Positions 1 to 24,000 of a stretch of 24,000 bases of DNA are shown in pieces. The position numbers and the translations under genes are program-made. This stretch comes from Glycomyces sp. NPDC021274 (GTDB lineage: Bacteria; Actinomycetota; Actinomycetes; Mycobacteriales; Micromonosporaceae). How positions within the stretch are numbered: the first letter of the stretch is position 1; every line of letters starts with the position of its first letter. A model generated the notes under the pieces. The model made no database searches. It was not told the DNA's origin and saw nothing but the letters and a program-made list of their open reading frames with translations. The stretch is from positions 85,866 through 109,865 of the forward strand of contig NZ_JBFADC010000005.1 of the NCBI RefSeq assembly GCF_040641195.1, written 5' to 3'.

Positions 1-747
1 CACGGTGAATGGTGGGAGGAACTGCTCAACGCCATGCAGGCGAGCGCCGACATCTGCCTGCAGATCGTCGACGTGTTCGACTACGGCAAAGGCGTCGTGA
101 ACCTGTTCACTGGCAACTTCCTCGACATCCTCGGCACCCTCGCGGCGGCCGTGTGCAAAGGCTGGCTGGACTTCCTCTGGAACTCCTTCACACCCTTGCA
201 GGACGCCGTCGGTGTGCTGCTCGGCAACCCTCCGAAGATCACGAACTCCGCGAACATGTGGAACTCGGTGTCCGAGAACCTCAAGGCGCTCCTGGACGCC
301 ATGGGCCCGGACCTGGAGCGGACCCTCAACCAGTGCTGGGACGGCCAGGCGGCGTGCAACGCGAGCGTCCGCGCCGGGGACCTCCTGCAGACCGTCGACT
401 TCGCCTCGCAGAGCGCGAAGGGGCTGAGTGAGCTCCTGCTGATCTACGCGGACATGGCAGCGCGGATCAACGACACGGTCCGCCAGTTCATCGCCGACAT
501 CGTCGGCACGGTGATCGGCGCCATCGGCGACATCGCCACCAAGGGGCCGCTCGCGATCATTCCGATCGGCATCGACCTGGCGATCCTGCTCGCTCGGTAC
601 ACGATGCGGCTCATCGGCATCGCCATCCAGGAAGCCTGGTTCATCATCGCCGGGATGCAGCTGCTCATCACGATCAGAGGCTGCTTCGAGAAAGCCATGG
701 AAGTGCTTGAGAAGTTCTCCGGCTACAACCCCACGCTCAGCGTCTAG
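1..747 (+). CDS. WXG100-like domain protein with hydrophobic C-terminal region (5' end cut by window edge)
   Basis: Frame 1 is open from base 1 (HGEWWEELLNA precedes the first Met at 34) to TAG 745-747. GC3 bias is strong. A helix-turn-helix carries W-x-G (NQCWDGQAA) and is followed by Ile/Gly/Ala-rich hydrophobic helices. The architecture matches 18846-19817. Confidence 0.75.
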   Translation, partial: HGEWWEELLNAMQASADICLQIVDVFDYGKGVVNLFTGNFLDILGTLAAAVCKGWLDFLWNSFTPLQDAVGVLLGNPPKITNSANMWNSVSENLKALLDAMGPDLERTLNQCWDGQAACNASVRAGDLLQTVDFASQSAKGLSELLLIYADMAARINDTVRQFIADIVGTVIGAIGDIATKGPLAIIPIGIDLAILLARYTMRLIGIAIQEAWFIIAGMQLLITIRGCFEKAMEVLEKFSGYNPTLSV

Positions 748-758
748 GAGGTGCTGCA

Positions 759-1046
759 ATGGCGACAGACCCGTTCGACCAGGCCACGCTCGCCGCGCTG
801 GCGGAAGGCATCACCGCCACCGCCGCGCATGAGGAATCGCTCGTCAAGGCGACCGCACTCCCGCACGGGGTGATCGTCGAGCTCGAGATCCAGCCGACCC
901 TGCACGACCTGGGCGCCGCCACGGCGGCGGCCGAGATCCTGACCGTTATTCGTGCGGCGCAAGCACAAGCCGATGCGGAGCTCCAGCAGCGAGTGCAAGC
1001 GCACATCGCGGCGACGATGCCGGAATTCGGAGGAGGACAGGCATGA
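759..1046 (+). CDS. small YbaB/EbfC-like protein (tentative family call)
   Basis: ATG 759 is preceded by GGAGGTG. The product is 95 aa and the stop overlaps the next start (ATGA 1043-1046). The core GVIVELEIQPTL...AAEILTVIRAAQ resembles the YbaB/EbfC pattern. Confidence 0.6.
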   Translation: MATDPFDQATLAALAEGITATAAHEESLVKATALPHGVIVELEIQPTLHDLGAATAAAEILTVIRAAQAQADAELQQRVQAHIAATMPEFGGGQA

Positions 1047-1372
1047 GCTTCGACTTCGACTCGCTGAAGCACATGAGACCGGAAGACATGATCGTGCGGC
1101 TTGAAGCCATGAAGGCGCAGGCCGAGCAGCAGCTGGCCGCGTTCGAGGCGATGAAGGAGCAGATCACGGCGATCACCGTGACTCGCACCGATGCCGAGGG
1201 CATGGTCACGTTGACCGTGGGCAGCGACGGTTACATCACGGACCTCGTCATCGATCCGGCAGTACATGGCCAGCAGTACCGCAGGCTCGGGTCGGTCATC
1301 GTCGCGACGCTTGCCGAAGCCCGAGCCGAGCTGCAGCAGAAGCTGAATGAGGCGGCCCCGCGCCGGGGCTGA
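1043..1372 (+). CDS. YbaB/EbfC family protein
   Basis: ATG 1043 overlaps the upstream stop. The 109-aa product has a coiled-coil N-terminus followed by TDAEGMVTLTVGSDGYITDLVIDP...LGSVIVATLAEARAEL, the classic YbaB/EbfC core pattern. GC3 is high. Confidence 0.8.
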   Translation: MSFDFDSLKHMRPEDMIVRLEAMKAQAEQQLAAFEAMKEQITAITVTRTDAEGMVTLTVGSDGYITDLVIDPAVHGQQYRRLGSVIVATLAEARAELQQKLNEAAPRRG

Positions 1373-1394
1373 GGACCACGGACGAGAGGTGGCC

Positions 1395-1577
1395 ATGGAC
1401 TGGCAGGGAGTTCCGCTGAAGCGGCTCGCCGAGTTGTACGGGGTGGTGACGACTCCTGAAGAGGCCCGGAAGTTCTACCGCAGGCAGGCGCGGATCAACA
1501 TCCGGCTGATCTGGGGCACCAACCTCTTCTTCATCCTGCTCTTCGCCACCCTGGTGTTCACCGGAGTCCTCGCGTGA
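1395..1577 (+). CDS. small tail-anchored membrane protein (hypothetical)
   Basis: ATG 1395 has GAGGTGG just upstream. The 60-aa product has a basic N-terminus and one C-terminal TM helix (LFFILLFATLVFTGVLA). The stop overlaps the next start (GTGA 1574-1577). The ORF is short, so confidence is moderate. Confidence 0.55.
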   Translation: MDWQGVPLKRLAELYGVVTTPEEARKFYRRQARINIRLIWGTNLFFILLFATLVFTGVLA

Positions 1578-1918
1578 ACGGCCCGCAGGGGTCGCCGAAC
1601 CCTCAGGGGGTACCGCCGGAGGTCGAGGCGCGGCTGCGCGATCCCCGGCACCCGGTGCACCACGGCCTCGTTCTTCATCCTGTGCCGAACTTGATCGTCA
1701 CCCGCAGCACCCCGCGCTACGGGGAGCGGCACCTCAGGATGTCCTGGTGGATGGCCAAGACCGTGGTGTTCGTGCATTACACGCGCATGCAGAAGCTCCT
1801 GTACTTCGGCGGCCTCATCGTTCTGATCCTCATGTGGACCGTGATCCCGCTGCTGCTCTTCGCGGATACGCCCAGTTGTGTATTCGACATGTCCAGCAAC
1901 GGCTGTCCCGCACCTTAA
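1574..1918 (+). CDS. membrane protein (hypothetical)
   Basis: GTG 1574 overlaps the upstream stop. The 114-aa ORF is GC3-rich throughout and has a C-terminal TM helix (LLYFGGLIVLILMWTVIPLLLF). I recognise no family. Confidence 0.55.
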   Translation: MNGPQGSPNPQGVPPEVEARLRDPRHPVHHGLVLHPVPNLIVTRSTPRYGERHLRMSWWMAKTVVFVHYTRMQKLLYFGGLIVLILMWTVIPLLLFADTPSCVFDMSSNGCPAP

Positions 1919-2520
1919 GCACCGTCGTTCGGATTCCCTTCCATCTCGACGGTTTCACCGCCTTCCTGGAAGTAGGGCGGGCACTCGGTATCGGAGGCCT
2001 CGTCCAGATACTGCTCGATCTCCGCGACCCTCGATTCAAGGTAGGAACCCCGATAGACGGCCGGGGGGAAGTCCTCGCGCTGCGGCACCTCCAGCAGCAC
2101 CCGATCACCGGGTTGAAGTGCGCTTTGCGGATCAGACAGTCCGGGATCCAGTACATCGAGCTCCACCGGTGCCGGCGACGCGGCGGGCTTGAGCGGATCC
2201 TCGACCGCGAAGGTCACGATGATTCGGTCAGCGACATCGGAGGGCGCCACCGAAACGACCTCCCCCACCGCTATGAACTCGGAGCAGGCGATGTTCTCGG
2301 CTTCGTTCAGACTCTGAACGAACGGCTGTCGTTCATTCTTGCCGAAATCAGCCGTGACGAGAATGAACGTGCCAAAGATGACCAGCGAAGCGCCGAGCAC
2401 CAGTCCGGCGACCAGACCACCCGAGATCCGTTTGCGAGGCGCAGCACCGGCCTCTTTCCCGATCAGGTTGACCGCCCTCCGCAGATCCTCGTCTTCCGGT
2501 TCAGGTTCCTTCTCCGTCAT
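1915..2520 (-). CDS. single-pass membrane protein co-translated with ECF sigma factor (possible anti-sigma factor)
   Basis: ATG 2520 overlaps the sigma-factor stop (ATGA 2517-2520). The longer 280-aa ORF version runs out of frame through the sigma gene and is rejected. The 201-aa product has a short acidic cytoplasmic N-terminus, one TM helix (GGLVAGLVLGASLVIFGTFILV) and an extracytoplasmic domain of about 145 aa. No HxxxCxxC zinc anti-sigma motif is present. Confidence 0.7.
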   Translation of the reverse strand: MTEKEPEPEDEDLRRAVNLIGKEAGAAPRKRISGGLVAGLVLGASLVIFGTFILVTADFGKNERQPFVQSLNEAENIACSEFIAVGEVVSVAPSDVADRIIVTFAVEDPLKPAASPAPVELDVLDPGLSDPQSALQPGDRVLLEVPQREDFPPAVYRGSYLESRVAEIEQYLDEASDTECPPYFQEGGETVEMEGNPNDGA

Positions 2521-3047
2521 TGGATCTCCTCTACTTGCAATCGGGTCCGAAGCGCGGCCACAGCCGAGTTCAGTCGGCTCTTCACTGTGCCTTCCGGGAT
2601 ATCCAGCATGAGAGCGATGTCCCTGACCGGTAGATCGACAAAGAAGCGCAAGGCCACCACCTGCCGCTGGAGATCGGTCAGAAGCTCTAGCCGCTCCGCC
2701 ACTGCAAGCGCGAGGTCGCGGTCCTCCTGGGGATGATCCGGCGGCGTTGCGGCCCATCGTGCGGCAAGGCGTTCGCGCAGCCCGGTGTCGCGCTTCCGGG
2801 AACGGTGCCAGTCTGCCGCCACCCTCGAAGCGGCGACCGAGGCCCAGGCCCCAGGGTTCCGGATCGTCTCGAGATGAGCCTTCGAGCTTGACTGGAGCAG
2901 TTTGAGGCGGACCTCCTGGAGTGCGTCGTCCAGTTCGTCCCAGGGCACGCCGCCCAGAGCGAGGACCGCCCGGACCCGCTCCACCTCCTGTTGGTCGGTG
3001 AGGAGCGAAGCGCCTCGCTCCGCTCTGGTGCTGCGCTGTCGCGTCAT
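2517..3047 (-). CDS. ECF-type RNA polymerase sigma-70 family factor
   Basis: The 176-aa product has a region 2-like segment (RNPGAWASVAASRVAADWHRSRKR) and a region 4.2 HTH (LRFFVDLPVRDIALMLDIPEGTVKSRLNSA). A strong AAGGAGGAAG Shine-Dalgarno precedes ATG 3047. Confidence 0.9.
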   Translation of the reverse strand: MTRQRSTRAERGASLLTDQQEVERVRAVLALGGVPWDELDDALQEVRLKLLQSSSKAHLETIRNPGAWASVAASRVAADWHRSRKRDTGLRERLAARWAATPPDHPQEDRDLALAVAERLELLTDLQRQVVALRFFVDLPVRDIALMLDIPEGTVKSRLNSAVAALRTRLQVEEIQ

Positions 3048-3075
3048 GGCGGCTTCCTCCTTACTGTTGATATCT

Positions 3076-3104
3076 ATGACGCGCGAACCAGGTGGAACGT
3101 TCGG
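3076..3104 (-). promoter_or_regulatory. candidate ECF-type promoter upstream of the sigma factor gene
   Basis: On the minus strand, CCGAAC (3104-3099), a 17-nt spacer and CGTCAT (3081-3076) lie about 30-55 nt upstream of the sigma start. This resembles the GAAC...CGT layout of autoregulated ECF promoters. The call rests on motif resemblance only. Confidence 0.3.
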
Positions 3105-3139
3105 AGCCGGTCGTCATTTCATACGGCAGCTCCGCATTG

Positions 3140-3177
3140 CGGGCGACCGCAGACCTCTTGCAGTCTCCGGCCGCCCG
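3140..3177 (-). terminator. stem-loop terminator candidate after the 3202-3966 gene
   Basis: The minus-strand hairpin is CGGGCGGCCGGAGAC-TGCAAGAG-GTCTGCGGTCGCCCG, a 15-bp stem with one mismatch and one G-U. It starts about 25 nt after the stop at 3202. There is no U tract, which is common in high-GC actinobacteria. It lies just upstream of the candidate sigma promoter. Confidence 0.5.
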
Positions 3178-3201
3178 AATCGCGGCTATCTTCCTTGTGG
3201 G

Positions 3202-3966
3202 TCAGACACAGTCGGATGTCGCTGAGAACGCGTCAACCGGGACTTCGGGTGTTGCCGTCGGGGTGGCGGTTTCGAGCTCGGCGACCAGTGCGTCTGCGCT
3301 TTGCCCCGCCACCTGCTCTTCCAGGCCGCCGAAGGCCACGTTTTCCTCTGTCGCGGCGAACTGCTGCGGGCTCTGGATCTCACCTTCGAGTTCGCCGTTG
3401 CCGAGCACGCCGTCATCGTAGGGAATTTCGGAGCCTTCGCCGAGGCCGCGCCATTGCGCGGGCTCGGATTCTCCGTCCTCGCAGCGCTCGGGTTCCCATC
3501 GGATCGCCATGACATAGCTGTGGCCGACCTCGACCCGCGGACGCTCGTGCAGGGCCATCTCGAACGGCTCGGAGGTGTTGCCCTCCGTGAACTGCGCGCC
3601 GATCGCGGAGTAGTCCCACGTTGCAGGCGGGGCGACGAGGGTGCCGTCACGCGACCAGAGCACCTCGCTGACCTCCAGGGTCACAGTGCGGCCGATGATG
3701 CCCTCGCCGCGATCGAGTTCCGTCTGCGACGGCGGGACGGATACCTCTGATACCGCGCTGACCACGACAACGTGGTCGGCATAGGTGACCCAGTCGGCAG
3801 CAGTCTCACTCGGCAGGTGGTCGACACCTTCGACCATGACTGCACCGGGCGGGGGCTGCGATGGGGGGAGGGGCTCCGGAGCGGCGAACCCGGCGATTGC
3901 GAGGCCGATGGCCCCAGCGGTGGCCAGTACCGCTCCCACGGAGACGATCAGGGGTAGTCGCTTCAT
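3202..3966 (-). CDS. secreted or membrane-anchored acidic protein (hypothetical)
   Basis: The product is 254 aa. ATG 3966 has a GAGGAG Shine-Dalgarno and lies 10 nt after the protease stop, so the two are probably co-transcribed. The N-terminal signal or anchor is MKRLPLIVSVGAVLATAGAIGLAIAG. I recognise no family. Confidence 0.75.
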   Translation of the reverse strand: MKRLPLIVSVGAVLATAGAIGLAIAGFAAPEPLPPSQPPPGAVMVEGVDHLPSETAADWVTYADHVVVVSAVSEVSVPPSQTELDRGEGIIGRTVTLEVSEVLWSRDGTLVAPPATWDYSAIGAQFTEGNTSEPFEMALHERPRVEVGHSYVMAIRWEPERCEDGESEPAQWRGLGEGSEIPYDDGVLGNGELEGEIQSPQQFAATEENVAFGGLEEQVAGQSADALVAELETATPTATPEVPVDAFSATSDCV

Positions 3967-3976
3967 TGCCGTCTCC

Positions 3977-4630
3977 TCAGTAGGTGTTGTTGATGTTCTC
4001 GATGTTGTTGGAGCCGAGCGAGGTGGTGGAACCGACCGGGGTCACCATGCAGCCGAGCCGTGTATCGGTGTTGGTCTTCATCGGGGATGAGACGTTGCCG
4101 TGGACCAGACCGACCGCATGCCCCGTCTCGTGGCAAGCGAGTCCACGGGTGTAGGAGCCGGCCCCTCGGATGCGAACGTACTGCTGGTCGCACTTGTCCA
4201 GGTCCGATGCGTTGTTGCACCAGGTCATGCCGTCGACACTGGAAGGAATGTCGGCCGAGCCCTCCTGATAGATGATGTCGGTTTCGGCGCTGCCGGAGAA
4301 CGACGGAGTCGAGTCGTACGAGACGCTCAGGTCGGTGGGGTTGTAGTCGCTGGACATGGTCGCCCGAACGTCGTCCCTGTCCGGAGTTTCGAGTTCGAAC
4401 TCGCCGCCGCTGTCCATGTAGTACGTGAGTGTGGCGTTGTCCGTGCGGCAGGTGGACTGGCGTGCATTGGGTTCTTCCGAGAAGCAGCCGGCGTTGGCGT
4501 ACTGCGTCGGATACATGTTGTCCGTGTAAGCGGCCCAAGCGATCCCGGCGGTAGCCGCCAGGGCGATGAGCACAACGGCGCAGAAGCCGACGATTCTGGC
4601 CGCGATCTTGTCTGCAAAGGCTGTCAGCAA
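3977..4630 (-). CDS. secreted zinc metalloprotease, metzincin-type (HExxHxxGxxH)
   Basis: HETGHAVGLVHG matches the HExxHxxGxxH zinc-binding consensus, and a downstream Met is present (GCMVTP). A hydrophobic signal or anchor is present (IVGFCAVVLIALAATAGIAWA). The start is uncertain: TTG 4630 with AGGAAG upstream is preferred, and in-frame ATGs at 4708 and 4765 are alternatives. Confidence 0.8.
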   Translation of the reverse strand: MLTAFADKIAARIVGFCAVVLIALAATAGIAWAAYTDNMYPTQYANAGCFSEEPNARQSTCRTDNATLTYYMDSGGEFELETPDRDDVRATMSSDYNPTDLSVSYDSTPSFSGSAETDIIYQEGSADIPSSVDGMTWCNNASDLDKCDQQYVRIRGAGSYTRGLACHETGHAVGLVHGNVSSPMKTNTDTRLGCMVTPVGSTTSLGSNNIENINNTY

Positions 4631-4988
4631 TGCGTCTTCCTGTCTGTTCGAGGAGTCAGGGCATGCCGGAGGCCCCGGAGGGAGACAGGGCGTGCGCCTT
4701 GTGTGCATGGCTACGCCCCGACTTTGCGGATGCAAGCCAGTCGGGTCGTGCCGTTTGGTTGGCATTTCGATGCGGGGAGAGGGACGATCTTGCTGTGCCA
4801 GAGGGGTGTCCGGCGCTGTGAGGGAGCCTCCATAAGCGATTGCGCAAATTGGATTGCCGCAAGGTTAACAGGGTCTGAAGGCTCTGTCAATCACGCTCTG
4901 TTGCTGGGAGGCAACGTCAAACGACGTGCGGGTCGCCGCATGGCCGCTGTCGGCTGCGCCGTCCATCCCTCATCGAAAGGCGGCGACC

Positions 4989-6155
4989 TCAGTTCAGTGG
5001 GGCGCCCATCTGGTTCATGAAGTCGACCGGGTCCACCGCGCCGGCCGGGCTGCGGTCGGCGTTCAGGTGCGTCTCGAAGTGCAGGTGCGGACCGCTCGAT
5101 CGGCCGGACGAACCCACATAGCCGAGGATCTGACCGGCCTGGACTACGTCGCCCTCCTTCACCAGCGGAGCGGATCCGAAGTGGCAGTAGCGGGTCAGGT
5201 AGTCGCCGGCGTGCACGATGTTGACGTACCAGCCGCACCCGGCGACTTCCGGAGAACCGTCCTGGTTGCAGGAGTAGGGCGCACCGTACAGGCTCGCGTT
5301 GCACTCTGAGGTGATCACAGTTCCAGCAGCTGCGGCGACCACGGTCGCGCCGCGCGGTGCGCCGATGTCGACGCCGTGGTGGGTTGGTCTTTCAGCAGTA
5401 CGGAATCCGGAGTTCAGCGGCCCTTCGACTGGAATGATCCAACCTGAAGCGGAGAGCTGCCCGGAGGGATTGCAGTTGCCGAGCTGGGTGTCGACGGCGG
5501 CCACGCGACCGCCGCCGCCGGTCAGGGTGTTGACGATCTCGGTCGCCTTCGGCTCGTGCTTGGCGTAGGCATTGGGGAAGGCGGAGATCTGGACCTTCTG
5601 CGCCGCAACCGTCAGCGGCAGCGTCTCCCAGTCGTCGATGGTCAGGAGCTTCTCGTAGAACTTCGTCGAGGCGTAGACCGGATCGGTGATCTGTTCCGGT
5701 GTGCCCCAACCGGTCGACGGCCGCTGCTGGAACAGGCCGAGCGAGTCGTGGTCGTTCTGGTCGCCGAGGTGGCCGTGGTTCGTCAGGCTCGACTCCTGCA
5801 TCGCCGTCGCCACGGCGATGATCCAGCCCCGGGCCGGGATCTCGAGGTCCTGTCCGACCGAGATGATGATCGCGGCGTTCTTGATCTCCTCGGAGGTGTA
5901 CGGGCTGATCGCGGGGAACTCGGCATTCGGGTCGACCGTGGAGTTCGTGCCGCAACCGGCCAGGCTCACCGTGCCCTCGTCGCCGTTCGACTGGTCGGAC
6001 AGCAGCTGCACGACGGAGACGACCACACCGAGGCAGCACACGCTGACCACGGTGAGAATCCACATCAGCGGCCTGAGCTTCTTGGGGATCTTGGGCGTGA
6101 TGGGGTCCGCGGAGCGTTCCTTCGCAGTGGTCTCGTCGTCGCCGATGGCACTCAT
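4989..6155 (-). CDS. bifunctional peptidoglycan hydrolase: lytic-transglycosylase-like domain plus M23 metallopeptidase (VirB1-analogue role)
   Basis: The 388-aa product has an N-terminal TM anchor. Its middle domain carries AMQESSL...DHDSLGLFQQR. Its C-terminal part carries the M23/LytM motifs HHGVDIG and GSSGRSSGPHLHFE. The ATG overlaps the upstream stop (ATGA 6152-6155). Confidence 0.9.
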   Translation of the reverse strand: MSAIGDDETTAKERSADPITPKIPKKLRPLMWILTVVSVCCLGVVVSVVQLLSDQSNGDEGTVSLAGCGTNSTVDPNAEFPAISPYTSEEIKNAAIIISVGQDLEIPARGWIIAVATAMQESSLTNHGHLGDQNDHDSLGLFQQRPSTGWGTPEQITDPVYASTKFYEKLLTIDDWETLPLTVAAQKVQISAFPNAYAKHEPKATEIVNTLTGGGGRVAAVDTQLGNCNPSGQLSASGWIIPVEGPLNSGFRTAERPTHHGVDIGAPRGATVVAAAAGTVITSECNASLYGAPYSCNQDGSPEVAGCGWYVNIVHAGDYLTRYCHFGSAPLVKEGDVVQAGQILGYVGSSGRSSGPHLHFETHLNADRSPAGAVDPVDFMNQMGAPLN

Positions 6156-6691
6156 GACTGCTCCCAGTCGATCGCCGAGACGAGCCAGCCGGTCCCGGTC
6201 AGGTTGTTGGAGCCTTCAGTCATGGTGAGGGTCAGTGTTCCCGTGTCCATCGGGAAGGCGACCTTCAAGCCCTCTGGGACCGGGGGTCCGGTGACCTCCG
6301 TGGCAGGCACCTCGCTTGGGTCGACGCCCTGCATCAGCTCGGCCTGCTCATCGGTGAGGAACGGGATGATCGAGTCGTACCAGCCGTCGGCGCTGTACCC
6401 GTTCGGATTGAGCCAGGCCTCGGCGAACTCGACCGATCGGTCGACCGCTTCCTGCGGCAGCTCCTCTTCGGGGTAGCAGTCGTCGCTTTCGCAGTTCTCC
6501 GTCGCGAAGCCGTCGTCTTCAGTGAAGGCCTCGGAGCTCGCTTCCGACGTCGAGCCTCCGCCGTTGGCATTGCCGCCGTCGAGCGGTGTCTGTTCGCGTT
6601 GGCTTGCCAGTGCGATGACGCCGAGCACGAGGATCAGGATGATGACGACGATCCCGTAGCGGGAGAAGATGATCCGGAGGGCTCGGTTCAT
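6152..6691 (-). CDS. bitopic membrane protein, VirB8/TcpC-like by topology and position
   Basis: The 179-aa product has an N-terminal TM helix (IVVIILILVLGVIALA), an acidic linker and a C-terminal extracytoplasmic domain of about 100 aa. The start lies 3 nt after the upstream stop. The functional label is inference only. Confidence 0.75.
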   Translation of the reverse strand: MNRALRIIFSRYGIVVIILILVLGVIALASQREQTPLDGGNANGGGSTSEASSEAFTEDDGFATENCESDDCYPEEELPQEAVDRSVEFAEAWLNPNGYSADGWYDSIIPFLTDEQAELMQGVDPSEVPATEVTGPPVPEGLKVAFPMDTGTLTLTMTEGSNNLTGTGWLVSAIDWEQS

Positions 6692-6694
6692 CGG

Positions 6695-8629
6695 TCACTC
6701 TTTTCTCGAAGGCCGGTAGACCTCTCCACCGCCGGAACCGCCTCCGCCGGACGCCGCCGTCCCACTTTGACCACCGGCGCCGGCCGGTTGGTCGGCTCCG
6801 GTCTTCTGCTCGGGCAGGGTGTCAGTTCCGCGCGGTGTGCGCACGGTATCGGGGACCTCTTCGGGGCGCGCGTCGTCGCGGCGGCGCGAGACCCGCTCGC
6901 GCTCACGCTCGCGTTCGGCCTCGCGCTCGGATTCGGTGGTGCGTCTGCCGAGGAGCGAATCGGCCACGCCGCCGCCTGCGACGAGTCCGGCGATGCGCCT
7001 TCCTGGTCGTAGGAGCAGCCAAGCGGCGACGCCCAAGAGTCCAATGAGGACGACCTGGAGCCAGACGGGCATCGTGGTGCCCAGGATGCGGCTCGAAGCC
7101 CAGATGTAGATCACCGCAGCCAACGAGAAGATCGCGACGTTGATGATCGCCCCGAGGACCGTGTTGACCAGGCGTTTGAATGGGCCGCCAGCCGGGCGCA
7201 GCAGCGCGATCGTACCGATGATCGGCAGGGCCACGATCGCGAAGCGCACGATCATGAAGCCCAGGATGATCAGGATCGAGGCCACTAGGTCGAAGAGCGA
7301 GAAGAAGATCGCGGTCAGGAGCGCAAGGAAGCCGGTGCCGGTGCGCTCCCAGGCGCGCTGGCCGCTGATGTTGGCGTAGGCCTCAGGGTCCTCGGTCTGG
7401 ATCTGAGCGACCAGGTTGCGCCAGTTCTCTTGCTTCTCCTCGATAAGGTCGTTGCGATACGTCGCGGAGTCCTCTGCTTCGGCTTGCTCTTCCCAGGAGA
7501 AGGCTTGAGCTGCGAAGAGAGCTGGACCGTACTTGTAAGCGGCGTTGGAGTCCGTGACGACGGGGTTTCCCTCGGCGTCCTCAACTACTTTGCCGTCGCG
7601 CTCCTGGAACGTGACTTCTTCGCTCTGGCCGAGCATGGTCCGCAGCCAGTTCTGGTAGAGCACCTGCCCGGAGACGGTGTCGGAGGCGACTACAGCGGCA
7701 GTGCGGGTGTCGACGCAGAAGTCTTCGCCGTTGTTTTCCTTTAGCTCGTCGTACCGCTCCTGGTCCATACCGTCCTCGCGCCAGCAGCCCTCAACCATGT
7801 CATCGTTGATGAGCACGGTGCTGAGGTTCATGCCGATGGTCAAAGCCTGATCCGTGTATTCGGCGGCCTTGACCGGCCAGCGAACCACGGCAGTGACGAG
7901 CACGAGAATGAGCACAGCCCAGGCCACGGTCGTGACCGCGTTGTTCATGTCGGCTTGCTTTGAGCGCCAAAGCAGGTAGAGGCCGATGAGTCCTACGGTG
8001 ACCGCGCCGAAGACCGTGAAGATCTGGCGATACAGGATTTCGGTGCCCTGCTCCATGAACTCGTTGGACCAGCCCCACATGTTGTCGGGCTCCCAGGCGG
8101 CCTGCCGCATCGAGTTCGCGGCCCCGACAGTGGCGACCGATAGGTTGAACTCCATGTTCGCCAAGGCGTTCGCGGTGTCGGCACCGTTGGGGATCGACAC
8201 GGAGTCGACGCAGCCGCCGCCGATCGACATCTCTTGGGAGCCGTACATCGGAAGCTGGTAACCGGCGTACCCGTAGGCGCTATAGGTGCCGATGCCTTCG
8301 CTCTTGTCGAGCCTGCTCGGCTCGGCGAACCAACCCGCCATGCCTGAGTCCGGAGAAGCGGGCTGTGGCGCAGCCTCGCATTGAAGCTCTTGACCTGCGG
8401 GCAGCTCCTCCAGGCAACTCGACCATTCGGTGTGCCACTCGTAATCGGTGCACCCCTCCGCATCACCCTGCGCCCCAGCCATACCCGGTGTGAACACCAA
8501 GGCCCCGGCCGCCGCCGTCAGGGCGAGCAGGACCCGGCCGAGGCGTCCGGCCGCGCGTGCGGCGAGGCCTGGTAGTCGGTGTCGGGTTGATGGAGGAGCA
8601 AGGTCGTGATCGGCGGAGGGGTCGGTCAC
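6695..8629 (-). CDS. polytopic membrane protein, VirB6/TrbL/TcpH-like T4SS channel component
   Basis: GTG 8629 overlaps the ATPase stop (GTGA 8626-8629). The upstream part of the 1405-aa ORF is an Arg/Pro-rich out-of-frame shadow of the ATPase gene. The 644-aa product has a signal peptide, a Cys-containing ectodomain, about 6 TM helices with a loop of about 170 aa, and a C-terminal ERERER and Gly-rich tail. Confidence 0.8.
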   Translation of the reverse strand: MTDPSADHDLAPPSTRHRLPGLAARAAGRLGRVLLALTAAAGALVFTPGMAGAQGDAEGCTDYEWHTEWSSCLEELPAGQELQCEAAPQPASPDSGMAGWFAEPSRLDKSEGIGTYSAYGYAGYQLPMYGSQEMSIGGGCVDSVSIPNGADTANALANMEFNLSVATVGAANSMRQAAWEPDNMWGWSNEFMEQGTEILYRQIFTVFGAVTVGLIGLYLLWRSKQADMNNAVTTVAWAVLILVLVTAVVRWPVKAAEYTDQALTIGMNLSTVLINDDMVEGCWREDGMDQERYDELKENNGEDFCVDTRTAAVVASDTVSGQVLYQNWLRTMLGQSEEVTFQERDGKVVEDAEGNPVVTDSNAAYKYGPALFAAQAFSWEEQAEAEDSATYRNDLIEEKQENWRNLVAQIQTEDPEAYANISGQRAWERTGTGFLALLTAIFFSLFDLVASILIILGFMIVRFAIVALPIIGTIALLRPAGGPFKRLVNTVLGAIINVAIFSLAAVIYIWASSRILGTTMPVWLQVVLIGLLGVAAWLLLRPGRRIAGLVAGGGVADSLLGRRTTESEREAERERERERVSRRRDDARPEEVPDTVRTPRGTDTLPEQKTGADQPAGAGGQSGTAASGGGGSGGGEVYRPSRKE

Positions 8630-11600
8630 TTCGCCTCCCCGGGCGTGGTGTTCAGGTACTCGAGCAGGTTGCGGACCCAGCTGAAGTCGGCGCGGATGCG
8701 CTGCACGCGTCCGTCGACGTCGCGCATCACGAACTCGCGGTAGGGGAGCTTCTGCGTCTCCGCCGCATCCACTTCGGACAGCGAGGCGAGGACGCTCTCG
8801 TAGCCGACGCCTGTGGGCACGCGCAGCAGCTTCAGCGCCTCCTCGGCGACCTCGCGGTCCTCGGCGATGCGGCCGACGAAGACCGTGGAGACGAGGTTCT
8901 GCACGTCGAGCCCGAGGATGTCCTTCGGGTTCTGGCTCGCCACCAGCGCCGCGAGGTTCCATTTGCGGGAGTCGCGGGCCAGGCGCACCAGGAACGAGCG
9001 GCCGGACTTCCAGCCCTCCATGAAGTGCGCCTCGTCGAGGCCGACGAGCTTGCGGCGGTGCATGTCGCCGCCGTAGGCGCGGCGCACGGCCAGGCGGTGC
9101 GCGGTGTGGAGCATCGGCAGGGCCAGGGCCTCTTCGGCGCTCCAGTACTCGCGCTCGATCCCGAGGTCGGGCAGGCGCAGGCCGGACATGGTGATCACCG
9201 TGAGCGCGGTGTCGTCCTCGAGCACGCCCTTGTCCGGGCTGCCGAAGAACAGCTTCGCGAGCGGCATCTCGGCGGTGTCGAGCAGGAGCGCGGCGAGTTC
9301 GGCGCCGTCGCCGGTGGCGTGGTCCTCGGCTTCCTGCAGGGACTCGACGACGTCCTCGATGGTCGAGTCCTCCTCGGCCGGGACGTACCGGGCCGCGTGG
9401 CGCAGGAGCCGCGCCGTGGAGGCCTCGCGCTGGATCTGCGGCGGCAGGAGCATCGCGCAGATGTCCTGCACGAGCATGCGCCGTTCGCTGCGCGCGTTGG
9501 AGATCGCGATGTCGTACTCGCGCTGGCCGTCCGGGGAGTCGTCGTAGTGCTCGCGTTTCGGGGAGGGGATGAGCGCGTACGGGGCGAGCGTCCCGTGCTC
9601 CGAGCCGGTGAGGTTGAGGACCCGCGAGTACGGCTTGAGCTCGGGCATCTCGCACAGCCGCGCGAGCGGGCCCGAAGGGTCGAGGAGCGTGACCTGGACG
9701 CCGCGGCGGGCCGCGAGGTAGCCGATCGCGCCCATGAGCGTGGACTTGCCGCCGCCGGGTTCGGCGACGAAGACCGAGAGGCCGGACTTCTCGCGCACTT
9801 CGGTGGCGAAGTGCATGTCGAGGAAGACCGGGCGGCGGCAGGTGCCGGCGGTGCGGCCGATGAGGTCGCCCCGCTGGTCGCCCACAGTGGACGCGGCCTG
9901 CGGCAGGGCCGCGGCGAAGAGCTTGACGGGCATGCGGCGCACGTAGCCGGTCTGCGCGACCGGCTCGCCCGGGATGAACTCGCGGGCCAGCCAGTCCTGG
10001 TTCTTCGGGTGCTGGAGGCTGATGCGCATGTCCCGCTGGTACATCTGCATCAGCGTGCGGGCGCGCTCCAGGCACTCCTCTTTCGTGTCGGCGGTGACGG
10101 CGATGCGGTGCCAGCCGTGGGCGCGGGCGGCGTCGATCGGCAGGCCGGTGGTCATCTCGTCGCCCACGCCGAGGGCGCGTTCGGCGAGGCGCTGGAGCTC
10201 CGGCGGGGCGTCCATCGCGTGCTCGTCGTAGTCGCGCTGCTGGCTTCGGATGAGGCGCAGGCGGTGGTCGAGGTCGCGGAAGGCCTCGCCGGGGCCGAGG
10301 ATGTCGATGCGGCTCGAGAGTTCGACGGGCCAGGGGCAGCGCTCGTGGAAGTGCAGCCACGGCTCGTGGCGCTGCGGGATCTCCAGCTCCTCCATGCGCC
10401 CCACGGTGAGGACCGCGGTGTGCTTCTCCTCGCCGGTGAGGCGGTTGACGAGCTTCACCGTCGAGCCGTACGGGCTCCGGTAGCGCTCGATCGACTCGGT
10501 GAGGGCCAGGACGTCGCCGGTCTCCCACTCGCTGTTGGAGCCTGAGAGCAGGCGCGGCGGCGACATGCCGAGCGCGACGGAGCGGTAGACGAGCCATTCG
10601 AGTTCGGCGGTGGTGGCGCGGCGGGCGCGTACACCGAAGGAGCCGAGGACCTCGTCGAACTGGAGGCTGCGCTTCTCGATCTTCTCGCGCTCGGAGAGCT
10701 TGGTGCCGCGGCCGAACATGCGGCCGACCTTCTCTCCCAGCTGGTCGAGGGCGCCGCGGCGGCTGAAGGTGATGCCGAGGAAGGTCTCGCCCTCGGCGTG
10801 CGAGAGCTGCTGCAGGTGGCGCTGGGCGGCCACGAGGTGGTCGGCCCAGCTGGTGCCGCCCGGGACGGTGCGCAGCGGGCGCGCGGTGTTGCGGTCGACC
10901 GTGCGGGCCCACTCGTCGGCCGGGAACGGCCGGGTGGTGCGGCGGAGGTGGACGCGCATGCCCGCGAGGCCGGCGAACTGCTCGGCGATGGCGACGATGA
11001 GCGCCTCGCGTTCGAGGTCGGGCCGGAAGGACCAGCGCACGCCGGGCAGCTTGTACCAGGCGGTGACCGAGGCGGGCGTGAACGTGGCGTGCCCGGCGAT
11101 CTCGGTGAGGCTCAGCTCGCGGAGCGGCTGCTTCTCCTTGTCGCGGGGCAGCGGCTTGACGCGGGTCGGCTTGAGCTCGGTCGTCTGCAGCTGGGCGGCC
11201 TCGGCGCGGGCCTGCTTGACCGGGACGAGGTCCTGGCCCGGCACCCGTTGTGCACCCTTTTGTTCAGCTGCTGTACGACCTGTGGAAACATTCCCGCGCC
11301 GCTGGTCAACAGCCTGTGGATAACTCTGTCCCGGCTGTGGATAACTTCCGTTGTGCTGTGGATAACCCTGTGGATTTCCGCTGGTGGGAGCCTGTGGGTA
11401 ACGCTGTTGATACCCCTGTGGATAACTCCCCGGATTCTGTGGATAACCCTGGGGATAAGCCTGTGGACGACTCCCTGACGGAGGGGTCATCGGCGCAGGT
11501 GGCGAAGCGTGTCGGACGGAGTCCGAAGAGGAGGACGGGCGCCCGGGCGCCACCGGTGAGGGCTGGGCGGCCGGGCTCGGCTGCGTGGGGCTCGGAGCGG

Positions 11601-11823
11601 GCGGGCTCGCCGAGCGGTGCGCAATGACCGGCTCGGTGCTCTGCTTCCTGACCGGCTCCGCCCTGCTGTGCCCTTTGACGGGCTCCGCCCGAAATACCGC
11701 GTCCGCCAGCGCGGTGGCGTCGTCGCCGAGGTCGCCGGACTGCCGCTCCCGGTCCCGCACGGGTGCGGGGGGCCGGGGGGCGGAGAACTTGGCGACGGGC
11801 TGTCGGCGATCCTCGCCGCTCAT
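8626..11823 (-). CDS. VirB4/TrbE-class type IV secretion ATPase with long disordered N-terminal extension
   Basis: The 1065-aa product has Walker A VAEPGGGKST (about 9738-9755), Walker B KLVGLDEAHFM (about 9026-9049) and the motif ALVASQNPKD. An N-terminal region of about 200 aa is rich in Pro, Gln, Tyr and Ser. ATG 11823 overlaps the upstream stop (ATGA 11820-11823). Confidence 0.9.
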   Translation of the reverse strand: MSGEDRRQPVAKFSAPRPPAPVRDRERQSGDLGDDATALADAVFRAEPVKGHSRAEPVRKQSTEPVIAHRSASPPAPSPTQPSPAAQPSPVAPGRPSSSSDSVRHASPPAPMTPPSGSRPQAYPQGYPQNPGSYPQGYQQRYPQAPTSGNPQGYPQHNGSYPQPGQSYPQAVDQRRGNVSTGRTAAEQKGAQRVPGQDLVPVKQARAEAAQLQTTELKPTRVKPLPRDKEKQPLRELSLTEIAGHATFTPASVTAWYKLPGVRWSFRPDLEREALIVAIAEQFAGLAGMRVHLRRTTRPFPADEWARTVDRNTARPLRTVPGGTSWADHLVAAQRHLQQLSHAEGETFLGITFSRRGALDQLGEKVGRMFGRGTKLSEREKIEKRSLQFDEVLGSFGVRARRATTAELEWLVYRSVALGMSPPRLLSGSNSEWETGDVLALTESIERYRSPYGSTVKLVNRLTGEEKHTAVLTVGRMEELEIPQRHEPWLHFHERCPWPVELSSRIDILGPGEAFRDLDHRLRLIRSQQRDYDEHAMDAPPELQRLAERALGVGDEMTTGLPIDAARAHGWHRIAVTADTKEECLERARTLMQMYQRDMRISLQHPKNQDWLAREFIPGEPVAQTGYVRRMPVKLFAAALPQAASTVGDQRGDLIGRTAGTCRRPVFLDMHFATEVREKSGLSVFVAEPGGGKSTLMGAIGYLAARRGVQVTLLDPSGPLARLCEMPELKPYSRVLNLTGSEHGTLAPYALIPSPKREHYDDSPDGQREYDIAISNARSERRMLVQDICAMLLPPQIQREASTARLLRHAARYVPAEEDSTIEDVVESLQEAEDHATGDGAELAALLLDTAEMPLAKLFFGSPDKGVLEDDTALTVITMSGLRLPDLGIEREYWSAEEALALPMLHTAHRLAVRRAYGGDMHRRKLVGLDEAHFMEGWKSGRSFLVRLARDSRKWNLAALVASQNPKDILGLDVQNLVSTVFVGRIAEDREVAEEALKLLRVPTGVGYESVLASLSEVDAAETQKLPYREFVMRDVDGRVQRIRADFSWVRNLLEYLNTTPGEAK
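11281..11470 (-). repeat. array of DnaA-box-like 9-mers (TTATCCACA on the minus strand) inside the ATPase CDS
   Basis: There are five exact copies of CTGTGGATAAC on the plus strand, at 11314-11324, 11335-11345, 11356-11366, 11416-11426 and 11437-11447. The minus strand reads GTTATCCACAG. Six degenerate copies lie at 11281, 11369, 11393, 11405, 11450 and 11462. All are in one orientation, with spacings of 12, 21 or 24 bp. They encode (G/S)YPQ peptide repeats using the codons GGT/AGT, TAT and CCA. Confidence 0.85.
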
Positions 11824-12209
11824 AGACGCTCCTCAGTTCGGACGGGCTCCACGAGTGTGGGCCGCAAGCGGATCGAACGGGTCGTGAACGCCGGTATCCG
11901 CTTCTCGTCGCCGGCGTCGCGCGTGTGCTTCCAGTCGGTGAGCAGCGTGCGAACAACCGTGGTCGCGGGGCGGTCGGCGTCGACGTAGCGGAAGATCAGC
12001 GAGGTGGCGACGAGGGCGAGGGAGATCTCGATGGCGGGGAAGAGGTCGACGTCGCCGGTGAAGGTCCAGCGGAGCAGCATGAACAGGGCCAGGAGGGCGG
12101 CGAAGGCCCCGTACTGCCCGTAGGGGAGGTGGACGGGGAGGGTGTACCCGGGAGGGCCGAGGTACAGCAGCCGGGCACGGTAGATGTCGTCGTCGGTGCG
12201 CAAGCGCAT
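11820..12209 (-). CDS. small 2-TM membrane protein, VirB3/PrgI-like by size, topology and position
   Basis: The product is 129 aa. ATG 12209 has a GGAGGA Shine-Dalgarno. Two hydrophobic helices are present (GAFAALLALFMLLRW and FPAIEISLALVATSLIF). The stop overlaps the ATPase start. The functional label is inference. Confidence 0.75.
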   Translation of the reverse strand: MRLRTDDDIYRARLLYLGPPGYTLPVHLPYGQYGAFAALLALFMLLRWTFTGDVDLFPAIEISLALVATSLIFRYVDADRPATTVVRTLLTDWKHTRDAGDEKRIPAFTTRSIRLRPTLVEPVRTEERL

Positions 12210-12253
12210 GGGCGTCCTCCGTCCGGCCTTATTTCAGGGGCGATGTGGGGTTG

Positions 12254-12532
12254 CTAATCCTCGGAGCTGAAGAGGATGTCGACCAGGCCGGTGCCGACGG
12301 CGACCAGGACCACCGCTCCGGCGATGAACGCGATCCCGATGATGGCGATCGTGGAGGAGGTGAGCACGCGGCTGACCTCGCCCTTGTTGGAGCGCGCGAT
12401 GAAGATGAGTCCCAGGATGGCCAAGAGAATCGGGGCGATCTTCGACAGGAAGAATCCGATGATCCCCTGCGTGTTGATCTCGGCGCCGGCCTGGGCGTGC
12501 GCGGCCACCGTCCAGAGTGTCTCACTCATCAT
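12254..12532 (-). CDS. small 2-TM membrane protein (pilin/VirB2-like topology; hypothetical), first gene of the T4SS-like operon
   Basis: The preferred start is ATGATG at 12532/12529, with GGAAGGA upstream, giving 92 aa. Two TM helices are present (IIGFFLSKIAPILLAILGLIFIA and TIAIIGIAFIAGAVVLVAVG). The ORF-track start at GTG 12592 would add 20 codons with atypically low GC3, including a TTA codon, so it is less likely. Confidence 0.65.
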   Translation of the reverse strand: MMSETLWTVAAHAQAGAEINTQGIIGFFLSKIAPILLAILGLIFIARSNKGEVSRVLTSSTIAIIGIAFIAGAVVLVAVGTGLVDILFSSED

Positions 12533-12730
12533 CGTCAGTCCCAATCCTTCCGTCACAGGGGTCACTGCAGTCTCACGTAACGCAATCTTCACTCATGTTT
12601 CTTGTCTCCCAACCCATTGCGGGGTCTGCCCCTCATCATATGCCGCGGTGCTGACAGAACGCACCTTCGTCGGGTCGAAGAGCGACTGCAAGCGCTGACA
12701 CGAGACAGTGAACTTGATTCAGCGGCGGAA

Positions 12731-12771
12731 GGCAATCCGATGGACGCGATCACTCCGTGTCGGCAATCCGA
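12731..12771. repeat. exact 10-bp direct repeat GGCAATCCGA x2 in a divergent intergenic region
   Basis: The copies lie at 12731-12740 and 12762-12771, 31 bp start to start. They sit in the untranslated gap of about 386 bp between the T4SS-like operon and the 12919 gene. Function is unknown, and a chance occurrence is not excluded. Confidence 0.3.
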
Positions 12772-12918
12772 CACTAAACTCGGGGAGGTCGGTGTCCTAC
12801 GCTCGGAGACGCCCCTGGGCCGCACAATAGAGCCCGACGAACCAGCACCGACCGACACAACCGAATCCAGCCCACACCGCCGGCCACCAGGCCGAGCACC
12901 GACCTCGCGGAGACCACC

Positions 12919-13752
12919 ATGGACTACATCGACGACATCGCCGGGCGGCTGACCGCCGCCGCGATCGCCTTCGCCGTCGCCGGTCTCGCCGTCGCCGCCC
13001 TCTCCGCCGCCGCCCTCGGCGGAGTGCGGGCCTCCGAGAAGTGGCCCTCCGCCCCCGTCCCGCGCCTCGGCCGCCCCGCCGTCATGGCCGGCGCACTCCT
13101 CGGCCTCGTCATGTTCGCCCTCGCCGCAGGGCTTTTCTCCTTGGCGCAGTTCGGCACCGGGCTCAACGCGAACCTGCGGGTGCTCCTGGCGGTCGGCGTC
13201 GACCTCGCCGCCCTCGCCCTCGGATTGTGGTTGGTGAGCTACGTTGCGGGGAACGTCGAGATGCGCACGCTCATCAACGTGCCCGACCAGCCGATGAACC
13301 CGCCGCCGATCCCGGTGTCGGGCGACCCGACCCGCTACCAGATGCCGGACTACACGGAGACCCCCATGGAACCCGAGCCGCAGGACTACCCGCACACCGC
13401 ACCGGAACCGCGCCACCCGCAGCAGTACCAGCAGGCCTACTCCGAACCGCGGTCGCCGTACGCGCCCGACACCGCCGCCACCGGCAGCCTCCCCGCCGCC
13501 CGCTCCAAAGTCCCGACCATCCCCACCGACACCCGGCCCGGCTGGGTCTTCCAGGACCGCGGCACCGGCGCCTACTACGCCGCCGTCGCCCAGAGCCGCG
13601 GCGGCATCAGCCTCCTCGCCCTCGACGACTTCACCGTCGCCCGCACCGCCTCCCTCGTCGGCCCCCTCGAACTCGTCGGCTCCGTCGAAGCCACCGTGTG
13701 GCCCTTGGAGAACGGCGAGAACGGCAGGACCGAGGCCGAAGCCGAACAATGA
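12919..13752 (+). CDS. membrane protein with Pro/Gln/Tyr-rich linker (hypothetical)
   Basis: The 277-aa ORF is GC3-rich. It has 3-4 TM helices in the first ~115 aa, then a P/Q/Y-rich linker that uses the usual TAC/CCG codons, then a C-terminal domain of about 90 aa. The antisense 386-aa ORF is a Gly/Arg shadow. Confidence 0.75.
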   Translation: MDYIDDIAGRLTAAAIAFAVAGLAVAALSAAALGGVRASEKWPSAPVPRLGRPAVMAGALLGLVMFALAAGLFSLAQFGTGLNANLRVLLAVGVDLAALALGLWLVSYVAGNVEMRTLINVPDQPMNPPPIPVSGDPTRYQMPDYTETPMEPEPQDYPHTAPEPRHPQQYQQAYSEPRSPYAPDTAATGSLPAARSKVPTIPTDTRPGWVFQDRGTGAYYAAVAQSRGGISLLALDDFTVARTASLVGPLELVGSVEATVWPLENGENGRTEAEAEQ

Positions 13753-13765
13753 GTGAACACTGCGG

Positions 13766-14052
13766 TCAGTCGGCCGCGGGCGCGCAGGTGATCCTCAGCA
13801 GATAGGGGTCGAGGTCGTTCTCGGCGTCGACGGCCCCGATGCCCGCTCGCCGCAGGACCGTCTGCACGCGTGCGGTGGCCGCCGTCAGATCGTCGTCGAG
13901 GTCGAACTCGTGCCGACCGGCGCCTGCGGCTCGGCGGTCGCCGGCCCGGAGGTTCGCATTCGACTCGAGGCCGATCTCGCCGCCGAAAGCGCGTCGGACA
14001 CCAGCCCCGCAACCCGCTCGAGCTTCTTCGGCGAAGCCTGCTCAAGACTCAT
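13766..14052 (-). pseudogene. frameshifted paralogue of the deaminase immunity gene (orphan immunity remnant)
   Basis: Translation from ATG 14052 gives MSLEQASPKKLERVAGLVSDAL, which matches MSLDQASDDELERVRGLVADAL at the start of 16530-16919. After about 13985 the homology continues only in the -1 frame: DDDLTAATARVQTVLRRAGIGAVDAENDLDPYLLRITCAPAAD matches DDEAQAVNARLQAALRAAGIESEDAENDFAPYLLRIVSAPGTA, ending at TGA 13768-13766. The middle part is also shorter. An alternative upstream ATG at 14121 overlaps the preceding stop (TGATG). Confidence 0.6.
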
Positions 14053-14120
14053 CGACGATGCCGTCCAACCGGACCGGGCCGCGCCGCCGAATCGCTCCTT
14101 CGGCGCTGAGCCGCCGCCCA

Positions 14121-14354
14121 TCAGCGCGTGGTCGGATCGTCCATGACCCGGCTGTACAGCTCGGCGCACGCCTCGTCCTCGGTCGCGAAGACCTCCTCGT
14201 AAGCCCGCTCGCCGCGCTGCGAATAGTAGACGGCCCAGCCGTTCTCGCGCTGCTCCAGCGTATGGCTCTCGTTCGGCAGCCCGCCCTCGAGCCAGTAGGT
14301 GTTCTCGCGTACGCCCTCGGCTTCGAGCAGGCGGGCGAGGTCGTTCTTCTTCAT
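14121..14354 (-). CDS. putative immunity protein for the TNT-like toxin
   Basis: The product is 77 aa. ATG 14354 has an AAGGTG Shine-Dalgarno and lies 10 nt after the toxin stop. The protein is small, acidic and cytoplasmic in appearance (MKKNDLARLLEAEGVRENTYWLEGG...). The role is inferred from position only. Confidence 0.7.
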   Translation of the reverse strand: MKKNDLARLLEAEGVRENTYWLEGGLPNESHTLEQRENGWAVYYSQRGERAYEEVFATEDEACAELYSRVMDDPTTR

Positions 14355-14364
14355 GGCAGGCACC

Positions 14365-14880
14365 TTACAGTCGAGTGAGCTTCGAATACCCGGACGCATC
14401 AGGTTTCAGCAGGTCTTTTACCGCGGACGGCAGCTTGTACTGCGTCCCCATGCCCGGCTCGCCGAACCACGGCGCGATGGTCGCCTCGTCCACCTCGATG
14501 TCCTCGTTCAGCCGGAACCTGCTGTACGGCGACGACCTGCCTTCGGGCGGCATCGCCCGCTGCTCGAACGGGATCCCGTCGGGCGAGGTGTAGTCGCCCC
14601 AGTCGCTGCCGTACCGGTCGATGATCGTGCCCTTGGGCAGGGTGACCTTCCGGGAAGGGCCGAGCGCGCCCGCATCCGGCGGCCAGTTGAGGTCGCCCCG
14701 GGGCAGGCCCGGAGCGGGCGGCGTGTCCCGGTCGCCATGGCCGGGACCGGGATTGGAGCCTATCGGTGAGGGGCCGGTCATCCACTGCTTGTGCAGATCG
14801 GCCATGGTGGGCGCGGACGAGGCCGACGAGCGGCGGGCGCTGCTGCGGGGCAGGCCGCCTGGATGCTTTCCAGTCGTCAT
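14365..14880 (-). CDS. stand-alone TNT-domain (tuberculosis necrotizing toxin-like) NAD+ glycohydrolase toxin
   Basis: The product is 171 aa. The C-terminal ~95 aa read IIDRYGSDWGDYTSPDGIPFEQRAMPPEGRSSPYSRFRLNEDIEVDEATIAPWFGEPGMGTQYKLP. This follows the TNT/DUF4237 pattern as I recall it: DRyG..G.f.sp.g.p...RalPp, then iapwFgqpGgg.Qy. The N-terminal ~75 aa are Pro/Gly/Ser-rich and low in complexity. Confidence 0.85.
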   Translation of the reverse strand: MTTGKHPGGLPRSSARRSSASSAPTMADLHKQWMTGPSPIGSNPGPGHGDRDTPPAPGLPRGDLNWPPDAGALGPSRKVTLPKGTIIDRYGSDWGDYTSPDGIPFEQRAMPPEGRSSPYSRFRLNEDIEVDEATIAPWFGEPGMGTQYKLPSAVKDLLKPDASGYSKLTRL

Positions 14881-15046
14881 GGGGGTGCGGACCTTCCGTG
14901 GGGGAACCCGGAAGCGGGGTTATCCAGCAAACTAGACCAGCGGTGCCAGTACCACCGTCGTGGCCGCCGATTCCGTGCGCACCAGCCCTGGCGGGCCGGT
15001 GCTAGCCTGACCGCACAGCACCACCGCACCCCCGAGGAGGCTTGAC

Positions 15047-15394
15047 GTGTTCGGTCTCGTGCAAGTCGAAAGCCAGGCGATACGCAGCGCTTCCAGCCGG
15101 ATGAAGCAGTTCGCGAGCCAGGCGAAGAGCCTTCCCCAGAACGCGGTCCAGGCCGCGCAGCGAGCCGAGAGCGCCAACCGGGGATTCATGTGCGCCGACG
15201 GCGCCAAGGACTTCGCCGACGACCTCGAAGAGGACATGAAGGACCTCAACGAGCACCTGGAGGACACCGCCGAAGTCCTCGAGGACATCGCCGACCACTG
15301 GGACCGCGCGGACGAGGACGCCGCCGCCGACTTCAAGCCGATCGGCTCCGAACTGAGCGGCTTCAACGTCCCCACCATCCCCGGAGGAGCGTGA
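15047..15394 (+). CDS. small acidic helical ESX/WXG-like protein (hypothetical)
   Basis: GTG 15047 lies 6 nt after GGAGG. The 115-aa product is predicted all-helical with an HWDRAD turn in place of a clear WxG. It is the first gene of the plus-strand operon. Confidence 0.7.
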   Translation: MFGLVQVESQAIRSASSRMKQFASQAKSLPQNAVQAAQRAESANRGFMCADGAKDFADDLEEDMKDLNEHLEDTAEVLEDIADHWDRADEDAAADFKPIGSELSGFNVPTIPGGA

Positions 15395-15398
15395 CGCG

Positions 15399-15929
15399 AT
15401 GCCGACCTTCCAGCAGTGCCTCGACGCCAACCCCGCCCAGCTCATGACCCTCGGCGCCTCCATCGCCGGGGCCGCCGCGCAGCTGACCCAGCTCGGCGCG
15501 ACCTACGGCCAGACCGTCGCCGGCCTCGCCGCCTCCTGGCAGGGCAAGGACTACCAGGAACTCGTCAAATGGTCCACAGAGGTCGGTCTGTTCATCGGCC
15601 GCAGCGACGCCGCGATGCTCACCTGCGCCGGCGCCCTCGAAGGCACCGGCGCCGCCCTCATGGCCACCTGCTTCGCCATGAAGGCCACCAAGCAGGCCGC
15701 CGAAGCCGTCGGCTACAAGGTCCTGCCTACCCCGTTCGTGATCCTCGGCCCCAGCCAGTGGTCCCAGGTCTCCTCGGCCGGACCCGCCGCCCCGGCGGTC
15801 CTCGCCGCCTACCAGTCCGGCGCGATCGCGTTCACCACCGCGCTGGTCTCCATGTACACCGCGGTCATCGCCCAGGACACCGCCGGGTACGCGATCATCC
15901 GCACCGCCCTCGCCCTGAGCCCGTCGTAG
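15399..15929 (+). CDS. WXG100-like protein with C-terminal extension
   Basis: The 176-aa product has a helix-turn-helix with W-x-G (LAASWQGKDYQEL) and then a hydrophobic helical extension rich in Ala, Gly and Thr. A GGAGGAG Shine-Dalgarno lies upstream. Confidence 0.8.
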   Translation: MPTFQQCLDANPAQLMTLGASIAGAAAQLTQLGATYGQTVAGLAASWQGKDYQELVKWSTEVGLFIGRSDAAMLTCAGALEGTGAALMATCFAMKATKQAAEAVGYKVLPTPFVILGPSQWSQVSSAGPAAPAVLAAYQSGAIAFTTALVSMYTAVIAQDTAGYAIIRTALALSPS

Positions 15930-15941
15930 AAAGCCCGGCCC

Positions 15942-16502
15942 ATGACGACGAGCAAGCACGGCAGTCCGCTCCCCAGCAGCAATGCCCGCAAGCCGGTGCA
16001 CGCCAACGCGACCACACTTGCGACCGCACCGAACTTCCGCCGCACCATCGGAACCCGCGTCGGCTACGGAGAGACGCCGCTCGGACGGCATGTCGCCGAC
16101 ATGCGGCAGGTGCGGCACCGACCGCCGCCGCCCACGCTCGACCCGGGCATGGGCCGAAACATCGCGGCTGCACGGCTCAGCGACGGCAGCGTGATCGACG
16201 GCGTGAGCGGCAACCCCCACGGATGCTCCGAGAACGAGATCCAGGGCAAGCTCGACGCGCTCAACAACGGGCGGACACCACCGTTGAAGATCGAGGAGCT
16301 CTATACGGAGCGCCAGCCGTGCTGCAACTGCGAGAACCTGATGAACACCAAGCACTCCGGAGCCGACGTGAACTGGACTGTCGAACACTTCGACGTGCCG
16401 GGTACGCCCTCTACTCCCGAGGAGGCGAAGGCACTCCGTCAGCTGAAGAACCTCGAAACGGCCGAGCTGAAGCGCGCGGCGTACACGTACCATGGCATCT
16501 GA
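15942..16502 (+). CDS. stand-alone nucleic-acid deaminase-fold toxin (CxE ... PCxxC)
   Basis: The product is 186 aa. The C-terminal ~110 aa carry the zinc-deaminase signature HGCSENE, then 28 aa, then QPCCNCE. This is compact, like the bacterial toxin deaminases (SCP1.201/DddA-like clade suspected). The N-terminal ~75 aa are low in complexity. An immunity-like gene follows. Confidence 0.8.
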   Translation: MTTSKHGSPLPSSNARKPVHANATTLATAPNFRRTIGTRVGYGETPLGRHVADMRQVRHRPPPPTLDPGMGRNIAAARLSDGSVIDGVSGNPHGCSENEIQGKLDALNNGRTPPLKIEELYTERQPCCNCENLMNTKHSGADVNWTVEHFDVPGTPSTPEEAKALRQLKNLETAELKRAAYTYHGI

Positions 16503-16529
16503 TCCCGAACAGCGAGAAGAGGTCCCTCG

Positions 16530-16919
16530 GTGAGTCTTGACCAGGCGTCCGACGACGAATTGGAACGGGTGCGCGGCCTGGTGGCGGACGCGTTGGAGTC
16601 GGCGGGCATCCGCTGGCAGTTGCATGAGAAGCCGCAGTCGTACGCGGTCGCGCAAGTGACCATCGACTACGGCCGGGACTCCGGCCGCGGCGTGTTCGTC
16701 TCCTGGGAGCAGAGCCTCGCCGAGCACGAGTCGCTCATGCGCCTCGTCCGCGAAGGCGACCACATGAACCCGCGCATCCTCGCCGCAGACGACGAGGCCC
16801 AAGCAGTCAACGCGCGGCTCCAGGCGGCGCTGCGCGCGGCCGGCATCGAATCCGAGGACGCCGAGAACGACTTCGCCCCCTACCTGCTGCGAATCGTCTC
16901 CGCCCCGGGCACCGCCTAG
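16530..16919 (+). CDS. putative deaminase immunity protein
   Basis: GTG 16530 is the first start codon after the toxin stop, 27 nt downstream. The product is a 129-aa acidic cytoplasmic protein. A decayed paralogue lies at 13766-14052. The role is inferred from position. Confidence 0.75.
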   Translation: MSLDQASDDELERVRGLVADALESAGIRWQLHEKPQSYAVAQVTIDYGRDSGRGVFVSWEQSLAEHESLMRLVREGDHMNPRILAADDEAQAVNARLQAALRAAGIESEDAENDFAPYLLRIVSAPGTA

Positions 16920-16944
16920 TACCCGGCCACGACTGGAGCTCCAC

Positions 16945-17655
16945 ATGACCCCCGCTGAAGACCCCAAGCCGTTCGAGTTCGCGGTGCCCGAGGACTACGA
17001 GCGGCACATCGACGAGGCGCGGGCCGCGCTCGACGTCGTGCCCCGCAACGAGAACTGGGAGAACGCCCAGCGCGTCCTCGCCGACCCGCCCAGCCGTGAA
17101 GCGATCGAGGCCGCACAGCGCGAAGCCGCCGAGGCCATGGCGATGCTCGCCGCGTTCCAGCAGGCCCGCCACACCGGCTACGACCCCGACCAGACCACCA
17201 AGGTCGTCATCGACGCCGCCGGGGAACTGCGCGAACTCGAATTCGGCGTCGACGCCGTCCGCCTGGGCAACCACGGCCTCGCCGACGCCATCGGCCTCGC
17301 CTGGGCCGCGGCACAGGACGCGCGCGCCGAGAGCCAAGGCGACTACACCTCGCGCACCGGCGCGCTCGGCGGCGGCAACACCCCCGCCGAGCAGGTGCTC
17401 GCCGACATCGAGTTCGCCCTCAGCGCCCGCGAGCACGAGCGCTTCGGGGCCACCACCGAGGACGGGCTCACCAAACTCGCCGTCAACCTGCGCGGACGCC
17501 TCACCGAGGTGGTGTTCCTGCAGAACAACGTCCTCAACCTCACCGACCGCCACACCCTCGCCGAACAGCTCACCGCCGCCGTGCAGCGGGCGCAGTCGGA
17601 CGCGGCGGCCGTCGTCGGCGAGATCGGCGCCGCCCACTACGCCCGGTTGGGATAG
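16945..17655 (+). CDS. tandem YbaB/EbfC-like domain protein
   Basis: The 236-aa product has two YbaB-type cores: TKVVIDAAGELRELEFGVDAVRLGNHGLADAIGLAWAAAQ and LTKLAVNLRGRLTEVVFLQNNVLNLTDRHTLAEQLTAAVQRAQ. Confidence 0.8.
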   Translation: MTPAEDPKPFEFAVPEDYERHIDEARAALDVVPRNENWENAQRVLADPPSREAIEAAQREAAEAMAMLAAFQQARHTGYDPDQTTKVVIDAAGELRELEFGVDAVRLGNHGLADAIGLAWAAAQDARAESQGDYTSRTGALGGGNTPAEQVLADIEFALSAREHERFGATTEDGLTKLAVNLRGRLTEVVFLQNNVLNLTDRHTLAEQLTAAVQRAQSDAAAVVGEIGAAHYARLG

Positions 17656-17772
17656 CGCCCGCCGCGGCGGTGAGCTGCTCTAACGGCCGCCCCTACCGCT
17701 CGTGCAGCGGTGCGCTCCGCACGCGTTTGTTCGGTATTGTCATGGTGACGTCCACCGAAGTGAGCCGCCGCT

Positions 17773-18531
17773 GTGACCGATCCCGGCCAGACTTTCACCG
17801 ACATCGATGAATATGTGACGCTGCGCCTCGACGACGACAAGATCATCGTCGCGGTGACGGCCGCCGGTTTCCGCCAACCCCCGAGCACCATCGCACGCCT
17901 GGTCACCGAACTCGCCGCCCGGCTGCCCCGCCCCGGCGCCGAAGCCGACGCCGCGGTCGCCAACGGCATCAAGGCCATCGGCGAACTCCAGGACGCCGCC
18001 GCCACCGGCGGCTACGAGGCCTTCGCCGCCATGATGCGCGGGCGCCTCGGCATCGGCGGCGTCGCCAGCCCGATCGGCCCCAACACCCTCAGCCGCGACC
18101 CCGAGCACGACCGCGCCCTCGCCGGCCACCTCGACGGCGTCCTCAAGACCATGCGCGCCGCCCAGACCGCCCGCACCGGGCCCGCCGCCGACCGCGACCA
18201 CCTCGACGTCAAAGTCCACAGCGACGAAGGCGACCTCAGCGTCACCGCCAGCGCCGAACGCGCCGTCGCCGCCGTCTGGATCGGACCCACCGCCCGCCAG
18301 CGGGGCCTCGACGGCCTCGGCCGGGCGCTCACCGACCTCATCGCCCGCGCCCGCGACGAACTGCGCCGCGCAGCAGAGCAGCGCGCCCGGGACACCCTCC
18401 CCGCCGACCTCGCCCGCAAGACCGAGCAGGCCCCCGCCGCCGCCGACCGCGCCACCCGCGCCGCCGGGGACATGGCCGAACGCGTCCAGCAGCTCAGCGA
18501 CAGCATCCAGCGAAAGGCAGGACCCCGATGA
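17773..18531 (+). CDS. hypothetical protein with a possible N-terminal YbaB-like core and an Ala/Arg-rich helical C-terminus
   Basis: GTG 17773 has only a weak Shine-Dalgarno. The 252-aa ORF has high GC3 and contains VTLRLDDDKIIVAVTAAGFRQPPSTIARLVTELAA near its N-terminus. The stop overlaps the next start (ATGA 18528-18531). Confidence 0.65.
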   Translation: MTDPGQTFTDIDEYVTLRLDDDKIIVAVTAAGFRQPPSTIARLVTELAARLPRPGAEADAAVANGIKAIGELQDAAATGGYEAFAAMMRGRLGIGGVASPIGPNTLSRDPEHDRALAGHLDGVLKTMRAAQTARTGPAADRDHLDVKVHSDEGDLSVTASAERAVAAVWIGPTARQRGLDGLGRALTDLIARARDELRRAAEQRARDTLPADLARKTEQAPAAADRATRAAGDMAERVQQLSDSIQRKAGPR

Positions 18532-18833
18532 CCCGCGTCTTCGACAGCGAATTCGTCCGGCAGCTCGGCGCCGACATCGAGGCCAAGGTGGTCCCGATCC
18601 TGGAGAGCACCGACGAGTACCTCCAGGTCATGAGCGAGATCGACCGCGGCCTCTACACCACCGTCACCCTCCCCATGGCCGCCGCCTACTCCATCGCCAC
18701 GTCCACCGTCACCGAGTCCATGGCCGGAGCCGCCGCATGCTTCCGCGAGGTCAACGCCGCACTTGACGCGTGCGCGCAGGATATGGACGACACCGACGAA
18801 GCCTGCGCCACCGCGTTCGGCGCGAACGGATAG
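18528..18833 (+). CDS. small helical ESX-like protein (hypothetical)
   Basis: The product is 101 aa, acidic and predicted helical. The gene is translationally coupled to the upstream gene. Confidence 0.7.
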   Translation: MTRVFDSEFVRQLGADIEAKVVPILESTDEYLQVMSEIDRGLYTTVTLPMAAAYSIATSTVTESMAGAAACFREVNAALDACAQDMDDTDEACATAFGANG

Positions 18834-18845
18834 GAGCGGGCGACC

Positions 18846-19817
18846 ATGTCAACGGGGCAGAGCATCATGGAGGCCGGGGAGGCGATGGCCGGTGAGTACA
18901 ACGCCGTCATCAAGGGCTGCGCCATCGGCATCGCCGCGCCCGCCATCGCCTTCGGGCTCTCCACGCAGGCGCTCGCCACCGTCGTCTACCTCAACCAGTG
19001 CAACCCCGGCGACATCATGAAAGGCGCCGGCGCCTGGATCGCCTTGGCGGAGAAGAACCTCGAAGCGGTCGAAGCGCTCCAGGCCGAGGTCGACAAGGTC
19101 GACGACGAGCACTGGTCGGGCGCCGACGCCGAAGCGTTCAAAGCCGCCTCCGGGGACGTGAAGGCCCAGCTCACCCAGCTCGCCGTCAACGCCTACCTCG
19201 TCGGCGCGCAGCTGCTCGCGTTCGCGGTGATGCTCACCGTCTTCTGGATGTTCCTCACCGCCGCCACCGCCATCATGGCCGTCTACTTCGGCGCGTACAT
19301 CGCGGCCCTGTCGGGCGTCGTCAGCGCCGTCGGCGCCCCCGCGATCATGGCCAGCGCGAACGTCACGGCCGCCTCCCTGCTGGCCACCGCCAAGAGCTTC
19401 GAGGCCACCCTCATTTCCATCTCGACCGGGTGCGCGGCGATCACCGGTGCGATGTCGGTGTTCACGTTCGCGTTCCAGAAGTCCCAGGGCAACCCGGTCT
19501 CGCCGCTCGACATCGCCGGCGCGGGCCTGGCCAACATGCTCGAGGGCCTGCTCGTGTACGGCATCAACGCCGCCACGATGACCTCGGGCGGGCGGCACGC
19601 CACGGGGGCGCTGGCCAGCGGCTGGGCGCTCGCGGGGCACCTCACCCAGGCCGCCTCGACGTTCTTCCCCGCGTACAAGGGCGAGGACGACGGATGGGAG
19701 GCCGGGTTCGACGGCGGCGGGCCGCTGCTCGGCGTCCCCGACTCGGCGCTCAACTGGCTGTGGGAGGACAACGCGCCCGAGTCGATGAAGAACCCCGAAG
19801 ACCTGGACTGGTCCTGA
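18846..19817 (+). CDS. WXG100-like domain fused to a multi-helix hydrophobic region
   Basis: The 323-aa product has W-x-G at DDEHWSGADAEAF within a helix-turn-helix. About 150 aa of hydrophobic helices follow (LLAFAVMLTVFWMFLTAATAIMAVYFGAYIAAL...), then an acidic, Trp-rich tail. GGAGCGGG lies upstream of the ATG. Confidence 0.8.
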   Translation: MSTGQSIMEAGEAMAGEYNAVIKGCAIGIAAPAIAFGLSTQALATVVYLNQCNPGDIMKGAGAWIALAEKNLEAVEALQAEVDKVDDEHWSGADAEAFKAASGDVKAQLTQLAVNAYLVGAQLLAFAVMLTVFWMFLTAATAIMAVYFGAYIAALSGVVSAVGAPAIMASANVTAASLLATAKSFEATLISISTGCAAITGAMSVFTFAFQKSQGNPVSPLDIAGAGLANMLEGLLVYGINAATMTSGGRHATGALASGWALAGHLTQAASTFFPAYKGEDDGWEAGFDGGGPLLGVPDSALNWLWEDNAPESMKNPEDLDWS

Positions 19818-21172
19818 TGCGCACCGGGAGCCCTTCGTTCCGGCCGCCGCGGCCGGGCTGGGAGATCGCCCGCATCGGCGAGCCGCGCCCGGCGGACGGC
19901 GGCGTGCTGGACCTGCGGGTCGGCCACTGCGGCGGCGCGACCGACAAGACGCCGGCCCAAGCGGCGGTGAACATCTCGGAGCGCCGGAAGGCGGGCGACC
20001 CGATCGCCGTCTGGAGCGACCTGCGGTCGAGCCTCGTCCCGGTCGTGCTCGTCGACGGCACGCCGGTCGCGACCGGCTGGGGCCGCATCGAACTGCCGCT
20101 CCCCGCGGGCCGGCACCTGATCGAGGTGCAGAGCCAGCACTCGCGCACGTGGCGGGCGTTCGACATCGCGGCGGGGAAGGCCACGAAGCTCGACTACATC
20201 GGGATGCTCGGCGAAGCGCACCGGGCGTACGGCGAAGCGGAGCTGCGGTGGAACCTCCAGGGCCTGCACGGGCACACGGTGGGGCCGCGCGGGCGTCTGA
20301 ACTACTTCCAGTACCTGCCCGCGAACGCCAAGGAGCGCAAAAGCTTCCTCGCTTTCATGCTCGCGGCGCTCGTAGGCGCGACGCTCTCGGCCGCGCTCGC
20401 GTACGCGGGCGTCCCGGCCGGCATCGCGATCCCGGCGGGCGCCGTCATCTGGGCGAGCGCCCTGGCGGCGTGGGGGATCAGGGTCCTGTGGACGCACCTG
20501 CGGTACAACCGGCTCGCGCCCGAAGCGCCGCTCGACACGCGCCCGTTCACCCGCGGCACGGCCGCGCCGCTCGTGCTCGACGCCGACGGGGACCTGCCCG
20601 AACTGGGGCCGGGGGCGGCGGCGGTGCTCCTCGACGCGCGGTTCCTGAAGGCCGACCTCGCCTCCGACGAGCTGGCGCTGCAGCTGCCCGAAGGCCAGGA
20701 CCGCATCGACGGGAAGCAGGCCAAGGCGTTCAACGCGGTCGGCGAGGTCGTCCCGATCCGGCACCGGTACGCCGTGCCGCCGCCGGAGGTCCTGCTCGAC
20801 GGGGTCGCCTTGGGGGCCTTCTGGACCCGCATGTGGCTCGCGGTGCCGCCCGGGACGCACCGGCTCGAGGTGCGCACGCCGGCCGCGCCGCTCCCGGTCG
20901 AAGGGCGGGCGCATCAGCCGCACACCGCCGTCGCCACGGTCAACGTCGACGCGGGCGAGGTCGCCCGGGTCGACCTCTCGGTCACGGTGACCGCGGTGCC
21001 CGACCCGCTGCGTCCCGTGCTGCACCTCTGGCACTGCCGCATCGACCGGCTCGGCCCCGCCGCGGCGCACGAGGCGCCCGCCGTTCCGAGGGCCGACGTC
21101 CGCGGCGGCCTGCGCCGCGCCGTCACGGGCCGGTACTGGGAGACCAAAGACGACATTCCTCCCACGCGGTGA
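19817..21172 (+). CDS. membrane protein with two PEGA-like beta-sandwich repeats flanking a TM hairpin
   Basis: ATG 19817 overlaps the upstream stop by 1 nt (TGATG). The first 273 aa of the 724-aa ORF-track entry are an out-of-frame shadow of 18846-19817. The 451-aa product contains VDGTPVATGWGRIELPLPAGRHLIEVQ and LDGVALGAFWTRMWLAVPPGTHRLEVR on either side of two TM helices. Confidence 0.75.
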   Translation: MRTGSPSFRPPRPGWEIARIGEPRPADGGVLDLRVGHCGGATDKTPAQAAVNISERRKAGDPIAVWSDLRSSLVPVVLVDGTPVATGWGRIELPLPAGRHLIEVQSQHSRTWRAFDIAAGKATKLDYIGMLGEAHRAYGEAELRWNLQGLHGHTVGPRGRLNYFQYLPANAKERKSFLAFMLAALVGATLSAALAYAGVPAGIAIPAGAVIWASALAAWGIRVLWTHLRYNRLAPEAPLDTRPFTRGTAAPLVLDADGDLPELGPGAAAVLLDARFLKADLASDELALQLPEGQDRIDGKQAKAFNAVGEVVPIRHRYAVPPPEVLLDGVALGAFWTRMWLAVPPGTHRLEVRTPAAPLPVEGRAHQPHTAVATVNVDAGEVARVDLSVTVTAVPDPLRPVLHLWHCRIDRLGPAAAHEAPAVPRADVRGGLRRAVTGRYWETKDDIPPTR

Positions 21173-21260
21173 TCACGGTCTTTCGCGAGGTTCCATCGAT
21201 GGCGCCTTGTTGCTACCGTGAACCCGTCCGGTCACCCCTGAAGCCGCGAGGTGCGTATCG

Positions 21261-22862
21261 ATGAGCGACAACTCGAGTGCGTCCTACCCTGGACTCGACG
21301 CCGCCGCGCCGGCCATGGGTGCCCCCGCGTTCGGCAGTGCCGCGCCGCCCGCGGCGCCTCCGCCGCCCCCGCCTCCCGCTGACGAGACGGTCGCCCCGCC
21401 GGTGGCCGAGGAGAGCCTCCCCGCTGGCCGCACGCCCTGCTCGAACCCCAACTGCGGCAACCCGACCGAGCACCCCGCCGAACTGGACTGGCAGCAGCTC
21501 GTCTCGGCCGTGCCCGTCACGGGCCAGCTGTACCGCCTGCGCCCCAAGGAAGCCGGGATGGCGTTCCCGACCGAGGCCGACTTCCGCGCGGCCGTCGCCG
21601 CCGTGCGGCCCGAGCGCGCCGACGCGCACTCGCTCGAGCACCTGCGCAACGCCTGGAGCGAGAACGTGACCGGGCGGATCGCCGACTGGTCCGAGCAGAT
21701 CAAGTCCAACCTGAACGAGCTCGCCGAAGGCTGGTCGGGCACCGACTTCGAGGCCTTCGAGGCCACATGCACGCAGACGCGCGAACTCGTCGACGACCTG
21801 GTCGACGACATCGACGCCACCGTCGCCAACCTGCAGTCCACTGAGGAGGCGCTCTACTCGATCCAAGGCGGCAGCTCGGGCGAGATCCCGTACCCCGCAC
21901 CGCAGTTCTGGATCGACGGCGACTGGCACAGCTGGGTGTCGGTGCATGTGCGGCCCGCGTGGTGGCACGGCGACTGCATCGAGTACACCTGCCAGGACGC
22001 CGAGCACGTGCTCGCCCTCGGCGGCGCCGAACCCGAGCTCGCCACCGAGATCATCGACTACATCGACGAGCGCATCCTCCACTACATCGACTACTACGCC
22101 AGCCCCGTCAACATCGAGCGCGACGGCCTCGACCCCACGAAGGGCCTCACAGTCGTGGAGGCCAAGGAGCTCGCCGTCGCCGACGCGATGGAGCACTACG
22201 GGACCCTCGTCGACCAGAGCTGGGGCGCGTACGACGCCCGCCAAGCAGAGTCCAATGAGGACATTCAGCAGCGGAGCACCGACACCGATGCCGAGGACCG
22301 CTCCGTGCGGACCGTGCACAGCGACAAGGAGTACCCGCCGTCCGCCGACCCGGCGTACATGAACCTCGAACCCCCGCCGATGGAGCAGCCCAGCGGCAGC
22401 GCGCAGCCCATGGCCAGCGAAGACCCCTCGCTCGACCCGCCCGTCGGCGAGACCCCCGCCGAACCGGTCGACCCAGCGGCGCCCGACGATCCCGCGGAGG
22501 ACGACGGCGAGGAGCCGAGCGGCGGCCTGGCGAGCGGCGGCGCGGGCACGGGCACCGCGGGCGGCTTCGGCGGAGGAGGCGGCGGCGGTTTCGGCGCTGG
22601 TGCCGTACCTGCAAGTGCCACTTCGGGTTCCGGCGCTTCGATGGGCGGCGCCCTCGGCGGCGCGGCCCTCGGCGCGGCAGCGGGCGGTGCCGCGGCCGCC
22701 ACGGGATCGCGCGGCTCCGCGGCCATGATGAGCGGTGGCGGCGGGGCGGGAGCCGGGCGCGGCATGAACATGGACGACAAGGACCGCGAACCGGACGTCG
22801 ACCTGGTCGAGGACGAGAACATGTGGGGCTTCGTCAACGAGGACGACGACCCCTACGCTTAA
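21261..22862 (+). CDS. large mosaic WXG-like protein (Pro-rich N-terminus, WXG helix pair, Cys/Trp-rich domain, Gly/Ala-rich tail)
   Basis: The product is 533 aa, with a GAGGTG Shine-Dalgarno upstream. It contains PPPPPPP and CSNPNCGNPTEH near the N-terminus and W-x-G at LAEGWSGTDFEAF. A Gly/Ala/Ser low-complexity region of about 90 aa follows (about 22500-22770). The C-terminus is acidic (EDENMWGFVNEDDDPYA). Confidence 0.8.
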   Translation: MSDNSSASYPGLDAAAPAMGAPAFGSAAPPAAPPPPPPPADETVAPPVAEESLPAGRTPCSNPNCGNPTEHPAELDWQQLVSAVPVTGQLYRLRPKEAGMAFPTEADFRAAVAAVRPERADAHSLEHLRNAWSENVTGRIADWSEQIKSNLNELAEGWSGTDFEAFEATCTQTRELVDDLVDDIDATVANLQSTEEALYSIQGGSSGEIPYPAPQFWIDGDWHSWVSVHVRPAWWHGDCIEYTCQDAEHVLALGGAEPELATEIIDYIDERILHYIDYYASPVNIERDGLDPTKGLTVVEAKELAVADAMEHYGTLVDQSWGAYDARQAESNEDIQQRSTDTDAEDRSVRTVHSDKEYPPSADPAYMNLEPPPMEQPSGSAQPMASEDPSLDPPVGETPAEPVDPAAPDDPAEDDGEEPSGGLASGGAGTGTAGGFGGGGGGGFGAGAVPASATSGSGASMGGALGGAALGAAAGGAAAATGSRGSAAMMSGGGGAGAGRGMNMDDKDREPDVDLVEDENMWGFVNEDDDPYA

Positions 22863-22901
22863 CGCACCCCGTCCCTGAAACCTTCGGAAAGGAACCCTGA
22901 G

Positions 22902-23240
22902 ATGCCAACGCGCGCTTTCGATCCGGCCGCACTCGAGCGCTACCGGCAGTTCCTCGCCGGACTCCTCGAAGAACTCGAGAACGAGATCATCCCGTCCCTC
23001 AGCGACGGCGACCTGAAGAAGGCCCCCGCCTTCGGCACCGCCCCCGGCGCGGCCGAGAACGCCGCCATCGAGTACGCCGACTTCCACGCCACCACCTGGC
23101 GAAACCTCCAGTACCTCCGCGGCACCCTCCACGGCCTCATCAACGGCCTCCAAACCGCCATCGACACCGGCGGCACCGTCGACCAGCAGGTCGCCACCGA
23201 CATCGCGAGCCTCACCGGGGGCGACGACCTCTACGCCTGA
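22902..23240 (+). CDS. small helical ESX-like protein (hypothetical)
   Basis: The product is 112 aa, with a GGAAAGGAA Shine-Dalgarno upstream. Its N-terminus MPTRAFDPAALERY resembles those of 15399 (MPTFQQCLDANPAQL) and 23780 (MPSFDIDPETFRQ). Confidence 0.7.
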   Translation: MPTRAFDPAALERYRQFLAGLLEELENEIIPSLSDGDLKKAPAFGTAPGAAENAAIEYADFHATTWRNLQYLRGTLHGLINGLQTAIDTGGTVDQQVATDIASLTGGDDLYA

Positions 23241-23249
23241 TCCTGACGC

Positions 23250-23274
23250 GGCCCAACGCGCATCGCGTGGGGCC
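23250..23274 (+). terminator. GC-rich hairpin after the 22902-23240 gene
   Basis: The hairpin is GGCCCAACGCG-CAT-CGCGTGGGGCC (11-bp stem, one mismatch) and begins 10 nt after the stop. An AT-richer stretch follows (TTGAAC...TATATGATGAG) before the next gene. There is no U tract. Confidence 0.4.
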
Positions 23275-23375
23275 CGTGAGTGCTGCTGGGGCACAAGTGA
23301 TCGTTGAACCCGGACATTTGCCATGTCGGTATATGATGAGTGATCCTCAGATACCACAAGGCAACTGGAGATCAC

Positions 23376-23777
23376 ATGTTCGGAGAGGACGCGATTGCGC
23401 AGCAACTGGCGGACGCCCGCGCGACACTGAGCACGGCAGTCAGGTCTCCTGAGGACCACCAGATCGAACCAGTGATCGTGGAGGGCGTAGACGGCCTCCT
23501 CAAACTGACACTCGGCGTCGAAGGCCGCGTGGACAAGTTCGAGTTCGATCCCCGCATCATGCGCATCGGCTCCGAAGTCCTCTTCGACGAGATCAAGCGA
23601 ATGGTCAACGCCGCCTTGGACGAACGCGCCGAGGCTCTGGGCACCGACGAACCCGCCCCCGACCTTGAAGCGATCAACGAGTCGGTGGCCGAGATCCAGG
23701 ACCGGTCGCTGCGCCAGTTCCAGGCCATGAGCGCCTCGATCAGCGAGGTCATGAACAAGCTCCATGGAGGCAGGTAG
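23376..23777 (+). CDS. YbaB/EbfC family protein
   Basis: ATG 23376 with GGAG 6 nt upstream is preferred over GTG 23340, giving 133 aa. The core reads VIVEGVDGLLKLTLGVEGRVDKFEFDPRIMRIGSEVLFDEIKRMVNAALDE. Confidence 0.8.
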   Translation: MFGEDAIAQQLADARATLSTAVRSPEDHQIEPVIVEGVDGLLKLTLGVEGRVDKFEFDPRIMRIGSEVLFDEIKRMVNAALDERAEALGTDEPAPDLEAINESVAEIQDRSLRQFQAMSASISEVMNKLHGGR

Positions 23778-23779
23778 CC

Positions 23780-24000
23780 ATGCCGAGCTTCGACATCGAC
23801 CCCGAGACTTTCCGGCAGGCCGCCGACCAACTTGACGCCGCCAAGGACGAAGTCCAGGGTCTCCTCGACCAGTTCACCGGAGCCTTGGAACAGTTCGCCG
23901 ACGCCTTCGGCGGCGACGAGATCGGCATGCTCGTCGGCATCGCCCACCAGGCTTGCACTGACGCCCTGACCGAGTGCTTCTCGACCAATATCGAAGAGCT
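23780..24000 (+). CDS. small helical ESX/WXG-like protein (3' end cut by window edge)
   Basis: ATG 23780 lies 8 nt after GGAGG. The sequence MPSFDIDPETFRQAADQLDAAKDEVQGLLDQFTGALEQFADAFGGDEIG shows a helix-turn-helix with FGG at the turn. The frame is open to the window end. Confidence 0.7.
   Translation, partial: MPSFDIDPETFRQAADQLDAAKDEVQGLLDQFTGALEQFADAFGGDEIGMLVGIAHQACTDALTECFSTNIEE

Follow-up and report, generated by a model that had tools for sequence, protein, structure and literature searches.

Gram-positive conjugative T4SS such as pCW3 Tcp, ICEBs1 Con, Tn916 and Streptomyces pSM17C share a set of genes for small membrane proteins, the VirB4/TcpF ATPase, a protein of the VirB6/TcpH kind, a bitopic protein resembling TcpC/VirB8 and a hydrolase of the cell wall. 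VirB4-driven channels lacking VirD4 or a relaxase are also in non-conjugative use: the cargo of Bordetella Ptl is pertussis toxin taken from the periplasm and that of Helicobacter ComB is incoming DNA, both being diderm systems. The X-T4SS of Xanthomonadales delivers antibacterial toxins paired with immunity, and the C-terminal XVIPCD signal of these effectors is recognized by VirD4. In ESX-4 substrate operons, i.e. esxF-esxE-cpnT-ift of M. tuberculosis, M. abscessus EatA with TapA1/TapA2 and the SigM-regulon cassettes, small helical pairs of the WXG/PE/PPE type lie beside a toxin and an immunity gene. Mycobacterial pRAW-type plasmids unite T4SS-like and ESX genes, both of which are required (PMC5381665).

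Here we analyzed 24,000 nt of DNA from Glycomyces sp. NPDC021274 (GCF_040641195.1 NZ_JBFADC010000005.1:85866-109865; positions 1-24,000), subsequently designated the window. ORFs were defined via GC3 frame analysis and assigned to families with Pfam and NCBIfam, and the flanks were read for ~9 kb to the left and 2.5 kb to the right. These searches bore out the gene content given in a preliminary description of the window, namely a T4SS-like core surrounded by genes typical of T7SS substrates, with two pairs of toxin and immunity genes. The window is probably best understood as a minimal T4SS core juxtaposed with a separate island of ESX-4-type T7SS substrate cassettes.

The T4SS core operon and its control region

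Pfam, NCBIfam and topology analyses confirmed the previously proposed VirB4/VirB6/VirB3-like/bitopic/hydrolase operon at 4989-12532 as a six-gene operon on the minus strand, and its gene set and order match those of the Gram-positive conjugative T4SS (MPF FA/FATA type), with a candidate counterpart in the place of TcpC/VirB8. The first gene (12254-12532) encodes a small two-TM protein according to hydrophobic-segment analysis. It is followed by a gene for a 129-aa protein with a hydrophobic hairpin (11820-12209), the stop of which lies in a 4-nt overlap with the ATPase start; Pfam and NCBIfam searches gave no family match for this protein, and position and topology suggest that it is the VirB3 counterpart. 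The VirB4/TcpF-family ATPase (8626-11823) matches AAA_10 (Pfam, E 4.6e-23) and TcpF (NCBIfam, E 6.6e-23). Its Walker A (GGGKST) and Walker B (DEAH) motifs are invariant in an alignment of ten sequences, and it carries a Pro/Gln/Tyr-rich N-terminal extension of ~230 aa; public gene calls give 872 aa. The 644-aa polytopic membrane protein encoded at 6695-8629 is VirB6-like, with six hydrophobic segments, the same position as in plasmid pSM17C and a match to NCBIfam CD3337/EF1877 (E 4.8e-8) that lies below the NCBI cut-off. In public gene annotations its start lies further downstream, leaving 548 aa.

The fifth gene (6152-6691) encodes a bitopic 179-aa protein, for which an AF2 model predicts a C-terminal alpha+beta NTF2-like domain with pLDDT >90 over residues 80-179. 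The top match in a PDB profile search was TcpC (3UB1), albeit weak (E 0.22), and the top Foldseek matches were NTF2-like proteins including IcmL-like 5CNL, which were non-significant (E ~0.5). On the basis of this model the protein is a candidate VirB8/TcpC analogue. The last gene (4989-6155) encodes a cell-wall hydrolase with an N-terminal TM, a lysozyme-like domain matching SLT_3 weakly and an M23 peptidase domain (Peptidase_M23, Pfam E 1.8e-24) with HxxxD and HxH motifs. Besides a small membrane protein and the VirB3-position protein, the core would comprise the VirB4 ATPase, a channel protein of the VirB6 kind, a bitopic protein similar to VirB8/TcpC and a bifunctional cell-wall hydrolase. 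It probably continues to form an ATP-driven channel that spans the envelope and opens its own path through peptidoglycan.

The ATPase is 63-96% identical across 80 related species loci, and identity tracks taxonomy (Glycomyces 82-96%, Stackebrandtia 67-78%, Micromonosporales 63-76%). Each of the six core genes was recovered in 71-81 of ~80 loci from different species, the VirB6-like protein being conserved in ~78 and the hydrolase in 71-76 of them, while the VirB3-position protein retains 59-99% identity in both orders. At least 504 candidate stretches carrying the operon were detected among the species genomes scanned. In Micromonosporales the operon adjoins folP in all 44 full-length loci, with folE on its other side in 36 of these, and in Stackebrandtia as well as in a 51%-identical relative it adjoins a PspC two-component system. 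Judged by conservation and synteny, it is a stably and vertically inherited chromosomal operon of Glycomycetales and Micromonosporales. Streptomyces plasmids and ICE-like elements have the identical six-gene order with an ATPase identity of 32-38%, and in addition encode ParA and a coupling protein of the VirD4 or FtsK type.

Unlike Gram-positive conjugative T4SS, the Glycomyces operon comes without TcpA/VirD4, relaxase, partition genes and integrase, and it occupies a fixed chromosomal site with vertical inheritance and housekeeping-level conservation. In agreement with the preliminary description, which had found no coupling protein, relaxase or TraB in the 24 kb, the called ORFs yielded no Pfam or NCBIfam match to a VirD4/TcpA-type coupling protein, relaxase, integrase or ParA, and coupling protein and relaxase were also absent from the flanks. 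Searches by tblastn with three coupling proteins gave no match, be it in the window, in its extensions or in any locus of Glycomycetales. None of the Glycomyces and Stackebrandtia loci has a coupling ATPase up to 10 kb away from the ATPase gene, and there is no tRNA at the locus. A VirB4-driven channel kept without VirD4 and relaxase is reminiscent of Ptl and ComB, although the envelope is monoderm in Glycomyces, and a non-conjugative role of the core appears plausible. We consider this operon the more novel result: a vertically inherited minimal T4SS without coupling protein, the distant relatives of which reside on plasmids and mobile elements.

The operon is preceded by a divergent control region (12533..12918) that is strongly conserved within Glycomyces and contains a perfect palindrome, GTGTCGGCAATCCGACAC, at 12757-12774 and the invariant element CATATGATGA at 12633-12644. 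The element ATATGATGAG is present upstream of the operon and upstream of one cassette. A 277-aa membrane protein is encoded divergently from the operon (12919..13752, plus strand) and keeps its position in Stackebrandtia and two other lineages.

Cassettes flanking the operon

[quoted passage not shown] Unless stated otherwise, their genes lie on the plus strand. At the left end, the window opens inside a gene and covers the C-terminal 248 of the 318 aa of a PPE/WXG100_2-like protein (1..747), which shows two hydrophobic helices and a WDG motif. Its PE-like 107-aa partner is encoded immediately left of the window. Two YbaB/EspL-like proteins (759-1046 and 1043-1372; Pfam YbaB_DNA_bd, E 1.1e-5 and 1.1e-11) and two small proteins follow, the latter with a single TM each, as judged from gene calls and hydrophobic segments (1395-1577 and 1574-1918). 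A variable left arm (1915..4765), found in only two of 19 Glycomyces loci, is encoded on the minus strand. In it, a single-TM protein takes the position of an anti-sigma factor (1915-2520) next to an ECF sigma factor (2517-3047), and the other two genes encode a 254-aa secreted protein (3202-3966) and a metzincin-like protein that is anchored in the membrane and contains HETGHAVGLVHG (3977-4765).

To the right of the control region, the minus strand encodes a TNT NAD+ glycohydrolase toxin of 171 aa (14365-14880; Pfam TNT, E 9.9e-28), present in one of the 19 Glycomyces loci, with a candidate immunity gene downstream (14121-14354). A second toxin cassette (15047..16919) consists of an EspC/PE-like protein of 115 aa (15047-15394; EspC, E 7.5e-9), a WXG-like protein of 176 aa (15399-15929), an XOO_2897 deaminase toxin of 186 aa (15942-16502; Pfam E 1.5e-7, above cut-off) and a candidate immunity protein of 129 aa (16530-16919). 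A degraded copy of this last gene lies on the minus strand at 13778..14052, where tblastn recovers no more than residues 1-20 and 87-126. Both toxin domains of the preliminary description scored above their Pfam cut-offs, while the immunity role of the neighboring genes is assigned by position.

Further downstream are two YbaB/EspL-like proteins, one of 236 aa with two YbaB stretches (16945-17655) and one of 252 aa (17773-18531), and then a block (18528..23240) that starts with a PE-like small helical protein of 101 aa (18528-18833) and a PPE-like protein of 323 aa (18846-19817; Pfam PPE, E 3.8e-5). The AF2 model of the latter matched PPE15, PPE4 and EsxA in Foldseek with a probability of ~1.0. 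A 451-aa membrane protein, encoded in only 10 of the 19 Glycomyces loci, a WXG100 protein of 533 aa (21261-22862; Pfam WXG100, E 1.2e-6) and a helical protein of 112 aa (22902-23240) complete the block. The next cassette (23340..24000) begins with a YbaB-like protein of 145 aa (23340-23777) and a PE-like small protein truncated by the window end (23780-end), and runs on past the window with genes for a WXG100_2 protein and a NucA/NucB DNase toxin as well as an immunity gene. Outside the window the island holds further YbaB genes and an immunity gene of the SUFU type, and an orthologous locus carries a SUKH-4 immunity gene.

As previously proposed, there are six YbaB-like stretches, which are spread over five proteins, three above the Pfam cut-off (759-1046, 1043-1372 and 16945-17655) and two below it (17773-18531 and 23340-23777). 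The four long WXG proteins (1-747, 15399-15929, 18846-19817 and 21261-22862) were likewise recovered, each with a WxG motif. However, instead of at least five small helical proteins we counted four in the window (15047-15394, 18528-18833, 22902-23240 and 23780-end). The pairing of a small with a subsequent large gene for WXG100-superfamily helical proteins occurs four times.

This architecture resembles ESX-4 substrate operons, with which the cassettes share the toxin and immunity genes beside small helical pairs, the YbaB/EspL-like genes, a site away from the ESX core and the TNT toxin domain. In contrast to ESX-4 toxins, which are C-terminal domains of large carriers, the Glycomyces toxins are short (171 and 186 aa) and stand-alone; neither contains a WXG or LXG domain, and they have a short N-terminal leader in common. 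The PPE-like partners also differ from their ESX-4 counterparts by hydrophobic C-terminal helices, and T7SS dependence is a prediction here. Neither the window nor its flanks (~9 kb left, 2.5 kb right) encode an EccC/EssC FtsK-like ATPase, EccC is likewise missing from the orthologous G. algeriensis locus over a further 6 kb, and the called ORFs gave no Pfam or NCBIfam match to EccB, EccD or mycosin.

Relationship between the operon and the cassettes

All 19 Glycomyces loci and one Glycomyces-like MAG have WXG/YbaB modules beside the operon. However, the same operon lacks them in all seven Stackebrandtia loci, and the 56 loci of the Micromonosporales group showed essentially no WXG/YbaB adjacency apart from one lone YbaB-like ORF. 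Most of the block 18528..23240 is present in 15-17 of the 19 Glycomyces loci, and its divergent arrangement with the operon is kept in 17, despite block proteins being down at 32-50% identity; a functional reason for this retention, as opposed to inertia, is conceivable. The toxin cassettes occur in only 1-5 of the 19 loci, and a degraded immunity gene was left behind at 13778-14052. At the sequence level, turnover of the cassettes by rapid gain and loss is evident.

Operon and cassettes are thus neighbors only in Glycomyces, and therefore a hybrid toxin-export machine is unlikely. The preliminary description had offered two interpretations: that the VirB4-like machine was repurposed for WXG carriers and toxins, for which it named missing linkage in related genomes as a counter-argument, or that the effectors belong to a distant T7SS and their island happens to sit beside a T4SS-like operon. 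With the linkage confined to Glycomyces, the former is not supported, whereas the latter fits best. It is better supported because the cassettes are built like known ESX-4 substrate operons and because Stackebrandtia, a member of the same family, reportedly possesses four ESX-4 clusters. Specifically, ESX-4 clusters number four in Stackebrandtia nassauensis and two in Salinispora tropica (PMC4791881), Micromonospora lupini has an ESX-4-like locus separate from its single virB4 (PMC4182475), and the SigM/ESX-4 regulon of M. abscessus consists of scattered operons with YbaB/EspL-like, PE/PPE/WXG and effector genes (PMC13491425). By analogy to Stackebrandtia, Salinispora and M. lupini, the Glycomyces genome presumably encodes a T7SS as well. 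The toxins would most likely leave via this EccC-based system encoded elsewhere, and the helical pairs may act as targeting or pore-forming partners, comparable to EsxE/EsxF for the TNT toxin CpnT and to TapA1/TapA2 for EatA. As part of this two-system explanation, the T4SS core is probably derived from conjugation and has since lost coupling protein and relaxase.

A functional link in Glycomyces between the core and the adjacent YbaB/PE/PPE-like block is unlikely, be it export of these proteins and the leader-bearing toxins or a joint contact-dependent process; if true, this would be the first hybrid on a chromosome in which T4SS hardware is combined with T7SS-type substrates. The joint variant, in which the T4SS and T7SS-type systems act together between cells in contact, for example in the transfer of chromosomal or plasmid DNA, strikes us as improbable. 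T4SS and T7SS genes do co-evolve on mycobacterial plasmids and are both required for conjugation (PMC5381665; review PMC12857230), both systems are adjacent in Glycomyces, and an FtsK/EccC-like protein adjoins the operon in Micromonosporales. However, pRAW-type plasmids, which likewise co-locate T4SS-like and T7SS-type genes in an actinobacterium, are mobile and, besides TcpC and a VirD-type gene, possess the complete ESX core, while the Glycomyces locus has no mobility, ESX core, coupling protein or relaxase. Moreover, the WXG adjacency is restricted to one genus, and the toxin-immunity content suggests antagonism rather than mating.

The export variant, i.e. recruitment of the core without coupling protein to export PE/PPE/WXG-like proteins and small toxins for interbacterial antagonism, is quite improbable. 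The stable divergent arrangement throughout Glycomyces loci, the lack of both EccC and a coupling protein nearby and the conserved control region with ATATGATGAG common to operon and cassette would agree with it, and Ptl provides a precedent for protein export by a T4SS without coupling protein. Against it stand the equal conservation of the operon in Stackebrandtia and Micromonosporales with no adjacent WXG/YbaB genes, the T7SS-type fold and architecture of the candidate substrates and the recent insertion of the toxin cassettes. Such a system would resemble the X-T4SS, but the locus differs in that VirD4 is absent and the toxins, whose only common element is the short N-terminal leader, reside in T7SS-type cassettes. 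To our knowledge, no route is known by which a T4SS recruits cytoplasmic substrates that have neither a Sec signal nor a coupling protein.

That the operon is the mating-pore module of an ordinary ICE with coupling protein and relaxase outside the window is highly improbable, since, despite the same six-gene order in the nearest mobile relatives and an examined span of only ~10 kb either side of the ATPase gene, plasmids gave no near match, integrase, tRNA, ParA and coupling ATPase are absent nearby in Glycomycetales, the chromosomal site is fixed across Micromonosporales, ATPase identity follows taxonomy, and the species genomes scanned contained at least 504 candidate stretches with the operon. 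The hydrolase also sets the Glycomyces operon apart from its mobile relatives, being of the M23 type in the former and NlpC/P60 or VanY in the latter.

A six-gene operon with T4SS-type components

Genes were called by third-position GC, because the raw ORF list was mostly noise at 62-75% GC, and annotated with Pfam and NCBIfam. The gene content given in the preliminary description proved to be real. Six minus-strand genes, running from 12532 to 4989, start with a small two-TM protein and a 129-aa protein with a hydrophobic hairpin, the stop of which overlaps the start of the next gene. These are followed by a VirB4/TcpF-family ATPase with invariant Walker A and B motifs (AAA_10, E 4.6e-23), a polytopic protein matching the CD3337/EF1877 "mobilome membrane protein" (E 4.8e-8), a bitopic 179-aa protein and, last, an M23-domain hydrolase (E 1.8e-24). 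Judged from its sequence, the operon is a T4SS core. The order of the six genes recurs, with ATPases 32-38% identical, on pSM17C, a Streptomyces plasmid where they immediately follow an annotated gene for a VirD4-type coupling protein, and also on ICE-like elements carrying FtsK-type ATPases, ParA, RecT or WhiB. Taken together, the family is broad and comprises 403 clusters at a threshold of E < 1e-30.

In the AlphaFold model of the 179-aa protein, the C-terminus forms a confident alpha+beta domain. The alignment for structure prediction consisted of Glycomyces sequences only. Its top PDB profile match was TcpC of pCW3, the VirB8 analogue (E 0.22), and the leading Foldseek matches were NTF2-like, including an IcmL-like T4SS protein, none of them being significant. 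These matches are consistent with, and do not prove, a candidate VirB8 identity. The 129-aa protein is assigned to VirB3 by position only. The ATPase carries an N-terminal extension of ~230 aa (11130-11823, minus strand), which is rich in Pro, Gln and Tyr, contains GYPQ-type repeats and coincides with a sharp drop in third-position GC. Because of this region, homologues spread in length from ~870 to 1438 aa. Public gene calls begin past the extension (872 aa); the long form is preferred to the 872-aa call, given its 4-nt overlap with the gene upstream.

Distribution and chromosomal setting of the operon

Relatives were collected using one genome per species, which yielded at least 504, and comparisons were carried out with the best 80. 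All of these best 80 belong to Glycomycetales or Micromonosporales, and each of the six core genes was found in 71-81 loci among the best ~80. Identity of the ATPase tracks taxonomy, with 82-96% in Glycomyces (96% for G. algeriensis), 67-78% in Stackebrandtia and 63-76% in Micromonosporales, and conservation of this VirB4 reaches housekeeping level. In Micromonosporales the operon is inserted into a conserved ftsH-folE/folP-folB-folK housekeeping cluster (44 loci, e.g. orthologous loci L084, 9262-21749, and L086): folP-folB-folK adjoins it in all 44 full-length loci, and folE (with ftsH) lies on the opposite side in 36 of them. A PspC-type two-component system, along with other genes of housekeeping type, borders the operon in Stackebrandtia and in a metagenomic relative that is 51% identical. 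The adjoining pair of PspC-domain histidine kinase and response regulator (orthologous loci L085, 4395-7901, and L089, 6108-8090) hints at a link of the operon to envelope-stress sensing.

Coupling-type ATPases are present beside all four element-borne relatives, and in no Glycomyces or Stackebrandtia locus does one lie less than 10 kb from the ATPase gene. Among the ORFs of the window, Pfam and NCBIfam returned no match to the FtsK/EccC, EccB/D, mycosin, VirD4 or relaxase families. A search for near-identical plasmids with the operon gave no match, and a tRNA scan of the window was empty, providing no tRNA integration site. From its sequence context, the operon does not appear to be a mobile module. 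In the simplest reading, a conjugative T4SS would have been captured by the chromosome in an ancestor of Glycomycetales and Micromonosporales and kept under strong selection. In Glycomycetales, the locus contains neither a coupling protein nor a relaxase.

Such a chromosomal, vertically inherited T4SS core lacking a coupling protein is a variant of a known T4SS and the more interesting result compared with the cassettes. In two actinobacterial orders, of which many members are antibiotic producers, a minimal core has persisted as an operon of the chromosome over a long evolutionary span. It would be a clear instance of conjugation machinery put to another use in a monoderm. The sole mention of the chromosomal operon found in the literature is a passing remark in the M. 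lupini genome paper, which notes one virB4-like gene amid unknown genes (PMC4182475).

In 38 Micromonosporales loci, the operon precedes a gene for a soluble FtsK/EccC-like protein of 840 aa, which is accompanied by genes for an Rv0361-like membrane protein and by three unknown genes. The 840-aa protein has a degenerate Walker A motif, in which the lysine is replaced by arginine (GRSAAGRS). It was rejected as a true EccC in view of this substitution, its single weak FtsK domain match (E 1.9e-15; cut-off 509 bits) and the absence of TM segments.

Across 18 aligned sequences (the window and 17 Glycomyces loci), the region between the operon and a divergent 277-aa gene (12533-12918) shows strong conservation. 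It contains a perfect 18-bp palindrome (12757-12774) as well as the invariant CATATGATGA. In a search for motifs common to operon and cassettes, the palindrome occurred solely in the control region of the operon. ATATGATGAG was detected upstream of the operon and of only one cassette, where it directly precedes the YbaB gene at 23340; both the window and G. algeriensis have it there. Such an overlap is insufficient for a claim of co-regulation. A sigma-70 promoter scan gave no useful result, and an Rfam scan of the window was empty, giving no riboswitch upstream of the hydrolase gene.

Flanking cassettes and their linkage to the operon

Around the operon we found five YbaB-like proteins with six matched stretches, and four pairs of small and large helical proteins, of which the small ones are EspC/PE-like and the large ones carry a WxG motif. 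There are two toxin genes, each followed by a small gene, encoding a TNT toxin (14365-14880, minus strand; E 9.9e-28) and an XOO_2897 deaminase (15942-16502, plus strand; E 1.5e-7). Further such genes lie beyond the window. In the ~9 kb to its left are two YbaB genes and an immunity gene of SUFU type, and on its right a NucA/NucB DNase toxin and a WXG100_2 protein are encoded. In G. algeriensis, the orthologous locus includes an immunity gene of the SUKH-4 family.

To assess linkage, the YbaB, small helical and long WXG proteins of the window served as seeds for profile searches. Depending on protein class, the profiles matched 18-19 of 19 Glycomyces loci, and they matched one Glycomyces-like MAG. 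None of the seven Stackebrandtia loci was matched, and a lone YbaB-like ORF in one locus was the sole match in the 56-locus Micromonosporales group. Likewise, no WXG/YbaB genes appear in the precomputed Pfam annotation for four chromosomal loci from outside Glycomyces. Linkage of the operon to WXG/YbaB genes is confined to one genus, Glycomyces. The usual layout there is the operon, the divergent 277-aa membrane gene and a block encoding YbaB, PE-like, PPE-like, 451-aa, WXG533 and 112-aa proteins.

The toxin cassettes (14121-17655) are insertions found in only 1-5 Glycomyces species, and the left arm (1-4765) is found in at most two. Within this arm, the stretch 1915-4765 (minus strand) has a lower GC content (0.64) and occurs in only 2 of 19 Glycomyces loci. 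Besides an ECF sigma factor and, in anti-sigma position, a single-TM protein, it encodes a secreted protein of 254 aa and a metzincin-like protein anchored in the membrane (HETGHAVGLVHG). At 13778-14052 (minus strand) lies a decayed paralogue of the 16530-16919 immunity gene, aligning only at residues 1-20 and 87-126; it is what remains of a lost toxin cassette and a trace of past turnover.

The cassettes as candidate T7SS substrates

The 323-aa protein (18846-19817) was modelled as a helical bundle, for which the best-supported Foldseek matches were PPE15, PPE4 and EsxA (probability ~1.0). Homologues carrying PPE or WXG100 target annotation were found, and none was detected outside Glycomyces for this PPE-like protein. 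The window belongs to a Glycomyces chromosome, and the 323-aa protein shares 100% identity with one of Glycomyces sp. NPDC021274. The cassettes look like T7SS substrates. Comparable gene sets are known: the SigM/ESX-4 regulon of M. abscessus consists of scattered operons combining YbaB/EspL-like, PE/PPE/WXG and effector genes, and includes a CpnT homologue with EsxE/EsxF (PMC13491425). EatA is exported with a WXG100 pair, and the polymorphic-toxin literature classes actinobacterial WXG-linked toxins as T7SS cargo. ESX-4 clusters have been reported in relatives, four in Stackebrandtia nassauensis and two in Salinispora tropica (PMC4791881), and M. lupini has an ESX-4-like locus apart from its virB4 (PMC4182475). 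The best-supported account is that the island encodes effectors of a putative distant T7SS, which had been the second choice of the preliminary description; the cassettes are new members of an already known class.

Cooperation of operon and island in cell-to-cell transfer is a minority possibility, for which pRAW-type plasmids (PMC5381665) and distributive conjugal transfer (PMC12857230) provide precedents. A functional link between the operon and the adjacent Glycomyces block appears improbable; in its favour, synteny is retained within the genus though the block diverged to 32-50% identity. Export of WXG carriers and toxins by the T4SS, favoured initially, would represent a new secretion principle if true, and the missing linkage in Stackebrandtia and Micromonosporales argues against it. 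Nor is there a plausible way for the machine to recruit the proposed cargo, which is devoid of a Sec signal, in the absence of a coupling protein.

With its PE/PPE-like pairs and very small leader-bearing stand-alone toxins, the fast-evolving island assigned here to a putative distant T7SS could help to define how ESX-4-type systems outside mycobacteria recognize antibacterial toxins. An export-like [YHW]xxxD/E motif occurs near the C-terminus of only some small helical proteins, which is suggestive and not evidence of an export signal. The 533-aa WXG100 protein (21261-22862) contains a long tract rich in Gly and Ala and, close to the N-terminus, a CxxxxC motif. This protein and the subsequent 112-aa protein (22902-23240) both end with D-[DL]-[PL]-Y-A. 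The TNT and deaminase toxins have a common N-terminal leader, MTT[GS]KHxxxLPxSxxR[RK], which may serve such very small, free-standing toxins as a shared targeting signal. It is missing from the DNase toxin encoded right of the window, and a third toxin from another Glycomyces species (orthologous locus L014, 6116-6748, minus strand) combines the same leader with a different C-terminal domain.

Follow-up and report, generated by a model that had tools for sequence, protein, structure and literature searches.

The window, by which we mean the whole stretch of 24,000 nucleotides of Glycomyces DNA that was analysed, contains an array of DnaA boxes inside the gene for a VirB4-like ATPase. Across the family Glycomycetaceae, strong purifying selection acts at the DNA level on the 9-mers of this array, and the constraint tracks the box rather than the encoded residue. 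The best explanation, which we regard as probable though far from settled, is that the array is a DnaA-box cluster outside the origin, akin to datA and the DBCs, placed in the DNA that encodes the disordered N-terminal linker of the ATPase. The arrangement of the boxes is that of DnaA-binding arrays elsewhere; DnaA binding itself is inferred, without binding or genetic evidence, and the choice between titration and local regulation remains undecided.

The gene that carries the array matches Pfam AAA_10 (PF12846, 4.6e-23) and the NCBIfam model TcpF (6.6e-23) and is therefore VirB4-like, as the original prediction had it. The N-terminal ~225 residues of the ATPase form a low-complexity extension, and it is this extension that carries the array. 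The coding status of the region rests on a GC3 of 0.9 upstream of the array and on the gap structure of a DNA-level alignment, in which 171 of 211 gap runs are multiples of three. The Streptomyces frame of reference used in the original prediction does not apply: the host is a Glycomyces, and the best matches are Glycomyces proteins with 82–96% identity. Orthologues in Micromonosporaceae are ~75% identical over the core. The operon neighbours encode a VirB6-like CD3337/EF1877 membrane protein and an M23 peptidase, making up a type IV secretion-like set, and the operon is near-identical in 19 named Glycomyces species and one related metagenome-assembled genome. Taken with the identity seen across Micromonosporaceae, this points to vertical chromosomal inheritance. 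An internal sigma-70-type promoter was looked for and none was found.

Eleven copies of TTATCCACA, five exact and six near, had been reported within about 190 bp, and this count was confirmed at positions 11281–11470 of the minus strand. The copies run head to tail, with start-to-start spacings of 12, 12, 21, 12, 12, 24, 12, 21, 21 and 34 bp along the array. They agree with the DnaA-box consensus (TT(A/G)TCCACA in actinomycetes), five copies matching TTATCCACA at 9 of 9 positions and the six near copies having one or two mismatches. Seven matches with at most one mismatch were observed where 0.93 were expected, a number reached in 0 of 100 shuffles; outside the array, no further match to TTATCCACA was found in the 24-kb window. 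The layout is that of a cluster: 11 boxes share 190 bp, some of them paired at a distance of 3 bp and three of them phased at 21 bp. Its features are AG/G flanks, the 21-bp phasing and the coupling of imperfect with perfect boxes across 3 bp. The first such couple, TTATCCCCA and the exact box that follows it, forms the double box cTTATCCCCAgggTTATCCACAg with a 3-bp spacer.

Table 1. Positions of the ATPase gene, the boxes and the associated features in the window, with their conservation among the aligned sequences.
Feature	Position	Strand	Remarks	Conservation
VirB4/TcpF-like AAA_10 ATPase gene	8626..11823	minus	1065 aa	
Island of conserved A/T-ending codons	11253..11514	minus	full extent of nucleotide-level constraint	
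Second motif, CGA CAC GC .. CCA CCT GCG	11494..11514	minus	directly upstream of array; role unexplained	invariant; rare codons CGA, CCA and CCT each kept in 21/21
Three boxes at 12-bp phase	11437..11471	minus	TCGTCCACA, TTATCCCCA, exact TTATCCACA	
Near copy TCGTCCACA	11462-11470	minus		
Near copy TTATCCCCA	11450-11458	minus		
Exact TTATCCACA	11438-11446	minus		GGT-TAT-CCA invariant in 21/21
Exact box AGT TAT CCA CAG	11416..11426	minus	TTATCCACA at 11417-11425; 21 bp after preceding exact box	TAT and CCA in 21/21, AGT in 20/21
Weaker pair, 3 bp apart	11392..11414	minus	GTATCAACA and TTACCCACA	GTATCCACA or CGTCCACA in several orthologues
Near copy GTATCAACA	11405-11413	minus		
Near copy TTACCCACA	11393-11401	minus		
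Double box	11356..11378	minus	AAATCCACA, ggg, then exact TTATCCACA	AAT-CCA in 20-21/21
Near copy AAATCCACA	11369-11377	minus		
Exact TTATCCACA	11357-11365	minus		
Two exact boxes	11314..11345	minus	21-bp-phase trio with 11357-11365	
Exact TTATCCACA	11336-11344	minus		
Exact TTATCCACA	11315-11323	minus		
Near copy GTTTCCACA	11281-11289	minus	other reading frame: GTT TCC ACA = V-S-T	box-like in 16-18/21 Glycomyces, with A/T-ending GTT and ACA; exact box at the corresponding place in Stackebrandtia

The exact copies are written (GGT/AGT) TAT CCA CAG and encode (G/S)YPQ. This peptide had been assigned to the copies in general; the assignment holds for the exact ones and fails for the last near copy, which is in another frame. 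The background use of these codons in the window is low (TAT 7.2%, CCA 8.7%, GGT 10%, AGT 5.3%). Over codons ~100–195 of the ATPase gene GC3 drops from 0.95–1.0 to 0.45–0.5, which bears out the atypical codon usage claimed for this stretch of a high-GC3 gene. The internal control proposed, the gene at 12919–13752, bears comparison as claimed: it uses TAC for all 10 of its tyrosines and encodes its single Y-P pair as TAC CCG.

The boxes are kept letter for letter against the codon bias, and family-wide, so that selection seems to protect the DNA and not the protein. When changes were reconstructed on the tree by parsimony, 1 change was found at the 15 wobble positions within exact boxes as against ~29 expected, the rate elsewhere in the gene being 1.92 changes per site (Poisson P ~1e-11) and the synonymous turnover there 1.9–3.5 changes per site. 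The suppression of synonymous change at the box wobble sites is ~30-fold, in agreement with what had been anticipated. Where the residue is the same, the codon at these sites is also the same in 286 of 287 comparisons; the corresponding retention in the rest of the gene is 30% for A/T-ending and 82% for G/C-ending codons. An unbiased scan of 1031 columns, with conservation defined as at least 80% A/T-ending codons across 21 sequences, located 32 of the 37 conserved columns at 11253–11514, an island in which GC falls to 0.58. The limits of the conserved block are exactly those of the 9-mer. The T that precedes TAT is retained whatever the codon (GGT, AGT, GCT or CGT), T-ending codons (CAT, CGT) are still used where tyrosine has been replaced by histidine or arginine, and the base after the 9-mer is free (CAG or CAA). 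Even in the weaker pair the wobble T persists when the tyrosine becomes arginine (CGT).

All copies are on the coding strand and 10 of the 11 are in one frame, an arrangement that an effect on RNA or translation would produce likewise. Selection could in that case act on the mRNA, either through slowing of the ribosome by rare codons in the linker (for folding or membrane assembly) or through recognition of UUAUCCACAG by an RNA-binding protein or small RNA. The A/T-ending codons extend beyond the boxes over the whole 260-bp island, and outside the exact boxes 79% of them are retained, but those retained are mostly in near-boxes. Selection for rarity would permit one rare codon to be exchanged for another, yet the codons themselves are fixed, with the wobble T unchanged whichever of four amino acids is encoded. 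Since, moreover, one copy is out of frame and the motif is present in non-coding DNA of relatives, we consider selection on the mRNA or its translation quite improbable. A conserved rare-codon cluster serving as a translational pause was likewise rejected, on the fixed identity of the codons (286/287) and the out-of-frame copy. Nothing supports an RNA element: the array region has no Rfam match at E <= 1, the RNA fold is unremarkable (z = −1.5), and no complementary partner sequence for the repeats is present in the window. Covariation cannot be assessed because the repeats are invariant.

The array locus is found in 23 of 23 Glycomycetaceae sequences examined, comprising 20 Glycomyces and 3 Stackebrandtia, that is, every species with a readable region. 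Boxes with the rare codons (G/A)GT-TAT-CCA-CA(G/A) are kept in all 23, with 4–6 exact boxes in each Glycomyces locus and 5 in each Stackebrandtia locus, in a common gene region, orientation and frame. Among these orthologues, the spacers and the residues next to the boxes vary. The 21-bp trio is common to Stackebrandtia, but with unrelated spacers, and apart from the array the surrounding linker cannot be aligned between the two genera. The array is absent from Micromonosporaceae orthologues, which have no more than two TCCACA per 300 bp, and it is therefore not intrinsic to the operon. A Stackebrandtia metagenome-assembled genome (L021) has SGQHP repeats on a contig that may stop short of the array, and a Haloglycomyces protein (P0007, protein only) retains two YPQ.

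It might be held that the array has no function at the DNA level and is a foreign or slippage-derived YPQ repeat with ancestral codons, possibly homogenised by gene conversion. Tandem units of 12 and 21 bp are typical slippage products, and the peptide block of the array region is also conserved, so that some selection at the peptide level cannot be excluded. However, the array is not private to the strain but identical across two genera, and synonymous sites elsewhere have turned over while the box sites have not. The units (11 nt) are too short for gene conversion, because the spacers differ. An absence of DNA-level function is, in our opinion, scarcely credible. A private slippage expansion or foreign insert, considered as a separate candidate, is contradicted by the cross-genus conservation of the codons and by the synonymous constraint. 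The original prediction had itself named the results that would refute selection on nucleotides rather than on the peptide alone. Orthologues that recode YPQ as TAC/CCG do not occur among the 20 Glycomyces and 3 Stackebrandtia, all of which keep xxT-TAT-CCA, and slippage confined to one strain is ruled out by positions and spacing that are identical across a family. The claim passed these tests and is supported.

The 9-mer also occurs outside coding DNA. Intergenic copies in related genera have variable flanks around a constant 9-mer. In Virgisporangium, two metagenome-assembled genomes and one Stackebrandtia, T7SS-substrate-like genes near the ATPase operon have exact copies, single or paired, 75–110 bp upstream. 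The placement of these copies resembles that of operator or activator sites and raises the possibility that the array consists of sites for another DNA-binding protein, perhaps a nucleoid protein or one that regulates the secretion operon, and that these sites merely coincide with the DnaA box. The second invariant motif CGACACGC..CCACCTGCG, which flanks the array, is not explained by DnaA and could be taken in the same sense; the three Stackebrandtia also carry CGACACGC and (C/T)CACCTG(C/G)G. We know of no actinobacterial regulator with a TTATCCACA site. For actinobacterial DnaA the high-affinity box is usually given as TTGTCCACA, following reports on M. tuberculosis and S. coelicolor, and not as TTATCCACA (PMC4285127), which counts against DnaA as the binder. 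Against another protein, conservation covers exactly the 9 bp of the DnaA consensus and leaves the flanks variable, the extended context and the 12- and 21-bp spacings recur beside dnaA in unrelated bacteria (see below), and DnaA is itself a transcription factor where boxes lie close to promoters (PMC11317965). We therefore think it unlikely that a different protein is responsible. The sites of MtrA (GTCACAGCG) were considered because CACAG is shared, and were rejected: they account neither for the conserved TTAT nor for the unconstrained bases beyond position 9.

Metagenomes were scanned for trios of boxes phased at 21 bp. At least 120 stretches were returned, of which 80 loci were analysed. 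In 19 of the 80, a bona fide dnaA (with both Pfam Bac_DnaA and Bac_DnaA_C) adjoins the array. These 19 loci match the window in features that had not been selected for: position −2 is mostly A (85%), position −1 is mostly G (59%), and 12 bp ranks second in frequency among the spacings. The oriC arrays that adjoin dnaA (L088, L098, L130 and others) have, like the window, (A/G)AG-TTATCCACA-G in head-to-tail order, and the 12- and 21-bp spacings are common to both. In the neighbouring family Micromonosporaceae, the oriC of Actinoplanes has 24 boxes of the form TT(G/A)TCCACa (PMC3364876). The box trio was also seen in L116, where it lies in the linker of an E2 acyltransferase gene, and in L158 and L083, where the genes are DUF1376 replication-organiser-like; DnaA-box arrays may often be concealed in DNA that encodes disordered linkers.

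In contrast with the oriC arrays, the window array has no A+T-rich unwinding element and no inverted boxes, and it lies inside an expressed gene. It is also situated outside oriC as far as gene content goes: neither dnaA/dnaN nor any DnaA-like ORF was found in the 24-kb window, and there is no DnaA-like ORF in L001–L080. The array was accordingly rejected as the chromosomal oriC, there being no dnaA nearby, a minimum GC of 0.58 and DNA that is coding throughout. In complete Micromonosporaceae genomes (Dactylosporangium, Longispora), the orthologous operon is 0.3–1.07 Mb, or 4–8% of the genome length, from the start of the record; these distances are not from Glycomycetaceae, and the Glycomyces oriC is unlocated. 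Frankia has a single conserved VirB4-like gene 35–96 kb from dnaA (PMC2266912), the orthology of which is unchecked.

A DnaA-dependent replication origin of an integrated conjugative element, or part of its transfer origin, would sit naturally beside the type IV secretion-like set formed by the ATPase, the VirB6-like protein and the M23 peptidase. Distant homologues of the ATPase are present on small Streptomyces plasmids, and the box trio inside the replication-organiser-like genes of L158 and L083 would fit as well. The plasmid matches to the ATPase gene are weak (66–71% identity over 4–18% of the gene, in Streptomyces and Nonomuraea), and none of them covers the array. The conservation of the operon across Glycomyces and Micromonosporaceae points to vertical inheritance, no Rep or relaxase gene was seen in the window (integrases and tRNA attachment sites were outside the search), and there is no A+T-rich unwinding region. 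Unlike in iterons, only 9–11 nt of each 21-bp unit are conserved. An origin of this sort is very unlikely. Plasmid or phage iterons were rejected on the same partial conservation of the unit, the lack of any Rep gene found and the occurrence of the locus in all 23 sequences. Among the roles first put forward, plasmid iterons thus fall away, and DnaA binding is the best supported, by the limits of the 9-mer and the layout and in the absence of binding data.

If the array is indeed a non-origin DnaA-box cluster, the C-terminal domain of the host DnaA would bind the five consensus boxes, and the protein would then spread cooperatively onto the adjacent weaker boxes. The pairs of an imperfect and a perfect box separated by 3 bp, together with the additional boxes at a distance of two helical turns, would provide the cooperative platform, and the resulting complex is predicted to contain roughly ten protomers on ~190 bp. 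The consequence that we prefer, by analogy with datA, the B. subtilis DBCs and the Streptomyces D78 cluster, is a sink or inactivation site for DnaA that restrains re-initiation; this is possible, but we would not call it probable. The second choice, DnaA-dependent throttling of transcription through the ATPase operon, is on the unlikely side, and the two are not mutually exclusive. The (G/S)YPQ repeats are inferred to be largely a by-product of translating the boxes in a tolerant linker. The probable source of the YPQ units is an ordinary repeat of the GYPQ type, each unit having acquired three synonymous changes, from GGC TAC CCG to GGT TAT CCA. In its broadest form the proposal is of a family-wide DnaA control locus inside a coding gene, either a counterpart of datA and the DBCs or a switch coupling a type IV secretion-like machine to the state of replication, with YPQ as passive translation; we advance it tentatively, as it stops a little short of being probable.

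In bacteria that lack SeqA and Hda, non-origin DnaA-box clusters are thought to be a main restraint on re-initiation. To our knowledge, very few of them have been characterised, and D78 is the only one known in actinobacteria. A literature search found no paper that joins DnaA boxes within coding sequence to synonymous sites. A cluster of this kind, if real, would be invisible to gene-centred annotation and maintained purely through synonymous sites, and a regulatory DNA code would dictate the low-complexity sequence of a protein, not the reverse. The sites can be destroyed with no change to the protein, which offers a clean experiment. Islands of odd codons in high-G+C genomes may, on the same grounds, be protein-binding DNA and not the result of horizontal acquisition.

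A precedent for initiator-binding repeats in coding DNA is the phage lambda ori in gene O, where, as in the window, the repeats lie in the DNA of an inter-domain linker and one sequence has both roles. The lambda iterons bind the product of their own host gene (O) and fire the origin. Unlike them, the window array has the host initiator as its presumed binder, lies in the gene of a secretion ATPase and gives no sign of origin activity. The datA locus is intergenic, needs an IHF site and stimulates the hydrolysis of DnaA-bound ATP, whereas the window cluster is coding and its biochemical outcome is undetermined; both are clusters of consensus TTATCCACA outside oriC. The DBCs of B. subtilis also lie in intergenic DNA, between genes, in contrast with the coding array of the window. 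Firmicutes and Actinobacteria commonly have DnaA-box clusters near oriC (PMC3245932; Okumura et al. 2012). In B. subtilis, clusters close to the origin are known to restrain initiation; clusters of this kind have also been reported for S. coelicolor, where D78 is attributed to Smulczyk-Krawczyszyn et al. 2006 (as cited in PMC3245932). In vivo, E. coli DnaA binds head-to-tail pairs 2–3 bp apart, for example cTTGTAAACAgagTTATCCACAg of datA (Stringer, Fitzgerald and Wade 2024; PMC11317965), and cTTATCCCCAgggTTATCCACAg of the window has the same build: an imperfect box, 3 bp, a perfect box and then G.

The coding strand of the VirB4-like ATPase gene (minus strand, window 11281–11470) carries five exact copies of the DnaA-box 9-mer TTATCCACA plus six that differ from it at one or two positions. 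The eleven share one orientation, with start-to-start spacings of 12, 12, 21, 12, 12, 24, 12, 21, 21 and 34 bp. Matches with at most one mismatch number 7 versus 0.93 expected, with none elsewhere in the 24 kb. Each exact copy is written in the codons (GGT or AGT) TAT CCA CAG, encoding (G/S)YPQ; elsewhere in the window (68% G+C) TAT, CCA, GGT and AGT account for 7%, 9%, 10% and 5% of their codon families. GC3 falls from 0.95–1.0 to 0.45–0.5 across codons ~100–195 of the gene, and the gene at 12919–13752 uses TAC for all ten tyrosine codons, supporting its choice as a control in the original prediction. The recount, the spacings and the codon and GC3 data bear out the five exact and six near boxes in rare codons that had been predicted. 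That the copies encode (G/S)YPQ holds for the exact ones, but not for the last near copy, which lies in another frame (GTT TCC ACA). The host genus is Glycomyces, not Streptomyces.

The gene is termed VirB4-like because of its matches to AAA_10 and to the conjugal-transfer ATPase TcpF. The array segment is still translated: GC3 upstream is 0.9, the N-terminal 30 residues of the protein are conserved, and gap runs in a DNA-level alignment are multiples of three in 171 of 211 cases. A 1405-codon ORF (6695–10912, minus strand) overlaps the gene in another frame; it is a real gene only in its 3' part (6695–8629), the VirB6-like protein, and the remainder was rejected as an artefact of few stop codons in high-G+C DNA. 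Start-site annotation in the ATPase family is inconsistent: the Stackebrandtia albiflava protein P0011 (1021 aa) was deposited with a start that is downstream of the box array, yet the ORF (locus L024, 4831–9498) spans it, and the S. endophytica annotation (1438 aa) takes it in. The same linker holds a second tandem repeat upstream of the array (L024 5484–5582; L023 5734–5788; L081 codons 45–61; window 11637–11690), with a 33-bp unit GGCGAGCGTGCGAGCCG.. (GERASR) common to the three Stackebrandtia species and a 27-bp unit (AEPV..) in the window. In a Stackebrandtia metagenome-assembled genome (L021, 219–684), eight 48-bp repeats in this linker encode P(A/P)SGQHP(T/A)VP; no boxes occur within that contig, but it may end before the array.

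Orthologues were scanned with one genome per species, covering 19 Glycomyces species, one related metagenome-assembled genome, several Stackebrandtia and about 54 Micromonosporaceae and related actinomycetes. Every Glycomyces sequence has 4–6 exact boxes, with the same codons at the same relative positions (0, 21, 81, 102, 123), and no exact box lies outside the array in the ~15-kb Glycomyces loci. In Stackebrandtia, three species (L023, L024, L081) carry five exact boxes each in the same part of the gene, in the same frame and codons; their arrays contain a trio at 21-bp phase, and their spacers and surrounding linker are unrelated to those of Glycomyces. An unbiased scan of 1031 aligned codon columns found 37 that were at least 80% A/T-ending, 32 of them at window 11253–11514. 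Where the residue is the same, codons at the box wobble positions agree in 286 of 287 comparisons; elsewhere in the gene identity is 30% for A/T-ending and 82% for G/C-ending codons. On a neighbour-joining tree a single change falls on the 15 box wobble sites, against a mean of 1.92 per site at synonymous third positions elsewhere and 3.52 at A/T-ending ones (Poisson P ~1e-11 for the deficit). Both the codon identity and the single change contradict neutral persistence of a repeat, which is scarcely credible.

The constraint tracks the 9-mer and not the amino acid. The codon before TAT varies among GGT, AGT, GCT and CGT but keeps its final T, replacements of the tyrosine in orthologues are CAT or CGT, which still supply the T, the base after the 9-mer is free (CAG and CAA alternate), and one array copy is translated V-S-T. 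The suppression at wobble sites, the retention of T across residues and the V-S-T copy support the proposal of selection on the nucleotide sequence rather than the peptide. Two outcomes named as refuting it were not seen: orthologues have not recoded the repeats, and the expansion is not private to the strain, the array being present in Glycomyces and Stackebrandtia. Selection on the mRNA or on translation is quite unlikely: it would not account for codons that stay the same, for a wobble T retained whatever the residue, for the copy in another frame or for those in non-coding DNA. No evidence for an RNA element emerged, with no Rfam match, a fold z-score of −1.5 and no complementary partner of the repeats in the window; nor was a sigma-70-like promoter found. 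The 9-mers are shown to be kept by selection on the DNA and to be laid out like DnaA arrays.

The conserved block coincides exactly with the canonical DnaA box, and any other DNA-binding protein, an unlikely occupant, would need the same nine positions and the same spacing grammar as DnaA. Metagenomes scanned for three boxes at 21-bp phase gave at least 120 stretches, and the 80 loci returned are 28–65% G+C and mostly non-coding in appearance. A dnaA-type gene (Pfam Bac_DnaA and Bac_DnaA_C) adjoins the array in 19 of the 80 loci listed, although most contigs are short. In these 19, A stands at −2 in 85% of boxes and G at −1 in 59%, and 12 bp is the second commonest spacing; all three features match the Glycomyces array and none was imposed by the search pattern. 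These features account for the preference for the rare serine codon AGT, which puts AG before the box. In E. coli ChIP-seq, DnaA is bound in vivo almost only at head-to-tail pairs 2–3 bp apart, most often an imperfect box with a perfect one after it, as in datA cTTGTAAACAgagTTATCCACAg (PMC11317965); like pairs occur in the window (cTTATCCCCAgggTTATCCACAg and aAAATCCACAgggTTATCCACAg) and in Stackebrandtia (aATATCCACAgggTTATCCACAg). The high-affinity box of M. tuberculosis and S. coelicolor is given as TTGTCCACA (PMC4285127), and 24 boxes that follow TT(G/A)TCCACa lie in the oriC of Actinoplanes, from the neighbouring family (PMC3364876). We infer, without binding data, that DnaA probably binds the array.

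Exact copies of TTATCCACA, singly or paired 34–35 bp apart, also precede T7SS-substrate-like genes by 75–110 bp near this operon in Virgisporangium, in two metagenome-assembled genomes and in one Stackebrandtia. Their flanks vary while the 9-mer is constant, and they may be DnaA-regulated promoters. Trios of TTATCCACAG at 21 bp lie inside real genes at three metagenome loci, L116 (3514–3564, minus strand), L158 (787–837) and L083 (6425–6475), the opposite-strand reading being V-D-N repeats. The L116 gene encodes a 2-oxoacid dehydrogenase E2 acyltransferase, the trio falling in the linker from the second lipoyl domain to the E3-binding domain, that of L158 a DUF1376 replication-organiser-like protein, and that of L083 a threefold VDNFSTP repeat without a Pfam match. 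Arrays of this kind may be widespread in DNA that encodes linkers.

Just upstream of the array, the motif CGA CAC GC .. CCA CCT GCG (11494–11514, minus strand) shows no variation among 21 Glycomyces sequences and hardly any in three Stackebrandtia, although three of its codons are rare; it does not resemble a box. It contains GACAC, which resembles the WhiA motif. It could be a second factor's site or a chance resemblance, and its role is unexplained. Beyond the operon, a type VII secretion-style gene run (12919–23777, plus strand, with 14365–14880 on the minus strand) has the look of a polymorphic-toxin neighbourhood next to the type IV-like operon.

Coordinates of genes in the window and of exact boxes upstream of T7SS-substrate-like genes at related loci
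Feature	Position	Strand	Remarks
VirB4-like ATPase ORF, 1065 residues	8626–11823	minus	Pfam AAA_10 4.6e-23; TcpF 6.6e-23
CD3337/EF1877-type (VirB6-like) membrane protein, then M23 peptidase	downstream of ATPase gene	same direction	
TNT toxin	14365–14880	minus	
EspC-like	15047–15394		
XOO_2897-like deaminase	15942–16502		
PPE-like	18846–19817		
WXG100-like	21261–22862		
Four YbaB-domain proteins	within 12919–23777 run		
Upstream exact boxes, L036	13621 and 13655		
Upstream exact boxes, L053	13527 and 13562		
Upstream exact box, L040	13931		
Upstream exact box, L064	14119		
Upstream exact box, L023	4896		

The array is not an origin: dnaA is absent from the window and from all related loci (L001–L080), and there is no A+T-rich element. 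An embedded origin of a mobile element is very improbable: box trios do exist inside replication-organiser-like genes (L158, L083), but the operon is vertically conserved across the sampled Glycomycetaceae and Micromonosporaceae, and no Rep or relaxase gene was seen in the window. Its mode of action is therefore placed with the non-origin clusters datA (E. coli), the DBCs (B. subtilis) and D78 (S. coelicolor), which reduce the DnaA available at oriC (PMC3245932). DnaA would occupy the five consensus boxes and extend cooperatively onto the neighbouring weak ones, giving a large complex on ~190 bp inside a transcribed gene. Evidence on position is no more than indirect: in complete Micromonosporaceae genomes the orthologous operon is found 4–8% of the genome length from the record start, and in Frankia a conserved VirB4-like gene, of unchecked orthology, is 35–96 kb from dnaA (PMC2266912). 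As a second possibility, compatible with the first, bound DnaA might throttle transcription through the ATPase operon. The array may have started from an ordinary GYPQ repeat (GGC TAC CCG CAG), which three synonymous changes turn into a perfect box with preferred flanks; in a tolerant linker this conversion could have left the protein unchanged, the YPQ peptide then being locked in by the DNA. The whole explanation, mode of action included, we hold to be somewhat probable, DnaA binding being inferred in the absence of binding data.

No paper was found in the literature on DnaA boxes kept by synonymous constraint inside a gene. With DnaA binding inferred, the array is of a known kind, the DnaA-box cluster; what is new is that it is embedded in coding sequence, family-wide, and shapes a peptide repeat.

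Follow-up and report, generated by a model that had tools for sequence, protein, structure and literature searches.

The 24,000-nucleotide stretch of Glycomyces DNA that was analysed, referred to below as the window, contains two small toxin genes set among genes for EspC-like, WXG-like, YbaB-like and PPE-like proteins, together with a six-gene module resembling Gram-positive type IV secretion systems (T4SS). The features that bear on the analysis are as follows; loci and single proteins used for comparison are labelled L and P.

4989..12592, minus strand: Tcp-like Gram-positive T4SS module of six genes (Pfam/NCBIfam matches, synteny)
13778..14052, minus strand: degraded orphan of the deaminase-immunity gene, in two frames with the middle missing (inverted repeats I1 and I6; tblastn)
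14121..14354, minus strand: presumed immunity gene for TNT, 77 aa counted from MKKNDLARLL, directly 3′ of the TNT gene; the longest open reading frame (ORF) extends to 14399
14365..14880, minus strand: TNT-domain (NAD+ glycohydrolase-type) toxin, 171 aa (Pfam TNT PF14021, E=9.9e-28, residues 80-159)
14830..14880, minus strand: leader coding region of the TNT toxin, MTTGKHPGGLPRSSARR (motif match)
15047..15394, plus strand: EspC-like helical hairpin protein, 115 aa (Pfam T7SS_ESX_EspC, E=7.5e-9)
15399..15929, plus strand: WXG-like protein, 176 aa, directly 5′ of the toxin slot (WXG100 E=0.016 and 0.0059, below Pfam/NCBIfam cutoffs)
15942..16502, plus strand: XOO_2897-type deaminase toxin, 186 aa (Pfam XOO_2897-deam PF14440, E=1.5e-7, residues 71-148)
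15942..15992, plus strand: leader coding region of the deaminase toxin, MTTSKHGSPLPSSNARK (motif match)
16530..16919, plus strand: presumed immunity gene for the deaminase, 129 aa (in L001, L015 and L019-22 homologues come next after the deaminase)
16945..17655, plus strand: YbaB-like protein, 236 aa (Pfam YbaB_DNA_bd, E=3.5e-10; kept in all type A modules)
17773..18531, plus strand: second YbaB-like protein, 252 aa (sub-cutoff YbaB_DNA_bd match, E=0.0019; synteny kept in every module)
18528..18833, plus strand: conserved 101-aa protein, forming a pair with the gene after it (synteny in L001, L002, L005, L007, L008 and L015; no Pfam match)
18846..19817, plus strand: protein with a PPE/WXG-like N-terminal domain, 323 aa (Pfam PPE E=3.8e-5; WXG100 E=0.0049)

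The catalytic domains of the two toxins belong to separate Pfam families, in agreement with a first-pass annotation of this DNA that had called them unrelated. The TNT toxin also matches fungal NADases in the PDB (about 2e-12), and relatives of the XOO_2897 deaminase elsewhere are fused to Rhs/Hint or TM-helix N-termini. Neither window toxin has a Sec/Tat signal or TM helix (there is no 19-mer with Kyte-Doolittle hydropathy >1.6) or a WXG/LXG or other Pfam match outside the catalytic domain, and YxxxD/E is absent from both C-termini (...GYSKLTRL in the TNT toxin and ...AAYTYHGI in the deaminase), so that hydropathy, Pfam and C-terminal inspection all bear out what the annotation had said of export signals. 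Likewise, no helical hairpin or bundle targeting domain is seen on the TNT toxin by AF2 or Pfam. In both genes no start codon lies between the assigned ATG and the preceding in-frame stop, which is 13 codons upstream in the TNT gene and four in the deaminase gene. The ATG at 15942, 13 nt past the stop codon of the upstream gene, is a genuine start, as had been proposed: orthologues begin at the same Met.

The EspC-like and WXG-like genes lie between the toxins: the deaminase slot follows them immediately, and the TNT slot runs away from them on the other strand. Alignments of the EspC-like protein show an invariant W85-x-x-x-D89, with W in place of the Y of YxxxD/E, and a conserved C-terminal tail; those of the WXG-like protein show an invariant W47-x-G49 and a highly conserved C-terminal half. 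The WXG-like protein is known from Glycomyces only, its single-sequence AF2 model is poor (pLDDT 42), and a profile of the 176-aa family run against the PDB returned EsxR only, at a non-significant E=0.6. The YbaB-like and PPE-like genes come next in every module, and the 323-aa PPE/WXG-like protein has hydrophobic 19-mers at residues 20-47 and 112-171.

A short leader common to unrelated toxins

The first-pass annotation had also proposed that the two toxins share a 17-residue leader, and this is well founded. Ten of the 17 N-terminal residues of the TNT toxin are identical in the XOO_2897 deaminase (nine of 16 without the Met). When the deaminase N-terminal region was shuffled 1,000,000 times, nine or more identities arose in 8 cases (p ~8e-6), and the runner-up among 666 pairs of window ORF N-termini has five. 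Further leader-bearing proteins, for which a search of related genomes had been suggested, were found: the DNA loci examined yielded 11 distinct leader-bearing N-termini in addition to proteins P0002, P0005, P0012 and P0015, from the genomes of at least five Glycomyces species and from several metagenome samples. Three Pfam-distinct toxins carry the leader, namely the TNT toxin and XOO_2897 deaminase of the window and a YwqJ deaminase (L005:10553-11185), and the motif is weakly present in a small-alarmone-synthetase-like toxin of L001. The set has the consensus M-T-T-x-K-H-x(1-3)-L-P-x-S-S-x-R-[RK], after which comes a Ser/Ala/Pro/Gly-rich spacer of 10-14 aa, and when a loose form of the motif was scanned against 275 kb in six frames the matches were to toxin N-termini only.

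We attach almost no weight to the possibility that this similarity is a product of chance or the remnant of a local duplication. It would be favoured by the small size of the match (17 residues only) and its biased composition, but the shuffles, the gap to the next-best ORF pair and the recurrence of the leader on three toxin folds in several genomes argue against it. Duplication of a block including the upstream DNA, which the annotation had named as a possible source of the similarity, was rejected as a candidate: flanking DNA is not duplicated, the DNA upstream of the leader-bearing genes is unrelated between them, and the orphan immunity remnant is the sole repeat found near or flanking the cassettes.

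A second possibility is that conservation acts on the mRNA, as a translation-initiation region or sRNA site, with the peptide incidental. The conserved block does begin at the start codon in most cases; nonetheless we consider this explanation very improbable, for several reasons. First, the invariant L, P, S and R residues of the leader are encoded by 2-4 codons each (CTG/CTC/CTT, CCC/CCG/CCA, CGC/CGG/AGG). Second, the upstream regions are unrelated and the start codon varies between ATG and GTG. Third, the motif in P0016 begins six residues inside the protein, and thus is not always at Met1. Finally, there is no Rfam match at the locus. An RNA element or integration site was likewise rejected, there being neither an Rfam match nor a tRNA. 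The differing codons at invariant residues and the unrelated upstream DNA together indicate that the leader is under selection as a peptide and is not a leftover of duplication.

What follows the leader differs from the earlier description, in which dissimilar linkers of ~60 aa led to the catalytic domains. A variable part exists and is only ~10-14 residues long; the remainder is mostly a pre-toxin segment specific to each family, since TNT residues ~28-55 (DLHKQWM...GDRDTPP) and deaminase residues ~29-70 (FRRTIG.RV.YG...) are kept in leaderless relatives. In the AF2 model of the TNT toxin pLDDT is <50 at residues 1-21 and 35-60, with a 10-residue helix between them, and the fold begins at about residue 70; the leader itself, which has many Ser, Thr, Lys and Arg residues, is predicted to be disordered. 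The architecture runs from leader to spacer to family-specific pre-toxin segment to catalytic domain, the last being a predicted TNT NADase, an XOO_2897 or YwqJ deaminase, or possibly a small-alarmone-synthetase-like domain.

The leader matches no described family, and neither it nor the module is described in the S8-PTS paper (PMC9424270) or the T7SS-variants paper (PMC11217815). The polymorphic toxin family that bears it is so far restricted to Glycomyces. A profile search of a 5.8-billion-sequence database with a 42-aa alignment of leader and spacer, a profile too short to be informative, gave no matches at E<=10. A degenerate DNA pattern for the leader gave four matches in metagenome_contigs, all of them low-GC false positives, and that collection evidently does not contain the source contigs.

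Leader, toxin and presumed immunity gene move jointly as a cassette

There are two cassette slots, one just 3′ of the EspC-like/WXG-like pair and one divergently upstream of the same pair, and the gene downstream of the toxin varies with the toxin: it encodes 77-92 aa after TNT, 121-129 aa after the XOO_2897 deaminase and 154 aa after YwqJ. The presumed TNT immunity gene is also directly 3′ of TNT in L002, L013, L019 and L023-26, arrays of its paralogues follow TNT in L007, and its product has no Pfam or PDB match. An exchange is seen between L005 and L015. Their DNA is 97% identical as far as the WXG stop codon; beyond it each has a different leader-bearing toxin, and the immunity gene of the displaced toxin persists as an orphan. 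In L002, the segment corresponding to window positions 15945-16967 is missing from the slot. Orphan copies of the presumed deaminase immunity gene are present in L005 and L015, and the window holds a degraded one, which tblastn aligns with the 129-aa immunity protein in two pieces from different frames (60% identity across 40 aa, 70% across 20 aa).

Leader, toxin and presumed immunity gene therefore move jointly. These are polymorphic toxins with the leader as common N-terminus, swappable C-terminal domains, displaced cassettes and orphan immunity genes, and the polymorphic-toxin logic suggested at first pass is upheld by the presence of the leader on three Pfam-unrelated folds, each with its own presumed immunity gene, and by the swapping of cassettes between near-identical flanks. 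Fusion of the 176-aa WXG-like protein to the toxin by stop-codon read-through was also considered and rejected: the two genes share a frame in the window and in L005 but differ in frame in L001 and L015, and the TNT gene is on the opposite strand.

Possible roles of the leader

In the known Gram-positive polymorphic toxins the export address is a folded LXG/WXG domain of 100-200 residues, or a Sec signal. The disordered leader may instead be a short linear recognition signal on toxins that have no helical trafficking domain, and we suggest that it is probably a previously unrecognised address or recognition tag for toxin export. The specific reading towards which we lean, with somewhat better than even confidence, is that it is a selectively maintained peptide on the cassettes that acts as a short linear signal, docking toxins onto helper proteins of the module for type VII export. 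The toxin would then leave together with the helpers through type VII (ESX-type) secretion. Candidates for the helper role are a putative heterodimer of the EspC-like and WXG-like proteins and/or the YbaB-like proteins, and the EspC-like/WXG-like pair would supply the WxxxD and WxG halves of a T7SS-type signal.

The constant genetic setting of the cassettes also bears on the idea that the leader is an intracellular control element, i.e. a degron, a site for a protease or kinase, or a stretch that holds the toxin in an inactive or unstable state until its immunity protein pairs with it. Its disordered, Ser/Thr/Lys/Arg-rich character and its conservation at the peptide level fit this idea, as does an immediate operon without a secretion machine. 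It is nonetheless unlikely in our judgement, as it leaves unexplained the constant position between WXG/EspC-like and YbaB/PPE-like genes, the turnover of polymorphic cassettes with orphan immunity genes, and the occurrence of the same toxin domains on Rhs/Hint export modules elsewhere.

The adjacent T4SS-like module offers another export route. It encodes an M23 hydrolase, a 179-aa protein, a CD3337/EF1877-like membrane protein, a TcpF/VirB4-like ATPase and two small membrane proteins, with matches to AAA_10 (E=4.6e-23), Peptidase_M23 (E=1.8e-24), TcpF (E=6.6e-23, far below the curated cutoff) and CD3337/EF1877 (E=4.8e-8, below cutoff). In these components (a TcpF/VirB4-like ATPase, a TcpH-class CD3337/EF1877 protein and a peptidoglycan hydrolase) it is like the Tcp/pCW3 conjugative T4SS, from which it differs in having no detected coupling protein or relaxase. 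Homologous six-gene modules are present on Streptomyces and Rhodococcus plasmids. The leader could be a translocation signal for this module, stripped of DNA-processing genes and recruited as a toxin exporter. The module lies beside the toxin module of the window, and likewise in L001/L004, L002 and L005, and no coupling ATPase, FtsK/SpoIIIE or relaxase was found among the window ORFs scanned or in those loci (nor in the L001 and L014 gene tables), unlike the Streptomyces plasmid, on which the module adjoins FtsK/SpoIIIE and ParA genes. However, these are congeneric species 80-92% identical in DNA, so the synteny is weak evidence of a functional link between T4SS and toxins. Furthermore, no T4SS-like genes occur within 10 kb of the paralogous modules of L006, L007, L008 and L013, plasmids with this T4SS module carry no homologues of the WXG-like, YbaB-like or PPE-like proteins (tblastn), and known T4SS signals are C-terminal. 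We know of no Tcp-type T4SS that uses N-terminal toxin leaders. Recruitment of this module as the exporter is thus quite unlikely, and slightly more so is its fuller form, in which the leader would be the substrate signal of a domesticated Tcp-like T4SS without relaxase or coupling protein that, with the WXG-like, EspC-like and YbaB-like proteins, delivers small toxins between actinomycete cells as a hybrid T4SS/ESX-accessory system.

The proposed docking onto module helpers can be set beside known systems. The closest analogue of the Glycomyces module is the esxF-esxE-cpnT-ift operon of M. tuberculosis. That operon consists of a WXG pair, a toxin and an immunity gene, and the WXG pair is needed for TNT export (PMC7810871). 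There are four points of likeness: the order of helical-hairpin pair, toxin and immunity gene (presumed here, and with the TNT slot divergent from the pair), the TNT domain of one Glycomyces toxin, the WxG motifs on the Glycomyces pair (with WXG100 matches below cutoff), and the location of ESX-type helper genes apart from a core secretion machine. There are also five differences. First, CpnT has an N-terminal channel domain of ~440 aa, whereas the Glycomyces toxins are 171-219 aa in all, with a 17-aa leader only. Second, the Glycomyces WXG-like protein, unlike EsxF and EsxE, is 176 aa with an extra conserved C-terminal half. Third, the presumed TNT immunity protein, unlike IFT, has no detectable match to a solved structure. 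Fourth, the Glycomyces toxin slot is polymorphic (NADase and two deaminase families). Fifth, Glycomyces is not known to be a mycolate (mycomembrane-bearing) bacterium.

The LXG-Lap targeting complex of Bacillota is a second analogue for the proposed helper-assisted export. LXG-type toxins similarly combine a conserved N-terminus with exchangeable C-terminal toxins and cognate immunity genes (presumed in Glycomyces), with small helical partner genes adjoining the toxin and orphan immunity genes, although their conserved part is a helical domain of 110-200 aa and not a disordered peptide of ~17 residues. Short linear signals that a secretion ATPase or a loading machinery reads are also known. 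EccC, for example, binds a C-terminal signal of EsxB, and eCIS/PVC payloads and T3SS effectors have disordered leaders at their N-termini. The Glycomyces leader is like these in being short, disordered, transferable and carried by unrelated proteins; its motif and position differ from those of the EsxB signal, and there are no eCIS or T3SS genes in the locus.

Several points count against the proposal: the leader family has few members, all from a single genus; the WXG100 matches of the 176-aa protein are sub-cutoff and its AF2 model is poor; the motif is internal in P0016 and weak in the L001 toxin; and neither EccC nor any other T7SS core gene is located within 10 kb of any module. Its scope is accordingly narrow, a single genus and a leader role that we infer. 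If the proposal is correct, cassettes down to ~170 residues could plug into a secretion module, motif searches could reveal small actinobacterial effectors overlooked by domain-based mining, and the leader would provide a compact tag with which to study cargo recognition by WXG-like, EspC-like and YbaB-like ESX-type helpers.

Lastly, the more divergent paralogous module of L006 and L007, whose WXG protein is 51-52% identical, has TNT toxins with another leader, MP..NRPFKH.PG, and the type of leader thus tracks the type of module.

A leader shared by two toxins

Two toxin genes lie where the first-pass annotation placed them, and the proteins that they encode begin alike.

14880..14365, minus strand: TNT toxin, 171 aa (PF14021, E=9.9e-28, residues 80–159)
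15942..16502, plus strand: XOO_2897-type deaminase toxin, 186 aa (XOO_2897-type domain, E=1.5e-7, residues 71–148)

The N-termini, MTTGKHPGGLPRSSARR in the TNT toxin and MTTSKHGSPLPSSNARK in the deaminase toxin, are identical at 10 of 17 positions, as had been reported. Chance is one alternative explanation; when the N-terminal region of the deaminase was shuffled, the nine non-Met identities were matched in only 8 of 1,000,000 trials, and the runner-up among 666 pairs of N-termini of window ORFs has five identities. The earlier remark that no known export signal is present also stands, with no hydrophobic segment, no Pfam match outside the toxin domain and no C-terminal YxxxD/E in either protein. 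The dissimilar linkers of about 60 aa need revision: they are mostly family-specific pre-toxin segments, TNT residues ~28–55 (DLHKQWM...GDRDTPP) and deaminase residues ~29–70 (FRRTIG.RV.YG...) being kept in leaderless relatives, and what varies after the leader is a spacer of only 10–14 residues. AF2 gives pLDDT<50 for residues 1–21 and 35–60 of the TNT toxin, places a short helix at residues 26–35 and models a confident domain from about residue 70.

The leader in related loci

The related loci from species-representative genomes are all from Glycomyces (7 of 7), and their conserved genes are 80–92% identical in nucleotide sequence to those of the window. The expectation that related genomes would hold further leader-bearing proteins proved correct: the leader is present on TNT orthologues (MPTGKHPGGLPSSSPRR, MTTSKHSSSLPKSSARK), on XOO_2897-type deaminase orthologues (MTTSKHGSPLPSSSARK, MPTTNHGALPRSGERR, MSTPKQSPLPSSSARR) and on a third fold, a YwqJ-like deaminase in locus L005 (10553–11185; PF14431, E=5.8e-9; N-terminus MTTGKHDGPLPSSSRRR). 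A toxin of locus L001 that has no Pfam match carries a weak version only, VPAGKLPRKGNKSG.

L001 12014–13035: small-alarmone-synthetase-like toxin, 244 aa, with a 91-aa presumed immunity gene (PDB 8vx3, E=1.2e-27; C-terminus of XopAD/skwp T3SS effectors, E=1.8e-30)

The window and the recovered related loci yield 11 distinct leader-bearing N-termini, and toxin N-termini are the sole matches to [KN][HQ].{0,4}[LV]P.[SKG]..[RK][RKN] in a six-frame translation of 275 kb; so far, the leader is confined to Glycomyces. The TNT leaders of P0005 (from the protein searches) and of locus L002 are nearer to the window deaminase leader than to the window TNT leader, and the leader is thus a unit independent of toxin type.

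Several features indicate that selection acts on the leader peptide. First, the invariant residues (Leu, Pro, Ser and Arg) are each specified by two to four different codons across the leader copies, and the start codon is either ATG or GTG. Second, the DNA 5′ of the toxin start is unlike between cassettes (a toxin with its presumed immunity gene); with the variation in codons, this shows that the similarity is not the remnant of a local duplication that had been raised as its possible source. Third, P0016, a 44%-identical deaminase, keeps the motif but six residues in, MAKDNP-TSKHEGNALPRSSQRR. An mRNA element is a further alternative reading; neither an Rfam family nor a tRNA was found in the window.

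Toxin cassettes and the neighboring gene pair

Between the two toxins lie genes for an EspC-like hairpin protein and a 176-aa WXG-like protein. Farther downstream are the genes of two YbaB-like proteins, a 101-aa protein and a PPE/WXG-like membrane protein, a set found again in every related module.

15047–15394: EspC-like hairpin protein (PF10824, E=7.5e-9)
~13778–14052, minus strand: degraded orphan deaminase-immunity gene, in two frames with its middle missing, downstream of the TNT/immunity pair

The WXG100 matches of the 176-aa protein are below family cutoffs, and its W47-x-G49 is invariant. In alignment of the EspC-like proteins, W85-x-x-x-D89, with W where the T7SS YxxxD/E has Y, and the N-x-G-F-M hairpin turn are invariant, and the C-terminal tail (L..F.VP.I.GG) is conserved. 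The 176-aa gene and the next toxin share a reading frame, with TAG and a few codons between (window 15399–15944; L005 10001–10555); this frame is not shared in L001 or L015, so a read-through fusion is not conserved.

Comparison of loci reveals exchange of cassettes. Through the 176-aa gene as far as its stop codon, L005 and L015 are 97% identical; there homology is lost, to return farther downstream at 97%. The intervening stretch of L005 carries the YwqJ toxin with a gene of 154 aa; that of L015 carries an XOO deaminase with its own gene of 121 aa, followed by an orphan copy of the 154-aa gene that is 84% identical. The deaminase and its immunity gene (window 15945–16967) are absent from that slot in L002, where the TNT and deaminase cassettes are both on the opposite strand, 5′ of the EspC-like gene. 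L019, a metagenome contig that is syntenic in other respects, lacks the orphan deaminase-immunity remnant. With 14 representatives in an exhaustive phmmer search, the deaminase family is small; elsewhere it is fused to Rhs/Hint modules or TM-helix N-termini. Given these swaps, orphan immunity genes and fusions, this is classic polymorphic-toxin behavior, as first proposed, with the leader as part of the mobile cassette.

In leaderless proteins of 260–264 aa (L001 10996–11790; L003 1346–2128; P0023), the N-terminal half is XOO_2897 deaminase-like (E=7e-11) and the C-terminal half, with GVxVSW and FAPYxL motifs, resembles the deaminase-immunity protein; these proteins may be toxin-immunity fusions or decoys.

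Leader types and possible role

A divergent paralogous module, with a WXG protein 51–52% identical, carries a different leader.

L006 6954–8825; L007 10524–13243: TNT toxins, 155–156 aa, with the conserved leader MP..NRPFKH.PG..W, then arrays of 3–7 immunity-like paralogues (~79–191 aa)

Leader type therefore tracks module type. L008 retains just one immunity-like gene and a remnant of the WXG gene. Divergence of the 176-aa protein between the two module types is mainly in its N-terminal hairpin, and this co-variation would fit a partner-specific docking role for the leader. A third type of N-terminus, in which a TM-like helix (MRRLLLFAALIAATGLFRR, MRRILKLLLVIGIGLL) precedes a Pro/Gly-rich region, is seen on TNT and deaminase toxins in L013 (9064–10878; Glycomyces luteolus), P0003, P0020 and P0021. 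The L013 toxin is directly 3′ of a PPE-like gene, P0003 has an AIEAAKPRLAI motif in tandem repeats, and for P0004 the annotated start (MKAIEAAKPRLAIT) probably lies downstream of the true one.

The leader is thus a conserved peptide, predicted to be disordered, that is carried by the cassette and heads interchangeable toxins inside an ESX-accessory-like gene set. We infer that it serves as a linear signal for recognition or export; on this plausible reading, small toxins would dock through it onto the EspC-like/WXG-like pair or onto the YbaB-like proteins and leave by type VII-style export. An intracellular degron or regulatory site is an alternative. Against the type VII reading, no gene of the T7SS core was seen near any module. 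Of the documented systems, M. tuberculosis esxF-esxE-cpnT-ift comes closest; there, TNT export needs the WXG pair (PMC7810871). The LXG-Lap complexes of Bacillota are a functional parallel to the proposed docking. The reading as a tag is readily open to experiment.

Alternatively, the leader could be a T4SS signal.

4989–12592, minus strand: six-gene Gram-positive (Tcp-like) T4SS-like module (also L001 41–7654; L005 565–7997)

The genes encode an M23 hydrolase, a 179-aa protein, a CD3337/EF1877-class membrane protein, a TcpF/VirB4-like ATPase of ~1040–1080 aa that has a long extension at its N-terminus, and a pair of small membrane proteins; neither a coupling ATPase nor a relaxase was found in the window or syntenic loci. 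Homologous modules (ATPase ~36% identity) adjoin FtsK/SpoIIIE and ParA genes on Streptomyces and Rhodococcus plasmids. Adjacency to the toxin module is kept in four Glycomyces genomes, but these are close relatives, the toxin modules of L006–8 and L013 have no T4SS-like module within 10 kb, and no homologues of the WXG, YbaB or PPE-like genes were found on plasmids. We therefore keep a functional tie between the T4SS-like module and the leader-bearing toxins as a minority hypothesis.

Additional WXG/YbaB sets lie on both sides of the locus. The left-hand set (34–1372) comprises a WXG100_2-like 237-aa ORF and two YbaB proteins of 95 and 109 aa; the right-hand set (21261–24000) comprises proteins of 533 aa (with a WXG100 domain), 112 aa and 145 aa (YbaB-like) and the beginning of one more helical protein. 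Between the left-hand set and the T4SS-like module (2517–4765, minus strand) are three genes whose products may regulate the locus: an ECF-type sigma factor of 176 aa, and proteins of 254 aa, without a family match, and of 262 aa, with weak metzincin-like matches.
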